In this document: in pieces, positions 1 through 64,000 of the stretch | Layout of the letters: each line of letters begins with the position of its first letter | Numbering within the stretch: position 1 is the first letter of the stretch | DNA from: a virus | IMG/VR virus record: IMGVR_UViG_3300042549_007727 | Length of the DNA stretch: 64,000 nucleotides | Reading direction: 5' to 3' (one strand) | The notes under the pieces: model-generated | Seen by the model: the letters and a program-made list of their open reading frames with translations, nothing else | What the model was told of the DNA's origin: nothing | Database searches by the model: none | Made by a program: the position numbers and the translations under genes

Positions 1-779
<779 letters not shown>

Positions 780-788
780 TTTTAACTG

Positions 789-821
789 AAAAAGCCCCTC
801 CTGTAATGGGAGGGGTTTTTT
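789..821 (+). terminator. Intrinsic terminator
   Basis: AAAAAGCCCCTCC-TGTAATG-GGAGGGGTTTTTT hairpin with a U-tract. Confidence 0.85.
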
Positions 822-837
822 GTTATAAACTGGAGTA

Positions 838-1422
838 ATGGACGCCCCTATCAAAGTCATTAAAAACTTCATTAAAAAGCCAGAAGTCAAGCTACTGATT
901 GATTACATAGACTACCTAGAGACAAACCACTTAGATGAGTTTGCAAGTGATCACGGGGGTAAACGCTTAGCCTTACAGTTTGGCAAAGAGCTTAATGACT
1001 ACTACGACCGCTGGACGCACTTAAACCTAGACTTAGTCGCGGATAAGCGAGAAGTATTACAGCGCTACTTTAGCCAGATTATTGAAGAAATCCAAGCAAA
1101 CTTCACTGTGACAGATGGGCTATATCCCTGCGTTCTTTGGATTGCAAAGCAGTACCCGGGTGCCATCGTAGAGGTCCATCAGGACACAGACTACGGAAAA
1201 AGCATGCACATTAAGTACACTGGCAGCCTCTATCTAAACACCATGACAAATGGCGGGGAACTTTACTTCGAAGACTTTGACTACACATACAAACCAGAAG
1301 CTGGAGACTTAGTCATATTCCCGTCTCATGAAGCGGGCATGCACGGAGTCCGCGAGATAAACGAAGTTAGATACTCTATCTTGCTGTGGATGACCGACTT
1401 AGATCATTTGGCCCTATCGTGA
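838..1422 (+). CDS. 2OG-Fe(II) oxygenase (prolyl-4-hydroxylase-like)
   Basis: HQD...YLN...GGELYF...PEAGDLVIFPS...HGV...RYS motifs. Confidence 0.85.
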   Translation: MDAPIKVIKNFIKKPEVKLLIDYIDYLETNHLDEFASDHGGKRLALQFGKELNDYYDRWTHLNLDLVADKREVLQRYFSQIIEEIQANFTVTDGLYPCVLWIAKQYPGAIVEVHQDTDYGKSMHIKYTGSLYLNTMTNGGELYFEDFDYTYKPEAGDLVIFPSHEAGMHGVREINEVRYSILLWMTDLDHLALS

Positions 1423-1429
1423 GGAAGTA

Positions 1430-2125
1430 ATGGACGCCCCTATTAAATCTGGCAAAGCTCTTCTCTATGCCCGAGTATCTACTCAGTTGCAGGTTAATGA
1501 TGGAGTGTCGCTGGACGTGCAGGAACGCACGATGGTGAACGCTGCTGAGTTTCATGGCTTTGAGTCGTGGGAGCTGGTGCGTGAGGAGGGCAAGTCCGGT
1601 AAGTCGATTACTGGTAGGCCGGCCCTAACCGATGCGCTGGGGCGACTAAAGCGCAAAGAAGTAGACGCCCTTATTGTTACAAGAATAGACAGACTGGCAA
1701 GGAGTACTACAGACTTTTTGGATATCGTGGATAGGGCCAACAAGGAGGGGTGGAGGTTGATCATGTTGGACCTAAACCTAGACACCTCGACCTACCAGGG
1801 GCGCTTCGTTGTGACGGTGATGTCGGCGCTCGCTGAGATGGAAAGAGGCATAATAGCCGCGCGGCAAAAGGACGTCCATAAGGACCGTCGAGATCGTGGT
1901 ATCGTATGGGGTGTAGACATGGGTCCGAAAAATAAGACGCCTCTTGACATTAAGGAGCGGATTATGCTACAAAGAAACAGTGGACGCGCCTATGGAAAGA
2001 TTGCTGATGAGCTGAACGCTGATGGCATTCCTACGCAGAATGGTAGAAAATGGTACGCGTCAACTGTAAAGAATATAGTAGACGCCGCAACTGAGACAGG
2101 CGATAAGAGTGGCAGTCCCGAGTAA
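1430..2125 (+). CDS. Serine recombinase (resolvase catalytic domain plus short recombinase DNA-binding domain)
   Basis: YARVST catalytic motif, SGKS..RP, RIDRLARS, C-terminal IADELNADGIPT..GRKW. Confidence 0.9.
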   Translation: MDAPIKSGKALLYARVSTQLQVNDGVSLDVQERTMVNAAEFHGFESWELVREEGKSGKSITGRPALTDALGRLKRKEVDALIVTRIDRLARSTTDFLDIVDRANKEGWRLIMLDLNLDTSTYQGRFVVTVMSALAEMERGIIAARQKDVHKDRRDRGIVWGVDMGPKNKTPLDIKERIMLQRNSGRAYGKIADELNADGIPTQNGRKWYASTVKNIVDAATETGDKSGSPE

Positions 2126-2510
2126 AGTAAAAATTGGTGCGCAGATCTTTAAGGTCGAAGAGCGTAGCGTAAAGCAAGACGGCACCCTTAACGATAACTC
2201 TTATGGTTACACTTTGGACCAGGGGAACCTAATAGTAATAGACGCCTCTATCGCCTTCAACAAGAAACAGCAAACGCTCCTACATGAAGTAATTCATGCA
2301 ATAGGTATGGTACATGCTGCAGGAATGAAGCAACCAGACAGTAAAGACGGGTATGAAGTTTGGGAGCATCATTTTATTGGCATTTGGGAGTCCCCTATGC
2401 TACTGTTCATCAAAGACAATCCTGAAGTTATCGCATGGTTGCAACTAGAAGAGGAGCCTGCAAGTGGCCAAAAGAAAGAGTCAAGAGCCGTCAGGCCCAA
2501 GACCAAATAG
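2109..2510 (+). CDS. HEXXH metallopeptidase-like phage protein
   Basis: TLLHEVIHAI motif. Confidence 0.55.
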   Translation: MAVPSKVKIGAQIFKVEERSVKQDGTLNDNSYGYTLDQGNLIVIDASIAFNKKQQTLLHEVIHAIGMVHAAGMKQPDSKDGYEVWEHHFIGIWESPMLLFIKDNPEVIAWLQLEEEPASGQKKESRAVRPKTK

Positions 2511-2796
2511 CGCTTGGATTTGCGAGACCGAGATTCAGGTCAATGGCAGAAACGTTTCTTTTGGGACTGAACTAAAGATTCGTGGCGTCCGGGGAAGATT
2601 TAGGTTTGTAAAGAAAGTCACCACTCCTACCACCGAATGGATAGATGTTTGGGGCGGCCCTAAGGGTTCAGAGTCTATGAGAAGTTTTAGACTGGGGCAG
2701 ATAAAAACGGTGCATTATAAGAATCAGACCGTCGGCAATCTTGCAGTAGAGTACAAAGAGAAGAAAGCCGCAAAGAAAGCAGACCGCGATGGGTAG
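2464..2796 (+). CDS. Hypothetical protein
   Basis: ORF track; GAGGAG RBS; overlaps both neighbours. Confidence 0.65.
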   Translation: MAKRKSQEPSGPRPNSAWICETEIQVNGRNVSFGTELKIRGVRGRFRFVKKVTTPTTEWIDVWGGPKGSESMRSFRLGQIKTVHYKNQTVGNLAVEYKEKKAAKKADRDG

Positions 2797-3742
2797 CAGC
2801 GGTGAAGAGTTTTCTCTAAATAATCTACCTAAGTTCAATATCTTCTCGGATCCTGAAATAGATAAATCTCGTTTTTTTAAAGAACTTTCTAAATTAGAAG
2901 TTGATGAAGACGCTCAAAGTTTGTTTTTAAGTAAGCATGACGACCCTCTTGTGAGAAACTATAGAGACTCAATCAACGAGTACAAACTAAATACTTTGGG
3001 GTATAGGTCGAAAGAGTTTAAGCATGTTCCTCTTGTTACAGCTGGATGTTCTGTAACTTTTGGAGTAGGTGTCCCATATAGTGGTATTTGGTCTACCCTT
3101 CTAGCAGAAACATTAAATTTAGAGCACGTAAACTTAGCTACTCCCGGGTGGGCTGCAGAGTCTATTGTTGACAACTTATTCAGATACTTCTATCAGTATG
3201 GAAATCCTAAAATAGCTGTAGTGCTTTTTCCTGATACCCAACGGGTGACCATGATTTCTGACAGGGACTACTCTGTAGTTAGCCCAGACATGGGGGACCC
3301 CCCCATAAAAATCGTTGAGTCTAGTCTGTATACTACGCCAACAAAAACTAGACCTAATTATTCAAAAAAGCCTCATGATCTTTTGCAGTTTATCCCTCCC
3401 GAGTATGGGGTGTATTCAGCATTTAAAGCAATAAACTCTTTAATAATCTATTGCAAATCAGCTGGGATAGAGTTATTTTGGTCAACTTGGGATCCCGAAA
3501 TGGATTTGCTGGTCTTAGCTGCGAAAGAAGATTGGGCTGCAGATGCATACTCCAACTATGTGTCTTATTCTAAAGACCCCCCTACTACTTGTCATCAAGA
3601 GTTACTAGACCTATTTGGAGAGAATTTCTACTCTGGGTATGATGGAATGCTTGACAAAGAGAGTGTCAATAAGTCTCATCCTGGAGTTCACTATCATGTA
3701 CATGTTTGTGAAACTTTTTATGAGAAAATAAAGCAAAAATAA
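2789..3742 (+). CDS. SGNH/GDSL-like hydrolase-fold protein
   Basis: AGCSVTFG block I, NLATPG, C-terminal HPGVHYH. Confidence 0.6.
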   Translation: MGSSGEEFSLNNLPKFNIFSDPEIDKSRFFKELSKLEVDEDAQSLFLSKHDDPLVRNYRDSINEYKLNTLGYRSKEFKHVPLVTAGCSVTFGVGVPYSGIWSTLLAETLNLEHVNLATPGWAAESIVDNLFRYFYQYGNPKIAVVLFPDTQRVTMISDRDYSVVSPDMGDPPIKIVESSLYTTPTKTRPNYSKKPHDLLQFIPPEYGVYSAFKAINSLIIYCKSAGIELFWSTWDPEMDLLVLAAKEDWAADAYSNYVSYSKDPPTTCHQELLDLFGENFYSGYDGMLDKESVNKSHPGVHYHVHVCETFYEKIKQK

Positions 3743-3780
3743 GCTAAGCTTATTTAATAAAGCAACTGAGGAGATTAAAA

Positions 3781-4218
3781 ATGACAGACGCCCCTATTGT
3801 TAACATCGAAGTACTAGAAGGCGGATACGTTCCTATTTATGCAAGGGATGGAGATGCTGGTTCAGACCTACATGCAAGTGAGGGTGGGTATGTTCCTGCT
3901 GGTGGTCATGTGCTTATGAAGACCGGCATCAAGATTGCGCTTCCTTATGGCTACGTTGGTCTGGTGCACCCTAGGAGTGGATTGGCAATGAAGCAAGGAG
4001 TGACCGTTCTTAATGCTCCTGGAACTATAGACTCGGGCTACAGGGGTGAGGTTGGAGTACTTCTACACAACACATCAACCGTAGACGTCTACATTGCTCC
4101 TGGAGATAGAATTGCTCAGCTGGTTGTGCAGAAAGTTGAGACGGTAGAGTTTAATAGGGTAGACGCCCTTACTGAGTCTGACAGAGGCGAATGCGGATTT
4201 GGCTCTACAGGAGTTTAG
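3781..4218 (+). CDS. dut: Trimeric dUTPase
   Basis: AGSDL, PRSGLA, GTIDSGYRGE, RIAQL, RG..GFGSTG motifs. Confidence 0.97.
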   Translation: MTDAPIVNIEVLEGGYVPIYARDGDAGSDLHASEGGYVPAGGHVLMKTGIKIALPYGYVGLVHPRSGLAMKQGVTVLNAPGTIDSGYRGEVGVLLHNTSTVDVYIAPGDRIAQLVVQKVETVEFNRVDALTESDRGECGFGSTGV

Positions 4219-4905
4219 ATGTTTTATTGTAAGGACGCTGCAGAGAGGTTTCTTGAGAAAGAGTCCGTAGATCTATTTATTGGGCATCCTCCGTACTACA
4301 TGTCGGAGCTGGTGTTTAATGGTGGTGACCCGTCTAAGCAAATGCAAAATGTTGAAAGCTTAGAGGCATACTGGAACAACGTGGCTACGTCTGTGGCTCA
4401 CATGGAGTACGCCTTAAAACCAGATGGTCACATCTTTATTGCTTTAGAAAACACGTATTTAGGTCTTGGTGTCATATCTAAAATAGCCTCTAAAACATCT
4501 TTAGAGCTTCAAAGTATCCGAATGTGGGACTACTCTACATCTCCAAATATGCACGCTGTCAGTACCATAATTTTTGCTCATTATGCTAAAAACGTTTGGG
4601 GTCCGGGAGATGACCCATCCGGTCCGTACATTTTAACTAATTCCTGGGAAGAAGCTGAGCAGGAACTAAAAAAGTATCGAGATGACTATATGACTACTGG
4701 ATCCGCTCCAGCCGGTTTATATCGAGAAATGATAGAAAACTTCTCTAGAGAAGGGGATACAGTTTGCGATTTATTCGCTGGATCTGGTACTGTACCTTTA
4801 GTAGCTATAGAGCTTGGTCGTAAGTTTATTTTTAATGATGTATCTGAAGATAAATTAATTTTAGCTAAAAAGCGTATAAAAGACTTTATGTCGGAGAGGC
4901 AGTAA
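4219..4905 (+). CDS. N6-adenine/N4-cytosine DNA methyltransferase-like protein (beta class)
   Basis: HPPY at the motif IV position; C-terminal DLFAGSGT SAM-binding motif. Confidence 0.75.
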   Translation: MFYCKDAAERFLEKESVDLFIGHPPYYMSELVFNGGDPSKQMQNVESLEAYWNNVATSVAHMEYALKPDGHIFIALENTYLGLGVISKIASKTSLELQSIRMWDYSTSPNMHAVSTIIFAHYAKNVWGPGDDPSGPYILTNSWEEAEQELKKYRDDYMTTGSAPAGLYREMIENFSREGDTVCDLFAGSGTVPLVAIELGRKFIFNDVSEDKLILAKKRIKDFMSERQ

Positions 4906-5120
4906 TGGAGCTATGGTCATGGGTACTTGCTGTCATTGGTGTAGCCGGAATCTACTTTGTTGGTAGGAAAACCCTATGGGGATGGTTTGTCCTCTTATTT
5001 GGTGAAACCATTTGGATAGCTTATGCTATAGCTACAGAGCAATATGGGTTTATAGTTTCTGCTATTGCCTATGGAGCGGTATATATTAGGTCTTACCTTC
5101 ATTGGAAGGCAGATGCTTAA
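4905..5120 (+). CDS. Small membrane protein, PnuC-like half-size
   Basis: Three hydrophobic segments; W-G-W...WIAYA...QYGF pattern. Confidence 0.5.
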   Translation: MELWSWVLAVIGVAGIYFVGRKTLWGWFVLLFGETIWIAYAIATEQYGFIVSAIAYGAVYIRSYLHWKADA

Positions 5121-5125
5121 ACAAA

Positions 5126-5199
5126 CGAGACTTAGCTCAGCTGGTTAGAGCAAACGGCTCATAACCGTTCGGTCGCGGGTTCAAGTCCCGCAGTCTCGA
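5126..5199 (+). tRNA. tRNA with CAT anticodon (elongator Met or Ile2)
   Basis: Cloverleaf: CGAGACT/AGTCTCG acceptor, AACGG-CTCATAA-CCGTT anticodon arm, TTCAAGT T-loop. C1-G72 is paired, so not an initiator. Confidence 0.93.
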
Positions 5200-5212
5200 C
5201 AGAAGAAAGGTT

Positions 5213-5488
5213 TTGAGATACATGATTGAAAAAGGCAACATACGTCAGGTTGCTGAAGCTATAGGTATGTCTCCCCATACCTTATATTCGTGGAGACGAA
5301 TTGGGTTTCTAGAGATGGATGCTGACGGCCAAGTCGAGGTTGCTCATGCCCTAAAGATTAGAGCTTTTATAAAGAAGTGGAAGCGAAGCAACAATCAAAA
5401 AGGCAGGATGCCAGCTTTGTTTAGGGGCGGAATTAATAAGTACCCTGAGACAGCTCTAGTAAAAATTAAAAAAGACTTAAGGCCTTAA
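5213..5488 (+). CDS. MerR-like HTH protein
   Basis: IRQVAEAIGMSPHTLYSWRR. Confidence 0.6.
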   Translation: MRYMIEKGNIRQVAEAIGMSPHTLYSWRRIGFLEMDADGQVEVAHALKIRAFIKKWKRSNNQKGRMPALFRGGINKYPETALVKIKKDLRP

Positions 5489-5489
5489 A

Positions 5490-5562
5490 CCCCGTGTACT
5501 CCAATGGCAGAGAGAGCCGACTTAAAATCGGTACAGTATCGGTTCGAGTCCGATGGCGGGGA
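5490..5562 (+). tRNA. tRNA-Leu(TAA), short variable arm
   Basis: GCCGA-CTTAAAA-TCGGT anticodon arm, ATCGG-TTCGAGT-CCGAT T arm, CCCCGT/GCGGGG acceptor. Confidence 0.85.
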
Positions 5563-5563
5563 C

Positions 5564-5764
5564 ATGGTAAGTAAAAGAAGATCCTTAGCTAAGTCATTGA
5601 CTTGGCGCGTGATTGCAATTGTCAGCACTCTATTGATTGGCTATGCCATGACAGGGAGCTGGGCTTTTGCGCTCTCATTAACTGTGGTGTCTAACCTAAT
5701 TAACTTTGTTTTGTATTACGTGCATGAGCGTGTATGGCTTGGTGTGCGTTGGGGTAGGTCTTGA
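5564..5764 (+). CDS. DUF2061-like small membrane protein
   Basis: RSLAKSLTWR...LYYVHERVW..V.WG. Start moved to ATG 5564 because the upstream part of the listed ORF overlaps the tRNA. Confidence 0.75.
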   Translation: MVSKRRSLAKSLTWRVIAIVSTLLIGYAMTGSWAFALSLTVVSNLINFVLYYVHERVWLGVRWGRS

Positions 5765-6648
5765 AAGCCATATCTGGTTTAGCTCCAGACAGCCCGTCCT
5801 TAACTGATTTAGGTGGCTCGGTTTGGCGCATAAATACTGACAGCCTTCCTATGGCATTTAACCCAGCTGTAGCTAGGGGTGCTAATGGCAGACTAGCAAT
5901 AGTAGCTAGACGCACCAACTATACGCTTGATACAAAGTTTGGATCTTTGAACATTCCTTCAGGAGATCGCTCAGTAGTTAATGCTACATACTTCAGCTTT
6001 CTTGATGATGACCTTAATCCAACAGAGTGGAAAAAGCTTTCTTTCTCTAAGGAGCCAAAGCTAACTAGAGGTGCAGAGGACGCAAGGCTTTTAGTCAGGG
6101 ATAGTGAGTGGTTTTTAAGCGTAGTTATTCTAGAGGACCACACGCCTAGAGCTAGAATAGCTATCTACTCTTTAAATAAAGACTTACATGCAACCCACGT
6201 AAAGACATACCCAGGTGAGGTCGTAGCAACGCCGGAAAAGAATTGGATGACTAAGTTAGAGTCGGAAGCAAATGATTTTGTTTTTGTGTCTGAGCTTCCA
6301 GATAACATTCGTGGTGGTAGTAGCTTAATCCCTTGGGGTGACGGCTACTTAGCTCTGTGCCACAAGACCTATCTAAAAAAGAACTCGTACTATAACCCTA
6401 TGACTTTTGGTATTCATGAGGGGATAGAAAGGACTTACTCTCATTTGTTTGTAGAGTTTGACTCGGATCTAGAAATTAAAGCTGTTTCTAGAGAGTTTTT
6501 TCTTGTTGAAAGGGGCATCGAGTTTGGCACCGGACTTTTGGGGGTAGGAGATGATTTACTGCTAAGTTTTGGCAGAGAAGACAAAGAGGCTTGGTTTGGT
6601 AGGGTACCTAAAGCTGTAGTAGAGGGTCTACTTGGGGATAAAAAATAG
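5761..6648 (+). CDS. Predicted beta-propeller glycosidase/phosphorylase-like protein
   Basis: FNPA, GAEDARL, EKNW, RGGS, IEF..G, SFG..D motifs of GH130/DUF377-like propellers. Confidence 0.55.
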   Translation: MKAISGLAPDSPSLTDLGGSVWRINTDSLPMAFNPAVARGANGRLAIVARRTNYTLDTKFGSLNIPSGDRSVVNATYFSFLDDDLNPTEWKKLSFSKEPKLTRGAEDARLLVRDSEWFLSVVILEDHTPRARIAIYSLNKDLHATHVKTYPGEVVATPEKNWMTKLESEANDFVFVSELPDNIRGGSSLIPWGDGYLALCHKTYLKKNSYYNPMTFGIHEGIERTYSHLFVEFDSDLEIKAVSREFFLVERGIEFGTGLLGVGDDLLLSFGREDKEAWFGRVPKAVVEGLLGDKK

Positions 6649-6718
6649 TAGACGCAAATATTGACAAACCACTAAAAGTACTGTACGTTGTATCTACAAA
6701 GCTAAAGAAAGGCAACAA

Positions 6719-7096
6719 ATGAGTGAAGTACTTTGGATGTGTAACCACTGCAACAAGATTGCTAGCGAAGGCTGGGTATGGCTGCGTGGTGCTGAAATGA
6801 ATAAAGCATATGATGCTCTGCTGGCTGGAGCTGAGTTGGATAAAAGATCCAATGGTGTCTACAGCATGGCTGATCTTATGAGTCTGCCTGAAGGCGGAGA
6901 ATGGTCTATTACATGCTCTAAATGCTACAAAGAAGACATGGAACGTATGAATGACTATGACATCTCTATTGATCGAATCTCTACTGTTCACGATGTTTTA
7001 GATTGGACATTGCACTTAATGAAGAAAAACTGGTTTGAATATACGAACTGGGAAGAGCTTGTTCGTGGAGCTATTCCAGCTAAGTTAGATGCCTAG
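6719..7096 (+). CDS. Hypothetical protein with CxxC pairs
   Basis: Upstream TTGACA promoter at 6661 and AAAGG RBS. Confidence 0.7.
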   Translation: MSEVLWMCNHCNKIASEGWVWLRGAEMNKAYDALLAGAELDKRSNGVYSMADLMSLPEGGEWSITCSKCYKEDMERMNDYDISIDRISTVHDVLDWTLHLMKKNWFEYTNWEELVRGAIPAKLDA

Positions 7097-7098
7097 TA

Positions 7099-7260
7099 AT
7101 GAACGCCCCTATTGTTGAAGAATCAGCATCGGAAAAAACGGTCCTATTTGGATGGTGTATGGATGGGAACGATGAAGAGTGTATAAGGGAGTTTCCTAGG
7201 CACAGATGTAGTTGTGAGTGCCACTCGGCTGACATTCAGAAAAAAGAAGTTGATGTCTAA
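7099..7260 (+). CDS. Small Cys-rich hypothetical protein (53 aa)
   Basis: Hand translation MNAPIVEE...FGWC...C..CSCECH; fills the gap between ORFs. Confidence 0.6.
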   Translation: MNAPIVEESASEKTVLFGWCMDGNDEECIREFPRHRCSCECHSADIQKKEVDV

Positions 7261-7849
7261 TATTCAATCTGTATACACTTTAGTTAAGAATGTCATATCT
7301 AAAGAGCGCTGTAGGCAGATCGCTAAGGAGATGGTAGCTGGCGCTGATCCGGATTTTGATCCTCGTGATGGCTATAGTCACTTTGGTATAGAGTCTAGAG
7401 ACCTTAGGGAGACTCCAGAGAACCTGCCTCATCCGGAGCTAGTAGACGCCATCTCCATTGCTTATAAGCACTTTTTAGAGAACTACGAAATGAACTACAA
7501 CACCTTTGAACTAAAAAGAGCTTTTGGAAATGTAATGGCAACTGGTTCTGAGAATCTTGCTCATGATGATGATGGTGATGTCTACCCGGATAAACCTGAT
7601 GTAGAAGAGCATTACTCATGTATCCTTATGATCAACAGTGACTATGAAGGTGGGGAGTTGTTCTTTGAGCATCACGGGTTAGAGGTGAAGCTGGAAGCAG
7701 GGGACCTAATAATGTTTAGAGGCAATGCTGCCAATCTTCATGGAGTTAGGAAGATAGCCGCTGGAAATAGAGTAAACTATATACTGTTCTTTAGGAATTA
7801 CCATCGAGAACACCCCATGGACCGCGAGGGTTCTATATACCCTTGGTAG
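7253..7849 (+). CDS. 2OG-Fe(II) oxygenase
   Basis: HDD...YEGGELFF...AGDLIMF...HGV...GNR; ATG 7253 preferred as start. Confidence 0.85.
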   Translation: MSNIQSVYTLVKNVISKERCRQIAKEMVAGADPDFDPRDGYSHFGIESRDLRETPENLPHPELVDAISIAYKHFLENYEMNYNTFELKRAFGNVMATGSENLAHDDDGDVYPDKPDVEEHYSCILMINSDYEGGELFFEHHGLEVKLEAGDLIMFRGNAANLHGVRKIAAGNRVNYILFFRNYHREHPMDREGSIYPW

Positions 7850-7864
7850 ACAATCAGGAGAGAA

Positions 7865-8128
7865 ATGAAACTAATAATCAACAAATGCCCTAACGGCTTT
7901 ACGCTGTCAGAAGATCAGGAAAAGAACTTGTTTCCTGGAGTTGCTCTTCAAGATATTCCTCGTCATGATCAGCGGTTGGTGGAGTCTTTTGAAGCTGGAG
8001 ATCGCCGAGGTAATGGCGGCTCTTCATTGATATTGGTTGAGATCCCAGACGGTGCCACCTATAAGGTTGTGAATCAGCAGGGCTACGAGACTCTTTATTG
8101 GTCTGAGTCAAACATAGAAACTGTGTAG
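7865..8128 (+). CDS. Hypothetical phage protein
   Basis: AGGAG RBS; INKC..GF.LS...RHD..LV...VEIPD pattern. Confidence 0.7.
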   Translation: MKLIINKCPNGFTLSEDQEKNLFPGVALQDIPRHDQRLVESFEAGDRRGNGGSSLILVEIPDGATYKVVNQQGYETLYWSESNIETV

Positions 8129-8134
8129 GTTAGC

Positions 8135-8755
8135 ATGCCTGTAATTATTACTAAGAACTTCATAAGTCAAGCGGATTGTAAGAGATACGCCGCGTTTCTT
8201 GACGAGCATACGTCTGTTGGTCGCTTTGATGAAATCTTAACTGCTCTTGGCTACGAGAGCTCTATGCAAGCTTCTACTGTATCTAAAGAGACTGGAGTGC
8301 TGTTTGGCAATGAAAGCCCAATAAACAAGGAGTTGGGCGCTGTTTTTGATGAAGCTAAAAGCACTGCGCAGCAAAACTTTAATATGGAACTAGATTTATG
8401 TAATGCTAACTACGCTGTTATGCTTCCTGGTGGAAGTATTCCCCTACACTCTGACACTACAAAATTAGATGGAAGTCCTATTCAAAAAGACGGATCTCCT
8501 GAGGAGATAGAACGAAGCGGTATTTTATATCTAAATACTCAGGGTGTAGATTTCGAGGGAGGAACTTTATCTTTCCCGGAACTTGAAATAGAGTACACCC
8601 CTGAAGCCGGAGACTTAGTTATCTTTGAGTCAGATCTAAAACATAGACATGATGTAGCGGAAGTGCTTTCTGGTCGCAGGGAGACTATTGTGTTTTTCTG
8701 GGGAAGAAAAGGCAACATCTCTGATAGAAACTTTATGGACGTGGACTACAACTAA
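8135..8755 (+). CDS. 2OG-Fe(II) oxygenase
   Basis: LHSD...LYLN...FEGG.L.FP...AGDLVIF...H.V..V.SGRR. Confidence 0.85.
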   Translation: MPVIITKNFISQADCKRYAAFLDEHTSVGRFDEILTALGYESSMQASTVSKETGVLFGNESPINKELGAVFDEAKSTAQQNFNMELDLCNANYAVMLPGGSIPLHSDTTKLDGSPIQKDGSPEEIERSGILYLNTQGVDFEGGTLSFPELEIEYTPEAGDLVIFESDLKHRHDVAEVLSGRRETIVFFWGRKGNISDRNFMDVDYN

Positions 8756-10377
8756 TGCTGATCAGTATTGCCCTACTAGGCTATGGTGCTGTAGGGAAAG
8801 AAGTCCACAGGCAACTTAAAGATATTGCTGGCTATGGTGTTGACTTTCAGATACACATAATACAAGTTACAGATCTAGCTAAACATCAAGTAGATAAAAC
8901 AGAAAATTATTGGAACGTAGTTGGCGATGGAACCATTGGGACCATCAAACAGACAACCATAGGTGATGATGCTCCCTGGCTTAGGGAGTCGGATGGTCAT
9001 GACACTATTGTCGACTGCACTAGCTATAGTGAAGAGTCTAAGCAACTTGTTTTTGACCTATTAAAAAGAGGACTATGGCTACATACAAGTAGCAAAGAAC
9101 TTGTATTAAAACATTGGCAAGAGCTACTTAAAATTTGTAGATCTACACCTAGGGCAGAAATAACTTTTAATTCAATAGTTGCTTCTAAAAATATGCAAAA
9201 GTTTATGAATATTGATTTAAATAATCAAAATATTAAAGAGCATATCGAAAAAGTTAAGTTACATGAATCTAAAAATGTAACTGCTAAAACTGTTGCAGAT
9301 TATATTGTTAGAGATATAGTTACTGAGTTAGAGTCTAGAAGAGCTAGATTTGATAAGAAATTAATTAATACGACTATTGAGGGTAGACACTACACTCCTA
9401 CCTATTTTCAAGGTTTATTTGGTGGCAAGAAATTAAGAGACCTTGGAAGAGAAAAAACTATAGTCGATTCGGTTCCGGGAGATATTACTAATGAATACCT
9501 GGCAAATAGGCATGAACATAGGTTTTTTGGCGGGCTAGCTGGTTCTGAGTTAGTTGCTGCTGGGTGTTCATATACTTATGGAAACGGTGTCCCTCAGGAG
9601 GCTGCATGGGCAAGTGTAGTTGGAGAGAGACTTGGTATACTTCCTTATGTAGTTGCCTTCCCTGGGCTTTCAACATTTTATATTGTAGAAGAGCTCTTTA
9701 GGTATTTTAAAGCCTATGGGAATCCTAAAATTCTTCTTTGCCTATTTCCAGATTTAAATAGATTTACTACTCCTTTAGATGGAGACATACTTTCTAATGT
9801 AGGGGAGACAAAAAAAATAGAAGAAGTAGCAACAATAAATACACTAGATAAATTTGATCCCCAAAGAGTTAGGTATTTAAAACGTCCTTACAATGCAAAT
9901 CAGGTATTTTCTCAAGACTTAGCCACATACTATTCAATAAGAAGCATAAGAATGTTGGAGCAATATTGTAGTTCCGCTGGGATAAAGTTTCTGTGGAGCA
10001 CTTGGGATGATGATTTTACTAGTGTCTGTAAGAATCTTAGCCAAGATAGTTATTATGCTTTTGACAATTATTTTGATCATACGGACTATCACAATTCTTT
10101 TCTGTATCTGACCCATGATTCTATTCCTGGTATTCCTGTTCCTGTAGAAAACTATGACTACTGTCGACTAAACCATAGTGACACTAAATGTGGTTGCGGC
10201 ATATATTGTAATGGAAGTCAAATAGAGGAAGACTTAATAGAAAAATATGGAATAGATCAGTTCGTTAGTGGAGTAGACTACACTGAAGAAAATTCAACAC
10301 ACCCAGGGGTACACTACCACTATCACATGGGCGAAGCCTTTATTGCCGAAATAGAAAAACTGGCACCTAGGGATTAA
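8755..10377 (+). CDS. Rossmann (homoserine dehydrogenase NAD-binding-like) plus SGNH-like fusion protein
   Basis: N-terminal IALLGYGAVG. The C-terminal half is paralogous to 2789..3742 (AGCSYTYG, HPGVHYH). Confidence 0.55.
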   Translation: MLISIALLGYGAVGKEVHRQLKDIAGYGVDFQIHIIQVTDLAKHQVDKTENYWNVVGDGTIGTIKQTTIGDDAPWLRESDGHDTIVDCTSYSEESKQLVFDLLKRGLWLHTSSKELVLKHWQELLKICRSTPRAEITFNSIVASKNMQKFMNIDLNNQNIKEHIEKVKLHESKNVTAKTVADYIVRDIVTELESRRARFDKKLINTTIEGRHYTPTYFQGLFGGKKLRDLGREKTIVDSVPGDITNEYLANRHEHRFFGGLAGSELVAAGCSYTYGNGVPQEAAWASVVGERLGILPYVVAFPGLSTFYIVEELFRYFKAYGNPKILLCLFPDLNRFTTPLDGDILSNVGETKKIEEVATINTLDKFDPQRVRYLKRPYNANQVFSQDLATYYSIRSIRMLEQYCSSAGIKFLWSTWDDDFTSVCKNLSQDSYYAFDNYFDHTDYHNSFLYLTHDSIPGIPVPVENYDYCRLNHSDTKCGCGIYCNGSQIEEDLIEKYGIDQFVSGVDYTEENSTHPGVHYHYHMGEAFIAEIEKLAPRD

Positions 10378-10417
10378 CCTAGATGCCAGCTCTGTTTGTA
10401 GCTACCTTGTCGGGCTA

Positions 10418-11083
10418 TTACTTTCCTGCTTTTGGTTTGGCTGGTTTAGCGGCACCAAATCCTGGGACCGGGTTTACTAGTTTTCCGGTTGGCTTCTTCT
10501 TTGCTTTTAACTCAGTTGCATCAAAGCTTGGAGGAGTACTATCAATCACACCGTCGTCTGGGGTCATGTCTTTAGCAGAGTCCTTTAGCTTTTCCCATGA
10601 CATAACTGCTTCAACAAAAGCGATAGGGCTAACAAAGCCTTTACCATTTAGATCCCAGCGGTGGACCTTACCTTCTACAATCTCGAAGTGAAGGTGGCGA
10701 CCGGCGGAAGCACCGGTGTTTCCCATAATTCCAAGAATGGTTCCAGCTTCGATCTTCTGACCAGTCTTTACTTTTAAAGAACCTTCAGCCATGTGGCCAT
10801 AACGAGTGACATACCAAATGCCATTAATCTTGCACTTCAGGTCTACGTAGTAACCGACGCCACCTAGGGACCCGTCAGCATTCTTTAGCTTTGAAGTGCC
10901 AGCGTAGACGACTGTGCCGTCATGCCATGCTTCGCAGTAAATCTTTGCGTCCGGTCCCCAGATGTCATCGCCGTTATGATGCTTCTTGATTTTCTCGATA
11001 GGATGCACCCTCCATCCGAAGGGACTTGTAATTTTCCAAGCCTTACCCTTTTTTCCATCGATAGGGTATTGTGTTTTTGCCAT
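10418..11083 (-). CDS. M23 family peptidase (endolysin-like)
   Basis: HNGDD, YGHM, GNTG.S.G.HLHFE. Confidence 0.9.
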   Translation of the reverse strand: MAKTQYPIDGKKGKAWKITSPFGWRVHPIEKIKKHHNGDDIWGPDAKIYCEAWHDGTVVYAGTSKLKNADGSLGGVGYYVDLKCKINGIWYVTRYGHMAEGSLKVKTGQKIEAGTILGIMGNTGASAGRHLHFEIVEGKVHRWDLNGKGFVSPIAFVEAVMSWEKLKDSAKDMTPDDGVIDSTPPSFDATELKAKKKPTGKLVNPVPGFGAAKPAKPKAGK

Positions 11084-11194
11084 TTATTCTTTCTCCTTGT
11101 GTTTTGGATTTTGTTCCAAGTGTAGGAACAAATAACGCCGTCTTCGACAAGCCCCCTTGATTTTTTAAATAAACGTCAAGCCACATACTTTAAA

Positions 11195-11869
11195 CTAACC
11201 TAGAAGTCCCCAAGTCTTAGGTCCGACAATTCCATCAGCAGTTAGACCTTTTGAAGCTTGGAATGCAACAACAGCTGCGTGAGTCTTAGGACCGAATGGA
11301 CCAGTAGGGTTTACGCCTAGTTTGTTCTGAAGGTAGAGAACGTCTGCGTTAGCAGGTTCGCCTTGCTTTAGCATTCTTCCTGGGTACGCTCTTGTTCCAG
11401 CTTTAGCAGGTGCAACTGGTGCTGCTGGTGCAGGTGCAGCACTTGTAGGTGCGCCACGGAAAACTTCGTAGTCAATGTTTCCCGCTCCCATAGTTGGCTT
11501 TCCACCGACTCTGAATGAGAAATGAAGATGTGCGCCGTAGCCGTTTTCTTTGCCAAGACCTGAGCCACCAACTAAGCCAATAACTTGACCTTGCTTCACT
11601 GCTTGTCCTGGCTGTACATCAATACGCGAAAGATGTAGGTAATCTGCGTTGTGACCGGATGGGAAACTTAGGAAGATCATACGTCCTCCCGAACCAGTGA
11701 AGGTCGTAACGGTGCCGGCTACAGTTCCATCGGCTACTGCTTTTACTGGTGTTCCAGTAGCAACCGCATAGTCTACTCCAGGGTTTAGCGAAGGCTTTGC
11801 CCTATTCTTGTGCCCGTTAAAGCTATCTGAAATTGATCCGCCATCTACTGGCCTTATCCATGTTGACAT
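11195..11869 (-). CDS. M23 peptidase with peptidoglycan-binding domain
   Basis: GVDY, YLHLS, HLHFS; C-terminal FQ..GL.ADGIVGPKTW. Confidence 0.9.
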   Translation of the reverse strand: MSTWIRPVDGGSISDSFNGHKNRAKPSLNPGVDYAVATGTPVKAVADGTVAGTVTTFTGSGGRMIFLSFPSGHNADYLHLSRIDVQPGQAVKQGQVIGLVGGSGLGKENGYGAHLHFSFRVGGKPTMGAGNIDYEVFRGAPTSAAPAPAAPVAPAKAGTRAYPGRMLKQGEPANADVLYLQNKLGVNPTGPFGPKTHAAVVAFQASKGLTADGIVGPKTWGLLG

Positions 11870-11973
11870 TGTATGTCTCCTTATTAGTATTTAAAATGTA
11901 GGGTATTCCCTAATATCAATTGTACCAAGCGGGGTAGGATGCGAATTAGGTTGGATTGGTGTAGGCTGTTGAT

Positions 11974-12243
11974 ATGAATTATGAAGAGCGTAGTACGCGT
12001 CTAAGTGACTACATGTCAAAAGCAATAGAAACAAAGTCCCTAGCTGAAAAAGCCTACAATGATGCGATGGATACCTCCGCTGAGTTCGGCTACGAAATGG
12101 GAGTTATGTCTGAGAAAGCCCGTATTGAGGGTGAAATAAACGCACTTACTGAGTCATTGACAGATGAAGAAGAAGATGCTAAGTTGACGTTAGAGATAGT
12201 CAAACAGATTGTCGCTAGGACGGATATTGAAGAAGATGAATGA
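11974..12243 (+). CDS. Hypothetical acidic protein
   Basis: ORF track; TAGGCT -10 element just upstream of the ATG (leaderless). Confidence 0.6.
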   Translation: MNYEERSTRLSDYMSKAIETKSLAEKAYNDAMDTSAEFGYEMGVMSEKARIEGEINALTESLTDEEEDAKLTLEIVKQIVARTDIEEDE

Positions 12244-12901
12244 AGATAACAAAGATTTTGATTTTGACCTGTCCAGATACGCTGGCTCTTTAGATCAGGA
12301 AAAACTTTCTGATCTTTGGGCAAAGGTAGAAGTTGCAAAAATTATGATGGACCAGGCTAACAAACTAACTAGACAAGTTTTTGCTGACCTTGAATTTTAT
12401 CAAATGACATCTGAATTTAATACCTCTAGTAGTGATGATGACTAAAAATGGTTGAGTGCTTTTGGTGTGACACTTTTTATAATGAAACTGTAGAAGACAA
12501 ATGCCCCAACTGCTCATCAAAAATAGGTAGTCCAGTGACTGAGCCCGCTCCTAGGGACTTCCCATTAAGTGACGCACCTAGATCATGGCGACGTGATATT
12601 AAAGTTATGGAGCGAATTTGTGTGCACGGTCTCGGGCATCCGGATCCAGAACTTGAGTATGAGGGAGAAGATGCAGTCCACAACTGTGATGGTTGTTGTT
12701 GGAGTGAGGCACCTTAATGCAAACATGGATTGACATACTCACGGACCCGCACCATCTACTAGCAGACTTCCTGATGAATGTTGGATTTGAAATAGCATTT
12801 GCTTGGGTTACATATTTAATTCTAGTTAAAGCTCTTAGACAGAGTAGAAGAAAAAAGCCTAGGGGAAGAAGAGCTAAAAGAAGGTCTGATACAATTAGAA
12901 G

Positions 12902-13222
12902 ATGAACAGCTTAGATGGTAAGACTTCTGGTGTGTATAAGGTTTATACAGAAACCAGCTCTTACCTAATTAATCTCAACAGAGGTATGGCTAAGCGCGTG
13001 CCTGGGGATGGAATGGGCAGAGCTCCCGAGGAAGAGCTAGAGATTGAAGTAGTAATGCTTCGTGGGGATAATATGTGGTTTAATCTTCGGGCAGTGAATG
13101 CTACTGTTGGTCAGATAATGCACCTAGATTGTGAAGGAATTGATGCCACAAGCGGCTATACTTGGCGTAGGACAACAATCGTACGAAAGATTGAAAAGAT
13201 AGATGGACGCAAAAAAGTATGA
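12902..13222 (+). CDS. Hypothetical protein
   Basis: ORF track; within a run of short coupled plus-strand ORFs. Confidence 0.6.
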   Translation: MNSLDGKTSGVYKVYTETSSYLINLNRGMAKRVPGDGMGRAPEEELEIEVVMLRGDNMWFNLRAVNATVGQIMHLDCEGIDATSGYTWRRTTIVRKIEKIDGRKKV

Positions 13223-13377
13223 TCGGCAGATTGAACTTGTCGACATGGGTGAGGCCGAAGAGCTCACTGTAAAAATGATCATGCAAGAGGGAGCCTTACG
13301 GTTCCAGGACTTGGTGGTTGCTGAACTTACAAAGCATGGTATGTTCGACGCCATTACTGTTATAGAAAAAGTCGAGC

Positions 13378-13650
13378 TTGACTCTTAAACAAAGAGTTAA
13401 GGATGCTGCAAAACCACATCTTGCCCAGTATGGGAGAGCTCCTGTATTAGTTAAAGGCGCAACTTGGATTCTTGTTGCGTTGATTATTATTCCGGATCCT
13501 TTTGACTGGATTCCTGGACTTGCTCTAATGGACGAACTTTTGTATGCTTCTGTACTATTATGGTTACTACACAAGTATGGTGCAGCTGCTGGTGAGGACA
13601 AAAGAAGTGCAAGAGATCTAGTTAACGAAATTCTAGGGAGAAAAAAGTAA
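13378..13650 (+). CDS. DUF1232/YkvA-like membrane protein
   Basis: IIPDPFDWIPGL..MDE motif. Confidence 0.5.
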   Translation: MTLKQRVKDAAKPHLAQYGRAPVLVKGATWILVALIIIPDPFDWIPGLALMDELLYASVLLWLLHKYGAAAGEDKRSARDLVNEILGRKK

Positions 13651-13937
13651 TGGACATTGAACAATTTAAAGAAGTATCTAAACCGTTTTACAGCGAGACC
13701 TATCAAGTTCTAGTTAAGAAGCAGGCTGACTATGGGCCACTTAATATCTCTAGAGCTCCGGGGGGTCCTTTAAATGGTCTTAGGGTCCGTATGCATGACA
13801 AGCTATCTCGTATTAATCATTTAGTTGACAACGGTGCAACACCAGAGAACGAAAGTTTGCGCGACTCTTTCCTAGACCTTGCAAACTATAGCGTTATTGC
13901 GATGATGGTTTTAGATGGTAAATGGCCAAGTGAGTAA
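13650..13937 (+). CDS. Nucleotide-modification-associated domain 1 (DUF1599-like)
   Basis: KK..DYG..N...RM.DKL.R...ESL.DS..DLANY. Confidence 0.8.
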   Translation: MDIEQFKEVSKPFYSETYQVLVKKQADYGPLNISRAPGGPLNGLRVRMHDKLSRINHLVDNGATPENESLRDSFLDLANYSVIAMMVLDGKWPSE

Positions 13938-14374
13938 TGAAGAAGCTGAAAAGCTTCGTCAAGAGGGCCGCGAGGAAGTCTTGGACTGGCTTGTAACTAA
14001 GGAGTTCCTTGGCTACAGTAGGCCAGAAAACCTATACTTTAGGTGGGACTGGTACAAGGGAATCCTGACCCAGATGCCTTGGGCCAAATCAGATAAAAAC
14101 CAGACTGATAAAATTGCCTTATCTTGATTGATAGGAAATATTATGACCCCAACACCTCCATACTTTCAGAGCCAAATGGAAGAGCAAAAGAAATGGGACT
14201 CTGGATTTAAAGCTGGAGTTGCTGAAGTTGTGGCTGCTCTAGAGGAAAGCGTATCAGCTGAAGACCTAGAGGGGCCGACCAAAGACTGGGTTAAAGACTT
14301 TAGCGCCAAGGTTTCAAAAAAGTACTTGTAGACTATATACTTTAAATAACATAAATCCTAGGAGAAGACAAGCT

Positions 14375-14671
14375 TTGAGAATTAACGAAAGCAGCCTGCG
14401 TCGTCTCCAGAAGCAGCGCCACTTGTATGACATCCAGCGGATGATTCTGGCCAATCCTTTGTTTAAGAACTTGGGAGCAAAAGACCAAAAGACTTTGCAA
14501 AAGCTTATATACAAGGCCGAGCTAGCTGAGATGTTTATGCGCGACCGCAACGTGGTCAGGATTAATCAGTCTTTTGATGAGCTTGTAAATACCGTATTGG
14601 ATATGATAGACGGTCCATATGATGAAGAAGAACTTGAAGAAAAAAGACGTCGCGAAGAGGACGATTTCTAG
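14375..14671 (+). CDS. Hypothetical protein
   Basis: AGGAG RBS, TTG start. Confidence 0.6.
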   Translation: MRINESSLRRLQKQRHLYDIQRMILANPLFKNLGAKDQKTLQKLIYKAELAEMFMRDRNVVRINQSFDELVNTVLDMIDGPYDEEELEEKRRREEDDF

Positions 14672-14746
14672 ACTTTTGTGTGTATAATAAAACTGTACTT
14701 GTCAAAGGGTACTGTTCATTGTTGTTATCTCTTTTAGTGATTGATG

Positions 14747-14781
14747 AAAAAAGCCCCCGGTGTAAAAGCCGGGGGTTTTTT
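14747..14781. terminator. Bidirectional intrinsic terminator
   Basis: A6-GCCCCCGG-loop-CCGGGGG-T6 between convergent genes. Confidence 0.85.
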
Positions 14782-14799
14782 GTTTTTAAGATCTATGTG

Positions 14800-15789
14800 C
14801 TATGGAAGTCTTGACCAAGTTATTGGGCCGACAATCCCATCGACAACCAACCCCTGAGACTGTTGAAACTCTTTGACTTTTCTTTCTGTAATTGGACCAA
14901 ACTGACCGTCTGGCTTTATTCCAAAAACTCTTTGAAGGTAGGCAACATTCACTCCAGTTGAACCGCGCTTTAGTGCTCTACCTAATCTTGGTTTACTACT
15001 TGTCGGAGCTGGTGGAGTGGGGACTGGAATGGTAGGTGTGGTGGTTCCTAATCTTCCGTAAGTTATTGGGCCAACTATTCCATCAACCTTTAGTTCATTT
15101 GCTGATTGGAATGCTCTTACTGCTCTGTCAGTGATTGGACCAAACTGACCGTCTACTGTAATACCAAGAACAGATTGAATATATCTAACAACTTCGCCAG
15201 TTGATCCTATTTTTAACGAGCCAGATAGGGCTGGTTTACCAGAAGAATTAGCCGGTACTGGGGCTGTAGGTGCAACACCTGAAGCCCTGTTGTTGCACTC
15301 ATTGACTATGTAGTCAAGCTGAGACATTATGAATGGTCCAGGACAAGCAGTTGATTTGTATTGTGAGTGCCATGCAATAAAAAACTCAGACTGAGCTACA
15401 GATGGTTGATTCTTAGCAAAGCCTCTACCTGCTCTAGGTGATTGACTTGCGTGAAAAACAATAACGTCAATAAGTGATTCTAGAGATTCAGAAGATATTG
15501 GCCAATCTCCTCCAGTAGAAGAGTTATCTATCTCAAACGAAACAGCGTTTGGATCTGGGGCTCCACCAGTTGAGTGGGGTCTGCGTTCAGGGTTTACAAT
15601 CCCTGTTACAGCTCCGCTTCTGGCGATGTGATATGTAGGGTGTGAGTTTCTAGTGTTGGCATTGGCTACATAAGATAGTCCGTTGGTGCCTGCAACGTGG
15701 TGAATTACTACACCATTTATTGGCTGTCCGTTACGACTGCCTCCGAAACCGTTGTCTTGTATCCCTGAGATTTTTGGGTACCACGTCAT
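14800..15789 (-). CDS. N-acetylmuramoyl-L-alanine amidase with two peptidoglycan-binding domains
   Basis: VVIHH, S.EI, H.....TACPG; two DG.FGP.T...FQ....L.VDGIVGP.T repeats. Confidence 0.9.
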   Translation of the reverse strand: MTWYPKISGIQDNGFGGSRNGQPINGVVIHHVAGTNGLSYVANANTRNSHPTYHIARSGAVTGIVNPERRPHSTGGAPDPNAVSFEIDNSSTGGDWPISSESLESLIDVIVFHASQSPRAGRGFAKNQPSVAQSEFFIAWHSQYKSTACPGPFIMSQLDYIVNECNNRASGVAPTAPVPANSSGKPALSGSLKIGSTGEVVRYIQSVLGITVDGQFGPITDRAVRAFQSANELKVDGIVGPITYGRLGTTTPTIPVPTPPAPTSSKPRLGRALKRGSTGVNVAYLQRVFGIKPDGQFGPITERKVKEFQQSQGLVVDGIVGPITWSRLP

Positions 15790-16127
15790 ACTGTTCTCCT
15801 TAGTTTTCCATAATTATTTGGAATGTGTATTGTTACTGCTTTTCAGCATCAAGATATAGTATACAGGAAAGAGTTTTCACCCTTTTATTTATATAAGATT
15901 TAGCCTGTCTCGCGCAGCTTTACTGCAACGAACGTTCCTAAATCCTCGCTTGAAGGAGGAAACGTTATCTATGGTGCGTAGGTGTGGACGCTGGCTGTAG
16001 TAAAGATTGGCAGCATCTGACGCTTCCTTGCGAAGCTCGGGGGTGTCTGCTTGCGCGAAGTACACAAGGTACTGAAAAGCCCTGGCAATCAATCTCATAG
16101 AGAAAGTTTACCAGGGCCTAAAAGTTA

Positions 16128-16334
16128 CTACTTGGTCTTCTTTTTTGTTTCTTTTTCTTCCTTTTCATATCGGAAGAATGGGAATGTTACTACCCATAGG
16201 AGGAGGGTTAAAGCAATTAGGTTTCCTGTTAGGTCCTTAGCAGATCCTTCTAGTACTAGCCATGCAACGGCCATACCAAGAAGAGTCCACGACTGCTCGA
16301 TTACGTCTTTTACTAGTGCTTTGATGAAATGCAT
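16128..16334 (-). CDS. Small two-TM membrane protein
   Basis: Two hydrophobic helices and a basic tail. Confidence 0.6.
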   Translation of the reverse strand: MHFIKALVKDVIEQSWTLLGMAVAWLVLEGSAKDLTGNLIALTLLLWVVTFPFFRYEKEEKETKKKTK

Positions 16335-16742
16335 TTACTTGCTTCCTTTTTCTCTTCTTTGTTTTAATAGCTCGAAGTCTTTTACTTTTGTTTCTCCCAT
16401 GTAGTCCCACGCGTATCCTCCTGCAATTAGTGCAGTGTTGACGGATTCGCTTGAGCCATCTAGGAAAATCCAACCAAGGATGCGACCATACTTTTCAGTA
16501 GAGTCTGGCTTTTCGGTACGAATAACAATTTGGGTCGAAGACTTAAGTAGCTCAGCTAAGTGCTTCTTTACTTCTAGTCCTAAGACCTTTTCTGCCTTGT
16601 CGGTGGTGCGTGATTCTGGTGTATCTATTCCAGCTAAACGAACTCGCTGGGTGTAGGAGATGTTGAAGCCTAGATCTAGATCGACGTCAATAGTGTCGCC
16701 GTCAACTACTCTTAGGACTTGCTTTACTCGGTATTCGTACAT
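16335..16742 (-). CDS. Staphylococcal nuclease (SNase)-like protein
   Basis: RVVDGDTI, VRL.GIDTPE, KYGRILG. Confidence 0.9.
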   Translation of the reverse strand: MYEYRVKQVLRVVDGDTIDVDLDLGFNISYTQRVRLAGIDTPESRTTDKAEKVLGLEVKKHLAELLKSSTQIVIRTEKPDSTEKYGRILGWIFLDGSSESVNTALIAGGYAWDYMGETKVKDFELLKQRREKGSK

Positions 16743-18731
16743 TTATGCTCCGCTTCTTATGTTTACGGTGGTTGCTATGCCGGCCATTGAAACGGCGGAT
16801 AGGGCTATCTGGGTCACGATGACAGACGCGATTACTGTCTTTTCTGATTGCTCTCGGACCTGAGGGCTCATGTCAGCTCCTGCGTTTCCTAGGAAGTTAA
16901 GGGTTTCTAGGGCACCACCAAGGACGTCACCAAGAAGTGGGATGGCTGCTAGAGATTCGTCTAGAACAATGTCGTCTGCCTGGGCTGCCACAAATAGGGC
17001 CTCAAGAGCCTGCACGTACTCCTCGGAGCCCTGCTCGGCTGTTTCGAAGGTCTCAAGAGCTGCCTCAATAAGAGCCTCTACCTGGGCCTCTGAGAGGTCT
17101 GTAGGGACTATTTCTTCTAGGTCAATAGCCATAAGGACTTCAGGGGTAATCTCCTCTGGCAAATCCTCTACAGAAGTGATAGTCTCTTCTTCAGAAGGAG
17201 TTGGTTCAGGTGAAGGTTCAGGTTCAGGTTCAGGTTCGACAGGTTCTGGAGAAGGCTCTACAGGTTCTGTGGTTGGCTCTTCTGGTTCTACTGGTTCCTC
17301 TGGCTGTGGTGTGGTCGGTTCTTCTGGCTCTGGCTCCAGCGATGGTTCTGGTTCTGGGACTACTGGTGTGGTCGGCGGTACGGTTGGTTCGACGCTCGGT
17401 TCTGGGGATGGAGTCGGAATCGGCTCATAAGTAATTAGAAGGATTAGCACCTTAGGTGTTCCAGGGGCTGGATCATTCTGGAAAGTATCGTTTGATACTT
17501 CTACTGTTGCTGAAGTCTCTCCAGCTAATAGTTCAAACAAAATAGAAGAGACGTCTTGTCCTCTAGTGCCATTGTTTGGATCTCCGTAGTATCCAGTAGC
17601 ACTTGCAATTCTTTGACCTTCAGGGGCAACTATTTCTACAAATGAATTTTCCCATGTAGTTGTTGCACCTTCTGGAACTGTAGGTGCAGGAGGTGGAGGA
17701 GACGCCACTACTGTCGAAGCAGTGTCTGAGTAAGAAGAATAGATGGCAGCTGTGTCGTTATCAGAACGTATTCTGAATTGATAGGTCTGATCTAGTCCAC
17801 CTGTAGTTGCAAACGAATCTCTAGGTATGATGATGCTGTTTGTAGTAGACGCAATTCCCCAACCAGTGACAAAGTTATCTGTCGACCAACTGACTGCGTA
17901 GCGCTCTACTGAAGTGCTGGTAGGTGTTGGAGCATCCCAGGTGAGCTGAACGGTTCCATCTTGAAGCTGGGTGGCAGTAACGTTTGTTGGAGCGTTAAGA
18001 GATGGTGCTGGCTCTGGAGTTGGTTCTGGGGTAGGTTCTGGAGTAGGAGGATTGAAAGGTGCCTCTTCAGTTGGCTCAGGAGCTAGAACTGGTGGCTCTT
18101 CTGCTTCTTCAATTCCGTAGGTTTCGAAGTCAACGATGCTTCCGTCGTTTAGACGCACTCCAGTTCGTGGATTGTTTTGTGGGTACTCTGGGCCACTTAG
18201 GGTGTAAGCCATTGCAACTGTGCCGTCTGAAAGAATGGCAGCAGTGATGATGATTCTTGTTGGTTCTGGTGTGCCCTGTAGCCAGATTGGTCTAGCTGAA
18301 ATGTCTACTTGGAATCCACCATCTGATGAACGAATGATGAGATGTTCATCTGCTCTGTTGTTTGGGTAGACGACCCAGTCGAAGGAGTAAAGGGAGATAG
18401 AAGGAGTAGACGGATAGGTCCAGTAAGTTCCGTCTGGAGCACCAAACGTAATTACTGAGTTAGTAGTTGCATAGATGTTGTTGTAGACAACTCCGTCAAA
18501 AGTCACAGTAGTTGTGAGGGGGATCTGGTACGAGACGTCGTCTCCACCACAGGTATTGATTTCGGTGATGACTGGTTCGGTTGAGGCATTCTGCTGGGCA
18601 GCAGCGACTGCAGCGACTTGTCCAGGGTTTACACAGTTAGCGTGTGCAAAATCTACTGCTAGGAAGACTGGAGCAAACGCTAGTAAAAAGGCTAGAAGGA
18701 TTCTGCTTCTAGTTAGTTTAAATTTAGGCAT
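16743..18731 (-). CDS. Secreted/membrane-anchored protein with an FN3 domain and Pro-Glu-Thr linkers
   Basis: Signal peptide; APTNVTA...LTWDAP...YQFRIRS FN3 pattern; PEPE/PEPT repeats; C-terminal hydrophobic segment. Confidence 0.8.
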   Translation of the reverse strand: MPKFKLTRSRILLAFLLAFAPVFLAVDFAHANCVNPGQVAAVAAAQQNASTEPVITEINTCGGDDVSYQIPLTTTVTFDGVVYNNIYATTNSVITFGAPDGTYWTYPSTPSISLYSFDWVVYPNNRADEHLIIRSSDGGFQVDISARPIWLQGTPEPTRIIITAAILSDGTVAMAYTLSGPEYPQNNPRTGVRLNDGSIVDFETYGIEEAEEPPVLAPEPTEEAPFNPPTPEPTPEPTPEPAPSLNAPTNVTATQLQDGTVQLTWDAPTPTSTSVERYAVSWSTDNFVTGWGIASTTNSIIIPRDSFATTGGLDQTYQFRIRSDNDTAAIYSSYSDTASTVVASPPPPAPTVPEGATTTWENSFVEIVAPEGQRIASATGYYGDPNNGTRGQDVSSILFELLAGETSATVEVSNDTFQNDPAPGTPKVLILLITYEPIPTPSPEPSVEPTVPPTTPVVPEPEPSLEPEPEEPTTPQPEEPVEPEEPTTEPVEPSPEPVEPEPEPEPSPEPTPSEEETITSVEDLPEEITPEVLMAIDLEEIVPTDLSEAQVEALIEAALETFETAEQGSEEYVQALEALFVAAQADDIVLDESLAAIPLLGDVLGGALETLNFLGNAGADMSPQVREQSEKTVIASVIVTQIALSAVSMAGIATTVNIRSGA

Positions 18732-18734
18732 ACT

Positions 18735-19019
18735 CTACTTCTTGGCCTTAGCCTTAGTGGTGGAATTGCCGTCCTGATCGACGCCCTTAAGGGACATAGC
18801 AGGGGCAAAGGCAGCGTTGATTTCTGCGCGGGTAAGTTTGCCATCTTCTAAGAAGGCAACGGCTAGACGTTCAATAACTTTGGCAACTGCCAGGATTCCG
18901 CCCATAGCCATAGCTAGCCATAGGTCTACACCCATGACAGCTCCAGCGCCAATGACACCTAGGGCAGATGCTACGAAGGTTGCTAGGATACGTAAAAATA
19001 CGTTGAAAGTTGTGGACAT
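18735..19019 (-). CDS. Membrane protein (holin-like)
   Basis: Two TM helices; DGKLT..EIN.AF. Confidence 0.55.
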   Translation of the reverse strand: MSTTFNVFLRILATFVASALGVIGAGAVMGVDLWLAMAMGGILAVAKVIERLAVAFLEDGKLTRAEINAAFAPAMSLKGVDQDGNSTTKAKAKK

Positions 19020-19159
19020 TTGGAGGCTCCTGATTGGATGCCTCTCCCCAGAGTGTTACTACAATTTTAACAGAAAATTTTTTATATAAGATGGAATTAT
19101 TAACTTGACAAACCGATTAATGTACTGTAATTTAAGACTCAAGAACGAAAGGATTAGAA

Positions 19160-19669
19160 ATGGCACGAGGTAAAAACAAAGCCGTAGCTGAGCGAAGAAA
19201 AGCTGCTTTAGTAGAGATTGGATCTATTGATTCGCTACGCCTTGAGATTAAAAACTTAAAAGAAGAATTAGAAAAAACTAAGCGCAATGCGGCGTTTAAT
19301 GAAGGTCTAAAGTTAGACAACATCGTCGAGTTAAATAGAAGATTAAAAGAAAACACTTCTATTGAAGTTGAAGAGCTTAAAGCAACAGTTGATGACTTAA
19401 AGAAACAGCTAGGTGAATCAAGAAAAAAGGAGGACCAATCCTCGAAGAGATGGTCAAAAGCAATTGACTATATGGTTGGCCACTTTGAAAAAGAACATAA
19501 CATGCCACGCCATGAGGCAGCTGGGATGATGTTCCCTGCTACCGAAGAAGACTGGAGCGATGGGATTCCTGTAATTGCAGACACTGATTTAGTTAATAAA
19601 GCAAGAGCTGGGAAACTAACTGACGCACAGGTCAAACTACTACAGAGAAAGCGTATGGGCTACCGATGA
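19160..19669 (+). CDS. Coiled-coil hypothetical protein
   Basis: TTGACA promoter at 19105, GAAAGG RBS. Confidence 0.7.
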   Translation: MARGKNKAVAERRKAALVEIGSIDSLRLEIKNLKEELEKTKRNAAFNEGLKLDNIVELNRRLKENTSIEVEELKATVDDLKKQLGESRKKEDQSSKRWSKAIDYMVGHFEKEHNMPRHEAAGMMFPATEEDWSDGIPVIADTDLVNKARAGKLTDAQVKLLQRKRMGYR

Positions 19670-20052
19670 AAATGCAGCATAGGGTTCCTATAAATAATAT
19701 CTCTTACAACATGACTGGAAAGCTTGACCCTACCTATGAAGCTGAAGTCGAGCGCTCCACTAAAAAGTTGGAGAAAGAGTGGGAGAAGGCCCAGAAAAGA
19801 TTAGAGTCTGCCAAGGCTGCTGCAGAAAGTGCTAGGCTCCGAGCTGCCTATGTCGAAGAACAAAAAGCTGAAAGATTAGAGCGCAAAACTGCTGAAAAAG
19901 AGTATAGACTAGCTTTATCGCTTTTGGCAGAGCGTGAAGAAGAACTGCGCGAGATAGAGATTATGATGACATCATCTCCCGCTGGTTCGCAAAATAGAGG
20001 CAATAAGTCATACAGACCGGTTCCTGTTAAGAGTCGGGGAAAGAAGAAGTAA
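19666..20052 (+). CDS. Coiled-coil hypothetical protein
   Basis: ATGA overlap with the previous gene; E/K/A-rich. Confidence 0.65.
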   Translation: MKMQHRVPINNISYNMTGKLDPTYEAEVERSTKKLEKEWEKAQKRLESAKAAAESARLRAAYVEEQKAERLERKTAEKEYRLALSLLAEREEELREIEIMMTSSPAGSQNRGNKSYRPVPVKSRGKKK

Positions 20053-20377
20053 TAATGGAAATCACATTCGTTTGGAGCTGGCTATCCTTTTGGATTGGCG
20101 TTGCTTCTGTATTCGTAAGCCTGTTTGCTATAGCTGTAGTAATGGCTGTAGCTAACGCTGGTAAAGCAAAGAAGAAGACTTCTGAGCTTATGGATATGCA
20201 GTGGGGCTCAAGCTTTAAGTAGTCATCCAATTGCTGGTAGAATAGGTGTCATGGAGATACTTATCTGGCTGGGCGTATTAGCCTGGATCATTGGTGCTGT
20301 TGGTGCTTACTTTGTCGTATCTATTAAACTATCTAAAGAGATAAAAGAGATGACTCCTAGCCAACGTGTAGAGTTCT

Positions 20378-20980
20378 TTAAGACTCGTAGGCAGCGTTAG
20401 GCTCCGTACCAAAAAGCATTGCTATCCCGTATCGATGACCGGATAGCACTTTACAGACTTCATGAATATGATCTGTGTCTCCCGGAAATAAGACAAGCAT
20501 TCCAGCTTTAGGTTCAACTTTCATGTCTTGTTTGGGGAATACTATCTCCCCTCCTGTAAAATCTTCCCCGTGATTGCATAAGTAGAGTAAGGCTGAATAC
20601 TCTAAATGGTTAGCTCCGTCTGGAGCTCCTTCGAATGGGGATCCGTCTACGTTACATATGTCTGCATGGAGTCCGTTGCTAGCACCCTGATCCATCCTGA
20701 CTAGCCCTGCTTCAAAAGCTGTGAGGTTGGCGTCAAAAACTTTTTCTAATTTATCTTTGATTAAAAGTATGACGTCAGACACTAGCTTTGAGTTCTGGAT
20801 ATCTCCCTCTACATTGAATAAAGGGTAACCTTCTTTAGTTTCGTCTGGGTGTCTTACCCATAGGTTCCATAGCCAAACCGGCTTTACTGTTTCTTGATCG
20901 GGGGCTGGATCCGAGTAGCCATCAACGATACTCTGGGCAAGTTGAGGGGGTATAAAGTTCTTTATAATTTGGACGGTCAT
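20378..20980 (-). CDS. 2OG-Fe(II) oxygenase
   Basis: LHAD...LLYL...FTGGEIVFP...AGMLVLFP...H.V..V.SG.RY. Confidence 0.85.
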   Translation of the reverse strand: MTVQIIKNFIPPQLAQSIVDGYSDPAPDQETVKPVWLWNLWVRHPDETKEGYPLFNVEGDIQNSKLVSDVILLIKDKLEKVFDANLTAFEAGLVRMDQGASNGLHADICNVDGSPFEGAPDGANHLEYSALLYLCNHGEDFTGGEIVFPKQDMKVEPKAGMLVLFPGDTDHIHEVCKVLSGHRYGIAMLFGTEPNAAYES

Positions 20981-20994
20981 ATTTGAGCTAAGCT

Positions 20995-21246
20995 TTAGAG
21001 CTCTTCGTCTTCTCGAAACTCTAGCTCTTTTTCGTGATCCGGTCCCCAGGCGTAATACTTAACGGTCTTGAGAAGGTCTAGGACTTCGTAGGTTAGGTTC
21101 TCTGTAGCCAAGAGAAGGTCTGCCTTGTGCTCAGGATCTATAGGTTCTTCGACCTCTGCGTGTACTTCCTGGACGGCATAAGCGCATAGTTGTAAGCGCC
21201 TTAGAGCTACGTCTATAGGCGTTGCTAGAGGATTTTGTCCTGCCAT
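20995..21246 (-). CDS. Hypothetical protein
   Basis: ORF track; TAAAAT -10 immediately upstream of the ATG. Confidence 0.6.
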   Translation of the reverse strand: MAGQNPLATPIDVALRRLQLCAYAVQEVHAEVEEPIDPEHKADLLLATENLTYEVLDLLKTVKYYAWGPDHEKELEFREDEEL

Positions 21247-21334
21247 GCTTATATTTTAAGGGATAGGCGGTTGGGGCATTGTGTGGTTGCCCCTTAGCTT
21301 GACATAATTAGTTTATTTAGCTATTATTACAGAT

Positions 21335-22288
21335 ATGACAAAGCTATTAATCTCCTACAGCGACTCCTACCTTAACTGGAAACTAGGTAGCGGGAATGGG
21401 TCGCACCCTACTAATCCCGTGAGAGCTAAGCTGGCAGTCGAGTATCTAGAAGCCGAACTACCTGAAATTGGTGTGAGCTACGAGATTATTGAGCCTACCT
21501 TTAATGAAGAGGATAGAGATCGCCTGTTAGAAGTTCACTCGGAACAGCACGTTTCTAGGGTCTTAGACACTGGAACTAGCGCTGAATGGTTTGGGGTTAG
21601 CAGAAGTAACGCTGAGACGGCTGGCTTAATGTTTGGTGGAACCGTAAGACTTGTAGAGCGAATTCTTTCTGGAGAGACTAGAGTTGCCTTTAACCCTCAG
21701 GGGGCGAAGCACCACGCTCATTACAATAAGTCCTCTGGCTTTTGCGTGTTTAACGACATGGCTTGGGCGGCCCTAGAGTTTAAGAAGGCTGGCCTAAAGG
21801 TGGCCTATATAGACTGGGATGTACATGCTGGAGATGGCGTACAGGCTTTATTGGCTGAGACAGACATTCCTACTTTTAGCATACATGGCCATGGAATCTT
21901 CCCTAATTTGCACTACACTTCTATAGCTGATGAGGAAGGTGACTATCTATATATGGACGAAGATAGCCACTGGTATAACTACAACCTAGAGCAGGGTGCC
22001 GGTGACGAGTCTTTTGCTTGGGCTATTGACGACACTGTTAAAAGGATTGAGGAGTACGCTCCTGATGTAATTCTTATAGCAATTGGAGCAGATGGTCATG
22101 AAGGTGAGCACTGGGGACTTAAATATACCCTAGATGGCTACATCTATGCCGCCGATAAAGTAGCTGAACTTGCTAATAAGTTTGGTTCGAAGGTTCTTAT
22201 TGGTGGAGCTGGAGGCTATCAACCACTTACTTGGACTCCTAGAATCTGGGCTGAGGTAGTTAAGAGTATTGGCAGTAAGTTAGTTTAA
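21335..22288 (+). CDS. Histone deacetylase family (AcuC-like) Zn-dependent deacetylase
   Basis: G.HHA, SGFCVFND, IDWDVH.GDG, SIH, GADGH, GGY motifs. Confidence 0.92.
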   Translation: MTKLLISYSDSYLNWKLGSGNGSHPTNPVRAKLAVEYLEAELPEIGVSYEIIEPTFNEEDRDRLLEVHSEQHVSRVLDTGTSAEWFGVSRSNAETAGLMFGGTVRLVERILSGETRVAFNPQGAKHHAHYNKSSGFCVFNDMAWAALEFKKAGLKVAYIDWDVHAGDGVQALLAETDIPTFSIHGHGIFPNLHYTSIADEEGDYLYMDEDSHWYNYNLEQGAGDESFAWAIDDTVKRIEEYAPDVILIAIGADGHEGEHWGLKYTLDGYIYAADKVAELANKFGSKVLIGGAGGYQPLTWTPRIWAEVVKSIGSKLV

Positions 22289-22402
22289 AAATAGGTTACT
22301 TGCGCTATCTTGCTCGACTGATATACTACGGAGAAACCCTGCCTACTGTAGATAAATACCTACTTGACGGATTAGAAGGATAGTATATAGTTAGGAAGGG
22401 GC

Positions 22403-22564
22403 TTATTCGCCTTCTTTACTGTCCTTGATGGCAGTATCTTTGTTATCTTTTCTGGATCCTTTTAGCTTCTTAGGGGTCTGAACTAGGTGCGGAGCCTTCA
22501 GCATAGACTGAAATAACGCTTGGCTTTCTGCCTTGCGTCTGGCTTCATTTGATCTGTCTAGCAT
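22403..22564 (-). CDS. Small basic protein (53 aa), leaderless
   Basis: Hand translation MLDRSNEARRKAES...; TGCTATACT extended -10 six nt upstream of the ATG. Confidence 0.55.
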   Translation of the reverse strand: MLDRSNEARRKAESQALFQSMLKAPHLVQTPKKLKGSRKDNKDTAIKDSKEGE

Positions 22565-22761
22565 GGTTCTAGTATAGCATAGTGGTCTCTGGGAAGTCTT
22601 GTTTAGATGGTAGTGTAGTCGAATGCTCTAGAAAAAATTAGGGGACAAAATAGCCGATTAGTCCTCGTTTTTTGATAATACCTTTGGCCTAATCTTATTA
22701 TAGTTTTTTAAGAAAGTCAAGATAATTTTTTGATAATACCCCTCTAAAATATAACTTAACT

Positions 22762-22834
22762 ACTTATTGAACTTATAAGACTACCCATGCGTAGGTGATC
22801 CTACGGGGCTTACCCTATTATAAGTCCAATAAGT
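22762..22834. repeat. AT-rich inverted repeat with a nested hairpin
   Basis: ACTTATTGAACTTATAA / TTATAAGTCCAATAAGT (16/17 match) enclosing CGTAGG-TGAT-CCTACG. Confidence 0.7.
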
Positions 22835-23147
22835 TAATAAGTCTATAAGAGTGTTTTTTCTGTGCTAGACTACTTTTTAGAGAGTTTCGACTTGACATTT
22901 GGTTTTCGATTTCTTAAGGTAGAAGCAGGAGATGTGATGATAGATAAAGACAATATTGAAGAACTTGGATACGAACTTGAGACCATCTTAGCAGACAGAA
23001 AAAAGGAAGTAATGACGGGTTTAGATATTCCAGCAGGTTGGTACCAAAACATTAAGGGTTCCCTATATCACTATGACGGTGTCGTTTGGGATGAAGTCCC
23101 CGACTGGGATATTAAACAACTAGAGTACTTAGGATAGGAGAAAGAAA

Positions 23148-23444
23148 ATGATTAAACCTTACGCAGGAAAACTTCGTGGAGTTAGGGTGATGCCTGACCC
23201 ACTAGGGATACTACTCAACCCTTTCGAGGAGAACGGATCCACTTTCGGATACGTCATAGTTCAGAATGAAGACTCCCCCGCTGTGTTCGATGGCTCTGAG
23301 TGGCATTCAATTCTGGAGGATTGGACCGACTGGGAAGCCAACAAAGGCGACATGTTCACCAGCCAACTGAGCAAGATATCAGAGTCAGTTGAGCTTGACC
23401 CAGCTTATGAAAGAATCTCTAGTCTATTCTCAGTCGGTGCCTAA
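23148..23444 (+). CDS. Hypothetical protein
   Basis: AGGAG RBS. Confidence 0.65.
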   Translation: MIKPYAGKLRGVRVMPDPLGILLNPFEENGSTFGYVIVQNEDSPAVFDGSEWHSILEDWTDWEANKGDMFTSQLSKISESVELDPAYERISSLFSVGA

Positions 23445-24034
23445 TGGCTTCCGAATTGGAAGAGAACATAGACTTTACTGTCGAGCCGATTAAGGAAGAA
23501 GCGGCTACTGTTCACGCTAATCCATTGGAGTTCTTTGGCTTTGATTCAGATGAGATTGACGAAGTCTTCAAAGAAAATGAGATAGAAGCTGTTATCCGTA
23601 GGGATAAGAGAGTCTGCTCATGTGGCCACCCAATCAAGAAACATGAAAACATAGAGCATGTCGGATGGCTCTGTAAGCCCGGGAGGCAGCAGTGTAGATG
23701 CTCCGAACCTTACGCAGTCATCTCTGTTTGGGATACCAGATACTTCATGAGAAAGAGCGTTGGCAATGGTGGGCGACACGCCCTAGCTCTAGGAATTAGA
23801 GCTTCCATGGATGCTGACCCAACTAAGAATGACCTTCTCCAATGGCTAATCCCAACAACCTGCCAAGCCTGCGGTACTGAGAATGTGAAGCTTTACCCTA
23901 TGAACATGACAGATCAAGGAGTAATCAAAGAGGAGTCTGCCTACAAGACCAAGCTCCTTTGTGATGGCTGTGCTTACGGACAGGCCACTGTCTTGAGGGA
24001 GTTTCCAGCAAATAGGCCAGAGCTCAACCAATAG
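23444..24034 (+). CDS. Zn-finger protein
   Basis: CSCGH..H..C..C.C and CxxC...CxxC. Confidence 0.65.
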   Translation: MASELEENIDFTVEPIKEEAATVHANPLEFFGFDSDEIDEVFKENEIEAVIRRDKRVCSCGHPIKKHENIEHVGWLCKPGRQQCRCSEPYAVISVWDTRYFMRKSVGNGGRHALALGIRASMDADPTKNDLLQWLIPTTCQACGTENVKLYPMNMTDQGVIKEESAYKTKLLCDGCAYGQATVLREFPANRPELNQ

Positions 24035-24080
24035 AAAAAAATGATACTATGAGGACTAACGAACATTTCAGGAGATAAAG

Positions 24081-24350
24081 ATGAAGTTTACATGGTGGGA
24101 TCAGCTGGTCCTAAACCTGACCGGCAGACTCCCAAAGAAGACTCAGGAAGAAGTCGATGAACTTGTTCGGCTTAAGGAGTTTATAGCTAGAGCGACCGAG
24201 GCAGACCACAGAGCCAGACTCGCGGCAGAGGAAAAGAAAAAATCACCTAAGCCAAAAGGTAGTACATTAGATTTGGTGAAGGACAAGTCAGACTTGGCCC
24301 CATCAAAAAAGAAGGCAGACTCTACAAAGAAGAAGCCTTCAAAGGGTTAA
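24081..24350 (+). CDS. Lys-rich hypothetical protein
   Basis: AGGAG RBS. Confidence 0.6.
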   Translation: MKFTWWDQLVLNLTGRLPKKTQEEVDELVRLKEFIARATEADHRARLAAEEKKKSPKPKGSTLDLVKDKSDLAPSKKKADSTKKKPSKG

Positions 24351-24506
24351 CCACTTTCCTTGGGAGAGGGGAGATGTGGTTGACTGTGCCCACAACTGAA
24401 TATCGCTTAAACCCTAGCGGGATTTTAAGGAGCTAGAGTTTTGGCAAAAAGTAACCGTCCTGTCTGTTAGAGTGATAGGGCGGTTTACTTTTATCTGGAA
24501 AGACTT

Positions 24507-24761
24507 ATGGACTCTAAAGACTTATCAAAGATTGGGCCACTCGCCGACGAGTTGGGCATCACTCCAAAAACTATCTACAACTGGATTAGCGACGGCCGCC
24601 TTGAGATAAAGAAGCCAGGGTTCGTTAGCAAGTCCGAAGCTTGGGAAGTATTCAACTTCATGCAAGAGAAGCGCGTTGAGATTTCTTACTTCATGTCTGC
24701 TTATGGTATCAACCGTGATGCTTATGGTCGATTCATTTCAGAGTCAGAGAAGTCGGCTTAA
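24507..24761 (+). CDS. HTH DNA-binding protein (excisionase/MerR-like)
   Basis: LADELGITPKTIYNWI..GRL. Confidence 0.7.
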   Translation: MDSKDLSKIGPLADELGITPKTIYNWISDGRLEIKKPGFVSKSEAWEVFNFMQEKRVEISYFMSAYGINRDAYGRFISESEKSA

Positions 24762-24941
24762 TCCAAATGTTGTTTATGAGGGGCAAAAAGGTAGCGCTCT
24801 CCCTCTCCGCACTCAAAATATTCTTTCAAACTAATCACCAACTTTTAACGAATGTACAATTGTTAGTTAGGGCGGCCAGGATTTCCGTCCTCTCCCCAGT
24901 AGATCCTGGTCGTCCGTCTTCTAACGATTGGAACGTTTAAC

Positions 24942-26012
24942 ATGAGCAAGGACTTAGTCCCTGAATATCAGATCGATGACCCCATCGACCTTAGGGCTGA
25001 CCTCTCCACCCTCGGCATCGAAGAAGTCGATAAGGGCATCTGCGAAGATAACTACGAGAACCGTGGTATATTACGGCGCGCTAAACTCAACTGGGATCCA
25101 GTCTTTTCAACCAACGGAGTTCCTACTGGATTAATAAGGGCCCGATCAAAAGAAACCACCAAGGAACGTCGCCTCTTATCATTAGCGGAGAAACGTCCAT
25201 TACTTGTTGTCCCAACGGATAACAACTCAGACTTCCTAACCGGCCTGGATCTCTTAGCGGAGTCGGCGAGCGATTACTTAGTACCGCCTTGGGTTGTTCA
25301 TTCTACCAGGTTATACTTAAAAGAGCAAGAGGACGGTGGACCAAAATCCGCTAAACGCCAGCCGCTCTGCCAACCCCACCGCTGCCGCCAGATCAAGGAT
25401 GACGGTATCCGCTGTATGCTATGGTCCAGTGGACGTCCAAAGGATGACGGGTTGTGCCGGATACATTTGAGGAGTATTAAAAAGCTAACCTCAGATGATA
25501 TTGAACGGGCGCGCACTAAGTTGATGCAAGCCGCCCCATATGCCGTTGACAAACTTGAAGAGCTGATGGAGTACGCCGAGAGCGAACCGGTTATGCTTAA
25601 GGCTGCCACCGAAATCCTCGACCGAGCTGGAGTTCGAGGCGGCGTGGAGATCGATACGAATGTCAATATTGACGTCCGCCCCGCAGCAGAAGTTATTAAC
25701 GAAAGATTAAACCGGCTTGCTGCAGGAGCCATTCATACTGCGGCCCGCCTATCTCAAGAGGGCGCGGATGTTGTAGACGCCGAGATTGTTGAAGAGACCG
25801 CGAGCGCCACCGGATCTGGATCTGAACCTTTTAACGAAGAATTAAAAGACGGACCGGTTGATCTGACGGGGAACATTAAAGCTCAAGCTGAAGATGCAGC
25901 CGCCGGATCCGGAACTTCTGACGGTTCATTAAAAGTTGGCCATGGCCAGAAAAATGGCCAAAACGGCCAGGATGGCCAAGACCGGCCCGCGCTACCTAAG
26001 GAAGAGAAATAA
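24942..26012 (+). CDS. Zn-finger plus helical protein; possible terminase small subunit-like
   Basis: C.....DG.RC........LCRIH followed by AESE.V.LKAA.EILDRAG, resembling actinophage TerS-like proteins. Confidence 0.4.
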   Translation: MSKDLVPEYQIDDPIDLRADLSTLGIEEVDKGICEDNYENRGILRRAKLNWDPVFSTNGVPTGLIRARSKETTKERRLLSLAEKRPLLVVPTDNNSDFLTGLDLLAESASDYLVPPWVVHSTRLYLKEQEDGGPKSAKRQPLCQPHRCRQIKDDGIRCMLWSSGRPKDDGLCRIHLRSIKKLTSDDIERARTKLMQAAPYAVDKLEELMEYAESEPVMLKAATEILDRAGVRGGVEIDTNVNIDVRPAAEVINERLNRLAAGAIHTAARLSQEGADVVDAEIVEETASATGSGSEPFNEELKDGPVDLTGNIKAQAEDAAAGSGTSDGSLKVGHGQKNGQNGQDGQDRPALPKEEK

Positions 26013-26359
26013 TGGAGAACAACTACTCAACGGGTAACGAGGATCTGACCTTTTCACAGATTATCGAAACGGCCCGCGCTCACTATGAGAACCTAAAAGC
26101 GGACATCCCAAACGCCTCTAACCGTATCGAGCACATCAGGTTGACGACGCTAGCTCAGGAAGCATATAGTCTTTTAACGGATCTTGAGTTGTTCGAACTA
26201 GGTCTCGTCTATGCACGGGTATCAAATCTAGACGCTGCGTCTATGGAGCGTTACATGCAAATAATCGCGTCTCGTAAAAACAACGGATCAGACACTGACA
26301 TCCCACTGGACTTACCAGAATTTAAGTCTCCGTTTACTCCGCCGCCAGCAATGCAGTAG
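26012..26359 (+). CDS. Hypothetical protein
   Basis: TAATG coupling with the previous gene. Confidence 0.6.
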   Translation: MENNYSTGNEDLTFSQIIETARAHYENLKADIPNASNRIEHIRLTTLAQEAYSLLTDLELFELGLVYARVSNLDAASMERYMQIIASRKNNGSDTDIPLDLPEFKSPFTPPPAMQ

Positions 26360-26368
26360 ACTTCTCTC

Positions 26369-27238
26369 ATGAGGTTTAAAAAGACGCCAGGACCCGGTCC
26401 GCATGTAGAGCTGTTCATAACTAACGCTCAGAAATATTTGGGGTATACTTCAGATCTTGGCGGCCGTAACATCTTTGGTCAAAAGGTTGGTTACGACGCC
26501 GGCCCATGGAGCGGCGCGTTCATTGATGTGGTGGCCCGGGAGTCGGATCTAAACTTTCCATCATTCGTTTATTCTGCGGCCGGCCTGGCTGAATGCATTC
26601 GCACGGGTTCCATCTCGCGAGCGCCTAAACCAGGCGACGTTGTACTCTTCAACTTTTCATCAAACGTTGGACCGGCTGCTGCAGCATTCGGCATGCCACA
26701 CTGTGGGATCGTAACGGACGTCCAAGAATTCACGAAGACCGGCCGGTTCATCACGGTTGAGGGAAACACTGAAGGCGCGTCTACGTTCACAAAGAAAGAC
26801 GGCGTGCATCAGAAGATCCGACATGTAACGGAAGTTTTAATCTTTTGCCGGCCCGCGTTCAGTAACGGGAAGGTCGGATCCAGGAAGACTTTTTACGAAC
26901 GGTTAATGGTTCTGTTCGACGCGGCCCGCACACGTATGACGGTCGCTGAAATGGAAGAGCTCAAAGGAGCGGCGAGCGCGCCTAGTATTCTCCGCCTGAA
27001 CGGAGACATCCGCTATGGGGATAAGAACAAAAGGATCGAGCTAATCCAGCTAGCGCTCGCGACGGTGACGGACCTCAGGGGATGTGAGCCAGGTAGATGG
27101 GATGCAGCAACCGCCGCTGCGTGCAGCAGGTTTCAACGGAACATTGGAAGAACCGGATCTGACGTAACGGGTCTCCCGGATCCAGGTACTTTGAATCGTT
27201 TGTCAAAAGTTAGCGGCGTCTTCAAATTTGACAGCTGA
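26369..27238 (+). CDS. CHAP-domain protein with peptidoglycan-binding domain (catalytic Cys replaced by Ser)
   Basis: PWSGAF in place of PWC..F; PKPGDVVLF, HCGIV, TVEGNT; C-terminal RFQ..IG. Confidence 0.75.
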   Translation: MRFKKTPGPGPHVELFITNAQKYLGYTSDLGGRNIFGQKVGYDAGPWSGAFIDVVARESDLNFPSFVYSAAGLAECIRTGSISRAPKPGDVVLFNFSSNVGPAAAAFGMPHCGIVTDVQEFTKTGRFITVEGNTEGASTFTKKDGVHQKIRHVTEVLIFCRPAFSNGKVGSRKTFYERLMVLFDAARTRMTVAEMEELKGAASAPSILRLNGDIRYGDKNKRIELIQLALATVTDLRGCEPGRWDAATAAACSRFQRNIGRTGSDVTGLPDPGTLNRLSKVSGVFKFDS

Positions 27239-27285
27239 GCTCCTTAGTGCTAGACTTCCATCGTCTATAGAAAGGACAGCTAAAC

Positions 27286-27615
27286 ATGAACAAAGCAGCA
27301 ATTGATTCCTACGTAAGGAACCTCTTCGGCCAGGTTGTTGGAGCAATCATGATTGTTATGCAAACCTCAGGTATTGCATCACCAATTGACTTCGGCACCA
27401 GTGAGTGGCTCCTCGTGGCCAACGCCTTGTGGGCGTCCCTTATCCCAGTGATTCTTCGTTGGGTCAACAAGAAGGACCCAGCATTCGGTGTGGTTGCAGA
27501 AGCTGCGGCCAAGGAAGTTTCAAAGAAGCTTTCCACTGCAGCGGCGAGCGCTAAGAAAAAGCCAGCTGCAAAGAAGGCTGTTGCTAAGAAGAAGCCGGCG
27601 GCCCGGAAGAAGTAA
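27286..27615 (+). CDS. Holin-like membrane protein with a K/A-rich tail
   Basis: SY.R...A..PV.LRW.N..DPAFG; two TMs; directly follows the CHAP gene. Confidence 0.65.
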   Translation: MNKAAIDSYVRNLFGQVVGAIMIVMQTSGIASPIDFGTSEWLLVANALWASLIPVILRWVNKKDPAFGVVAEAAAKEVSKKLSTAAASAKKKPAAKKAVAKKKPAARKK

Positions 27616-27722
27616 CTTTTAACGAATCATAAGAAGCCGGCCCGGTTCAATGTAACCGCGGTCGGTTTTCTTTTTTCTAGAATGAACTTGACAAATCAAA
27701 ACCGGCATGCTACCGTGCAAGA

Positions 27723-28127
27723 ATGAATCTTTATACATACAGAGTTATACGGGAAGTCGCTTTAGATTTCTATAGAGAGAACGGCATGGAAGTCCACTTT
27801 GACCCAGAGCTGTTCAACGGCGTGCTTGTAGTACAAGCGCCGGACGAGGAAACCTCGGACCGCATACGTAGCACATTCACGGACATAAGGATGTGGGAAA
27901 AAGTAGAAGATGAAGAAGATGAACTCGAGTCTCTAACGGAGGAAGAGTTTGCTGACAAATTAATTGCGTCTAGTATTTTGAGCGAAACCGCTAAAGAAGA
28001 TTTGCAAGAAATTAATCCAGACATTAGAACGGCAATTGAAAGACTTATAGCCGACGGCGAGCTTATGGAAGAAAACGGAAGGTATCGCCTCACGGAAAAA
28101 GGAAAGAATTCCCTAAGAGATAAGTAA
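27723..28127 (+). CDS. Hypothetical protein with a winged-helix-like C-terminus
   Basis: TTGACA promoter; L...G......GRYRLTEKG. Confidence 0.55.
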   Translation: MNLYTYRVIREVALDFYRENGMEVHFDPELFNGVLVVQAPDEETSDRIRSTFTDIRMWEKVEDEEDELESLTEEEFADKLIASSILSETAKEDLQEINPDIRTAIERLIADGELMEENGRYRLTEKGKNSLRDK

Positions 28128-29007
28128 CTTGACAAATGCCGGCGTGCGCGCTATAGTAACTCTTATGAATGAAACATGCGAGCTCTGCGGAGCAACGGGT
28201 AAGGGAACAACGGCGTGGGGTGGCTGGTGCCACGACTGCGATAATCAAATGTCGGAAGCAGGTAACTAATGAACAACAACATGGAGCTAGAGCTCACCAG
28301 AAGCCAAACGGAGAGCTTGATGTTTACTCTCATGAGGATTCTTTTTGACAAGAAAACCGAGCTAACCGAAGCGGCTCGCGCAGACCTAAACTCTATTTAC
28401 GGAAGACTGGTCAATGAGCTTGAGCTTACAAAAGACTAACGGCGCGCCTAAGGCGTGGCTGTGTTCACGCGCTAACGGTTCGGATGACGGCGTGCGCCGT
28501 TTGTCGCACGCTAGTTGCGTCTGCGATGCGTACTACATGTTCAAGTGCTCCGACTGTGGAGACTGCACCCAGTGCACGGATGAGTACTACATGGTTGAAG
28601 ACGAGGTCTGGTACTCAGCGATAACCGCTAGAAGCAAACCAGCAATACTTTGCATTGGTTGCCTGGAGTCGCGCCTGGGCAGACTTTTGACGAAAGATGA
28701 TTTCTCAGACGCGCCACTGAATTCCATGCCATTCTGGCCAAGGTCCGAAAGATTGTCGGCGCGCCTAAATCAATAGTTGCGTTTGTCAGTTACATGTGCT
28801 ATAGTCCAAGTACTAAATAGGAAAGGACACAATGACAGAGAAATCTTTCAATGTCAGTTTTATAACAGACAGAGTAATAGTTAGCACAACAGTCGAAGCT
28901 GATAACGATACAGACGCCCATAACAAAGCCCTAGAGGAAGTTAGGTATTACTTAGGGCTAGACCTAGTCCCTGTTCGTTATCAGATAGAAGTAGAGAAGG
29001 TCTAACA

Positions 29008-29337
29008 ATGATTAGATACCAAACAACAGCTAGTTTTAGTTTTTCAACCAACATTAGACCCGAGCTGGGATTAGAAAAAGAAACCCGCGAAGTCATAAGA
29101 TACCTCATAGAAGAAGAGGGTATTGATTCCTTTTTGGATAAATTAGAGTATGGAGATGTTGAGCAGATAGAAGTCAGTGAAGAGGACATGGACGCTACCC
29201 AAGATAGCGACTTACTAATTCCAATGGACAAAGTCAAAGAGATGTTCACAGCTGTGTCCCTAGGAATCCTTGAGGTAGAAGGACTGACCAAGGAAGAAGC
29301 AGAAGAGGCACTAAAAAGATTTCCAAAGGAACAGTAA
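29008..29337 (+). CDS. Acidic hypothetical protein
   Basis: ORF track. Confidence 0.6.
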   Translation: MIRYQTTASFSFSTNIRPELGLEKETREVIRYLIEEEGIDSFLDKLEYGDVEQIEVSEEDMDATQDSDLLIPMDKVKEMFTAVSLGILEVEGLTKEEAEEALKRFPKEQ

Positions 29338-29895
29338 ACACGCCCATAGATTGCTTGACAAATTTTTAGAATTATGCTACGTTTGTCCTATCAAACAGAA
29401 AGGGGAAGCCACATGGACTTCTATGGAAACCCAGAAATCAAAAAGGCCTATCAGGCCGGCTTCAATGATGGACTCCAATGCGGAGTAGATAATGCACGAG
29501 AGTTCGAATACATTACTGAAGAGCAGGCAGAAGATTTGCTGACTGAACTAGTGAAAGAGGAAAACTAATTATGACAATGGACGAACTGATGGAATACGTT
29601 TTGAGGGAACTACCTGACGCCGTTTTTGGTGAGGACAATGCATCAGGCGAGATTGTTATCGCGACAGGTCTCATAGAAAAATCTGATGGCGAGCCACTAG
29701 AAAGAATTGAGGACTAGTCATGGCGCTTAGTCACAAAGAGTTCACCCAGATAATGGAAGAACTAGAACGAATTGAAAACGAGCCAGCCACAGAGTGCGCG
29801 TGCCGTAACTGCGCCGAGGTCGAGCTTTACAGCAGACTTTATTGCAGAGACTGCTATGACATGGCTTGCTCAAAAACAGACGAGGACATGCACTA

Positions 29896-30369
29896 ATGGG
29901 ACTAGACATGTATCTAGAAGCTAGACGTTTTGTCAGCGGATGGAGTCACACCAAGGAAGAAGAGAAAGCAATCTTTGATTCTCTAGTGAAGGCAATCAAC
30001 ATGGACGGCCTGCATGATGAGAGATTTGCCACGGTAAACGTGAACGTCGCTTATTGGCGTAAGGCTAACCACATCCACAACTGGTTCGTGCAGAACGTGC
30101 AAGACGGCGAGGATGACTGTAAGCAATACCACGTCACTCGTGAAAAGTTGTTAGAGCTTGAGCAACTTTGTAGAGACGTTTGTCAGGCCGGCACGGCTGA
30201 TGTGGCGAGCGCGAAGTTGCCTCTTGCAACGGGGTTCTTCTTTGGGTCAGACCAGTATGACGAATACTATTTCGAGCAGACCGACTGGACAGCCAAACGG
30301 ATTGCCGAGCTAATGATAGCTATCCCAGATGACGGCATGCTGGACTTCTACTACCAGTCAAGCTGGTAG
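29896..30369 (+). CDS. Conserved phage protein (MGLDMYL...YWRKAN.IH.WF family)
   Basis: Recognisable N-terminal and YWRKANHIHNWF motifs; start at ATG 29896. Confidence 0.7.
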   Translation: MGLDMYLEARRFVSGWSHTKEEEKAIFDSLVKAINMDGLHDERFATVNVNVAYWRKANHIHNWFVQNVQDGEDDCKQYHVTREKLLELEQLCRDVCQAGTADVASAKLPLATGFFFGSDQYDEYYFEQTDWTAKRIAELMIAIPDDGMLDFYYQSSW

Positions 30370-30849
30370 GCCTGCGTAGCTAACGGCGAGCGCATCCCAA
30401 ATCAACGGCGTGCGCTCGCTGTATGCTATACTCATGCGCTCAATAGAACTGCACCACTTTCAGACCGATAGGGACGTAGAGCTTGCTCTAACCTCTGGAC
30501 TAGCACTGCCAGAACAGCTAGCCATGACGGACTGCACTGAGTGCGACGCAAGACTGTGTTACTCAGTCTCAGACTCGAACTTTGTACCATTTGTACTAGT
30601 GATTGATGAAAGCGACCAAGATTGGGTTCTATGCGAAGATTGCGCAAGCCCAATACTTACGCTGACAGACACCTTTTTCCCCCCAGCAGTGGGTAGCCAC
30701 TTTTCTGATTACGAGGATTTTGAGCCTTTTTGATGTATCCACTTTTTACGACAAGGTAGACACGCCCTAAAAATACTCGTCAAAAGAACTTGCGAAATGT
30801 CAGTAGACCCCTGTATAGTTGGACTTACCAATGAAAGGGGAAATACCAA

Positions 30850-31368
30850 ATGGGTATGGATGTTTATGGCAAGAAACCAACCAACGAGGTTGGCGAGTAT
30901 TTTCGCAGAAATGTTTGGGGTTGGCATCCTCTATGGGATTATGTAGAGAACAATCACCCAGAGATTGCGGAGTTAGTTGAACACGCTCACAGTAATTCTG
31001 GAGATGGCTTGGATGAGGAGAACTCAAAAAAGTTGGCACAACTTTTGATGAACGACTACAACTCATCTAAAGTTATTGACTATGTTGATGAGCGTAATCG
31101 TCAGCTTTCAGAGCTTCCTTTTGAGGATTGTCAAATCTGTAAGGGAACAGGAATTAGAAGTGATGAACTCGGCGTTGAAAGTGGCTGGACAACTAGAGAA
31201 CTAGCACCAGACATAGCAATCATTGTTGGTCGCACTCATGGTTCTTGTAATGCTTGCCAAGGAGTAGGCAAGCGAGAGAACTGGGCTACCAACTATTTCC
31301 TAGAGCCTGACGACATAAAAGAGTTTGCCGAGTTCCTTGAGAACTGCGGTGGCTTTGAGATTTGCTAA
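30850..31368 (+). CDS. Phage protein with DnaJ-type CxxCxGxG zinc finger
   Basis: CQICKGTG and CNACQGVG. Confidence 0.7.
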   Translation: MGMDVYGKKPTNEVGEYFRRNVWGWHPLWDYVENNHPEIAELVEHAHSNSGDGLDEENSKKLAQLLMNDYNSSKVIDYVDERNRQLSELPFEDCQICKGTGIRSDELGVESGWTTRELAPDIAIIVGRTHGSCNACQGVGKRENWATNYFLEPDDIKEFAEFLENCGGFEIC

Positions 31369-31793
31369 GGGGGTTTAGAAAATGGAAAAACTTTTTTGCT
31401 TTAGTTGCGAGGACGAACTTACTGCGAAAAACACTTCGTCTTACGAGGGGTTTGACAGTTCGGGCTATCTAGTAGCTAACAGGATTGCGAAAATTGGTAA
31501 GGACATGTTTATCAAGTGTGACCCATGCTTTGATGCGGACATTGACAATTACCTAGACAATCTCCAAAGCTAAGACCTAGGGAAAGACCCCTGCCTAGCA
31601 GGTTCAACGCCCGAAGCAACCTGAGCCAAGTTGTAAAACTGGCTCACTAAATCTTTCAGGGGCGTGTATCCACTTTTTACCTGGGACCCCCCGAAAAAAC
31701 TTTTTACGAAATAAGTTTGACAAAAGATGAAAAGTATGGTTTACTTCTTACATGGCAAAAAGCCATAGACACAACAAGGAAAGGGGGAAGTCA

Positions 31794-32399
31794 ATGACTT
31801 CCACAGCTACACCAAAGATTGTAGGCAAGGCACTCTACCTAGAGCTAATTGCCGACAACACCATAGACGCAGACAAGCTAAGAAAAGTCTTGGGTTGGCA
31901 ACACGCAGGCACAAGACAGATAATTATTTTCCCAGAGTATCAAGACGATACAGGGAAAGTTTGGGGTTCAGTAGTTATGAATCGCATTATCTCTAGTCAC
32001 TCACCTAGAAGCCAATGGGACATTACTTTTATTGACAGGTATAGACCAAACATAGGTGCGTTGAGGGTGGACGACAGTTATCACAACTACCCAGAATACG
32101 AGCGTCCAGTTTGGGACACACTAACAAATAAAGAGAAGTTTGATTCTCACAAGTTGGCGTTGGATTCAACCTTGAGAAAAATTATTTTGTCAAGTGATTC
32201 CGAAATAGATTCAACTGGCAATAGAAAATTGACAGCCCTACAAGCCTTGAGGGTTAGAGATAACAAGCCAATCGCAGTAGAGATTACTGACGAGGACATG
32301 GTTGAACTTCACATGAAGTCAAAAACTCCACAGGCAGTAATTCGCAGAATCAACAAGGTTCGTGAATCCATTTCTAGTTTCCCAGCGAAACTCGCATAA
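31794..32399 (+). CDS. Hypothetical protein upstream of the AAA+ ATPase
   Basis: AAAGGGGG RBS before ATG 31794. Confidence 0.7.
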   Translation: MTSTATPKIVGKALYLELIADNTIDADKLRKVLGWQHAGTRQIIIFPEYQDDTGKVWGSVVMNRIISSHSPRSQWDITFIDRYRPNIGALRVDDSYHNYPEYERPVWDTLTNKEKFDSHKLALDSTLRKIILSSDSEIDSTGNRKLTALQALRVRDNKPIAVEITDEDMVELHMKSKTPQAVIRRINKVRESISSFPAKLA

Positions 32400-32441
32400 C
32401 CTAAAAATAGATACAGACACAACAAAGAAAGGGCGGAAGCC

Positions 32442-33503
32442 ATGTATCAACAAAAAGTAATAGCAGAACACACAGCACCAGACCTAGCAGGAATCAACTA
32501 TGACCAACTGTTAGAACAACTTGTCGGGGCAGTAAGGGGTTCAAGTTTCGGAGTGACAACTTCAATTCTTGACGAACACCTAACACCAGCAGGTAGAGCA
32601 ACACTACGCACTAAAGGTAAAGCAGGTTCAACACTTTCAACTCCAGCTAAACTAGATGAAGCAGAGCCAGCGAAGCTAGAGGAAGTTATGGAATCAGTTG
32701 CGAACTTAGAGGGAGAGGAATCTTACTCACGACCTAATGGCGACCTTTACTATGGTCGCAAGTGGGGCGACAATGTAGATGTTGAAGTTCTACGCAAAGC
32801 CAGAGAAGCAGGACAGTATGTAATGCTCTATGGAGTTCCTGGAACTGGAAAGACAGCGTGCGTTGAAGCTGCTTTTCCAGATGAACTTTACACAGTTCTT
32901 GGTTCTGGCGACACCGAAGTTTCTGACTTGGTAGGTGGCTATGTCCAAACTCCAAGTGGCGGTTTTGAGTGGGTGGACGGAAGTTTAGTAAAAGCAGCTT
33001 CCGAGGGTAAAGTTCTACTGATTGACGAAATTGGTTTGATTGACCCGAAAGTTCTTTCGGTTGTCTATGGACTAATGGACGGCAGAAAAGAAATTACAAT
33101 CACACAGAATCCAGAGCGAGGCACAGTAAAAGCTAAGGAAGGATTTTTTGTAGTTTCGGCAACTAACCCTAATGTCGCAGGAGTTCGTTTGTCAGAGGCA
33201 CTTCTATCTCGTTTCGCTATTCAGGTTGAAATGACTACTGATTGGAACTTGGCTAGGAAACTTGGAGTTCCGCAGAGTGCGGTTGTTGCTTCACAGAATC
33301 TAGCAAAGAAACTAGAAAATGGTGAAACTTCTTGGTCGCCACAAATGCGAGAGTTGCTTGCGTTCCGTGACTTGTCCAAAATGTTTGGAACAAAGTGGGC
33401 AGTCCAAAACTTGCTTGCTTCCGCACCAGAGATTGACAGACCAATCGCTAGTGATGTATTCACCAGAGTATTCGGAGAGGCAATCCTGCCAGCAAAGATT
33501 TAG
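32442..33503 (+). CDS. MoxR/CbbQ/CobS-like AAA+ ATPase
   Basis: GVPGTGKT Walker A, LLIDE Walker B, ATNP, ALLSRF. Confidence 0.92.
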   Translation: MYQQKVIAEHTAPDLAGINYDQLLEQLVGAVRGSSFGVTTSILDEHLTPAGRATLRTKGKAGSTLSTPAKLDEAEPAKLEEVMESVANLEGEESYSRPNGDLYYGRKWGDNVDVEVLRKAREAGQYVMLYGVPGTGKTACVEAAFPDELYTVLGSGDTEVSDLVGGYVQTPSGGFEWVDGSLVKAASEGKVLLIDEIGLIDPKVLSVVYGLMDGRKEITITQNPERGTVKAKEGFFVVSATNPNVAGVRLSEALLSRFAIQVEMTTDWNLARKLGVPQSAVVASQNLAKKLENGETSWSPQMRELLAFRDLSKMFGTKWAVQNLLASAPEIDRPIASDVFTRVFGEAILPAKI

Positions 33504-33634
33504 TGAGTGGGTTGTGTCCTCACTAAAGGGTGGGGAAACGCAAGGTTTTTTCTTGTTTGATTTGACTTGCGTTTCTCCCCCAACTACTATACAATTTAGA
33601 CATAACAAAAAAACGCCAAATGAAAGGGAAGCAA

Positions 33635-35488
33635 ATGGCACACTACAAAGTAAAAGGTAAGTCAAGACTTACAACACGAACAACTACAACCAACCCAGAG
33701 TGGCTAAGAGTTTGTTCACAGATTGGTCGCTTGGTCAATGATTGGTCATGGCGTTCAGATTTAGTTGTCTATGGTGGAGAGGATTCTGCCGAGGGCAAAG
33801 CTATCGCTGCTTTTTATTCAGACATAGCAGAGATTGAAGTGAACTTGCCGAAAGCGTTTGGAGAACTTACGCCAGCAGATTTTGTCGGCGACTTGACTAA
33901 AAAAGAAACGCAGTATGAGTATCCAATGGTGACAGGCGTTCTGTATCACGAAGCACTACACGCACGCCACACGAATTGGGACACTTCAATTTTGTCAGAG
34001 GCACTAGACCCTAATGAGCAAAGAGCTTTTATGTTGCTAGAGGAATCACGAATTGAAGCAAAGGGAATCAAAGAGCGACCAGAGCTTAGAAACTTCTTGC
34101 GTGCTTCTGCTTTAGACATGGCACTAGACGAAGTGACTACAGACACACTCGCAGGTTTGGCTAGTGATGTTTGGAATACAGCACGCCTAGCAGGACTTTC
34201 AGTTTCAAGAGTGGATTCAGGAGTTCTTGAAGTTTCTGACATTACTGACATTTACAGAGAAGTAGTTTCAGTTCTTGGTCAGGACTTGTTTGACGAACTA
34301 AGAAAAGTTTGGATTGAGTTTCAGGCACTAGGCGTTCCACAGATTGAGCGAGCTATTGAACTTGCTAAGAAGTGGGTTGAACTATTGCGTGAATCAGACC
34401 CAGAGGGCGAGCCAGATTCAGGTTCGGCAGGTGACATTTTCGGCGAGCCAGATGAATCAGAGGGCGACAGCGAGGGTGGAAGCGGAAGTGAACTGTCTGA
34501 CACCATGAAAGACATGATTGAAAAACTTTCCGAATCTGCTAGTCACTCGGAGATAGAAGCGAGAGAGGCACTTGCCCAACAAGAGCAACAAGACAAGTGG
34601 GGCGAGGAATCAAAAGCAAGGCAAGAGCAAGCAAAGAATAACAACCAACGCAAAAACATAGCCAAGCAAATCTTTCACAAGCCACACTCCCAAGAGGGTT
34701 CGGGTTCTAACTCGTCTGTATCCTCTCGCAGACAGCCGACAGGGACAGAGCGAGCAAGTGCGGTAGAGATTGCTAAGTCATTAGACAAGGCAAAGTATCG
34801 TGAGCGTTCGGTTCATGTTCGCAAAAGTCAGACACCACAGGGCAAGCTGATTATGAGAAACGCCGTCCAGAATAGGGCAGTTGAATCTATTGGCAAGCGT
34901 GGAGAGTTGCCAGCGTGGAAGTCAAAGACACGCAAGCACACAGACGACCCAACGCTAAGGCTTGGAATCATGGTGGACATTTCAGGTTCTATGGGTTCTG
35001 CTATGGAAGCTATGGGACAGACAGCGTGGATTATGTCCGAGGCAGGTCGCAGGATTCAAGCTGAAACGGCTATGGTGTATTACGGCTCTGGCGTGTTCCC
35101 AACTCTAAAGCGTGGACAGCGTTTGAGCGAGGTGACGATTTACACAGCACCAGACGGAACTGAAAAGTTTACCGAAGCGTTTGAAGCGATTGACGGCGAG
35201 CTTGGACTAACTTTTGGGGACGGCGTGCGTATGTTAGTTGTTGTGTCGGACGGAAACTACACAGGCACAGAACTACAGAGAGCAACCGAACTACTAAGAG
35301 AGTGTAAACAAAACGGCGTGGCGGTTCTTTGGATTACACCGAGAGGTTGTAATGGCATGGGGGCGAGGTCAATAATTTCTGGTTCGGCGTGGGGAGTTCA
35401 CTTGGACGACCTAGACACAACGGAGATTGCGAGGCAAGTCGGCAAGTCGGCAAGCGAAGCATTGGGTCGGGTGGGTTCACTCACCTAG
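33635..35488 (+). CDS. vWA-domain partner protein with N-terminal HEXXH domain (CobT-like)
   Basis: HEALH motif, EESRIE, acidic linker, MIDAS DISGSM, VVSDG. Confidence 0.88.
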   Translation: MAHYKVKGKSRLTTRTTTTNPEWLRVCSQIGRLVNDWSWRSDLVVYGGEDSAEGKAIAAFYSDIAEIEVNLPKAFGELTPADFVGDLTKKETQYEYPMVTGVLYHEALHARHTNWDTSILSEALDPNEQRAFMLLEESRIEAKGIKERPELRNFLRASALDMALDEVTTDTLAGLASDVWNTARLAGLSVSRVDSGVLEVSDITDIYREVVSVLGQDLFDELRKVWIEFQALGVPQIERAIELAKKWVELLRESDPEGEPDSGSAGDIFGEPDESEGDSEGGSGSELSDTMKDMIEKLSESASHSEIEAREALAQQEQQDKWGEESKARQEQAKNNNQRKNIAKQIFHKPHSQEGSGSNSSVSSRRQPTGTERASAVEIAKSLDKAKYRERSVHVRKSQTPQGKLIMRNAVQNRAVESIGKRGELPAWKSKTRKHTDDPTLRLGIMVDISGSMGSAMEAMGQTAWIMSEAGRRIQAETAMVYYGSGVFPTLKRGQRLSEVTIYTAPDGTEKFTEAFEAIDGELGLTFGDGVRMLVVVSDGNYTGTELQRATELLRECKQNGVAVLWITPRGCNGMGARSIISGSAWGVHLDDLDTTEIARQVGKSASEALGRVGSLT

Positions 35489-35844
35489 ACCTAAACGGAG
35501 TGCTTGCCCAGCGGTTGAGCGAAAGTCAGGACTTCCCCCCTTTGACCTGATAATAGTTCCCAACGGACAAGACACTAGAAACCCCTATCAAGTGCTTCCC
35601 CCAAGTCTTGGTAGGGGTTTCGCCTTTCTCGGTTTGACGGACGAGATTGGGTGGAATCTGAATCCCTGGCACAGACTTTTTACGAAAGATGAAAAGTCAC
35701 CAGCAGAAAAAGCTGACGAAGGCGTATCCACTTTTTATCTGGCTAAAAACTTTTTTGACAAAACACTTGCTTTTTCTGTAAACCCTGTTAGGATTGGAAC
35801 TATCCAATCGGAACGAAACAGAAGTAGTTCCAGAGGGGGGATTT

Positions 35845-36195
35845 ATGGCTAAGGTCATTTCCCGAACAGCCCCAGAGGTTGCGAAAGCAACTCCAAAGGT
35901 TGTCAAAGTTTCACGAAAAGTCGTGGAACTAATCAGCGAACTTTCCGAAGTTCGTGCTACATACAACTCGGCGAAAGCCAGAGTTGAGGAACTTCGTGAC
36001 GAAGTTCTTTCCCAAGTTGGGCGTTCCAATTTGACCCTTGTCCACAACAGCATTGAGGTCGCTCGTATCGTTGAGAGTTCTCCTGTGCGTGTAGATGAGG
36101 AGTTCTTGAAAGAGAACTATCCAGAGGCTTACCAAGCTTCTCTAAGGGCAAAGCCCCAACACACGATTCGCTCTGTCACACGCAAAGCGAACTAA
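35845..36195 (+). CDS. Hypothetical protein, paralog of 43591..43932
   Basis: Shared EL.EVRA...L.HN.IE.ARI...D.E.L...YPEA pattern. Confidence 0.7.
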   Translation: MAKVISRTAPEVAKATPKVVKVSRKVVELISELSEVRATYNSAKARVEELRDEVLSQVGRSNLTLVHNSIEVARIVESSPVRVDEEFLKENYPEAYQASLRAKPQHTIRSVTRKAN

Positions 36196-36357
36196 AGAAC
36201 TGGGCGGGCAGGGCGAAAGCCCTGTCCCCCATTTCATTTTTTATTTGACCTGACAATGTATCCACTTTTTACCAAAGGAAATGGACACGGAAAAAAGATA
36301 CCGAAAATGTCAGGGACTATGCTAAGATTGGAACTACCACAAAGAAAGGGGAACACC

Positions 36358-36708
36358 ATGAGAGGCGAGCCATTAGAGCTTGACGAAGTTGCTGGATTAT
36401 CTCTAACAGTATTGGGCGTGCTTGTTGAGGCATACATCAAAGAGGGATACAGCGACCCGACAATGTATAGAGCAATACGGGCTTCAACCGAACTGGCTAA
36501 AAACTTCAAGGCACGGCTAGAACTAGACGGACGGGACACGGACGGCGTGGACGACTTGATTACTAACCTAGAGCTAACGGCTATGGAATCTGGCGAGGTA
36601 GTAAACCGAATCATAGAGCAGAACGGCTGGCAAGAAACGGCTGGCGAGTGGAGTAGCCCTGCTAGTATGACTTGTGATAACGACTGCGAACATGACGGCA
36701 AGGAGTAG
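36358..36708 (+). CDS. Hypothetical protein
   Basis: AAAGGGG RBS before ATG 36358. Confidence 0.65.
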   Translation: MRGEPLELDEVAGLSLTVLGVLVEAYIKEGYSDPTMYRAIRASTELAKNFKARLELDGRDTDGVDDLITNLELTAMESGEVVNRIIEQNGWQETAGEWSSPASMTCDNDCEHDGKE

Positions 36709-36715
36709 GGACGGC

Positions 36716-37015
36716 ATGGACTTTCAGACTGCGTTCGGCGAGGTTGTGCGTGAGCAACGGCGTGCTAATGAGATTACAATGCGAAGCGTGACGGATAGGG
36801 GACACCTAGCGTTGGGATACCTGTCCGAAGTGGAACGGGGACACAAAATGCCCTCTAGCCTAATAATTGCGTCCATAGCAGACGGACTGGGTATAGACGC
36901 AAGCGAGCTGATTATTCAGACGGGTATGCGTATGTCCAATGTTCCTGAAAGCCCTGAAAGCCTGTTCAAGCTAAGGGACAGAGATTGGGCTAATCAGTAT
37001 TCAGATTTGAGATAG
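36716..37015 (+). CDS. XRE-family HTH regulator, ClgR-like
   Basis: GEVVR..R....T.R.V.....LGYLSEVERG.K..SS matches the actinobacterial ClgR signature. Confidence 0.75.
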   Translation: MDFQTAFGEVVREQRRANEITMRSVTDRGHLALGYLSEVERGHKMPSSLIIASIADGLGIDASELIIQTGMRMSNVPESPESLFKLRDRDWANQYSDLR

Positions 37016-37017
37016 AG

Positions 37018-37051
37018 AAAGCCCCCCTGACAAAAGTTAGGGGGATTTTTT
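37018..37051 (+). terminator. Intrinsic terminator (cassette end)
   Basis: CCCCCTGAC-AAAA-GTTAGGGGG followed by a T-tract. Confidence 0.8.
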
Positions 37052-37162
37052 CTTGGCTGGTAGTGTATCCACTTTTTGCTGAACATTTTTTGTTTGGTTT
37101 TTGTCGGGGGTAGGGTATAGGATTTGATTGTTATAAAAACTCCAACAGGAAAGTAGGGGAAA

Positions 37163-37399
37163 TTGAGTTATTATCCAGAGGGTTCTATGGCTGGTTCTGG
37201 CATAGATTCCGTAGAAGTTCCGTATGACGAGTTTGTCTGCGAAGCTGACGATTGTGGCAAGGTGAACGAAGCTAGTGAAGCTATGACAGACGACTATGGC
37301 AATTACGAAGTTGAGTGCCAGTTCTGCGGTAGCTTTTACTTTAGAAGTTCTATTGCCGAGGACAAGGCAGATTGGGCAGCGAATAATTATGATTACTAA
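37163..37399 (+). CDS. Small Zn-ribbon protein
   Basis: C....C...CxxC; AGGGG RBS. Confidence 0.6.
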   Translation: MSYYPEGSMAGSGIDSVEVPYDEFVCEADDCGKVNEASEAMTDDYGNYEVECQFCGSFYFRSSIAEDKADWAANNYDY

Positions 37400-37739
37400 T
37401 CCAAAACAGGGGACACCAATAAAAAACAGCAAGGGCGAATTACGATACGAATACACTTGCCCGAAGTGTTTTGACGAATACAGGGTGGACGAAAAGACAC
37501 ACGCTTGGATTCAGACCTTAGACAGACTGCCTAAGTGTTCGCCTTGCTACTTGTAGCCTAAAAAGTTTCCCCCGAATAATCAGGAACAGCGATTCCGATT
37601 CGGGGGATTTTTTTATGCCGTCAATGTGTATCCACTTTTGCTGCGGCAGGGTAAAACTTTTTATGTGCGGTGAAAAGTCGTAGGTAGGTGATAGTATTCA
37701 AGTATCAAGCAACACTAACCACGAACAAAGGGGAACAAG

Positions 37740-38051
37740 TTGAAAAGATTGCCTAACTACAAGATTGGCGCGGAGATTAGTGCGCTAAACACTTTCACGA
37801 ACTACAATGGCACAATTAGCGCCGTTCGGGACGAGAATAATTACAGGATTACACACTGGAACACTGTAATTCTTGATTACAACACTGACACCAACGAGAT
37901 TATTTCGCTACAAGATAGCTACATTAGCCAGACAACCAGCGCGCTAGTTGGGCGAATCTTGAGGGCGTTGCCATACGCTTCGGTTGAAAGATACTTGGGC
38001 TACATGACGCCGTCAAAAGATAAGCGCCGTTTGGTCGGTATGCTTCGATAA
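37740..38051 (+). CDS. Hypothetical protein
   Basis: AAAGGGG RBS; terminator follows. Confidence 0.65.
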   Translation: MKRLPNYKIGAEISALNTFTNYNGTISAVRDENNYRITHWNTVILDYNTDTNEIISLQDSYISQTTSALVGRILRALPYASVERYLGYMTPSKDKRRLVGMLR

Positions 38052-38192
38052 AAAGCCAAAAAGTTAGCCCCGCTTCGGCGGGGTTTTCTTTTTCCGTGAA
38101 AAGTTGCGCCGGTCGCGGCGTGTATCCACTTTTTGATGAAAGCTTTTTGCGGATCCTTGATCTGTATAATTGTTGATGAAGGGGGAACACCA

Positions 38193-38507
38193 TTGAATAA
38201 TTTCTCAGAGCGAATCATTGCCAATACCGAAGATGGACGCCGTGAAGTGCGCGTCCTGCGTCTTGCGGTAAGTCTTGGCGACGACTTGGCATACATTGAT
38301 TGGGAGCCAAGCGGGGAGCTTTACTTTATCAAAGTCCCCGTCGAGTATCGCCGTCAAGGAATCGCTACAAAGCTATGGCAGGACGCTCAGGAACACGCGA
38401 GAAGCTTGAACTTGCCCGCGCTAACCCATAGCGAATACAGAACTGACGCGGGCGATTCTTGGGCTAAGTCCCTAGGCGAAAAACTTCCACCAAGAATCCG
38501 CGCTTAG
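38193..38507 (+). CDS. GNAT-family acetyltransferase
   Basis: V..EYRRQGIAT.L acetyl-CoA motif A; AGGGGG RBS before TTG 38193. Confidence 0.7.
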   Translation: MNNFSERIIANTEDGRREVRVLRLAVSLGDDLAYIDWEPSGELYFIKVPVEYRRQGIATKLWQDAQEHARSLNLPALTHSEYRTDAGDSWAKSLGEKLPPRIRA

Positions 38508-39190
38508 TTTTTTGTAGCCAGGTGTATCCACTTTTTGACGAGGCGACACGCTTGCTTGCGGGTTCTTGCTTTTGTCGGTGGGTTGGGGTAAAGTCAAACT
38601 AACCAAGCAAGAGGGAAGGAAACAAAATGATTGGTAGAAACAAAGATGCGGAAACAGCTTTTGATATGGCAATGAAGTTGCTGAACAACCCAAGTGAGGA
38701 AGTTCAACAGCAAGTCTGGGACAAGTGCCACGCTGACGAAGTAATCCAAAGGTCGGTAAGGCTTTACCTTTACAGCGAGCCAAGCTACACACCAAAGGCT
38801 CTATACAACCTTCACCAAAAACTCGCCGAGTTGGTGTCCTAATGGTTGTTCGCCCGCTGGAGAATACAGTTTGCTATCAATGCCCTAAGAAGATTATGGC
38901 AATGGTTGGTGCGGTTCACCCGCTATGCGTTGAGTGTCAAGAAAGTTTTGACGATTGGTTTGAACACGAGCTAGGAGTTTTCAATGGCTAAGCAAGTTTA
39001 TTTTGTTGTTGCGGTGGACTTAGATGAGTGCGTGCCGTTTATAGATGATGACACCTTTACAGCAAGGTTCAGTTCGGCAGAGCAAGTTTGGGACACCGAA
39101 CTACAAGAGTGGCAAGAAGACCCTGACCAAGAGTTTTACGATAAAGCGTTGAAGATTTTGAACACCATACCTTTAGCGAAAGACTAGTCA

Positions 39191-39502
39191 ATGAAACACA
39201 AAAAGAGTAAAGTTCAAGGCAAGTCTAGGCACGCCGAGTATCTTCGCCGAGTAGATAACGCCGATAGAGTTGCGGTAATGCTAAGGGGCATAACTTTATT
39301 TTGCGCTTTTATTTTTGTAATGAGGATAGTCGCTGGCGTTGATTCAGTTTCAGAATACCTAATCCTTTATGCGGTTGTGTTTGTGGGCGGGGTTAGTGCT
39401 TCGCTTGCCGAATACTTTTTGTTTAGGGCTTACCAAAGTCGCTACTCAAAAAGTCGCCGACAAAGTTTTTGGGATTTGTTCAACACCGAACTTTCCAAAT
39501 AA
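39191..39502 (+). CDS. Two-TM membrane protein
   Basis: Two hydrophobic segments. Confidence 0.6.
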   Translation: MKHKKSKVQGKSRHAEYLRRVDNADRVAVMLRGITLFCAFIFVMRIVAGVDSVSEYLILYAVVFVGGVSASLAEYFLFRAYQSRYSKSRRQSFWDLFNTELSK

Positions 39503-39640
39503 AACTTCCCGCTAGGACTTCCCCCCTAGCGGGATTTTCTCTTTCCAGCTGCGTATCCACTTTTTGATAGAGATTTTTTTGTGTGCGTTTTGTCGGTGGA
39601 CTATGCTATGGTTGAAGTATCCAAACAAAGGGGAAGTAAA

Positions 39641-39832
39641 TTGAAGACAGATTCAAGAATAGCAATAGTTTCAGAGCTACCAAACTGCGACTTCTGCGGT
39701 GAACACGCTCGCTATGACGGAGCAACCAAACTTGGACCTTGGGCTTTTATGTGCCAGAAGGACTGGGTATCTCACGGAGTAGGGCTTGGGCTTGGCAAAG
39801 GTCAAGTTCTAATGAAGGAAGGAACTAAGTAA
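39641..39832 (+). CDS. Small Zn-binding protein
   Basis: CDFC....YD..T..GPWAFMC...GLG.G.GQ. Confidence 0.65.
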   Translation: MKTDSRIAIVSELPNCDFCGEHARYDGATKLGPWAFMCQKDWVSHGVGLGLGKGQVLMKEGTK

Positions 39833-40204
39833 ATGGCGACAACAGTTGGAGAGCTGATTGAACAGCTAAAGACGCTGGACCCCGACACAACAGTTGTGTT
39901 TCAGTATTTGACACACGAACACACCGACTTTTCAATTGACGATTTTGAGTCAAAAGCCGAGGCACTTGACTACACCAACTTCGCTGATGAAATGTCTATC
40001 ACGATGAACGAGTGGCTCGCCGAAATGGAGTAGCCACGCGACACCAAAGATTCCCCCGCGACCCCCGCGGGGGTTTTCTTTTTTGCCGGAAGGTAGCCAG
40101 GTGTATCCACTTTTTGATTCGGCTGCCGAAAGGGTTTTGTAAAAGTATTTGCTTTTTTCTTTTTGTGTAGTAAGATGAAACTCTAACGAAAGGGAGGTTC
40201 CTAA

Positions 40205-40597
40205 ATGGGAGCAAGAACAACTTGGAAAATAAAGACTAATGATTCGGGAGCTATTACTTGGCTTTACAGTCATTGGGGAGGCGACAGTAAGTTTGACACC
40301 ACTAAAGAGGCGTTGGACTTGGCTATGCCTCGCTGGGAGGATAGGACTTATGGAGCTAGGATTTTTATCAGTAGCGTAATTGGTAATTCTTGGAGTTCAC
40401 AGACAGGGTTTGGAATTACTTCAACCCTTGACACAGATTCCAACCCGTTTGAGGAAAGCTACACGCCTTACACAATTGACTTTGTGCGGAAAGTAGTGAT
40501 TCTTGAAGGTGTTCTCGGAGAGGACTGGGAGTTAGGCTTTGACGAGTTCACTAGACTAAACAGCGAAGCCGACTTGCTACTTCAAGGGACAAGGTAA
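40205..40597 (+). CDS. Conserved phage protein (MGAR...LYSHWGG family)
   Basis: GGGAGG RBS and motif. Confidence 0.65.
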   Translation: MGARTTWKIKTNDSGAITWLYSHWGGDSKFDTTKEALDLAMPRWEDRTYGARIFISSVIGNSWSSQTGFGITSTLDTDSNPFEESYTPYTIDFVRKVVILEGVLGEDWELGFDEFTRLNSEADLLLQGTR

Positions 40598-40879
40598 ATG
40601 GGAAACTTACAAGCTCAAGAAATTGCGAGCAACACCGAAATTACACTTGAACAGCAACTAACTTGGCACTTACAAGGTAATCACTATCCACCGATTCCAG
40701 TTAGTATGGTTCAGCCTTGTGTTGAAGCAATTCAGGCTTATTGGGAAGATGAGCTAGACACGGAGATTCAGTTGCCCGAAGGTGTTTTGTATCGGGGGAA
40801 GGAAACAGCCCCCGCTAGAGAAATAATCATCAATCATCACTTAGACGCTTGGTGTCAAGATGACGAAGATGAGTTTTAG
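40598..40879 (+). CDS. Hypothetical protein
   Basis: WHL.GNHYPP.P motif; coupled to the previous gene. Confidence 0.65.
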   Translation: MGNLQAQEIASNTEITLEQQLTWHLQGNHYPPIPVSMVQPCVEAIQAYWEDELDTEIQLPEGVLYRGKETAPAREIIINHHLDAWCQDDEDEF

Positions 40880-41935
40880 GATTAGCCCCAACTAACCCCC
40901 CAAATGCGGGCAATAGAGAGATTCCCCCTTTCTATTGCCCGTTTTCTTTGCGTGCCGGTAAGGTATCCACTTTTTACTGGGCTTGATTTTCTTTTTATGA
41001 AATACTTGTTTTTCTTTGTTAGTGTGTTATTGTTTATCTGTTGGGAAGTTCCCGACAAGAAACAAGAAAGTTGGGCAGAGAAGTGAAGTTTGTAATTAGG
41101 AGAGCAGTCTTAGGGTTGGTGGCTTTGCCAGTAATCGCTGGGACTTATGTTTTTATGTTTGTATTGCTAGGTTCGCTAAACAATACTTTATGGGGACTAA
41201 CCCTAGATGAAGTTTGGAATAACGGACTTTTGATTGGTTCGGTTAGTGCGGTTGCTTTCGCTTTCGCAACTCAGATTGACAAGCTAATTGCTAGATTGGT
41301 TGGTGAATAATGACTATCATTGTAATCAACCTAGACGGCTCAAGAACGCCTTACGGCTATTCGGCTCACTCATCAGACATCACCGATTACTATGACCGCC
41401 TAGTTGCGGAAAATAGAATCACCGCCTATGAGGTGATTTCCTAATGGGAGATTTTATTCTATTAGCGTTTGCTATCGGACTTATCTTTGGTGGCTTTACT
41501 CTTATGTTTTACAGTTTACTAACTGTAAAAAGAGATAACTACCGACCGAAGCATACACGCTCAACATACCTGCCCAACAGGAAAAGATAGTTCCCCCAAC
41601 TATCGGAAAGCCCTCGCCTTTGTGCGGGGGTTTTCTTTTTTCTGTTTTTTTTTTCTGACGAGAGCTGGTATCCACTTTTTGATGGAAGTTTTTTCGGCTT
41701 CCGTTTTGTCGGGCATTTATGCTAGTGTTAGAGCTACCAATTAGAAAGGTTATCAAATGGGAAAGTTAGTTGCAGAGCTAGGAACAAAAAAAGTCTTATC
41801 TCTAGTTGAAGGCGAAACAACAGTTTCGGCTTACTTACTCACGGAGAGTGAAGAGTTTCTTGCTGTCCTAAAGAGTGCCGACAGTCTAGAGCAGGTTCTA
41901 GATTGGGTAGAAGAAAACTACTAGGAAGGTAGAAA

Positions 41936-42286
41936 ATGAAATTAGCTCTAAAGATAACGCCAGATGGCGTAGCAACTGAAATTGACATAGCCACGGACGA
42001 ATTGAAGAAACTACAAGACGCGGTTGATGGTCTAATTCAACCCGTTGATTTTGAGTTCGGCTCTAGGTATTTGACAATGTGGGTGAATGAAGAAGGACTA
42101 CTTAGAAACGATTTGGAAATGAATCCTGTCGCCTTTCTGTTTTACTCTTCACCGATAATGGGAAACATTATCATAACTGGCGCGCCAGATGAAGATGGCG
42201 AAACAACAAGCCTAGACAGCGCGACAGAGTTAGATGTTCTAAAAAGGATTTGTGAAAAGTTCCTAAGTTCTGTTGAACAAGTCTAA
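41936..42286 (+). CDS. DUF3846-like protein
   Basis: L..LQ.AV.G.I..V...MWVNEEG......N..A. Confidence 0.7.
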   Translation: MKLALKITPDGVATEIDIATDELKKLQDAVDGLIQPVDFEFGSRYLTMWVNEEGLLRNDLEMNPVAFLFYSSPIMGNIIITGAPDEDGETTSLDSATELDVLKRICEKFLSSVEQV

Positions 42287-42458
42287 ATAAAAAACTAAAG
42301 CAACCCCGCCTTTGCGCGGGGTTTCTTTTTATCTTCCGTAAAAAGTCTGCCGTCAACTGGTATCCACTTTTTGATGCCTCTCTTAGTTGCGGTTGCTTTT
42401 TTCTTGCGTTTGTGTTATCTTGATTTGGCTTATAGCAACACTTAGTAGAAAGAGAAAA

Positions 42459-43397
42459 ATGAAAAGACAAATTAGTATCGCGCTCGCGGTGGCATTGCTT
42501 GCCGTTGGGACTACCCCCGCTAGCGCTGGAGTTCAAGGTGAAGTTAGTTCTTGGGGTCTAGATAGAGTAGACCAAACAGCGGGAACAGCAACACTAGATA
42601 GAAGCTACAAATACCCCGACAGCGCTGGCGCTGGAGTTCGCGTGTATGTTTTAGACACGGGAGTTCTTGGAACGCTACCTGGTTTCGGCGGGAGAGTTCT
42701 TACAGGGTTTGACACTCTCGCGGGACTTAGAACGCCACATCAGGCTAATCTTGACTGTAATGGTCATGGAACAGCCGTAGCTGGAATCATTGCTAGCGCG
42801 ACTTATGGAGTAGCTAAGAGCGCAACCATTGTGCCAGTTCGCGTTGCGGACTGTAAAGGTGGAATAGTTCCTGCCAACATTGTCAAGGGAATTGACTGGA
42901 TAATCAAGAATCACCCGCGCGGTACCCCTGCCGTTGTGAATCTAAGTATCGCGGTTGGTAAGACTAAGTTGGTTGATGACGCGATTACAAAACTCTACGG
43001 GATTGGTATAGTTTCAGTAGTTTCCGCTGGTAATCAAAACATAGACGCTTGTCGTCTAAGCCCCGCGGGAGCAACATACGCCCTTACCGTTGGGTCTATA
43101 AACATGAACGACCAAAGAACAAATACTTCTAACTTTGGCGAGTGTGTTTCTATGTACGCCCCTGGTGGTTTGATTACTACCGAGGGAACAAATGGTTTGC
43201 CCTCAACAAGAAGCGGAACATCTTTTTCCGCGCCTCATGTTGCTGGAGCAATAGCCTTGTATCTTTCAAGCAACCCTAAGGCAGACGCCCCCGCGACTGT
43301 TTGGGAGATTACAAGAAATGGTTTGAGTGGAGCTGTTGCTGACGCTAAGAGCGTTAGAGGCAATGTTCTACTCAACACCGCCTTTCTAAACAAGTAA
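42459..43397 (+). CDS. Secreted subtilisin-like (S8, proteinase K/aqualysin-type) serine protease
   Basis: Signal peptide; WGLDR.DQ; LDTG, HGT.VAG and GTSF.APHVAG triad motifs. Confidence 0.92.
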   Translation: MKRQISIALAVALLAVGTTPASAGVQGEVSSWGLDRVDQTAGTATLDRSYKYPDSAGAGVRVYVLDTGVLGTLPGFGGRVLTGFDTLAGLRTPHQANLDCNGHGTAVAGIIASATYGVAKSATIVPVRVADCKGGIVPANIVKGIDWIIKNHPRGTPAVVNLSIAVGKTKLVDDAITKLYGIGIVSVVSAGNQNIDACRLSPAGATYALTVGSINMNDQRTNTSNFGECVSMYAPGGLITTEGTNGLPSTRSGTSFSAPHVAGAIALYLSSNPKADAPATVWEITRNGLSGAVADAKSVRGNVLLNTAFLNK

Positions 43398-43409
43398 GCA
43401 ATAAGCAAA

Positions 43410-43442
43410 GACCCCCTGCCGTAATTGGCGGGGGGTTTTTTG
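43410..43442 (+). terminator. Intrinsic terminator (cassette end)
   Basis: ACCCCCTGCC-GTAATT-GGCGGGGGGTTTTTT. Confidence 0.8.
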
Positions 43443-43590
43443 CTAGCTGAAGGCGTGTATCCACTTTTTGACCTGTTGAAAAAACTTTTGCGGAATTGCT
43501 TGTTTTATCGGATTAGTATGCTATGATGATTACATCATCAAAAGATGATAATCCAAGCAACAAAAGCAACACCTAACAAAGGGGAATAAG

Positions 43591-43932
43591 TTGACAACAT
43601 CAACAACAACCGCAACAACAACCGCAACCAAGGCAACAAAAGTTGTTCTAGGACAAGTTCGGGAATTGACTGAGGTTAGGGCAGAAATTGCCAGACTGGA
43701 AAAACTAAAGTTGGCTCTCACCGCTGAAATTGAAAAGGCTTTTGAGGTTGACAAAGAAGCAAAGACCTCACGCTTTTCAACCCTTACTCACAATGCCATA
43801 GAGTTCGCAAGAATTGACTGGAGAAGCCGTAAGGGTATTGACTCAGAGAAGTTAGCCCTAGAGTTTCCTGAAGCGTTTGAGGCTTGCCAGAAGCCAACTG
43901 TTTACTCAGTAATAGTTTCCTTGTTCAAGTAA
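43591..43932 (+). CDS. Hypothetical protein, paralog of 35845..36195
   Basis: Shared motif; AAAGGGG RBS. Confidence 0.7.
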   Translation: MTTSTTTATTTATKATKVVLGQVRELTEVRAEIARLEKLKLALTAEIEKAFEVDKEAKTSRFSTLTHNAIEFARIDWRSRKGIDSEKLALEFPEAFEACQKPTVYSVIVSLFK

Positions 43933-45313
43933 AAGGGAGAGAGAAGCCCCCGCCGAAAGGTTGGGGGCTTTTCTTTTGCCAAAAAGTTTTACGGCGACTC
44001 GCGGGCTGTATCCACTTTTTGATTAGTCTTCCAGGTGTATCACGGGCTTAGGCTTTTTGTCTGTGGCAAATAGTATGCTAATGATTACTAGCCAATTGGT
44101 TAGTAGTTGGGCAACAATTATTAGTTTGGAGAATCATGAACATTAGTTCAGATACAAGGTCAACGCAAGAGTTGACTGTTGCGCTTATGGCACTAAACAC
44201 TACAACCCTTATTCCAACTGGATACGGGGTATCTCAGGACTGTGCAACAGCTATTGAGTTCTTGAAGCAACGCTCAGAACAGATGGCTAATGTTGCTAAG
44301 GAAATTGAGAAGCTACTAGGGGGAGTTCACCGTGGCTAAGTTTGTAATCACTAATGGCAGAGTTGGTAATGACAACGGTAATCAGCAATTTGTAGAACAC
44401 GCCTATTATCACCCTATGGGCAGGAAAGCCCTATTGAACAAGATTCAAGACCTAGCTAATAGAAGCGGATTAGAGTCTTGGGCAGAGCTATACACGGAAT
44501 GGAAAGATGAGAATAGGACTGGCAAAACACCGAATCGAATCTTCCCTAGAAAGCCGTATTCAACTTACTAACTAGATACCTCAGTAAGTAATGACCCCCT
44601 AGCTATACGGTTGGGGGGTCTTTGCTATGCGGTATGCGGTTGAATAGTTTGGATTCATGAATGCTTGATCATGCGGATAGCAAAAACAATTATTGAATTA
44701 GTTTTTTGATAGATCAGGTTGACCCCCCCATGAAATAAGCCAAAAATAATTAGCGGGCGGGCGGGCATACCCCCCTCAGAAACTTATAGTTAGTAATAAA
44801 CTTACTTAGGTCTTTTCTAGTTCTTTCAGCTAGCCCTCATAGACGCCCCCCTGTAAGCCTCACTAGAAAGACACCCAACTTGGACAGCTAATGCTAGACG
44901 CCCCCTCAGAGTAGTAGTCATAGATTCTAAAGTCATGACCCCCTAAGAAAGACAACCTTGTCTTGTAAAGTTCTTAGTAATCTAGTATCCTTGACAATAG
45001 ATAGTAATTTTTATTTTTCTAGCTTGAAGCAAGGACTAATTTTTATAAAGAACAATTTTGTATGGCGTATTCAACAAGAATTGTTTTTGGAAGACCCCTT
45101 CACTTTTAGGAAACAATTTTGAAGTCCTTCAATTTCATACGGCTACCCTCTCACCCGTCAAAAGCAGTAGACGCTAAGGTACTAATTCTTCCGTTACGGA
45201 CACCCCCCTCTTTTTAAAAAACGCAATTACCCCCTGCCCCAAAACGACAAAAAATCCGGAAAAAATTTTTCAAAAAAATTCGTCCAATAGCCCGATATCT
45301 ACATAGTGCTAAA

Positions 45314-45832
45314 ATGTACCTTATGCCCCGTAGAACAGCGCGAAGTCAGCCGCTACCCCCAGCCGAAGTTGAGTACCTAAACTCGCTTACAATAAACGCC
45401 CTTATCCCGAGAGTCAACGCACTGTATAACGCAGGGTGGGCGCTTCAAGCCATCGGGGAATGCCTATCCCCTAGACGCCCTAGATCCACGGTTCGCAGCT
45501 GGGTAGTTAAGTCTGCTGAGCTTGGGGCCCAAGAAGCAGTAGACGCCCCTACCCTCCCATCTCCTGTACATAAAACAGCAGCCGATGGGTATCAGAAACG
45601 CCGCCCTACATCTCCAGGTATCCCTGAGGACACTTTTGACGAGATTAGGTCCTTAGCGCCCCTAGCACGCTCCTACAGGGCCAAAATGGCCCAAACTAGC
45701 TCTGCGGCCGTAGCAAACCGCAGATTGACTGATATTTGCGCCAAATTGCACGAAAATGGCGTAGGAATAAGGGAATTAGCCGAGGCAGCAGGAGTAACAT
45801 ACCGCGCTATGTACAAGAGAATTAAGCTTTAA
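45314..45832 (+). CDS. Double-HTH DNA-binding protein
   Basis: GWALQAIGE...RSTVRSW and GVGIRELAEAAGVTYRAM. Confidence 0.7.
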   Translation: MYLMPRRTARSQPLPPAEVEYLNSLTINALIPRVNALYNAGWALQAIGECLSPRRPRSTVRSWVVKSAELGAQEAVDAPTLPSPVHKTAADGYQKRRPTSPGIPEDTFDEIRSLAPLARSYRAKMAQTSSAAVANRRLTDICAKLHENGVGIRELAEAAGVTYRAMYKRIKL

Positions 45833-46051
45833 TCTCGATTTGACATCCTAAATCCGACACAATAGGGTTTTTGACGTGGTAAAATATTAACCGGAGAGCA
45901 CGTTCTTTCAATAAAAGGAAGGATGTGCTTTTTGGCATCTCTGGACATTTTGTGTTAGAGTGCAACCCACAACTGAATATGGAAAGAAAACCAAATAGAA
46001 CACTAAACGACCGAGTACTAAAGTATTCACTTCTGAAAGGTAGGTCGCTAA

Positions 46052-46804
46052 ATGCATAAGAGGTTCATTTCAATAAGTGCGATAGCACTAGTAATGACTG
46101 GCTCCACCGCAGCGTTCGGACAGATGTTAGAGTCCACCACCGCTGCGTCAGAACAAACATTAGTAACACAAGTAACAAAACCGGCTGAAATAATTGATTC
46201 TCCTGTACAAAAGGTAGAAATTGTTTCCGGCCCTGCTGTATCACCCGAGATTGCTGCGGGCCCTGTCCTAAAGTCAAGCGCACCGATCATTGGGTCGTAC
46301 GACTGGATGGCCCAGGAAAAAGCTGCAAAAGAAGCTCTCATGTCTGATGCTGAAAAAGTGCAAGCAGAACTAGAGGCAGAAATTGCTCGGCTAGAAAAAA
46401 TCGCCTCTGACACCAAAGCCCTAAACGAGGCTCTTGTCTTGGTTAAAAAACAAATTGGCATCACCCCTTGGGTTTTTCAGGGGTCAAGCCCCCGCGCCTG
46501 GGACTGCTCGGGTCTTGTAAAATGGACCTACGCCCAGCTTGGGATAGACCTGTATCACAGTGCCACATGGCAAAGATACTGGGGCGAGATTGTAGCCGAA
46601 CCTAAAATTGGAGACCTAGTGTCTTTCAATTACAAAAACTACTCAAGCGCCTACCATATTGGGATCTACGTTGGTCCTGATGAGATGATCCACGCTGGCG
46701 GTAAGCCAGGAGATAGGGCCGAAATAATCTCTATCAGCGAATGGGCAAAAGACAATTCGAATAGTGAAGTCATCTACACCCGACTAATTGAAACTAACAA
46801 CTAG
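46052..46804 (+). CDS. Secreted NlpC/P60 cell-wall peptidase
   Basis: Signal peptide, coiled coil, WDCSGL, GDLV.F, HIGIY.G...IHA. Confidence 0.9.
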   Translation: MHKRFISISAIALVMTGSTAAFGQMLESTTAASEQTLVTQVTKPAEIIDSPVQKVEIVSGPAVSPEIAAGPVLKSSAPIIGSYDWMAQEKAAKEALMSDAEKVQAELEAEIARLEKIASDTKALNEALVLVKKQIGITPWVFQGSSPRAWDCSGLVKWTYAQLGIDLYHSATWQRYWGEIVAEPKIGDLVSFNYKNYSSAYHIGIYVGPDEMIHAGGKPGDRAEIISISEWAKDNSNSEVIYTRLIETNN

Positions 46805-46815
46805 TTAGGACGAGA

Positions 46816-46845
46816 GGCCCCTCCTTCGGGAGGGGTTTTTCTCTT
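46816..46845 (+). terminator. Intrinsic terminator
   Basis: GCCCCTCC-TTCG-GGAGGGGTTTTT. Confidence 0.9.
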
Positions 46846-46921
46846 TAAATTTGACTTGACAAACAAAATCATATACATTAGTGTTTAGTCAAGCATCACC
46901 CAAATAGAGAAAAGAGACAAA

Positions 46922-47738
46922 ATGAAGAACATATACAAAAGCATTGTTATCGCAGTTGTTTTTGGAAACATTATTGCGTTCCCGGTAGTTGCCTACACAT
47001 TCCCGTGGGACACATACCTGATTGATCCAACCCCCTACTACATTATTCAGTCAGAGTCGCTAGGTTTTTTGATTGCGGCATGTATTTTTGTCTACGAATG
47101 GGTTAAGTACGGCGAGAAGCCAAACTTTCTTAAACTTAAGTTAAAGCCTCGTACGCCTAAGCAGAAAACTACAAAATAGTCCTGCCTTGCGCATACGACT
47201 AGATTGTGATAGTATAAAGCCATGAACTTAGACAACACTCTCGCTTGGGTAGTACTTCTAGCAGTAATTGCTATTCTCTACTACCCGGTAGCTAAAAGAA
47301 TCTACAGAAGATGGAGACGGGCGCGTTTTCTAAAACAAGACCCGGCTCCACTCTTAGGTGTTGTATTTCCACCATCAGATAAGAAAGATGAATACTAAAT
47401 GCGTCTATTACTAGCGCTACGAGAAATCAACTGGCTCGCGGTAATTGCCCTGCTTGCAGCAATAGCTGCGGTTATCATTACCTACACAACTAACCCACCG
47501 CTTACAGGTCCAACGCTTGCACTAGCTGCAATCGCCCTAGCTAAGCTGTCCGAGAAAGATTAAAATAATGGACGCCCTTACTGTAATCATACTTATCGTC
47601 TTAGGACTTATGGTCTTAGGGGTATTCCTTTGGTTTTTTCTAGGATTTCTAATATTTATGGGTGCGGCTTCGATTAAAGATCTACACGACGACTATCCGC
47701 CAAGAGAAGAAAACTTTAGAGATACGAGGACTAAGTGA
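46922..47738 (+). other. Cluster of four small membrane proteins (46922-47179, 47222-47398, 47399-47563, 47568-47738)
   Basis: ORF track plus hand translations, each with hydrophobic helices; tight spacing. Confidence 0.6.
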
Positions 47739-47996
47739 GCCCCAACCACACTAAAACTCTGACTGTGTTCGGGTCAGATGATTTGAGAGACGCTTTACCG
47801 CAGAGCGGCGTTTTTGATATGCTCGACTGCGAAGTAGAGCTATTGTGCCCGCCCACAGCGCCAACATCAGAAATCGAAAAAATGGTAAATATTATAGAAT
47901 CGATGATCAATGTAACAGACGTTAGGGTTACCGGAGTCCCTCGCTTTGAGGATGAGCAGACTTACAAAATAACAATCCAAAATGTACCCCTAGAGG

Positions 47997-48590
47997 TTGC
48001 AAGAGGAAGAAAAAAAGGATAAGGTATTGACCACAATGACGAATACAAAATACGTAAAGAAAAACCAGCAAGTCCCGAAGCACATAGCTGACTTTTTTAA
48101 GGCTACGACAGACGCCCCTACTCGAGACTACTTAATCCGAGAGTTGTGTTACAAGCATTGGACCTATGAAGCAGTAGCTACTGCCTGCGGGATTACCCGC
48201 GAGCGAGTTCGCCAGATATATACTTCTGAACCAGTGACTGGCTATATGCCGATCCCATTCGAAATTCCAGAGCCACCTCTAAGACCGGAGCGTTCTAAGC
48301 CGGTATACATCGAGCCAACCCCAGCTACGCTAAAGCGTCTACTAGAGCTTCAGCCCTATGCCCAGCTGGTGCGATCAAATGGAAAAGCTTACCGAGAGGA
48401 AGCCGAGGAGTATACCAAGCTGCTCAACTATGCCCACACTGTAGAAGGCGTGACCCTATATCGTCTAGCAAAACGTCTTGGCGTAACTCATGGTGCATTG
48501 CGTTTCCGCCTTGTACGCTACGGCTACAAAAAGCCAGTAACAGCAACATCAAAGGTCTACAACCCGATTCTTAAAGAAAATAGAATTTAA
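47997..48590 (+). CDS. Double-HTH DNA-binding protein
   Basis: WTYEAVATACGITRERVRQI (sigma region 4-like) and TLYRLAKRLGVT. Confidence 0.75.
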   Translation: MQEEEKKDKVLTTMTNTKYVKKNQQVPKHIADFFKATTDAPTRDYLIRELCYKHWTYEAVATACGITRERVRQIYTSEPVTGYMPIPFEIPEPPLRPERSKPVYIEPTPATLKRLLELQPYAQLVRSNGKAYREEAEEYTKLLNYAHTVEGVTLYRLAKRLGVTHGALRFRLVRYGYKKPVTATSKVYNPILKENRI

Positions 48591-48600
48591 GGAGCAACAA

Positions 48601-48969
48601 ATGGGATACTACACACACAAAAAAGCGCCGCTAATTAGAACGGAAGAAGTCGATCTTCCTTTCCACACTGGCTTTCATGACTACCCAGGGCAAGAGTTGC
48701 CAGCGTATCTTTCAGTTTTTGATGTTGCTCCCGACATTAACGTTGAGGTTTACGTACTTAAGGGTCAGACACGAGTTTTCTATTTTAGAGAGCTATTGCT
48801 AGACCCCGAGACAAAAGAAGTTTTAGTTTACGGGAAACATGCAACCCCTCTAGGTCACAGGGATACTATTCATTCGTGGATCAACACTTACTTTAAAAAG
48901 ACTTCTATGTCTAGGTCATGGGTTGAAGATAGAAGACGTGAGCTTACAAAGCTAAAGGTTAACAACTAA
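48601..48969 (+). CDS. Hypothetical protein
   Basis: AAGGAG RBS. Confidence 0.65.
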   Translation: MGYYTHKKAPLIRTEEVDLPFHTGFHDYPGQELPAYLSVFDVAPDINVEVYVLKGQTRVFYFRELLLDPETKEVLVYGKHATPLGHRDTIHSWINTYFKKTSMSRSWVEDRRRELTKLKVNN

Positions 48970-48988
48970 AGTAGGGTAAACTACCTAC

Positions 48989-50398
48989 ATGGGTAAAAGT
49001 CTTATGGAGCAGCTAGCTCTTCTTTCTGAAGAAGAGCGTTTAGAGGCGCTCTCAGATATTGATCCAGATTCTCTTATATGGGATTGGACTGTCTGGGCTC
49101 GCCCGGAGCAGGTAGCCCCGCCGGGAGTTGATTGGAACATCTGGCTTGTTATGGCAGGTCGTGGTTTTGGTAAGACCCGACTAGCGGCAGAATGGGTTCG
49201 CGAACAGGCAAAGTACACAAACACCGGACAGCGACGTTTTGCACTTGTTGCCCGTACCGCAGCCGACGTACGCGACGTTATTGTTGAAGGTGAGTCGGGA
49301 ATTATTAACGTATCCGCTCCCTCCGAGAGACCTCTCTACGAACCTTCAAAGCGTCGCCTAACTTGGCCTAACGGAAACACTGCCACGCTATTTACCGCGG
49401 ATGAGCCTGACGGTTTGCGTGGTCCTCAGTTCACTCACGCATGGGGTGATGAGATTGCTGCTTGGAGGCAGACCCCTGACGCTGCAGGTATGACCGCCTT
49501 TGATAACCTCCGAGTTGGTACTCGTCTTGGTGCAAACCCGCAGATGGTCGTGACTACCACCCCCAAGCGTGTTCCGCTTCTATACAAACTTATTGAAGAG
49601 TCCAGAACTGACAAAGGTAACGTAATTATTACCAAGGGTTCTACCATGGACAACGCTGGAAACCTTTCGGCCTCATATCTTGACACTATTACCGGCGTTT
49701 ACGAAGGTACAACTCTTGCACGCCAGGAGCTTTATGGAGAGATGCTAGAGGACCTCGAAGGATCTATGTGGAACGAAGAGATGGTTGAAGAAGCTAGACA
49801 TGCTATGTACCCATTCTCCACTCCTCTAAGAGTGATTGGAGTGGACCCTTCTGTTGCTGAAAACCCTCGCGATGAGTGTGGAATTGTAGTTGTTGCATCT
49901 ACTGCAGATTACGATCTATATAAGCGCGAAGCTTGGGTGCTAGAAGACGCGTCTGTCCTTGGATCCCCAGATACTTGGGCACGTAAAGTCGTTGAGATGG
50001 CACGCAAGTGGGGCTGCCCAGTTGTAGCCGAAGTAAACCAAGGTGGAGCCCTAGTTAGAAACGCAATTCTTTCAATCGACCCGACTATTAAAGTTCTAGA
50101 AGTCCACTCAAAGCACGGTAAGCAGCTCCGCGCTGAGCCAATCGTCCTTGCTTACGAGCAAAAGCGCGTTCATCACGTTGGATATCTCCAAGATTTAGAG
50201 TCTCAAATGTATTCTTGGATTCCTGGAGAAGGAAAATCTCCTGACCGTATCGATGCACTAGTTCACGCACTTACTGCTTTGCTAATTAAACCACCACCAG
50301 GATTTAGTGGAGGAAAAATTAGAGCAAAATCCCTCAGCGACCGTAAAATACCGGGAGTATCGCCCTCTAGAAGCTCAAAAATATTTAGGGTCAGATAG
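48989..50398 (+). CDS. terL: Terminase large subunit
   Basis: AGRGFGKT Walker A, LRGPQF..AW.DE Walker B, TTTP, GVDP, SPDR.DA nuclease motifs. Confidence 0.95.
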   Translation: MGKSLMEQLALLSEEERLEALSDIDPDSLIWDWTVWARPEQVAPPGVDWNIWLVMAGRGFGKTRLAAEWVREQAKYTNTGQRRFALVARTAADVRDVIVEGESGIINVSAPSERPLYEPSKRRLTWPNGNTATLFTADEPDGLRGPQFTHAWGDEIAAWRQTPDAAGMTAFDNLRVGTRLGANPQMVVTTTPKRVPLLYKLIEESRTDKGNVIITKGSTMDNAGNLSASYLDTITGVYEGTTLARQELYGEMLEDLEGSMWNEEMVEEARHAMYPFSTPLRVIGVDPSVAENPRDECGIVVVASTADYDLYKREAWVLEDASVLGSPDTWARKVVEMARKWGCPVVAEVNQGGALVRNAILSIDPTIKVLEVHSKHGKQLRAEPIVLAYEQKRVHHVGYLQDLESQMYSWIPGEGKSPDRIDALVHALTALLIKPPPGFSGGKIRAKSLSDRKIPGVSPSRSSKIFRVR

Positions 50399-50401
50399 AA
50401 T

Positions 50402-50770
50402 ATGGATAAAATAGTCCTAGATAGGTTTCCTTGCCACTTAATAGCTGTTCCCGCTGGCTTTACAGAAGATATTTCTACTTTAAATTCGTACGATCCGACT
50501 CCAGGGGCCGCATATTTAGAAATAACTAGAGTTATTCTGACCGAAAAAGCAATAATGGTTGCGAAAGATAGCCAGGAAGGCCCGCAAATTGTCTTCCAAG
50601 AGCGCTATTCAGAGGCAGATGTGTCAAAAGATCCCTCAAAAGACACTAGAATTACCACGGAAAGCGGAAAAATGCTGGTTTTTAAGAAAGATACGGCTTG
50701 CGGGTGCGGATCTAGACTTAGAGGCTGGAACCCCTATAAAACTCTAAATTCAAGCAAAGATCGGTTCTAA
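50402..50770 (+). CDS. Hypothetical protein
   Basis: Between terL and portal; CGCGSRL. Confidence 0.65.
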   Translation: MDKIVLDRFPCHLIAVPAGFTEDISTLNSYDPTPGAAYLEITRVILTEKAIMVAKDSQEGPQIVFQERYSEADVSKDPSKDTRITTESGKMLVFKKDTACGCGSRLRGWNPYKTLNSSKDRF

Positions 50771-51073
50771 ATGATTGATATTTTAATAAATCAGCCCTTT
50801 TTACTAGTAATTTTGTCTCTCGCGGGATTTAGAATTACTCGACTCGTGACTCAGGACACAATTACCGAACCATTTAGAAATGCAATCTGGAAAAAATTTC
50901 CACCTAGTACTCAAATTGGATATCTTTTTACATGTAACTGGTGCACAGGTTTTTGGGTAGCGCTTTTAGTTTTTATTTTTTGGGTAGTCGCTCCTGAAGC
51001 CGCGATTGTGGTATCATTAGTCTTGTCTATATCTACAATAATTGGACTTATATCCGCTTGGACTGAGCGTTAA
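50771..51073 (+). CDS. DUF1360-like membrane protein
   Basis: FRITRLV..D.I.EP.R...L.TC.WC..FW. Confidence 0.75.
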   Translation: MIDILINQPFLLVILSLAGFRITRLVTQDTITEPFRNAIWKKFPPSTQIGYLFTCNWCTGFWVALLVFIFWVVAPEAAIVVSLVLSISTIIGLISAWTER

Positions 51074-51087
51074 GGCAGGGAGCCCCT

Positions 51088-52836
51088 TTGGGTATTTTTA
51101 AGAAAGAGCCTCAGAAGCAAACTAGAACATCTAGTGGTGCTCCTCGCGCGACTGCTCCAAAGAATGCAACCAGAGTTGCCCCTGGAGTTTCTATAGACTC
51201 TTTTGGAGTCGTCTACGCCGAAGCACAAAACTTCAACACACCTAGACCTCTTACTGCTGCCGCGGCTCAGGTAAATCTAAATGACAAAGGTGAAGCAGAG
51301 CAGTTTAAATCTCGTAGACAATCAGCATCTTCATCTTGGCAGACAGAGGCCTGGGAATACTACGATGCTATCGGAGAAGTTAAATATGCTTTCAACCTAG
51401 TTGCGTCTGTTGTTTCTCGTATTCGTCTGTACGCAGCTGCAGTCCAAAATCCAGCTGAAGCCCCAGCTCCAATTCTTTCTGTAGACAAAGTGGATGAGAG
51501 ACTAGCTGCCGCTGCACAACGCGCACTAGAAAGACTAGATTCCGCATTCGGTGGTCAGGCAGGTCTTTTGAAAGACGCTGCACTAAATCTTCAAGTGACT
51601 GGTGAGTGCTACTTAGTTCAGATGCCAGAGAGACTTGGATCGGGTCTTCCAGAAAGCTGGGACATTCGTTCAGTTGATGAGCTTCAGGTTGACTCTAAAG
51701 GCAACTACGTAATTAATCAGAGTAGAGACGTCGGTAATGGAAATAGCATGATGTCTTCTCGCAATAATAAAGACATAATTAAACTTCCAAATTCTGCGTT
51801 TGTCGGAAGAATTTGGCGAGCACACCCTCGCTACACGCAAGAGTCGGACTCTTCACTACGCGGTCTACTAGATCTTTGCGCTGAGCTACTACTTCTAAAC
51901 CGCACCTTCCGTGCAACTGCACGTTCACGCTTGAACGCTGGTGCTCTTTACTTGCCAGACGGTCTTTCAGTAGCTGCGTCTCCAGACCCAGACTACCCAT
52001 ACGACGAAGACGGTAACTACAACGAGCAGTACAACCCGGAAGAGTCCGCTGACGACTTCGAAGATCAGCTAATCGACGCGATGACTACTCCGATTAAGGA
52101 TGAGGACTCAGCGTCTGCTGTTGTTCCACTGATTATTCGTGGTCCTGCAGAACTTGGTGACAAGATTAAGCAGTTCAAGTTCGAGCGTTCATTCGATCCA
52201 GCGCTTTCTGAAAGAAGCGACCGCGTACTAGAGCGAATCATGCAGGGTCTAGACGTTCCTAAGGACGTTGTAACTGGCCTAGCAAACGTTAAGTACTCTA
52301 ACGCTCTACAGATTGACGAAGCACTCTACAAGGCACACATCGAGCCTCTAATGCTTTTGATTGTTGACGCTCTTACTGTTATGTACTTGCGCCCATATCT
52401 AATTGCTAACGGCTACCCAGAAGAACAAGTAAAAAACATTTGCGTTTGGTATGACCCGTCTCTAGTTGCTACCCGCAATGACCGCGCAGCTGATGCTGAC
52501 TCTGGTTTTGAAAAGATGGCAGTTAGCTATGACACATGGCGCAGAGCTCATGGATTCTCCGAGTCCGATGCCCCAGACCCAACCGAGTTTGCACTAAGAC
52601 TTGTACTACAAAAGGGAATGATCACACCTGAGCTTACAGAGTCTATGCTCGCTAGTATTTCTCCAGAAATAATGGGAAAGATTAGAGATCAGGCTATGCA
52701 AAATAGCGGAGCAGCTATTCCGCCCGAAATTGACCAAATTCTTAGCGGAGATACAGTCTCTCCAACGCCGGAAGCAGATGCTGCCGAAGCTCCACCAGCC
52801 GAGCCCGCGGCACCACTAGCAGAACCAGAGGTATAG
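51088..52836 (+). CDS. Portal protein
   Basis: Position after terL; WQ.EAW.YYD.IGE, RIWR.HP, SAVVP..IRGP motifs of actinophage portals. Confidence 0.8.
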   Translation: MGIFKKEPQKQTRTSSGAPRATAPKNATRVAPGVSIDSFGVVYAEAQNFNTPRPLTAAAAQVNLNDKGEAEQFKSRRQSASSSWQTEAWEYYDAIGEVKYAFNLVASVVSRIRLYAAAVQNPAEAPAPILSVDKVDERLAAAAQRALERLDSAFGGQAGLLKDAALNLQVTGECYLVQMPERLGSGLPESWDIRSVDELQVDSKGNYVINQSRDVGNGNSMMSSRNNKDIIKLPNSAFVGRIWRAHPRYTQESDSSLRGLLDLCAELLLLNRTFRATARSRLNAGALYLPDGLSVAASPDPDYPYDEDGNYNEQYNPEESADDFEDQLIDAMTTPIKDEDSASAVVPLIIRGPAELGDKIKQFKFERSFDPALSERSDRVLERIMQGLDVPKDVVTGLANVKYSNALQIDEALYKAHIEPLMLLIVDALTVMYLRPYLIANGYPEEQVKNICVWYDPSLVATRNDRAADADSGFEKMAVSYDTWRRAHGFSESDAPDPTEFALRLVLQKGMITPELTESMLASISPEIMGKIRDQAMQNSGAAIPPEIDQILSGDTVSPTPEADAAEAPPAEPAAPLAEPEV

Positions 52837-52839
52837 AAA

Positions 52840-53295
52840 ATGCATTACGACAAAACAGAGATGGCTAAAAAACTGGCAGAGCTACTGTCTGAAGTAGTTA
52901 CTGCAAAGTTCATAATGCAGGGCTACCACTGGAACGTACTTGGCCCAGACTTCGGTGAGTACCACGAGTTCTTTGGCGAACTTTACGAGGACCTAGAGTC
53001 ATCTGTTGACCCAATCGCAGAGAATATTCTTAAGATTGGTTACCCAGCTCCGTACTTACTGTCCGACTTTTGCGAACTGTCAAAGATTCAAGAAGCTAGA
53101 CAAGATGGTTCATCTTCTAGATTCCTACTAGAGTCCGCTCTAAGAGTAAACCAGTGCGTACTTGATTCTTTGATGGAGGCTTTTGTTTGTGCAGAGTCCT
53201 GCAGCGAGCAAGGTCTTATGGACTTTTTAGCGGGACGTATTGACACCCACAAAAAGTGGAACTGGCAAATTAAGGCCTTCCTAGGAGTTCGCTAA
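52840..53295 (+). CDS. dps: Dps/ferritin-like DNA-protecting protein
   Basis: HWNV.GP.F...HEFF.ELY......D..AE; HKK..W. Confidence 0.88.
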   Translation: MHYDKTEMAKKLAELLSEVVTAKFIMQGYHWNVLGPDFGEYHEFFGELYEDLESSVDPIAENILKIGYPAPYLLSDFCELSKIQEARQDGSSSRFLLESALRVNQCVLDSLMEAFVCAESCSEQGLMDFLAGRIDTHKKWNWQIKAFLGVR

Positions 53296-54599
53296 TGTCT
53301 GAGTATCTACAAAGCGTTCTTAAAGCTGCAGGTGGCCATGCCGCTCCTGTAGAAAACCTAAAAGAAAAAGACATTCGTGCTTCCCTAGAGGCAGCCGGAA
53401 TGCTTGTACCAGAAGAGCAAGACCTTGCCGATGCGCTACTAGAGATTGTAGAGAAGCATGGAAAATTTAACGACGACAACACTGGCGTTTGGGCTGGCTA
53501 TACTTCTGCTAAAGAGAATGCAGAAAACGCAGAGATTGGCGTTAAGTGCGGCAACTGTGTTTTCTGGCAAGCACCTAACGGATGTCAGATTATTGTTGCT
53601 GAGGTAGAGGAAGGCGGCCTATGTCGTTTTGCTGTGCTCCCAGACGGATCTGTAACTCCTGGTTCCTCTACTCCTAGCGAGGAAGATGAATCCAAAGAGC
53701 CTGTAGAAAAATATTTCTCTAAGGAGCCAAAGCTAATTCAAGACCTACTAAAGTCTGCAATTAGCGAAACAGAGGACGAGTACTCAGACGAGTATCTAGA
53801 TATCTATGACCTAACTCCAACACAAGAGACCGTCGATTCTTCAAACTTCAAAGAAGCTGCTGACTATGAAAAGCCAGTAGTAGTTTACAGAGATGACTCT
53901 GGAATGTATCTTGTTGATGGACACCACAGGTGCGCTACTAAAGTAAAAAACGGTGGCAGTGGGATTAAGGCAAAAGTATATAAACAGCTATCGCTAATAG
54001 CGGCAGCCGAGTCTGAAGCTAACCTTAAAAAAGATGCAGATGACCCTTGCTGGTCCGGATACGTCCAGGTTGGAATGAAAAAGAAGAACGGTAAGCGCGT
54101 ACCTAACTGCGTACCGTCAGCTGCCACAATTAACATGCTTGTAGATGACTTTAACTCTCAGTTTGGGTCCGCTCGTCATATTACTAAAGAAGCTGCCTAT
54201 TCAGTAGCCCGAAGTGCCCTTGAAAGGTACAGCGACTTGTCTGACGAGGAAATATACTCTGCCATCCTGTGGGAGCTACACGCTTTCGCTGAGTACGCTA
54301 CTTCAGGCTCTGTGGAAGACGTCTCAGATGACTTCTCCGAGTACGCAGGGTTGACAGCTGAAGGCCACCCAGGCAGGCAGTCTTCCATAGTGGCAGCTGC
54401 AACATGGATTGCCGGTGCTTCCGAGCTGTCCGAATCTTCTAGAGATGCAATAGCAAATGCCTTTAATGACGAGCTAGACCAAGTAGATTCTTTGCATGCA
54501 GCAACTAGAGTCCGTGCTCTTATTTCTAGTGGAGCGCTATCTGATAGCACTCTAGCTCAAATAAAAGCCTTACCAGAAAAATACCCTAAAGTCAGCTAA
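53295..54599 (+). CDS. Mosaic head-region protein: HiPIP-like Cys cluster, ParB/Srx-like domain and CW.GY..VG..K..VPNCVP motif
   Basis: CGNC-x8-C-x11-C; LTPTQ...LVDGHHR; CWSGYVQVGMKKKNGKRVPNCVP. Confidence 0.6.
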   Translation: MSEYLQSVLKAAGGHAAPVENLKEKDIRASLEAAGMLVPEEQDLADALLEIVEKHGKFNDDNTGVWAGYTSAKENAENAEIGVKCGNCVFWQAPNGCQIIVAEVEEGGLCRFAVLPDGSVTPGSSTPSEEDESKEPVEKYFSKEPKLIQDLLKSAISETEDEYSDEYLDIYDLTPTQETVDSSNFKEAADYEKPVVVYRDDSGMYLVDGHHRCATKVKNGGSGIKAKVYKQLSLIAAAESEANLKKDADDPCWSGYVQVGMKKKNGKRVPNCVPSAATINMLVDDFNSQFGSARHITKEAAYSVARSALERYSDLSDEEIYSAILWELHAFAEYATSGSVEDVSDDFSEYAGLTAEGHPGRQSSIVAAATWIAGASELSESSRDAIANAFNDELDQVDSLHAATRVRALISSGALSDSTLAQIKALPEKYPKVS

Positions 54600-54656
54600 A
54601 TATTATTAGGGTAAAATTTTAGTTAGCTCTATAATTTTATTCGCAGAGGACCCTTA

Positions 54657-57600
54657 ATGCTCGACGGCAAAAACCCTGAATTCGAACCGATTATTTCTAG
54701 TATCGGATTTAACGATGGAGCTAACAAAGGCTTCTGGAGAATCCAGCCACGTGACGACGAAGGTCAGTGGATCGAGATGGGCGCGGACGTATTGTTCCGC
54801 TTTCGTACCGGAAGCGGTAACTTAGTTGTTGCTACTGAGCGTGGAGTTTATGTAGGACCTGGCGGTCGTCCTGGAATGGCCCGAGTCTTAATTTCAAAAG
54901 ACACCGAGTCTGGACTAAAGGCTGGCGTCTATCAAGTAGAGTCAAGAAACTTGCAGCAGTTCAAGGCAATTATTCCAAACGCTAAATCTAAAGCGGGTGC
55001 GCCAGCGGCTAGAAAAGACAAGTTCGGTAAGCCAGTAAGAACTCTAGAAGATTCCAAACTACCAGCGCTACAAGATTTGCTTTCTGGTTCTCAAGAAATT
55101 ACAGAAGAAGATCGTCGTCTAGCTCAGGGTGATCTAACTCCAGAAGAGCGCGAAGCCGAGCAGGATGGAAGACAGAAGTCTCCAGTTGCAGATTTGCCAG
55201 CTGGTTTCGAATCTGAAAACCCAGAGGAAGTAAAGAAACTTCTCCGTGAGTCAGGTGTTGATCCAGACGAGTTTGACAAAAATACTAGCCCTAGTTTTGA
55301 ACAAGATCCAGAGCTAGCAAAGAAGGCTCAGGAAGCTACTAAAGGCCAACTACTAAGAAAAGAAAAGCCTACAGCTTATGGTCGCGGCAACACTAAAGAC
55401 TTCTCTGAGCTACCAGACGGCACCGTTTTAGATGAATATCAGAGAGCTCAGTTCTACCCATCCCTCGACAGCTACACCGGACCGTTTGGCCCAGTGTGGC
55501 GTCAAATAATTAAAAAAGATGGTAAATGGTTTTTACGCGGTAAAGATGGGAAACCAAAAGGTGCTGCACTAAAAAGAGCAGACTTAATTGCCAGACTCAA
55601 TAGCGGAACTTTAGCTGACACCGGTGCTGGCTCTAAGATCGATGAAAATGGAAATCAAGTCGCCGCTTGGGCAGACGAAGTCGGTCAGCTAACTCCTTCA
55701 GAGATAGCTAACTCCGACCCGGCCGATGATGTAGTTAAAGACTTAATGGCAGATGTGGCTTTTGACGGCGACACTACTCCAGATCTAGATTCAGTTCTTA
55801 AAAAGCAGGAAGCTTTAATATCTTTTAGAGAAACCGCTAAGACTCAAAAAGTCCCTTTTGATCTTGACCGTGGAGATATTGTTTTAGGTGAAGACGGATC
55901 AGAAAAAACAATTCTAGATGTTGAATTAGGAAACGCTGCCACCGGAGTTCCAGCTAAGGTTAGAGTACAGAACTCTGACGGAAGCATCGAAGAGCTTTCC
56001 GTAAGCATGAGGGACAAATTAAATATTGCAACTGGACGGCGTGGACAGATAAAGCGTCCGCAAGCCCCGGCCTCTAGACCCGAAGCACCTACTCCGGAAG
56101 TAACTGCCCCGGAGGCCCCGAGAGTAGATCCTGAAACTGTAGAGCCTGGAGAGATGGCCCCTGAAGACGGTTTAACTGTTGTCATGACCCCAGATGGTCT
56201 AGCCCCGGCCAACTTCCCGCCTGAAGATCGACTAGATGACGGCTCTAACTTTGATCTCCCTACGCTAACAGACGAAGAGTTGGCTGCAGCTCGAGGAATG
56301 AGCTTGTCACCTCTTCTAGATCCTGATGGCACTCCTGCAAAATACGTTGACGAAAATGGCAATCTTGTAGACGCAGAAGATCCTTTTGCGATGTTAGCTG
56401 CTCTTGCTAAGGCGTTCCCTAACGCTAAATTTGCTCCTGACGGCTCACTAATTTTGCACCGCCAAGTAGATACAAAGAGCGGAAAGATTTTTGAGCTCCG
56501 AGCCAGCAACTCCGGTAAGAGGGCTATCGTATACTCCTTCAGGTTCTACAATCCTGCAAACCCTGAAGACTATGTAGAGTATCAGCACAAAGACGATAGG
56601 CACTCGGTAACTGCACTATTTAGCGAGGCAAACGGTCCCGAAGGGCTATTGGACAGACTGCTCGGTAGGGTAGATCGAAAAGGAAAAAATTGGGGCCTAC
56701 CGGAAAACTTTAAATTCGGTAACACTAGGTATCAAAAATCTGACAGCTTATTTAAAAGATCCAGATGGTTTAGGTCTGGTACTGGTGACCGCAAAAAAAT
56801 GGAAGAAATTGGTGACAACGCCGTTCGTCTTGCTCAAGGTAGAGCCGCAGTTCTAGAAAAAGAAACCAAGAGAATTAAAAACAGCGCTATCCCGTCGCTA
56901 TGGGAGGCATTTGATGAACTATTTAAGTCGGGCCCAACAAGCGAAGAGCGAGATGTAGAGCTTAAAGACATGTTCTACCAAACCCTATACGGTGTCTTTG
57001 GAAGAATTCCACTTGGCGAAAAGTCTCATGCAAACGCTAGAAAAGCTATTCGTTCAGAATTTAGACGAAAGTTTCCTACTGCCAGCAAAAAAATGGAGCG
57101 CGCTTTTAACGGCTACGTAACTTCTGCGTCTGAGCGTATGCGCGGAATCTACAGAGGAACTGATCCTCAGGTTAGATCTATTAGATATGCATCTAAAGAT
57201 AGAACAAGAACTATTGAACGAGGCATGACTGTAGAGTACACCAACAACGTTGGGCAAACTTCTATAGTCAAGGTCACTGATTTAGTCGAGAACACTACTT
57301 CTAACCCCAACGATAGGGACTCGTACGACTACGGCGACAATGTTATTGTTACAGATGCTAACGGCCGGAAGATAAGAATAAATGCTATCAAGCTAAAAAT
57401 CATGCTGTCTCAGGGCACCCCTCTTACCGCATACAGACCTAATCTTCTAGGTGAAGAGCTGCGCCAGGCTAGAATTGACAGTGGACTTGCAGAGGCACCT
57501 AGCACTTCTCGACCTAGAAGAATTCCAGGTGCTGGCACTGTAATATCAGATCCGGCACCGCCTCCAATGCTTGTCGATGACTTTGTTGTAGGTGAGATGC

Positions 57601-57767
57601 TCTACAGTAAGTCAAATGGCGCTCCTCTTGGAATAATTAAAGCAATCAGACCGACTACTTCTCGTAATGGCACTCAGGGGCTAGCGTTCCTATACACATC
57701 GCCTGACGGTACCGAAAACCAGGTTGCTTACGCTTTAGGTACGGAAGTAACACCAAAAAAAGTTTAG
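54657..57767 (+). CDS. Large head-region (putative virion-internal) protein
   Basis: 1036 aa; N-terminal QPRDDEGQW motif; ends at an A7 slippery site. Confidence 0.7.
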   Translation: MLDGKNPEFEPIISSIGFNDGANKGFWRIQPRDDEGQWIEMGADVLFRFRTGSGNLVVATERGVYVGPGGRPGMARVLISKDTESGLKAGVYQVESRNLQQFKAIIPNAKSKAGAPAARKDKFGKPVRTLEDSKLPALQDLLSGSQEITEEDRRLAQGDLTPEEREAEQDGRQKSPVADLPAGFESENPEEVKKLLRESGVDPDEFDKNTSPSFEQDPELAKKAQEATKGQLLRKEKPTAYGRGNTKDFSELPDGTVLDEYQRAQFYPSLDSYTGPFGPVWRQIIKKDGKWFLRGKDGKPKGAALKRADLIARLNSGTLADTGAGSKIDENGNQVAAWADEVGQLTPSEIANSDPADDVVKDLMADVAFDGDTTPDLDSVLKKQEALISFRETAKTQKVPFDLDRGDIVLGEDGSEKTILDVELGNAATGVPAKVRVQNSDGSIEELSVSMRDKLNIATGRRGQIKRPQAPASRPEAPTPEVTAPEAPRVDPETVEPGEMAPEDGLTVVMTPDGLAPANFPPEDRLDDGSNFDLPTLTDEELAAARGMSLSPLLDPDGTPAKYVDENGNLVDAEDPFAMLAALAKAFPNAKFAPDGSLILHRQVDTKSGKIFELRASNSGKRAIVYSFRFYNPANPEDYVEYQHKDDRHSVTALFSEANGPEGLLDRLLGRVDRKGKNWGLPENFKFGNTRYQKSDSLFKRSRWFRSGTGDRKKMEEIGDNAVRLAQGRAAVLEKETKRIKNSAIPSLWEAFDELFKSGPTSEERDVELKDMFYQTLYGVFGRIPLGEKSHANARKAIRSEFRRKFPTASKKMERAFNGYVTSASERMRGIYRGTDPQVRSIRYASKDRTRTIERGMTVEYTNNVGQTSIVKVTDLVENTTSNPNDRDSYDYGDNVIVTDANGRKIRINAIKLKIMLSQGTPLTAYRPNLLGEELRQARIDSGLAEAPSTSRPRRIPGAGTVISDPAPPPMLVDDFVVGEMLYSKSNGAPLGIIKAIRPTTSRNGTQGLAFLYTSPDGTENQVAYALGTEVTPKKV

Positions 57768-59914
57768 GCCCCTCTCAGGGGCTCATCTCATTCAGAGAAG
57801 TACAAGTAAATCCTGACTCGGACGTCGAGTTTGATTTACCTGATTGGGAAGACGTCCCTTCTGAAGTTAGAGCCCTACCAAATGCAGTCATCCCTGAGTT
57901 TATAGATTCTAAAGCTGTAAGGGCCCTACCAGAGTTTGCAAACTTAAGTAGATATGGTGGAGCTACTTATGAAGCTAACCTAGAAGCAGCTGCAAAAAGA
58001 GCATACCTACTGCGCGATGAGATGCACCGAAGAGCGATGCAAATCTCGAGTTTCCCGGCTAGAGACCTTCTTGGCACCGGTTATCAGCTAGATAAAAACT
58101 CTATTTCCCTAGGCGAAGAAGTTCCAGCCTCTAGCATTTCAATCCTAAGAAATGCGGCGTTTGACTCGCAAGACTTAAGTTTTGCTCGCGCTGTGGTAAA
58201 AATTGCTGGAGCAAAAAATCCCAGTTCAAATTTTTACAATGAGCAATTTGAAAAAAGTTTAGCGTTTTTTGTCCAGTTCCTTAGGTCAGACGACCCGAAT
58301 CTCACGATTGACGAAACTGTAGACGGTATCCTTGAGCGAGGGGTAAAATTTACACCTAGTTCGGGCTCGGAGAGTGTTTCGCCTTTTGGATCCATTCGAG
58401 TGCCTTTCAAGGTTACAAGAACTGAACAAACTAAAAACGGGTTCATAACTCCTTCGGTAGATATGTCTCCTTATAGGGCTTCTGTAGGAGTTTTAAATAA
58501 TTTTTATTCAAATAATTTAACTCCAACCGGCCTCAGGCCTGAAAAGACTTCGTTAGTCATTAGCGCAACTAACGAATTGGCCTCAGCTGAGTACACAAGA
58601 GTAACTACTTTGGTTAAAAAAGACGGCTTCTCGGGGGTTCAGGGAGTCAACATAGCTACAAACACGTACGGCAACGTTGTGCCTATGACTAATGAAAATG
58701 AATCTCTAGACCTTATAGCGTCTACAGTCACAAATAATACGATTATTATCAACCACGAAAGCGCTTCTAAAACACCGTCTGCTTTCAGGATAGATCCTAT
58801 AGTTGAGACAGTTCTACATGAGTACGGCCACACAGTTGAAAGCAATGTTTTGGGCGTCACCTGGGGGTGGAGCAACAACTCAAGCACTGAAGCCTATGCT
58901 GAAGTCAAGGCTAGAAAAGTTTCAGAGTACGGTGAAAACAACATTCGTGAGCACTTTGCCGAAAGTTTTGCTAAGTACCTGGGCTCAGGGCAGGCTTCTA
59001 AAGAATTTAGAGATTTCTTAGAAAACCAAGTTGGAATAAAAGAACTAAGCTTAGAGACCCTTTTGCCAAAAATTTTCCAAAATGATAATTTTGTAGACGG
59101 ACTAGAAAAATACTTAAACGAAAACGCGGATTTGGGCGGGTACACCGTAAAGATGACTTCAAAGGGTAATAACACAAAAAATGCAGATCTAAGGACCCTA
59201 TTAAATAGAAAAGGAAGTAGTAGGCATCTTGGCGTAACTCTATCGTGGGAGGCAAGCGTACTAGATTCCCAGGGTCGGGATACTGGAGGATCTGGAATGT
59301 CTAGAGCTCTAAAAGTAGATCCAAATACTGGCGAAATTACAGTCAGCCATCTATCTTTTAAGCTTGGTGACAGCGTTCAAGGTCTCGGCCTGGGGGAAAA
59401 GATCACAAAAGCAGCGGTAGAATACTATAAATCTATAGGAGCAGACAGAATAAAAACATCTGCAGCTGCCACCGATAGCTACCCAAACGGCGCTTACATG
59501 TGGGCTCTTCAAGGGTTTGATTTTGCAGATTCAGCAGAAAGAGATATGTATCACAAGAGGGTTAAGCTTGCTTATGCTGCTTTAAGCGAATATGCTGCAG
59601 ATAGCGAAAGATACAATTCTATGGACTTTATGGAAGTCAGCAGAGAAATTGCACGAAAAACAAACTCTGACCAAACCTCGCTGCTACAGCTAATCGCTGA
59701 ACTAAGAAGAAACGGTTGGGTAATCAGTAATGATCTTCTCAACCAACTAAAGTCAATAGCGGACAAAAACGGAGTAGAAGTTACAGCTAAACTTATTGCA
59801 GAAATAGGCAGAGGCAATAAAAAAGACAAGGGAAAGAAGTTTTCTACCCTTGGTAGGCACATTATGGTGGCTACTGCGAGAGGCTGGAGTGCAGTTATGG
59901 AGCTGAAGAATTGA
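57761..59914 (+). CDS. -1 frame extension or downstream ORF carrying a zincin metallopeptidase and a GNAT-like domain
   Basis: Frame is open from 57707 with no ATG/GTG/TTG from 57755 until 58022. Motifs: HEYGH...E.FAESF and QGLGLG...GAY.WA..GFDF. Confidence 0.65.
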   Translation, partial: SLGPSQGLISFREVQVNPDSDVEFDLPDWEDVPSEVRALPNAVIPEFIDSKAVRALPEFANLSRYGGATYEANLEAAAKRAYLLRDEMHRRAMQISSFPARDLLGTGYQLDKNSISLGEEVPASSISILRNAAFDSQDLSFARAVVKIAGAKNPSSNFYNEQFEKSLAFFVQFLRSDDPNLTIDETVDGILERGVKFTPSSGSESVSPFGSIRVPFKVTRTEQTKNGFITPSVDMSPYRASVGVLNNFYSNNLTPTGLRPEKTSLVISATNELASAEYTRVTTLVKKDGFSGVQGVNIATNTYGNVVPMTNENESLDLIASTVTNNTIIINHESASKTPSAFRIDPIVETVLHEYGHTVESNVLGVTWGWSNNSSTEAYAEVKARKVSEYGENNIREHFAESFAKYLGSGQASKEFRDFLENQVGIKELSLETLLPKIFQNDNFVDGLEKYLNENADLGGYTVKMTSKGNNTKNADLRTLLNRKGSSRHLGVTLSWEASVLDSQGRDTGGSGMSRALKVDPNTGEITVSHLSFKLGDSVQGLGLGEKITKAAVEYYKSIGADRIKTSAAATDSYPNGAYMWALQGFDFADSAERDMYHKRVKLAYAALSEYAADSERYNSMDFMEVSREIARKTNSDQTSLLQLIAELRRNGWVISNDLLNQLKSIADKNGVEVTAKLIAEIGRGNKKDKGKKFSTLGRHIMVATARGWSAVMELKN

Positions 59915-60261
59915 ACGAATTAAGCGAATATAGAGACTTATACTTTAATTTTATATCGACTAGGCAGCTACCAGACGATATTGAAGAGTGGCCCGAGGCA
60001 GATCAAGAAGAGTTTTATGCCCTGTCAGATGAGCTCTCTGCTAAGTACCGTAAGGCAGAAGAGGAGCGTCTAGCACGTCCTCTAGATAAGCAAGAGCCTG
60101 AAGGCTTCTACATGATAAACATCACCCTAGAGACTGATGACGGTCCTATATATCAGAAGCTGGACATCAGGACCTTACCGCTAGAAAAGCTCTCGTCGCT
60201 GTGCGCTACTTTCCCCCAGTACAACGACTACTACTTTAAAAAAGCACTAAACATACAATAA
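59911..60261 (+). CDS. Small acidic protein coupled to the effector-like ORF
   Basis: TTGA overlap with the upstream stop. Confidence 0.6.
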   Translation: MNELSEYRDLYFNFISTRQLPDDIEEWPEADQEEFYALSDELSAKYRKAEEERLARPLDKQEPEGFYMINITLETDDGPIYQKLDIRTLPLEKLSSLCATFPQYNDYYFKKALNIQ

Positions 60262-60325
60262 TTAATAGTATGATAAACTTATAGCTAGATCCAACTAGCT
60301 AGTAGAGAAATAGGATCAGGACATT

Positions 60326-60724
60326 ATGGCTGAAGAGCAAACTTTCAACGTCTCTCTCGAACCCACTATTTACTTCTATGTAAATAAAGACAGCGGGGAG
60401 GTCGAGTACGTATCTATGTATACCATCTTTGGTAACACTGTCCGCGCTAAAGGCGAAAAATGGACCATGGGTACCAGAGACATGCTAGCAAAATACTACT
60501 CCCCTGACTACGAAATCTGGTCTTACGACTGGTCTAACGAAGACGACACTCCTGGCAGCGGATCTGCAGACCCAGACGACGAAGACAGCTGGGAAATAGA
60601 CTTAGTCCAAGACTGGGCTAGAGGCGAAGACTTGACCAGAGCTGACCTAGAGGAAACCTGCAAGCTGGTCAACTCTGGAGAGTACATGAGCGCCGAAGAA
60701 GCCGAAAGCATTCCAGGAGAATAA
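60326..60724 (+). CDS. Acidic hypothetical protein
   Basis: Own -10 element (TAAACT) and AGGA RBS. Confidence 0.65.
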   Translation: MAEEQTFNVSLEPTIYFYVNKDSGEVEYVSMYTIFGNTVRAKGEKWTMGTRDMLAKYYSPDYEIWSYDWSNEDDTPGSGSADPDDEDSWEIDLVQDWARGEDLTRADLEETCKLVNSGEYMSAEEAESIPGE

Positions 60725-60726
60725 AT

Positions 60727-63700
60727 ATGTCCGATGCTCGTATGTATACAATCCCAGGTGGAGTTCAGGCCGAAGCAAAAAAAGCTCTTGCATGGCGTAA
60801 AGAGTACAAGCGCGGTGGTACACCTGTTGGATTGAATACTGCACGCACTCTTGCTAAGGGCGGACAGATTGGCATTGAGAAAATTCGTCACATTGCTAAA
60901 TACTTCCCTCGTCACGAAGTTGATAAAAAGGGTAAGGGCTGGGCACCAGGCGAAGACAAGTTTCCTTCTAACGGTCGTATTGCATGGGCACTCTGGGGCG
61001 GAGACGCTGGACAGCGTTGGGCATCTGCAATTGTAGAACGTGTAAATAAAAAAGAATCTACCACTGCTTCTGCTGGCATATACGGTGTAGAAGATTTACA
61101 GCCAGAGAGCGAATTAAACGCTTTCAAAATGGCGCATGAATTAGACCCGAACGTTGGTCCAGAGTTTATGTGCCGAGTTCGTCTAGACAACTCTGGAATC
61201 GACAGACTATACAAAATAGACATTGATGGTCAGATTTATGTCTGGGATGGTTCCGTTTGGGACAACATGGGAGACGTCGATGGAGATGTCTATCTCTATG
61301 ACTCAGAGCTAGATAATCCAGACGATTTAGTAAAGAAGACCCATGTTTTGGTGGACCCTTCTTCTGCTGTAGTTATCTCTGCATTCCTACAAGAGCGCCC
61401 TTTCACTCCAGTACTTCTAGAGGAGATTGACCCTGAGGAAACTCAGATGATGTACGACGCTCTAGCTGAAGAAGATTTTGACTTCATAGACAGAGTTATA
61501 ACTTCTGCCGGTGTCCCTCTTTCAGGGGAAGGCGACGGTGTCTACACCGAAGACGAGCGTTCAGAGAATGCATCAAAGCAGGTAAGAGACGCTACTGGAA
61601 GATTTGCTACTGTAGGTCAGAGAGTGGCCGTGGGCGGAGACATACAAAGAGGCTCTGGAACTATAACCAAACTAGACGCAAAAAATGGGTTAGTCGACGT
61701 TAAACTAGACAGTGGAAAAACTGTAACTATTGATAGCAAATTCAGCCAGCCACTAAAAAATATCCCTGGCCCTATAGCAACACCTAAACTTCAAGATGTA
61801 CCTTTAGATTTGTCCGGCATAATTGGGGAACCTAGAACACCAATTAATATGCCAAAGGCACACCTTCCGGGCTCGCTGCCCCCTATGACTTCAGACGAGC
61901 TTCAACTTATGCTTGACGACTTTCCTAGTTATGTCAGACGCATGCGTCAGTCCTACAAACCTTACGATAAGGCGGACAAAGATAGGGTGCAAAAGAGATG
62001 GGGCTCAGACGTAGCTCAAGAGGCGTCTATATTAGCTTCGGCTGAGAAAGAGGAAGCTCTAACCCCAGAGACTACAGATGTTCCTGCTAAATACTTAGCC
62101 ATAGTATCTCCAGACGACCTTGAAGCGGTTATGGACTTAGTAGCAATAGTACCTGCGTCTAAATCATCTACCGAGCCTACTACTTATGTCAGAGAAGACG
62201 AGAAGTGGGTACCAAATCCTCAAATTCTGCGCGATCTAAAGTCAGCTTCGCCACCACCGGTTGCAGCTCTAACTGACAAAGATATCTTGAACGATGTTCT
62301 CTTGCAGGTTGATGGCAAAGCTCCAGTTGTTGCAACTGGGTTGCCATTCTTCTTGTTCTGGGAAAAAGTTGTAGAGCCAATTCTGGCTGCTGGTGGACTA
62401 GACCGTAACCGAGGCAATGCCGAAGAACTTCGACGCTACTGGACATCCGGTAAGGGTGCTGCCAAGATCCGCTGGGGTACTCCCGGAGACTGGACCCGCT
62501 GCGTCCGCAACCTCTCTAAGTACATGGGCCCTCGTGCGAAGGGCTACTGCCAGCTTCGCCACAAGGATGCAACTGGTGTATACACCGGGAGCAAATTAAA
62601 CCCTGGTAAGAAAGATAAGTCTTTTAGTACTTTGACTAACTTGTACGTTTCAGAAGAAGCGTTTGATGAGACTATGATTCAAAGATCTAGTCAATCAGCA
62701 GCAGCTAAAGATGCTCGAGAGAAAATTGGACTAGTTGCATCCATTAAAACTGGTAAAGGCTCAAGCTTCACAATTCCAATGCTAGTTCCAGAAGAAGTAG
62801 AGTCTGGAGACGGTAGGAAGTTCCGTAAGGGCTCTATCTCGCTGCGAGACCTGCCAGTCCCTCTACTTTGGCAGATAAAAACTGGATCAGGGCACGATGG
62901 CTCTGTAGTAGTTGGAAGAATTAACACCATAGAAAGAATTGAAGGCGGGCTAGGAAATGCGTCAGGAGTATTTGACGACGGCCCGTATGGAAAAGAAGCA
63001 GAGCGTCTTGTTAGAAACGGGTTCCTTCGCGGTGTATCCGTTGACCTAGATCAGTTTGAGGCAAAAGAAGATAAAAAGCCTAAATCTGAACTTGCAGATG
63101 GCGATGACGAGCAAGAAATCGGTAAAGACAAACTCACTATAAATAAGGCACGCGTAATGGCTGCTACAATTGTAGCTAAGCCGGCATTCCAAGAATGCTC
63201 TATTTTACTTAATGCCGAGGGGGATCAGGAGGAAAACATGACCCCACAAGATGGCGTATATGAAGAGTCTGTCACAGACTTTACTGACGTTGAGCCGCTA
63301 CTAGCTTCAGGATTTCTAGACTCAGAGATACCTGTACTACCACCACAAGAGTGGTTTGAAGACCCTAAGCTAACTAAGCCAACCCCTCTAACTGTAGACC
63401 CAAGCGGTCGCATCTACGGACACATTGCAGCATGGCACGTAAACCACATTGGTATGCCTCGCTCAACTCGTCCACCGCGCTCTCGTAGCAAGTACGCATA
63501 CTTCCACACTGGAGTAGTTAAGACTGATGCAGGCAAGGATGTTCCAGTTGGACAGCTAACTCTTGCTGGCGGTCACGCAGACCTACACGCTAGCGCATCT
63601 CAGGCTGCTAAGCACTACGACGACACAGCTTCTGCAATCGCAGACGTACATGCCGGAGAAGATGAGTTTGGTATCTACGTATGCGGCTCACTGCGTCCAG

Positions 63701-64000
63701 ATGCAAGCGAGATGCAGATCCGTGCACTACGTGCTTCTGCCCCTTCGGGTGACTGGAGACCAATCAACGGCGCTCTAGAGCTTGTTGCAGTTTGTCAGGT
63801 TAACGTTCCAGGATTCCCTATCGCTCGTGCGCTAGTTGCCTCTGGAAAGATTATGGCTTTGGTTGCTGCTGGTGCTAACTACATGGCAATTCTTAAGAGT
63901 GAGCACGTAGAGCACTTTGCGACTAGGGCGCTTCTACTTTCGCAGCTTGCATCAACCTCTCCAGACCTTAAAGGCAGAGTTCGTACTGCTAAAAAAGCTG
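60727..64000 (+). CDS. Capsid maturation protease / multidomain head polyprotein, 3' truncated
   Basis: ATG 60727 with AGGAG RBS; missing from the ORF track, consistent with no stop before the window end. N-terminal RHEVDKKG..PSNGRIAWALWGG; KIRWGTPGDWTRC; GDGR.F..G....R..P.PL..Q protease block; C-terminal GHIAAW...YAYFHTG...HYDDT...SGDWR...VNVPGFP. Confidence 0.8.
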   Translation, partial: MSDARMYTIPGGVQAEAKKALAWRKEYKRGGTPVGLNTARTLAKGGQIGIEKIRHIAKYFPRHEVDKKGKGWAPGEDKFPSNGRIAWALWGGDAGQRWASAIVERVNKKESTTASAGIYGVEDLQPESELNAFKMAHELDPNVGPEFMCRVRLDNSGIDRLYKIDIDGQIYVWDGSVWDNMGDVDGDVYLYDSELDNPDDLVKKTHVLVDPSSAVVISAFLQERPFTPVLLEEIDPEETQMMYDALAEEDFDFIDRVITSAGVPLSGEGDGVYTEDERSENASKQVRDATGRFATVGQRVAVGGDIQRGSGTITKLDAKNGLVDVKLDSGKTVTIDSKFSQPLKNIPGPIATPKLQDVPLDLSGIIGEPRTPINMPKAHLPGSLPPMTSDELQLMLDDFPSYVRRMRQSYKPYDKADKDRVQKRWGSDVAQEASILASAEKEEALTPETTDVPAKYLAIVSPDDLEAVMDLVAIVPASKSSTEPTTYVREDEKWVPNPQILRDLKSASPPPVAALTDKDILNDVLLQVDGKAPVVATGLPFFLFWEKVVEPILAAGGLDRNRGNAEELRRYWTSGKGAAKIRWGTPGDWTRCVRNLSKYMGPRAKGYCQLRHKDATGVYTGSKLNPGKKDKSFSTLTNLYVSEEAFDETMIQRSSQSAAAKDAREKIGLVASIKTGKGSSFTIPMLVPEEVESGDGRKFRKGSISLRDLPVPLLWQIKTGSGHDGSVVVGRINTIERIEGGLGNASGVFDDGPYGKEAERLVRNGFLRGVSVDLDQFEAKEDKKPKSELADGDDEQEIGKDKLTINKARVMAATIVAKPAFQECSILLNAEGDQEENMTPQDGVYEESVTDFTDVEPLLASGFLDSEIPVLPPQEWFEDPKLTKPTPLTVDPSGRIYGHIAAWHVNHIGMPRSTRPPRSRSKYAYFHTGVVKTDAGKDVPVGQLTLAGGHADLHASASQAAKHYDDTASAIADVHAGEDEFGIYVCGSLRPDASEMQIRALRASAPSGDWRPINGALELVAVCQVNVPGFPIARALVASGKIMALVAAGANYMAILKSEHVEHFATRALLLSQLASTSPDLKGRVRTAKKA

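Follow-up and report, generated by a model that had tools for sequence, protein, structure and literature searches.

Organization of the locus

The window analyzed in this study, the whole 64,000-nt stretch of viral DNA, belongs to an uncultured tailed phage of Actinobacteria with a genome of roughly 150 kb. The phage is related to Actinomycetia phage DSL-LC01 and to Microbacterium phages, and further relatives were found among the environmental viral contigs of IMG/VR and in a lake metagenome-assembled genome. The middle of the window is occupied by a block of small genes from which nearly all short palindromic words have been purged; it is followed by a non-coding boundary and then by the packaging module (Table 1). 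Among 50,697 phage records, megablast found no match to the block or to the structural region. The genes at 24942-27238, to the left of the block, are orthologues of those that open the terminal repeat of the Microbacterium phages A3Wally and Pumpernickel.

Table 1. Coordinates of the features in the window
Feature	Position	Strand	Remarks
Conserved 356-aa protein, small ORF and endolysin	24942..27238	+	GATC-rich, without purge
Outer zone of partial avoidance	27179..30650	+	about 10 small genes without the 13-mer
Deep purge block	30650..45214	+	counts of zero or close to it for 12 of the 16 tetranucleotide palindromes; depletion also of GGNCC, GCNGC, CCNGG, GTNAC, GTCTC, GAGTC, GAATG, GCATC, GGATG and GAAGA
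Array of the 13-mer GTATCCACTTTTT	30693..44020	+	16 copies, 14 exact and 2 near
AAA_5 (MoxR/CobS-like) ATPase	32442..33503	+	most conserved gene of the block
622-aa partner protein	33620..35488	+	weak C-terminal VWA (CoxE-like) match
HTH_3 (XRE-type) regulator	36674..37015	+	within the block
GNAT acetyltransferase cassette	38122..38523	+	TGTATAAT-type -10; no orthologue in L081-L083
DUF3846 protein	41936..42286	+	acidic, net charge -13
Peptidase_S8 (subtilase)	42387..43397	+	N-terminus resembles a signal peptide
Non-coding boundary, 740 nt	44572..45313	.	end of purge; C-tract repeats
Packaging module	45314..52836	+	composition normal
HTH protein	45314-45832	+	in packaging module
NlpC/P60 protein	46052-46804	+	in packaging module
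sigma70_r4-type HTH protein	47997-48590	+	possibly the small terminase; orthologous to the final gene in the A3Wally repeat
Large terminase	48989-50398	+	in packaging module
Portal	51088-52836	+	in packaging module

The 13-mer array has the same extent as the deep purge block, with 17 matches against 2.3 expected and none elsewhere on the + strand. Every copy is preceded by a terminator hairpin, and a TAnnnT -10 element and a small gene follow about 60 nt downstream. Given this arrangement, the segment from 30.7 to 45.2 kb was read as an array of about 16 self-contained small-gene expression cassettes, in each of which a terminator and the phage-specific 13-mer are followed by a -10 promoter element of the host type and by one or a few small genes. 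Host-type promoters are as expected for early genes, and by analogy the layout would be that of a host-takeover (pre-early) module.

Scans of the block proteins against Pfam and PHROG gave AAA_5, HTH_3, GNAT, DUF3846 and Peptidase_S8 hits and the weak VWA match, and neither a recognizable anti-restriction gene nor a homologue of A1, A2 or dmp was found among them. The AAA_5 ATPase shares 79-83% identity with its orthologues in the relatives L081, L082 and L083 and 71% with that of DSL-LC01, in which the homologue of the 622-aa protein is annotated as a 'cobalamin biosynthesis protein' (CobT-like). The first gene of the block fell only into 'hypothetical viral protein' clusters of the protein Atlas. 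Moreover, small size and high acidity (pI 4.1-4.5) characterize many of the block proteins.

Extent and specificity of the purge

The original prediction held that GATC is missing between 27183 and 44666 except for two sites and that TTAA is absent from about 28020 to 45210, and both gaps were reproduced by exact counting. GATC occurs at 27179 and 44667 and, between them, only at 38152 and 38159, that is, twice against 58 sites expected at the rate outside the block in the window (log10 P = -22). TTAA has no site from 28012 to 45214, where 97 were expected (log10 P = -42), and ATAT has a single site within 26434-45295. The depletion in the observed/expected test was thus significant, and it was not genome-wide. 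Eight further palindromes (ACGT, CCGG, CGCG, GCGC, GGCC, GTAC, TCGA and TGCA) all cease between 30188 and 30642, after which CCGG, CGCG, GCGC and TCGA stay at zero up to 37.7-38.1 kb and ACGT, GGCC, GTAC and TGCA up to 41.8-45.9 kb. Accordingly, the seven words predicted to be missing over 30.7-37.6 kb (GTAC, GGCC, CCGG, TGCA, TCGA, ACGT and GCGC) had counts of zero, and from 30.7 to 37.7 kb 12 of the 16 tetranucleotide palindromes were at zero. AATT, AGCT and CTAG persist there, as had been predicted, as do CATG and seven TATA.

The edges of the purge also agreed with the description given beforehand: the right edge is abrupt (44.67-45.3 kb) and the left edge descends in four steps, at 26.4, 27.2, 28.0 and 30.2-30.65 kb. 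The adjoining 24-27.2 kb, which had been called rich in GATC at 25-27 kb, has about twice the average GATC density of the window, and the flanks at 1-26 kb and 45.3-64 kb have normal palindrome content. In the outer zone, GATC, TTAA and ATAT are absent and the other palindromes are present, with CGCG and GCGC locally enriched; the orthologues of its genes in relatives lie directly upstream of the first array motif. At the other end, the non-coding boundary carries copies of TAGACGCCCC at 44840 and 44895, with further copies at 45472 and 45540, and the word TAGACGCCCCTATT recurs in the corresponding position in diverged relatives. This region is a candidate for a terminus, a repeat boundary or an injection-stop-like region.

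The depletion reaches beyond uninterrupted palindromes. Interrupted palindromes are scarce (GGNCC, 3 against 40 expected; GCNGC, 9 against 51), as are asymmetric words (GTCTC, 0 against 26; GTAAC, 0 against 18; GAGTC, 4 against 30; GCATC, 4 against 25), and hexamer palindromes with tolerated cores are reduced to 33 against 87. No purge of di- or trinucleotides was found in the block. Two cassettes stand out: that of the GNAT acetyltransferase holds the only two GATC sites of the block together with five CGCG, three GCGC and one TCGA, and is probably a recent, as yet unpurged acquisition, and that of the Peptidase_S8 tolerates 13 CGCG and 8 GCGC.

A depletion unrelated to restriction, caused by codon bias, by avoidance of DNA or RNA structure or by expression level, would accord with the slight shift in the composition of the block, in which TA and AT stand at 0.8 of the outside rate. 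In synonymous shuffles that left the protein sequences unchanged and drew on the codon pool of the block, however, the words came back: the 12 words numbered 340 +/- 17 (minimum 291) against 65 observed, by which codon bias is rejected, and 14 asymmetric 5-mers numbered 98 +/- 8 against 13 observed. Furthermore, asymmetric words that form no hairpin are purged while terminator hairpins abound, and the list of purged words resembles a catalogue of Type II/IIS specificities and changes between close lineages. A cause of this kind is therefore extremely improbable. The purge, which is present in coding and non-coding DNA alike, is thus shown to be specific for restriction-type words, local and of the restriction-avoidance kind.

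Relatives with and without the purged block

The block is also present in L081, L082 and L083, each of which has an array motif of its own, and in 15-16 of 27 portal-anchored relatives the abrupt edge precedes the portal gene by 5-9 kb. The set of tolerated palindromes varies by lineage, with CTAG tolerated in all; L056 tolerates CTAG only, and L082 mainly CTAG and TCGA. The orthologous AAA and VWA genes contain different palindromes in each lineage, and about half of these differences fall in identical amino-acid contexts. Since orthologous genes thus differ largely by synonymous changes, their comparison shows, at the level of sequence, that the purge evolved in place. The left half of the block is conserved and collinear, with 74-83% identity across lineages, and the cassettes of the right half are shuffled between lineages. 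In four lineages the conserved left half is also the cleanest part of the block, which fits either entry from left to right or slower gene turnover in that half.

The block might instead have been imported as a mosaic segment from a donor phage that avoids these words genome-wide, as the shuffled cassettes of the right half and the foreign-looking single cassettes (GNAT with GATC, and S8 with CGCG and GCGC) could suggest. The imported-looking cassettes, however, break the purge and do not create it. Moreover, non-coding DNA is purged as well, and the gene boundary at which the purge ends is shared by many relatives. The lineage-specific palindrome sets of the collinear left half, which arose largely through synonymous change, led us to reject an import of the entire block, and a mosaic origin is regarded as very improbable.

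The complete relative G002 (154,192 bp) has a single block at about 60-72 kb, which makes up 8% of its genome and is coextensive with its own motif array. This genome avoids GATC (no site in 154 kb) and CCGG (one site) throughout, and its other depletion is confined to the block. In DSL-LC01, the syntenic promoter array is present but without the block purge, and ATAT and TTAA are absent across 50 kb. The selection acting on the block is of the same kind as in phages with genome-wide avoidance, such as those with GATC-free genomes; unlike the uniform depletion of those phages, however, the depletion described here is for the most part limited to one block and extends to almost the entire short-word repertoire, beyond one or a few words.

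The cultured phages A3Wally and Pumpernickel have exact direct terminal repeats of 15,503 and 19,963 bp, respectively, in a syntenic neighbourhood. These repeats are full of small genes on the same strand, and their first gene is an orthologue of that at 24942-26012. By synteny, such a repeat would start at about 24.9 kb in the window and take in the GATC-rich DNA at 24.9-27.2 kb; because it would include this 2.3 kb, the block and that repeat cannot be simply one and the same. In the cultured phages, the VWA gene falls outside the repeat, and the terminal repeat of A3Wally, when checked for a purge, had none. A comparison of the repeat ends of both phages with 24.76-24.95 kb of the window gave no convincing similarity. 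The word GACACGC(C), which occurs downstream of the array motifs of relatives and in five promoter-like elements of the A3Wally repeat, was rejected as evidence because it is too frequent by chance in the GC-rich A3Wally genome. In addition, the contig ends of 80 portal-anchored relatives did not pile up at the edge of the block, and the terminal repeats flagged by IMG/VR were 100-bp assembly overlaps.

Proposed exposure of the block before the rest of the chromosome

A single cut anywhere in the genome kills a phage. A purge of one block is therefore intelligible only if the remainder of the chromosome is unexposed while the block is exposed, and the purge most likely marks DNA that must function before the phage disarms its host. 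Selection has stripped the array, and in part the segment at 27.2-30.7 kb, of nearly all 4-6 bp words of the Type II/IIS type, largely by synonymous changes. The block would be the part of the chromosome that is first in the cytoplasm and first expressed, and its products, or host shut-off, would then render the cell safe for the remaining genome, as in the two-step transfer of T5. We consider it reasonably probable that the block enters the cytoplasm and is expressed first, with the remainder entering later. The early timing, the staged entry, the terminal position and the choice of the leading end are all inferred. The block probably lies in, or equals, a long terminal repeat, and a reading of it as first-entering or terminal-repeat DNA is plausible.

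Restriction of T5 and BF23 is effective only at sites within the first-step-transfer (FST) DNA, which is bordered by a long repeat-rich non-coding region (PMC10644984). This logic would produce the footprint seen here, where a tolerance of sites outside but not inside the segment appears as a compositional pattern. The block further resembles the FST DNA in its share of about 8-10% of a genome of more than 120 kb, in its small genes and host-type promoters and in the 740-nt boundary at its end. The virus family and the host phylum are not the same, however. The original prediction took T5 as an example of first-entering DNA that is depleted in restriction sites, and this premise failed at the 4-mer level: the 10.2-kb FST repeat of T5 has normal counts of tetranucleotide palindromes, whereas 12-15 of the 16 are eliminated here, up to 15 of them over several kb, on a scale far beyond that textbook case. 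As neither the repeats of the cultured relatives nor the T5 FST DNA is purged, a terminal repeat or first-step region alone does not produce the footprint.

Two further systems were compared. The host-takeover module of Bacillus phage SPO1, whose DNA carries hydroxymethyluracil, lies in a terminal redundancy of 13 kb. Like the block, it is an array of many small genes in which each unit has its own strong early promoter and terminator, but it has no sequence relationship to the block, and we know of no report of a site purge in it. The early region of T7 begins with Ocr, and its entry is driven by transcription. The comparison of the block with T7 and the Autographiviridae rests on the notion that the DNA arriving first settles the contest with restriction. 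The genes of the block are co-directional, and its cleanest part is promoter-proximal. The cassettes of the block differ from the T7 region in that each ends in a terminator, and the family hits in the window include no phage RNA polymerase or Ocr homologue; several very acidic small proteins are present. For the Autographiviridae, one report states that the early-injected region governs sensitivity to Type I restriction-modification (PMC12455610). T5/BF23 and the Autographiviridae are precedents in the literature; no published description of the block-wise purge was found.

Alternatively, the bulk of the genome may be chemically protected by phage methylation or base hypermodification, with an early block that relies on the absence of sites because it is unmodified, perhaps since host RNA polymerase must read it. 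The window does encode an N6/N4 DNA methylase (4219-4905) and, in addition, five 2OG-Fe(II) oxygenases, of which one matches Tet_JBP below threshold. One methylase, however, cannot cover 12 or more different words, and the complete relatives G002 and G003 have the block yet lack any PF01555 or PF00145 DNA methylase. A collagen-repeat protein adjoins one of the oxygenases, which also speaks against a role in DNA modification. A purged di- or trinucleotide context that could exempt the block from context-specific modification was considered and rejected. Chemical protection is accordingly judged unlikely.

It is a little less likely still that the genome enters whole and that cuts in its bulk are survived through end protection, religation or recombination-dependent replication by early proteins, so that only the bootstrap region encoding such proteins must remain intact. 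This account would also explain a purge limited to the earliest genes, and a low pI, which many small block proteins have, is common among nuclease inhibitors and DNA mimics. The block yielded no recognizable homologue of a ligase, a recombinase or a RecBCD inhibitor, however, and the genome-wide avoidance of GATC and CCGG in relatives shows that there is selection against cuts in the bulk.

If staged exposure is the right reading, the purge is a marker, obtained from sequence only, of the DNA that a phage exposes first, and staged entry and pre-early modules could be found in uncultured phages, beyond the reach of infection experiments. We propose, tentatively and at somewhat less than even confidence, that uncultured Actinobacteria are infected by a large family of 125-155 kb phages with a staged delivery or exposure of the chromosome that is independent of T5, with the pre-early module as a terminal repeat kept nearly free of sites. 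The words purged and tolerated in each lineage would then directly reflect the restriction repertoire of the uncultured host population; they could be compared with actinobacterial methylomes and restriction-modification genes, which could pair phages with hosts and measure restriction diversity at the population level. Moreover, the block should in that case encode a broad and novel anti-restriction or host-shut-off function, the search for which is narrowed to a few dozen small genes.

Loss of restriction-type words in the block

The original prediction described a block at 27183-44666 almost without GATC, TTAA and other 4-bp palindromes. All 16 tetranucleotide palindromes were counted directly in 2-kb bins, together with inter-site gaps, across the window, and every statement on the counts was reproduced, including the GATC and TTAA gaps (table). 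Moreover, ACGT, CCGG, CGCG, GCGC, GGCC, GTAC, TCGA and TGCA all ceased at 30188-30642 and were then absent over 7-15 kb, and between 30.7 and 37.7 kb 12 of the 16 palindromes were at zero, which left AATT, AGCT, CTAG, CATG and a few TATA. From the window's own rates outside the block, the gaps were expected to hold 97 TTAA, 58 GATC, 62 ATAT, 37 ACGT and 36 GGCC sites (log10 P of -15 to -42). When the synonymous codons of 25 block genes were shuffled, with the encoded proteins unchanged and codons drawn from the pool of the block itself, which is already biased, the 12 words rose from 65 observed sites to 340 +/- 17; the sites remaining in the block were chiefly CGCG, GCGC and TATA, in a few cassettes. 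The remainder of the window was normal; the depletion was local rather than genome-wide.

The purge was broader than first reported, and also included (observed/expected in the block) interrupted palindromes (GGNCC 3/40, GCNGC 9/51, CCNGG 8/32, GTNAC 13/32), asymmetric words (GTCTC/GAGAC 0/26, GTAAC/GTTAC 0/18, GAATG/CATTC 2/25, GAGTC/GACTC 4/30, GCATC/GATGC 4/25, GGATG/CATCC 3/18, GAAGA/TCTTC 17/66) and some hexamers (20 palindromes on tolerated cores, pooled, 33/87). None of the di- and trinucleotides was purged in the block, so the signal was specific to words of 4-6 bp such as Type II/IIS enzymes recognise. Causes of depletion other than restriction are contradicted by the loss of asymmetric words and by the return of the words in shuffles that kept the block's codon pool; in addition, the purged words included ones that form no hairpin, and terminator hairpins were plentiful in the block. 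Selection against restriction targets very probably shaped the block.

Features of the window and of related loci (window positions unless stated)
Feature	Location	Remark
Collagen-repeat protein and four 2OG-Fe(II) oxygenase genes	3-779, 838-1422, 7214-7849, 8135-8755, 20378-20980 (-)	first 21 kb; one oxygenase with a sub-threshold Tet_JBP match
Serine recombinase	1430-2125	Resolvase and Recombinase domains
Orphan N6/N4-type DNA methylase	4219-4905	PF01555
Histone-deacetylase-family protein	21335-22288	full-length; PF00850, E = 4e-51
ATAT, single site	within 26434-45295	
GATC sites	27179; 38152 and 38159; 44667	no others between
TTAA, zero	28012-45214	
GTATCCACTTTTT array	30693-44020	all + strand
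AAA_5 ATPase gene	32442-33503	
VWA gene	33620-35488	
Right-half cassettes	35724-44600	
GNAT gene	38122-38523	
Peptidase_S8 (subtilase) gene	42387-43397	N-terminus signal-peptide-like
TAGACGCCCC(TATT)	44840-45549; L009 1646-2417; L090 13208-13786	just past the right block edge
Large terminase	48989-50398	
Portal	51088-52836	
ORF of >1091 aa	60727-63999	open at window end
G002 motif array	59301-71972 of G002	

Phage identity and the promoter-cassette array

PHROG and Pfam scans of the window identified a large terminase, a portal, lysins, 2 tRNAs and many small ORFs. The portal shared 74% identity with its counterpart in Actinomycetia phage DSL-LC01, a metagenome-assembled genome of 129 kb from a lake, and 59-64% identity with the portals of Microbacterium phages of 186-195 kb; IMG/VR contained more than 590 related stretches. 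Apart from its serine recombinase, the large window phage looks lytic; a recombinase is also annotated in DSL-LC01. Downstream of the true portal, the C-terminal part of the ORF open at the window end matched PHROGs with portal, head maturation protease and virion structural protein annotations. This ORF probably encodes a large, fused minor head protein.

The deep purge was coextensive with an array of the 13-mer GTATCCACTTTTT (14 exact and 2 near copies; 2.3 matches expected by chance). Each copy was preceded by a G+C hairpin with a T-run and followed, about 60 nt downstream, by a near-invariant TAnnnT element. Beyond this came a leader, a purine-rich ribosome site and one or a few small genes. 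The recognisable products were the AAA_5 ATPase with its VWA-like partner, an XRE-type regulator, a GNAT, a DUF3846 protein and the subtilase; the others were orphans, many very acidic. This anatomy suggests a host-takeover or pre-early module that the host polymerase would transcribe in its unmodified form. Since the 13-mer varies from lineage to lineage, a phage-specific factor probably acts at it.

Conservation and re-tuning among relatives

Three contigs (L081-L083) with VWA genes 74-77% identical carried the same purge across 12-15 kb, each with its own array motif (GTATTTATTTTTTGT x14 in L081; AGTTATTTTTTCTG x19 in L082 and L083). An abrupt edge lay 5-9 kb upstream of the portal in 15-16 of the 27 portal-anchored relatives with enough upstream sequence. 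The tolerated palindromes varied by lineage: AATT, AGCT, CATG and CTAG in the window, mainly CTAG and TCGA in L082, CTAG and TATA in L073, and essentially CTAG only in L056. CTAG was the sole tetranucleotide palindrome never purged in the window or any related locus (5.7 per kb outside the block in the window; up to 10 per kb in the L056 block).

Each lineage had words of its own in the AAA and VWA orthologues (for example, AGCT x5 and TCGA x0 in the window versus AGCT x0 and TCGA x9 in L082), and about half of the differences fell within identical amino-acid contexts; the purge thus evolved in place and is still being re-tuned. The left half of the block was collinear across lineages, and the right half was shuffled cassette by cassette, with a different order in the window and in each of L081-L083, as if recombination at the motif and promoter modules, which are repeated, had swapped cassettes. 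Wholesale import of the block is contradicted by the lineage-specific tolerated sets and words and by this collinear-left, shuffled-right arrangement. Two cassettes that break the purge look like recent arrivals: the S8 unit, which carries CGCG/GCGC, and the GNAT unit, where both GATC sites of the block lie and for which L081-L083 have no orthologue.

The complete relative G002 (154,192 bp) had exactly one block, at ~60-72 kb, which took up 8% of the genome and matched the motif array there in extent. Genome-wide it had 0 GATC sites and 1 CCGG site; two tiers thus appear, with a few words banned genome-wide and nearly all in the block. Genome-wide avoidance of GATC/CCGG in relatives weakens the explanation that the bulk genome tolerates cuts. 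Chemical protection of the bulk genome, with the early block unmodified, is likewise weakened, since G002 and a further complete relative, G003, lack PF01555 and PF00145 methylases and no purged di- or trinucleotide context was found in the block. The related genome G004, like the window, has a PF01555 methylase. Block-wise purge was absent from DSL-LC01 (positions 1-50000), which had 0 ATAT, 0 TTAA and few AATT in these 50 kb. Its region syntenic to the block carried an extended -10 promoter, CTAAAGATGTTATAAT, in 16 copies.

Block borders, terminal repeats and possible first exposure

The block edge was sharpest on the right, where a 740-nt non-coding stretch with C-tract and TAGACGCCCC repeats closed the block. 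Diverged relatives had TAGACGCCCC at the corresponding position, whereas the array motifs are lineage-specific; candidate roles for this word are as a packaging, terminus or later-class promoter element.

A restriction cut at any site would be lethal to the phage; a purge limited to one block would therefore require that the remainder be unexposed while the block is exposed, for which T5/BF23 is the known precedent. In T5/BF23, only terminal-repeat DNA enters first, Type I and II systems are effective only with sites in this DNA, and next to it lies a long non-coding stretch rich in repeats (PMC10644984), as the 740-nt stretch lies next to the block. However, the premise that first-entering T5 DNA is itself site-depleted did not hold at the 4-mer level, as the first-step-transfer DNA showed no purge.

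The cultured Microbacterium phages A3Wally and Pumpernickel have exact terminal repeats of 15,503 and 19,963 bp, each packed with about 40-50 small same-strand genes. These repeats start 62 nt upstream of the orthologue of window 24942-26012, followed by the endolysin, and end inside a ~700-nt non-coding stretch, ~630-650 nt past the last repeat gene. In general terms, these relatives would back a terminal location for the block. However, the mapping is imperfect: the repeat would take in 24.9-27.2 kb, which is rich in GATC; the VWA gene, part of the block here, falls outside the terminal repeat in the cultured phages; and the last gene of the A3Wally repeat is the counterpart of window 47997-48590, past the block. 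Moreover, no purge was found in the A3Wally terminal repeat. First exposure or staged entry is, on balance, the reason for the purge that we moderately favor. In four lineages the conserved left half was the cleanest part of the block, which would be consistent with promoter-first entry or with genes turning over more slowly in that half.

The underlying concept is established: phages avoid restriction sites, and the DNA that enters first is the vulnerable part. No account was found in the searchable literature of short restriction-type words being purged almost completely from one block that is tied to a promoter-cassette array, in a pattern that a large phage family conserves and whose spectra are specific to each lineage.

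Follow-up and report, generated by a model that had tools for sequence, protein, structure and literature searches.

A 13 bp sequence, GTATCCACTTTT(T/G), is repeated 15 times in one orientation within a single gene block of a large uncultured lake actinophage. With somewhat better than even confidence, it is taken to be the upstream cis-regulatory site of one array-wide regulon, and also a joint at which gene cassettes recombine. The regulon is probably a block of small host-takeover genes, which would be early genes and which precede the packaging genes. The window referred to below is the whole 64 kb stretch of DNA that was analysed.

The repeat and its cassettes

Fourteen copies are exact (GTATCCACTTTTT) and one, at 37628, is GTATCCACTTTTG. 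All are intergenic and on the + strand, and they span 30735 to 44020. The rest of the 64 kb has no copy on either strand. By shuffling, 0.06 copies are expected compared with the 15 observed, and none of 100 shuffles reaches 15. The oriented intergenic repeat described in an earlier note on this DNA is thus confirmed. Each copy lies in a gap between open reading frames, with the next plausible start codon 71–134 nt downstream, and nearly all copies follow, by 13–45 nt, a G+C-rich hairpin with a T run behind it, in agreement with the placement first reported (after terminators and 70–135 bp before starts). Terminator-like sites number 44 in the array region versus 18 expected. The 13-mer itself has no dyad symmetry or hairpin.

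The earlier note had also described a unit consisting of repeat, promoter, ribosome-binding site, open reading frames and terminator. This layout stands, but the promoters are not conserved: among the relatives compared, conservation is limited to a stretch of 13–17 bp, and spacers, promoters and hairpins vary. The extended flank said to be common to copies 38524 and 40103 is real. Features of the array, all on the + strand, are listed below.

30701..44650, +, whole array; block depleted in 4 bp palindromes
30735..30747, +, motif copy 1; 2 nt past the stop of the open reading frame 30410–30733; predicted promoter TTGCGA-18-TATAGT at 30790–30819
31666..31678, +, motif copy 2; predicted promoter TTGACA-17-TTTACT at 31717–31745
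31794–32399, 32442–33503 (AAA_5 ATPase) and 33620–35488 (vWA), +, operon behind copy 2
35724..35736, +, motif copy 3; before 35845–36195; predicted −35 at 35767 and −10 TAGGAT at 35789–35794
36258..36270, +, motif copy 4; before 36358–36708 and the ClgR-like HTH_3 gene 36716–37015
37065..37077, +, motif copy 5; follows terminator 37023–37044
37628..37640, +, motif copy 6; sole variant, last base G; before 37740–38051
38122..38134, +, motif copy 7; between terminator 38066–38085 and GNAT gene 38193–38507; shortest spacing to a TATAAT box (38165–38170)
38524..38536, +, motif copy 8; extended flank as in copy 10; cassette-reordering junction relative to L248/L249
39553..39565, +, motif copy 9; follows terminator 39507–39534
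40103..40115, +, motif copy 10; between terminator 40053–40073 and 40205–40597/40598–40879
40963..40975, +, motif copy 11; follows terminator 40906–40942
41668..41680, +, motif copy 12; terminator 41605–41636 before, 41757–41924 and DUF3846 gene 41936–42286 after
42360..42372, +, motif copy 13; between terminator 42302–42323 and S8 subtilase gene 42459–43397
43457..43469, +, motif copy 14; before 43591–43932
44008..44020, +, motif copy 15 (last); before 44136–44339/44332–44571; closing terminator 44593–44620

The cargo is as heterogeneous as originally noted, and includes AAA_5 ATPase, vWA, HTH_3, GNAT, DUF3846 and S8 subtilase genes. Two units do carry paralogous genes, 35845–36195 and 43591–43932, with 33% identity over 81 aa (E = 3e-9). 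The array also differs in composition. It has 21 4 bp palindromes per kb versus 55–60 per kb in the flanks, a threefold depletion, with only two GATC and no TTAA sequences. Equal depletion is seen in the related genomes G001 and G005. Going by composition, the depletion marks the array as a special expression class, probably the first exposed.

The array in related phages

TerL of the source phage is 73% identical to that of Actinomycetia phage DSL-LC01. In every relative that has a motif array, it is situated upstream of the terminase gene and within one block. Two of these relatives are complete genomes of 152–154 kb: G005 (154 kb) has 16 motif copies, all within 59–73 kb, and G008 (152 kb) has 15, all within 106–122 kb. 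G001 has 15 + 3 copies, all within 102–119 kb of 129 kb, and tolerates GTATCTAC in three copies. Coding DNA of G001 and G002 has ∼70% nucleotide identity to the window, and nonetheless the identical 13-mer is found there in 15–18 copies. This identity, together with the unconserved spacers, indicates from sequence comparison that the 13-mer is under purifying selection. In the sister lineage DSL-LC01, the same place is occupied by an inverted repeat, GATTCTA-N12-TAGAATC, which is present 17 times and lies over an extended −10 box; array-wide control is thus the theme that is conserved.

At least 10 discrete classes of the motif occur in the relatives. The class words are CCAC, TAGTTAT, TTTAT, GTGTTTAT, TTTAG, TTTTCAC, TTCCGAC, TTCAT, TTCGT and TTTTTCAT. 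A run of T5–6 ends every class, and most classes are A+T-rich, but the CCAC class is not. The classes are scattered over the gene tree, and the CCAC class needs at least six changes on the vWA tree. Switching takes place between conserved flanks: L204 and L201 are 83–87% identical in the flanks, yet all eight of their aligned orthologous sites are swapped in class, at least five of the eight being inside contiguous HSPs.

Position relative to predicted promoters

The distance from the end of the motif core to the best −35/−10 pair was determined for 153 cassettes of seven lineages, the promoters being consensus predictions (sigma-A-type −35, extended −10). Nearly every motif has such a pair downstream. 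The main peak, at ∼35 bp (33–38 bp) from the motif to the predicted −35, has 73 of the 153 cassettes, compared with 8.7 cases and a maximum of 17 in a rotation control. Side peaks are at 14, 24–27, 43–47 and 53–57 bp. Among cassettes outside the main peak, in-phase positions outnumber out-of-phase ones by 59 to 15 (binomial p = 1.3e-7). This value, like the phasing p-values generally, is optimistic, since promoters that are orthologues or paralogues of one another do not count as independent. The window by itself shows weak phasing: six copies are in the main peak, five in phase and four out of phase. As the peaks fall at 35 ± 10n bp, the motif is on a fixed helix face relative to the promoter. 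Its centre is near −72 ± 10n (extent about −65 to −78) relative to the predicted promoters, about seven helical turns upstream of each predicted start site. This is a position of class I upstream regulators, whose sites are centred near −61, −72, −82 or −92 on one helical face. The idea of a master operator, put forward in the earlier note, is backed by the helical phasing with predicted promoters and by the discrete specificity classes.

In the proposed layout, a terminator would be followed by the motif, an unconserved spacer of ∼35 bp (or 35 ± 10n), a host sigma-A-type promoter (−35 similar to TTGACA or TTGCGC, extended −10 of the form TGnTAnnnT), and then a strong ribosome-binding site with one to four open reading frames. 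A sequence-specific, probably monomeric DNA-binding factor would occupy the asymmetric site near −72. It may touch the host RNA polymerase or bend DNA towards it, from one helix face, such that all 15 promoters would be switched together. The sign of regulation might be activation or, equally, shut-off by an over-stabilised polymerase, as with phi29 p4 from −71. Most likely, this factor is encoded by the phage and specific for the motif class. None of the candidates tracks the class, these being the HTH_3 protein (36716), the HTH_17 protein (24507), the double-HTH protein (47997), the 45314 product and other array proteins; a sequence search of the PDB with 45314–45832 gave no match.

The phi29 protein p4 acts on the A3 and A2c promoters from an upstream site, centred near −82 or −71 and on one helix face, and activates or represses via contact with the polymerase alpha subunit, with the outcome set by promoter strength. 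The 13-mer shares with p4 sites the location near −71 on one helix face, but p4 sites are inverted repeats at few promoters, whereas here an exact asymmetric word is present in 15–36 copies. In the temperate Bacillus phage SPbeta, ∼15 bp repeats termed SPBRE are found at the promoters of ∼10 transcription units and are bound by a single master regulator, MrpR (YopR), which has a tyrosine-recombinase-like fold (PMC10516654). Both systems thus have repeated elements of about this length in promoter regions of many phage units. However, class switching and cassette junctions are not described for SPbeta, and a PF00589 search of G001, G005 and G008, which would miss a very divergent fold, detects no tyrosine-recombinase-like protein.

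A second type of phage site raises the question of whether the motif acts instead as a roadblock, where a phage repressor on the oriented site after a terminator would stop read-through and insulate the units, as does L5 gp71. The stoperators of Cluster A phages (L5 gp71, Bxb1) are 13 bp, asymmetric and oriented with transcription, and 20–36 copies are found in short intergenic gaps of both genome arms, mostly not associated with promoters; they block elongation in lysogens (PMC6550527, PMC9283540). The array has similarly oriented, asymmetric, many-copy sites of ∼13 bp, in short gaps just past terminators, and its motif varies among related phages in step with a specificity system; these lineage-specific variants recall stoperator/repressor co-evolution (PMC6550527). 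But the spacing from the preceding terminator varies, whereas that to the downstream predicted promoter is fixed and helically phased, and the sites are confined to one 13–17 kb block (G005 and G008, both complete) and are not genome-wide. In addition, no gp71-like repressor is recognised among the proteins of the window, and there is no sign of a lysogeny module. A roadblock is therefore considered unlikely.

Cassette rearrangement at the motif

The suggestion that cassettes are shuffled is borne out by aligned relatives, in which breakpoints of gain, loss and reordering do fall on the repeat. G001 and G002 differ by cassette indels of 528 bp and 437 bp with the motif at both ends. In the close relative L246, at the position of copy 42360, two motif copies flank an extra 466 bp cassette. 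The order of the subtilase cassette and the 43591–43932 cassette is reversed in L248/L249 relative to the window, and the order swaps against these relatives end between −9 and +18 of the motif. Of 38 internal alignment ends, about 11 lie between −10 and +20 relative to where the motif starts, versus ∼3% expected. With one and the same exact word bordering each cassette, the motif also serves as the joint for cassette deletion, insertion and reordering.

Perhaps the repeat is nothing more than a recombination linker, which persists through cassette exchange and is homogenised by recombination, with no protein reader. The indel and swap junctions exactly on the motif are in keeping with this, as is the combination of promoter and terminator in the cassettes, which matches the PeSL hyperplastic regions (PMC2839356). 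PeSLs of T4-type phages are found in blocks of small ORFans, where each gene has its own sigma-70-type early promoter and stem-loop terminator; they are concentrated in plastic regions and flank indels between close relatives, and their conserved part is the promoter and stem loop itself, ∼100 bp in length and degenerate (Arbiol et al., 2010, PMC2839356; PMC4122927). The array resembles these in having a predicted sigma-70-type promoter and a predicted terminator in each gap, and in indels of close relatives that are bounded by the element. It differs in that promoters and terminators are unconserved and a separate exact word of 13–17 bp is present, phased at ∼−72 and with at least 10 switchable classes. 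Moreover, 13–17 bp is very short for homologous exchange, and a linker gives no reason for a phased −35 distance or for discrete classes exchanged in situ while the flanks stay conserved. A pure linker is thus quite improbable.

Other candidate mechanisms

An intrinsic DNA element with no dedicated factor, in which the word and its T5–6 tract give rise to phased bending or to a distal, UP-like contact with the polymerase alpha subunit, would account for the T run in every class and the A+T-richness of most, and the phasing fits a phase-dependent upstream curvature. Nevertheless, perfect identity of 15–36 copies and class switching are unexpected for a degenerate structural element, and the host alpha subunit, being conserved, does not explain why there are at least 10 classes, of which CCAC is not A+T-rich. 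UP elements proper are degenerate, A+T-rich and located at −40 to −60, abutting the −35, and differ from this exact motif at about −65 to −78. An intrinsic element is very unlikely.

An integron-like platform, where site-specific recombination of the repeats by a phage enzyme, for instance the serine recombinase 1430–2125, would capture and shuffle cassettes, is highly improbable. The array does have oriented small cassettes with boundary repeats at which gain, loss and reordering take place, and a resolvase-family gene is present in the window. Integrons, however, have attC sites that fold as imperfect palindromes, promoterless cassettes and an adjacent IntI; here the motif has neither dyad symmetry nor hairpin, the cassettes have their own predicted promoters, and no tyrosine recombinase (PF00589) is found in G001, G005 or G008 by a search that a very divergent fold would escape. 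The serine recombinase, which the earlier note had named as candidate catalyst, does not track the motif class: it is 82% identical in G003, of another class, but 74% in G001, of the same class as the window, and DSL-LC01, a phage without the motif, has it too.

A host-factor site is equally hard to credit, whether as weak DnaA boxes, to which the TATCCAC core had been likened, or as the site of another host regulator that varies among host species: class switching could follow host switching, no phage protein that tracks class is found and 7 of 9 positions match the DnaA box TTATCCACA, but none of the 15 copies is within the one mismatch allowed for strong boxes, nine other classes are unlike it, G001 tolerates the variant given above, and relatives have separate clusters of three to five perfect boxes inside the array, which show what DnaA sites look like in these hosts. 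The likeness to a DnaA box is accordingly not supported.

Possible significance

A wider reading of the upstream-site regulon can be offered only tentatively and is rather unlikely. The motif and its putative reader may constitute an exchangeable early-regulon 'address' of a lytic phage group, similar to heteroimmunity, with at least 10 classes that switch simultaneously at all 15–36 sites, between phages with 83–87% identity in the flanks. If so, the reader of a resident phage would mis-regulate a newcomer of the same class among co-infecting relatives. The switching could then stem from active short-patch conversion or from reader-promoted recombination at the sites, and the array would be a platform of promoter-carrying cassettes distinct from integrons and PeSLs.

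Repeat copies and cassette organization

The oriented 13-mer GTATCCACTTTTT, which opens each small gene cassette of the array (30701-44650), occurs 15 times in the window when one mismatch is allowed. Fourteen copies are exact, and the remaining one, at 37628, differs in having G as its last base. All 15 are on the + strand and span 30735-44020. The same search found no copy elsewhere in the window on either strand, and shuffled sequences give a chance expectation of 0.06 copies; the oriented intergenic repeat reported in the earlier note is thus confirmed. The next start codon lies 71-134 nt downstream of each copy, and nearly all copies are 13-45 nt downstream of a G+C-rich hairpin with a T run, the distance to this upstream terminator being variable. 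Each motif is followed by a predicted sigma-A-type promoter, with a -35 box like TTGACA or TTGCGC and a predicted -10 box that is frequently of the extended form TGnTAnnnT, and then by a GGGGAA-type ribosome-binding site.

When the copies are aligned on the motif, the conserved part is limited to 13-17 bp, and spacer, promoter and hairpin vary. The unit proposed earlier, consisting of repeat, promoter, ribosome-binding site, open reading frames and terminator, stands as a layout, but its identical part is a separate upstream word and not the promoter. An Rfam search of 27-48 kb gave no match. The gene assignments made for the cargo also hold, from the ATPase to the subtilase.

Gene cargo of the array
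AAA_5 ATPase and vWA protein
ClgR-like HTH_3 protein
GNAT acetyltransferase
DUF3846 protein
S8 subtilase
35845-36195 and 43591-43932, paralogous pair

The array is also distinctive in its palindrome content, with 21 four-base palindromes per kb compared with 55-60 per kb in the surrounding DNA (∼3-fold depletion), two GATC sites and no TTAA site. A local palindrome dip is present in two related phage genomes as well (G001, 102472-119994; G005, 59301-72572). Such avoidance of restriction sites would fit DNA that is exposed or expressed ahead of protective functions. Immediately after the array there is a 700-bp geneless stretch (44621-45313) with C-rich GAC(G/C/A)CCCCC repeats. A second recurrent word, GACGCCC(C/T)TA(T/C), is found at 838, 1430, 1661, 3787, 4159, 45539, 47568 and 48108, often right at start codons, where it gives unrelated proteins an M(T)DAPI N-terminus; many relatives (L111, L115, L129-L135, L245) contain this 11-12-mer too.

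Phage identity and relatives

The window encodes TerL at 48989-50398, followed by a portal-to-protease block, and also carries an amidase lysin, an NlpC/P60 lysin and two tRNAs. Its TerL is 73% identical to that of Actinomycetia phage DSL-LC01, whose 129-kb genome was assembled from lake water, and about 62-64% identical to those of Microbacterium phages of 186-195 kb. The window and DSL-LC01 are collinear through the recombinase, lysin, AAA/vWA pair, many small genes with gaps of ∼100 bp, and terminase. The paper describing DSL-LC01 makes no mention of promoters or repeats. No match to the array was found by megablast among 50,697 phage records, and exact matching of the motif plus GA across IMG/VR yielded single chance matches only.

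About 130 related loci were gathered with the TerL, vWA and 45314 proteins. Two of the relatives, G001 and G002, have only about 70% nucleotide identity to the window in coding DNA, yet the 13-mer is unchanged in them, with 15+3 copies in G001 and 16 in G002. In G001 (129 kb) and in two complete genomes, G005 (154 kb) and G008 (152 kb), the word is restricted to one block of 13-17 kb upstream of the terminase gene. The feature is genuine and shared across a clade of uncultured actinophages.

DSL-LC01 has, at the equivalent array position (24796-43306), 17 copies of an inverted repeat, GATTCTA-N12-TAGAATC, which overlies an extended -10 box (TGTTATAAT); a conserved leader, AACGACGAAAGGACAA, is also present. 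This repeat looks like an ordinary dimeric operator. Because a different repeated element occupies the same position, array-wide control appears to be a conserved theme whose implementation differs among phages. Other local variations were observed in the relatives. Loci L099 and L144 have dense tandem GATCAGATCTA / TTAGATCTAG repeats of iteron-like appearance a few kb ahead of the terminase gene, and L246 has a UvrD-type helicase gene, absent in the window, on the minus strand (11538-13172), flanked by the NlpC/P60 gene and the terminase region.

Motif classes and switching in place

Other lineages have a different word at the equivalent position, but of a shared form: an 8-mer, five or six T residues and a lineage-specific tail. 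Fully sampled arrays contain 14 to 36 copies.

Class words in relatives
GTATTCAT, GTATTCGT, GTATTTAT, (A/G)TAGTTAT
TTTTTCAT, GTGTTTAT, GTATTTAG, GTTTTCAC, GTTCCGAC

The classes are interleaved on the tree of the vWA protein, whose gene is inside the array, and well-supported branches force at least six changes for the CCAC class, to which the window belongs. The change of class is seen most directly in a pair of loci that are 83-87% identical across genes and intergenic DNA, L204 with 15 CCAC copies and L201 with 18 TAGTTAT copies. At all eight orthologous sites aligned, the flanks can be aligned up to the motif, and the motif itself differs at 7 of 16 positions; at least five of these eight switched sites are inside contiguous HSPs. 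A second candidate pair, L214/L215, was dropped, as divergence sets in too early past the vWA gene. In L214 (5334-10862) the repeat unit is longer and consists of GTTCCGACTTTTTCATTAGTAAGT and, after it, a short hairpin (AGTAAGT...ACTTACT). Polymorphism within single arrays is also found: G001 has GTATCTAC at three of its 18 copies, and in G006 five of 24 start with G and not A. Discrete classes that recur and switch are the pattern that would be expected of a site co-evolving with a reader, i.e. a factor that recognizes the motif, for which the Cluster A stoperators provide a precedent (PMC6550527).

Spacing between motif and promoter

For 153 motif copies from seven lineages, the 130 nt following each copy were scored for the best -35/-10 pair. 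In 73 of the 153 cases, 33-38 bp separate the end of the 8-mer from the -35 box; random rotation of the downstream sequence places a mean of 8.7 and a maximum of 17 cases in this interval. The other cases concentrate at 14, 24-27, 43-47 and 53-57 bp. Among the remaining cases, 59 are in phase with 35 ± 10n and 15 are out of phase (p = 1.3e-7, a value that treats related cassettes as independent, which they are not, and that refers to predicted promoters). The window by itself has a weak phasing signal, with six copies in the main peak, five in phase and four out. Relative to the predicted promoters, the motif centre would be near -72, or else one helical turn closer or one to two turns more distant. 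As the spacers have no sequence conservation, it is spacer length itself that is under constraint.

A further short element, (G/A)ACACGG(C), is overrepresented 13-23 nt past the core in numerous cassettes of G003 and G004, occurs in a few cassettes elsewhere, and keeps the same sequence across motif classes. ACACG lies no more than 60 nt from the core in about 14 of 21 cassettes in G003 and 18 of 36 in G004; examples of the element in the window are at 30760, 36285 and 38546.

Cassette exchange

All lineages are collinear over the left half of the array, which runs from the AAA/vWA operon to the HTH_3 gene, whereas the order of the right half is permuted among them. G001 and G002 are 97% identical, and two cassettes of 528 bp and 437 bp, present in G001 only, each have both of their ends on motif copies. 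In L246, a close relative (88-90% identical to the window), the place of the window's single copy at 42360 is taken by two motif copies flanking an additional 466-bp cassette. Compared with L248 and L249, the window has two cassette pairs in reversed order, with alignments ending at -9 to +18 of the motif. Overall, about 11 of 38 internal alignment ends fall within -10 to +20 of the motif start, against about 3% expected. Since the indel and swap junctions are on the motif, the relatives do not display a conserved order with breakpoints away from the repeat, and the shuffling envisaged in the earlier note is supported. The same exchange behaviour has been described for the PeSLs of T4-type phages (PMC2839356). 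In addition, a 67-aa open reading frame (44136-44339) is absent from L246, and this indel begins 126 nt after the motif, right after the shared promoter and leader; thus, individual genes are also swapped behind a leader that stays in place.

The serine recombinase, suggested earlier as the catalyst of shuffling, is rejected in this role because it shows no association with motif class: the enzyme of the window is 82% identical in G003, of another class, and 74% in G001, of the same class. The gene is also present in DSL-LC01. The motif has no dyad symmetry, and no tyrosine recombinase was detected in G001, G005 or G008. The resolvase-family open reading frame (1430-2796 region) is only 231 aa long and is followed by overlapping open reading frames at 2109-2510 and 2464-2796, also conserved in G001 and G007; the three may represent a split or frameshifted larger recombinase.

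Candidate readers of the motif

Candidates were evaluated by identity comparisons over 39 loci from three query genomes and by per-column tests. No gene product from the array or the 10 kb on either side follows motif class. The leads were weak and confined to DUF3846, 31794-32399 and the paralogous pair; the DUF3846 protein (41936) has a weak class signal and is absent from G004. HTH_17 24507, 45314, the Zn-ribbon protein 23444, and the 30410 and 36358 families gave no class signal. The recognition helix of the HTH_3 protein 36716 (ALGYLSEVERG) does not follow class either, as it matches phages of other classes and differs from that of G001. In the double-HTH protein 47997, which adjoins TerL, both helices are invariant across classes, so a packaging or general role is more likely for it. 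Sigma region 2 and HU/IHF proteins are absent from the relatives searched, including the complete G005. A search for a single-subunit RNA polymerase gave no match, and control genomes likewise gave none. G001, G005 and G007 each have two WhiB-like genes, which lie beyond the range covered by the window. The reader may be encoded elsewhere in the phage genome, or may be a host protein.

The resemblance of the core to a DnaA box, also pointed out in the earlier note, does not hold. Seven of nine positions are shared with TTATCCACA, but none of the 15 copies is within one mismatch of the box, and the other motif classes do not resemble it. Moreover, perfect boxes (TTATCCACA) form separate clusters of 2-5 in one or two array gaps of relatives; the window has no such cluster. 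On these three grounds the motif is not the DnaA site of these phages.

Perfect DnaA-box clusters in relatives
G001, 114449-114481
G003, 30439-30479
G004 (as joined), 27513-27566
G006, 17100-17132 and 18036-18068

Significance

The motif shares traits with stoperators, SPBRE and PeSLs but fails the defining features of each, and the best reading of it is a phased upstream regulatory site that doubles as a cassette joint. The motif defines a regulon in abundant, uncultured actinophages of fresh water, for which nearly every early gene lacks a known function, and it tags each member promoter. The phased position predicts the mode of control, and the classes predict which phages cross-regulate. 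The array also provides direct sequence evidence on the turnover of phage ORFan regions, where the exchanged unit is promoter, genes and terminator joined at a short exact word. Switching in place at dozens of sites is an evolutionary problem now open to metagenomic study, and raises the question of how a cis-regulatory code and its reader change jointly.

Follow-up and report, generated by a model that had tools for sequence, protein, structure and literature searches.

In this study, we performed a comparative analysis of a head-module locus in a window of 64,000 nucleotides (the whole stretch of DNA analyzed) from an uncultured freshwater actinobacterial phage. The results point, with a probability of roughly 0.8, to a large head-module gene whose 3' end carries a site for programmed −1 ribosomal frameshifting. 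The initial annotation had proposed that a −1 shift on a run of seven adenines (A7) fuses a 1036-aa ORF to a long extension, and the comparative evidence strongly supported this core claim. The reading follows from a conserved site, cargo that differs between relatives, a linker that evolves as coding sequence, and fused homologs that lack the site.

Organization of the Probable Frameshift Junction

All features described below lie on the plus strand. The upstream ORF, hereafter the carrier (0 frame, 54657..57767), encodes 1036 aa and ends with ACA CCA AAA AAA GTT TAG. The slippery heptamer A AAA AAA (57755..57761) stands in X XXY YYZ phase relative to the 0 frame (CC-A AAA AAA-G), its first A being the third base of the CCA codon, and the 0-frame stop TAG (57765..57767), one codon past the heptamer, marks the end of the short product. 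An open −1 frame spans 57707 to 59914 and reads SLGPSQGLISFREVQV. Its extension beyond the slip (57761..59914) comprises 717 codons and a TGA, with a linker, a helical/mixed domain, a zincin-like region and a GNAT-like domain with a helical insert in this order, and the first ATG, GTG or TTG of the frame is the ATG at 58022, 87 codons past the slip. The predicted trans-frame product would have 1035 + 717 = 1752 aa, and SLGPSQGLISFR is a predicted tryptic peptide of this frameshift product.

A candidate stimulatory hairpin, GGCCCCU-CUC-AGGGGCU (57767..57783), follows the heptamer after a spacer of 5 nt; it contains 7 bp, including one G·U, with a minimum free energy of −11.8 kcal/mol. The folding z-score of the hairpin was −2.9, and it ranked within the top 0.4% of 1743 windows of 30 nt when both ORFs were scanned. 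The end of the 1036-aa ORF, the A-run, this hairpin 5 nt past it, the open −1 frame without a start codon before 58022, and a fusion length of about 1752 aa had all been reported in the initial annotation, and each of them was verified. We folded the hairpin of each lineage separately because a MAFFT alignment across all lineages left the stems out of register. A GC-rich stem of 6–9 bp was present in 8/8 distinct junction sequences; the changes in its 5' arm among relatives preserved pairing (G·U to A-U and C-G to U·G), and the loops varied. A conserved upstream Shine-Dalgarno-like stimulator was not found in the clade of the window.

A second, larger RNA structure may adjoin the 3' side of the hairpin (57786..57850), although we put it forward tentatively. 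It contains the block TCAGAGAAGT, which was invariant in seven aligned sequences (five of them distinct), and folds of 96 nt over this region gave z-scores of −3.8 and −4.2. RNAalifold detected several one-sided and three two-sided compensatory changes, drawn from few independent lineages. We also considered whether the hairpin loop and the TCAGAGAAGT block form a pseudoknot, an idea rejected because the loops differ too much among lineages.

Coding Status of the Linker

The linker (57761..58021) spans 87 codons in the −1 frame without ATG, GTG or TTG, and a codon-phase test showed that it evolves as coding sequence in that frame. Variable sites per codon position in the −1 frame numbered 21/7/52, and 42 codons carried silent changes versus 18 with replacements, compared with 4–6 silent ones in the other frames. 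According to this test, the 0 frame is the coding one up to the A7 run and the −1 frame is the coding one beyond it, and the extension protein was conserved from residue 1 in a clade at 37% identity. Being start-less, the linker would be translated only by ribosomes arriving from the upstream ORF.

These results bear directly on the possibility that the locus holds two separate genes, the second of which initiates on its own from ATG 58022 or from a non-canonical codon, with the A-run and the hairpin being incidental. Every gene caller split the locus in two, and the hairpin lies directly 3' of the stop codon, where a role as a weak terminator or attenuator between the genes is conceivable. 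However, purifying selection in the −1 frame acts on 87 start-less codons, beginning with the first one after the slip, and the ATG itself is not conserved: its equivalent is missing in locus L004, and the first possible −1 starts in relatives vary from 38 to 97 codons beyond the 0-frame stop. In addition, no spaced Shine-Dalgarno sequence precedes ATG 58022, in contrast to neighboring genes, no U-tract follows the hairpin in the window sequence, and homologs are known as single ORFs. We therefore consider two separate genes very improbable.

Conservation of the Junction and Differences in Cargo

An A7 run alone is not unusual in this DNA, with 18 runs in the window versus 31.5 expected. The combination of heptamer, stop and stem is nevertheless kept across distant relatives, and thus chance offers no explanation for it. 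We identified 11 frameshift-type loci in metagenome and UViG sequences with 8 distinct junction sequences, each with CC-A7-G, a stop one codon on and a GC-rich stem; these junction variants share a common ancestry, so their independence is incomplete. The length and codon phase of A7 were identical in 11/11 loci, the run at the junction was the sole A-run conserved among them, and TAG or TAA occupied the same place in every frameshift-type relative. Specifically, CACC-A7-G followed by TAR and a stem was found in L001–L005 (66–96% identity), L011 (53%), L015 (38%), L007–L009 (35–38%), and L017 and L028 (31–37%). In other samples, gene calls on close relatives also placed the two ORFs in a −1 relation, in 8/8 cases.

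Some sequencing chemistries are prone to errors in homopolymer runs, and the locus could in principle be one continuous ORF in which A8 was miscalled, or a dying gene in which a frameshift has been fixed. The 11 loci, however, come from separate samples, projects and assemblers (Logan, ENA, JGI, IMG/VR) at 31–96% protein identity; because all of these independent assemblies show A7 with the same frame relation, an A8 assembly error was excluded. Random error would not bring a co-conserved stop and hairpin, and both ORFs are intact and under purifying selection. An artifact or a decaying gene is accordingly scarcely credible.

The cargo behind the A7-type site was of three kinds: zincin plus GNAT, zincin only, and an unrelated domain of 263 aa. 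The extension of L015 consists of the linker and the zincin part only and aligned to the window extension at E 1e-19, and the 263-aa extension of L017 and L028 is unrelated to that of the window. A check proposed with the initial annotation was whether the site persists in relatives bearing different C-terminal domains, and it does so in these three loci. In three further relatives (L029, L031, and L032), C CCA AAA G occupies the position of the A7 site, again followed by a stop one codon on, and the −1 ORFs are long and start-less; a DEDD exonuclease was found as cargo behind the C CCA AAA heptamer.

The latter relatives help to distinguish ribosomal from transcriptional slippage. If the polymerase added one A on the A7 run in a fraction of transcripts, the A8 mRNAs would encode the same 1752-aa fusion, and an identical protein would result. 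In bacteria and phages, slippage is known from homopolymeric A runs of about 7–9 (PMC5009743), and the run of exactly seven in every frameshift-type locus is long enough for some slippage. In contrast, the C CCA AAA of the three relatives has four A, too short for the polymerase to slip on, and fits tandem tRNA slippage; its presence at the same position favors a ribosomal over a transcriptional mechanism. Non-conserved A7 runs also occur in other phases inside the same ORFs (in the window at 56793 and 57087), so that frequent slippage on A7 would be costly. Moreover, the conserved 3' element is a hairpin at the spacing of ribosomal frameshifting, for which stimulatory structures lie about 5–9 nt 3' of the heptamer, and any structure downstream of the run is still untranscribed while the polymerase sits on the run. 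Hence, transcriptional slippage appears unlikely, and the slip is probably made by the ribosome.

Homologs fused in frame lacked both the A-run and the GC-rich stem. Protein P0015 of locus L010 is a single ORF of 1773 aa without an A-run and without a GCCCC/GGGGC stem, and L016, L018, L020, and L024 read in frame through the site, where folding was at background level (−1.7 to −3.5 kcal/mol). These relatives show that a state with the long form only is viable.

Alignment-based scans of viral contigs yielded relatives; searches of viral contigs with the single extension protein, and of metagenome contigs with the alignment, found none. The DNA of 54657–59914 had no match among 50,697 phage records, nor did the carrier protein (P0001) by tblastn against the same records, so that no cultured relative among them has the gene. 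Actinomycetia phage DSL-LC01, the nearest portal relative, is without the carrier gene. Because a carrier homolog was absent from the searched phage records, the frameshift is annotated in none of these deposited genomes.

The Carrier Protein and Its Gene Neighborhood

The carrier gene belongs to the head module and is the third gene after the portal. Its surroundings show conserved synteny: the portal, Dps and a ParB-like gene flank it on one side, and the opposite flank is formed by a protease/capsid polyprotein. The N-terminal module of the carrier (~200 aa) is common to many proteins of 1400–2600 aa, and its C-terminal module (residues ~350–1035) is conserved up to the terminus TPKKV; many of 113 carrier homologs stop exactly after PKK and one further residue (A, V, E, or D), and the terminus GPKA also occurs among them.

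The initial annotation had pointed to MuF-type phage proteins, which carry toxin domains, as a precedent; our searches did not support a MuF assignment of the carrier. P0001 matched no Pfam family (E up to 0.1) and no PHROG (E up to 0.01), and neither the Phage_Mu_F model nor a MuF PHROG matched it. The whole-protein model (pLDDT 64.7) contained only helices and small SH3/Tudor/KOW-like barrels and had no clear PDB or BFVD match. Foldseek against the PDB gave spurious long alignments (RNA polymerase beta at a TM-score of about 0.06) and small barrels, neither of which was accepted as a fold assignment. An ESM Atlas search with the C-terminal module gave no usable match, and by BLASTP the first 248 aa had no significant similarity to the giant polyprotein encoded downstream. 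The next gene, of 116 aa, was considered as a cargo-specific immunity gene; this idea was dropped because the whole gene or the C-terminal half of it is also found behind different cargo, or behind cargo fused in frame, in relatives.

Domains of the Extension

The zincin-like metallopeptidase region (58736..59050) carries HEYGH at 58817–58831 and EHFAE at 58949–58963. The residues H353, E354, Y, G, and H357, as well as E397, H, F, A, and E401, were invariant in 10 sequences at 37–96% identity. The window extension matched the ATLF HMM weakly (E 0.0066; 16.6 bits against a cut-off of 27.4), and the homologous extension of L015 matched Peptidase_Mx1 at 26.6 bits, above the cut-off of 25.6; the MPTase-PolyVal model did not match the extension. 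In the model of the extension, the zincin region (residues 333–411) had pLDDT below 50 and did not reproduce the zincin fold, a three-stranded sheet plus active-site helices, and fold searches were dominated by the GNAT domain.

The putative GNAT-fold domain covers extension residues ~446–717 (59096..59911) and includes the acetyl-CoA motif A, QGLGLG (59378–59395), in which Q540, G541, G543, L544, and G545 were invariant (Q/R-x-x-G-x-G/A). Foldseek returned GNAT matches of ~97 residues (Naa50, NatD and others) with a probability of 1.0 and an rmsd of ~3.5 Å. In the wide VIA-align search, nearly all of the top 50 matches, over model range 446–717, were GNAT/HAT acetyltransferases with moderate Z-scores of 8.0–9.4. 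At the sequence level, Pfam Acetyltransf_1 gave a best E of 0.028 and was seen in 3/8 members, and a profile search of the extension against PDB sequences found nothing at E up to 1. Three repeats in P0011, a protein with a faint Acetyltransf_1 match of its own, are homologous to this domain (E 4e-14). With regard to the two C-terminal domains named in the initial annotation, conserved motifs were found for both; the GNAT assignment rests on the predicted fold, and the extension is probably zincin-like as judged from invariant motifs and a weak HMM match.

Discussion

We propose that most ribosomes would read CCA AAA AAA GTT and halt at TAG, which yields the 1036-aa carrier. A fraction of them would pause over the GC-rich hairpin 5 nt downstream, and two tRNA-Lys would slip back one base on A AAA AAA. 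The slipped ribosomes would then read the 87-codon linker and the rest of the 717-aa extension in the −1 frame, producing a 1752-aa protein that runs TPKK-SLGPSQG across the junction. In E. coli, A AAA AAA shifts less readily than A AAA AAG (PMC5009743); the tRNA-Lys set of the host may differ. By analogy with known systems, the short and long forms may be made at a set ratio. The position of the gene and the same kind of analogy suggest that the carrier could take the cargo into the capsid, from which it might be delivered along with the DNA or in which it might serve in processing; such roles have been proposed for polyvalent proteins.

First, the site resembles that of E. coli dnaX (gamma/tau), in which a lysine-codon heptamer, slipping tRNA-Lys and a GC-rich stem-loop 5–6 nt downstream are likewise combined with a stop right beside the heptamer and with two products that share their N-terminus. 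The dnaX heptamer, however, is A AAA AAG and is accompanied by an upstream Shine-Dalgarno-like element, whereas A AAA AAA is used here and the clade of the window has no conserved stimulator. The dnaX shift leads to the shorter product, unlike the shift proposed here, which would add 717 aa, and the gene families are unrelated.

Second, C-terminally extended forms are made from the lambda G/GT tail assembly chaperone, T7 gene 10A/10B and the major head protein of Lactobacillus phage A2. As is proposed for the present case, the −1 shift in these systems lies near the 3' end of a gene in the late structural operon, the long form being minor and the short one major, and the arrangement is kept across divergent phages while the protein sequence drifts. 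Unlike them, the carrier is a post-portal protein of ~1000 aa from no known family, and its extension is very large and has enzyme-like domains where the other systems have a structural or chaperone segment; its cargo is exchangeable between relatives.

Third, polyvalent proteins of phages and conjugative elements (Iyer et al., 2017, PMC5512222) and MuF polymorphic toxins (Jamet et al., 2017, PMC5576092) are, like the carrier, large portal- or head-adjacent proteins in which the N-terminal part is conserved and the C-terminal effector-type domains are variable. The zincin MPTase is a hub domain of polyvalent proteins, in which GNAT, ART, ArdC-N, and nuclease domains also occur (Iyer et al., 2017). 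A polyvalent protein is expected to have at least two effector-type domains in one polypeptide and to be encoded in a phage head or early-delivery context; the predicted trans-frame product would join zincin-like and GNAT-like domains, and its gene lies between the portal and the protease/capsid polyprotein. In addition, the relative P0023 combines ArdC-N with MPTase-PolyVal. Gordonia phage Sixama gp75 and Microbacterium phage Percival MuF-VIP2 are actinophage post-portal effector fusions of similar layout, and Sixama gp75, which occupies the same genomic position, was the best, albeit weak, BFVD match of the carrier. Zincin HEXXH domains also occur on large proteins that are packaged in the head, namely DdrB of phage P1 and the virion RNA polymerase of phage N4, for which an autoprocessing or effector role of the MPTase has been proposed (Iyer et al., 2017). 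The MPTase of DdrB and N4, however, is always in frame and has no detectable sequence relationship to the present one beyond the motif. In contrast to the continuous ORFs of polyvalent and MuF proteins, cargo here would be joined by recoding in many members, and frameshifting is mentioned neither by Iyer et al. (2017) nor by Jamet et al. (2017).

A frameshift would explain the apparently start-less orphan zincin/GNAT gene left by automatic annotation, and genomes of this phage group are best annotated with one ribosomal-slippage CDS that joins the two ORFs. The locus and its relatives also form a natural series for frameshift signals of Actinobacteria, in which the heptamer is of two types, the stem comes in several variants, and the in-frame homologs serve as controls.

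Conserved programmed frameshifts of tailed phages are known mainly from tail assembly chaperones and from a few capsid genes. The present site would be a third, phylogenetically broad case, in a gene class, large post-portal proteins with effector domains, that is linked to phage-host conflict. It is possible, and we raise it with some reserve, that the frameshift site is a conserved socket for exchangeable cargo, in which translation alone sets how many of the carriers packaged in the capsid bear an effector. The socket would consist of the recoding signal (A AAA AAA or C CCA AAA, with stop and stem) that ends actinophage head-module carriers, and the modules swapped behind it would be zincin, zincin plus GNAT, DEDD exonuclease and domains of unknown kind. 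If true, this would be a recoding-regulated form of polyvalent/polymorphic effector delivery, not described so far, and suggests that the dose of virion-borne enzymes could be set at the level of translation.

The Probable Frameshift Site

The upstream ORF P0001 (54657-57767, plus strand), which encodes a 1036-aa carrier protein of the head module, ends ACA CCA AAA AAA GTT TAG. Since the A7 run (57755-57761, plus strand) starts at the third position of the CCA codon, it constitutes a slippery heptamer, A AAA AAA, in X XXY YYZ phase. On the same strand the hairpin GGCCCCU-CUC-AGGGGCU (57767-57783) begins 5 nt 3' of the run; its MFE is -11.8 kcal/mol, equally good folding was observed in only 2 of 200 shuffles, and among 1743 windows of 30 nt spanning both ORFs it falls within the top 0.4%. 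The -1 frame is open over 57707-59914, and the first ATG, GTG or TTG after the slip is ATG 58022, leaving 87 post-slip codons without a start. All of these elements agree with the initial annotation. A tandem slip on the heptamer would join the frames as ...TPKK-SLGPSQG..., yielding a product of 1035 + 717 = 1752 aa. The A7 run alone is unremarkable, as 18 such runs are seen in the window against 31.5 expected; judged from sequence, the case for frameshifting rests on the combination of elements and its conservation, not on A7 by itself.

Two more A7 runs are located within the carrier ORF (56793-56799 and 57087-57093), each in the context AAA AAA ATG GA. They are codon-aligned and therefore out of slip phase; the second is kept in the related locus L001, and neither is kept in the other related loci checked. 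A candidate second, larger stem-loop may lie directly 3' of the hairpin, at 57786-57850, where 96-nt folds gave z of -3.8 and -4.2 and several substitutions keep pairing, with few lineages compared. Here the block TCAGAGAAGT is nucleotide-invariant, synonymous positions included, in both aligned clades, down to approximately 37% protein identity. The window also carries phage tRNA-Met (CAT) and tRNA-Leu (TAA), at 5126-5200 and 5490-5563; no tRNA-Lys was found within it.

Translation of the Linker

Across five sequences, the 261 nt from the slip to ATG 58022 had 21, 7 and 52 variable sites at -1-frame codon positions 1, 2 and 3, respectively. Read in that frame, 42 linker codons showed silent changes only and 18 showed replacements; the other two frames gave 4-6 silent codons. 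The last 100 codons 5' of the slip displayed the matching pattern in the 0 frame, so the coding phase switches at the A-run. This substitution pattern indicates that the linker is translated in the -1 frame. In addition, ATG 58022 lacks a spaced Shine-Dalgarno sequence, whereas neighbouring genes have one, and its counterpart is missing in L004.

Conservation and Nature of the Signal

Eight homologues of the extension (66-96% identity) were identified from other metagenomes, and in all eight the two ORFs had been called as distinct genes, in -1 relation. Where DNA was available (five relatives), the segment from CACC-A7-G through the stop and hairpin is conserved, with diverged flanks; L004 and L005 differ from the window in the loop, in the stop (TAA) and in the outer stem pair, which is A-U instead of G.U. 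Alignment-based scans of IMG/VR revealed distant loci, seven of which (L007, L008, L009, L011, L015, L017 and L028) hold CC-A7-G with a 0-frame TAG or TAA one codon on and a GC-rich stem of 6-9 bp (-11.5 to -16.4 kcal/mol). Their -1 ORFs extend 261-710 codons past the 0-frame stop, with the first possible start 38-97 codons past it; L007, L008 and L009 share 35-38% identity in the extension. A Shine-Dalgarno-like GGAGGU or GAGGU, formed by the T-E-V codons just 5' of the heptamer, stands 7 nt before the A-run at L007:4983-4988, L008:1727-1731 and L011:6671-6675, resembling the dnaX stimulator; the window has a weaker GGAAGU, and L002-L004 have none.

At the position homologous to A7, three further loci contain a second heptamer, C CCA AAA, within ...GC CCA AAA GCN TAR (L029:7510-7524, L031:6226-6240 and L032:7474-7488). 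The stop follows one codon later, and beyond it come -1 ORFs that lack a start (198+, 501 and 656+ codons, respectively); strong stems lie just 3' of the stop in L031 and L032. For the extension of L032 a match was obtained to RNase_T, a DEDD exonuclease model, and that of L029 reads almost identically. The fusion could alternatively arise from transcriptional slippage on the A-run, which we regard as improbable: the four A's of the C CCA AAA relatives are too short a run for the polymerase to slip on, the stems lie 3' to the slippery site, its codon phase is conserved, and other, non-conserved A7 runs are tolerated within the same ORFs. These sequence comparisons favour tandem tRNA slippage over polymerase slippage.

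The signal is kept despite differing C-terminal domains, because similarity of the L015 extension to that of the window is confined to the linker and zincin parts (E 1e-19) and the extension shared by L017 and L028 (263 aa) is unrelated to the window's; the initial annotation had named such conservation as a check on frameshifting. When all 1.84 billion representatives were searched with phmmer, 113 P0001 relatives were found, many of which terminate exactly at ...PKK[A/V/E/D]-stop. The relative P0015 (52% identity, 1773 aa) is a single ORF that continues directly into a linker homologue, and its DNA (L010) has neither the A-run nor a GCCCC/GGGGC stem. L016, L018, L020 and L024 likewise continue in frame, approximately 370 aa onward; the site there reads GGA CCT AAG/AAT or GGC CCT AAG, with folding at background level. 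Single-ORF homologues without the signal are a classic comparative signature of recoding. The in-frame relatives also show that the carrier family can do without the predicted short form.

The mechanism proposed for the window site, -1 frameshifting, is an established one, known from dnaX, lambda G/GT, T7 10A/10B and phage A2. Its use in this carrier family or at this site was not found described in the literature searched: frameshifting is unmentioned in the polyvalent-protein (PMC5512222) and MuF-toxin (PMC5576092) papers, and in the PRFect paper predicted MuF-like/VIP2 joins appear only among false positives.

Domains of the Extension

The zincin assignment of the initial annotation was partly sustained: HEYGH and EHFAE are invariant and the homologous L015 extension exceeds the Peptidase_Mx1 cut-off, but the window's own match is weak (ATLF, E 0.0066, below cut-off). 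The structure model was poor over this region. The proposed GNAT-like domain was supported by consistent GNAT-fold matches for the C-terminal 270 residues (Foldseek probability 1.0), nearly all of the top 50 VIA-align matches being GNAT/HAT acetyltransferases (Z 8-9.4), and an invariant QGLGLG within the predicted fold. This domain is homologous to three tandem copies in P0011 (1785 aa, L006:6153-11510), which also has ADP-ribosyltransferase domains and is a post-portal protein of an unrelated phage, two genes past a Mu-type portal.

Genomic Neighbourhood and the Carrier Family

In order, the head module runs from the large terminase (48989-50398) and the portal (51088-52836) through two genes at 52840-54599, one Dps/ferritin-like (151 aa) and the other variable and weakly matching a ParB-like nuclease (ParBc_2), to P0001, the extension ORF, two small genes and a polyprotein. 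With one exception, the related loci extending that far upstream have a ferritin-sized gene (approximately 151-171 aa) in the same place. The Dps/ferritin-like and ParB-like pair, unusual in a head module, may be packaged proteins. The first small gene (59911-60261, 116 aa) starts at a TTG and shares the 4 nt TTGA with the end of the extension ORF, whose stop is TGA; this arrangement points to translational coupling. An immunity gene specific to the cargo is an unlikely reading of it, as the gene or its C-terminal half is conserved behind frameshift-type and in-frame relatives alike. The polyprotein (60727-63999, >1090 aa) runs past the window end and reaches 1393-1435+ aa in relatives; PHROGs of prohead-protease, portal-labelled and virion-structural kinds are matched within its residues ~560-1062, and with these protease and capsid-type matches it resembles a fusion of scaffold, protease and capsid genes. 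The nearest cultured portal relatives belong to the lake-water Actinomycetia phage DSL-LC01 (73.6%) and to large Microbacterium and Arthrobacter phages; among 50,697 deposited phage records, nothing matched P0001 or the locus DNA.

P0001 falls into no Pfam or PHROG family, and its structure model has no fold match except small beta-barrels; the MuF-type label of the initial annotation is therefore unsupported. Its N-terminal module (~200 residues; residues 8-210, 54680-55290) begins many proteins of 1400-2600 aa, and two of the four scanned (both ~2600 aa) have UvrD-type helicase domains. Very large phage proteins may share this module as a leader for capsid targeting or assembly. The relative P0023 has ArdC-N and MPTase-PolyVal domains, and the best BFVD match of the carrier, a weak one, is to gp75 of Gordonia phage Sixama, a post-portal protein of 1285 aa that carries an ADP-ribosyltransferase annotation. 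On these grounds of architecture and position, the carrier family behaves like the polyvalent proteins (Iyer et al., PMC5512222).
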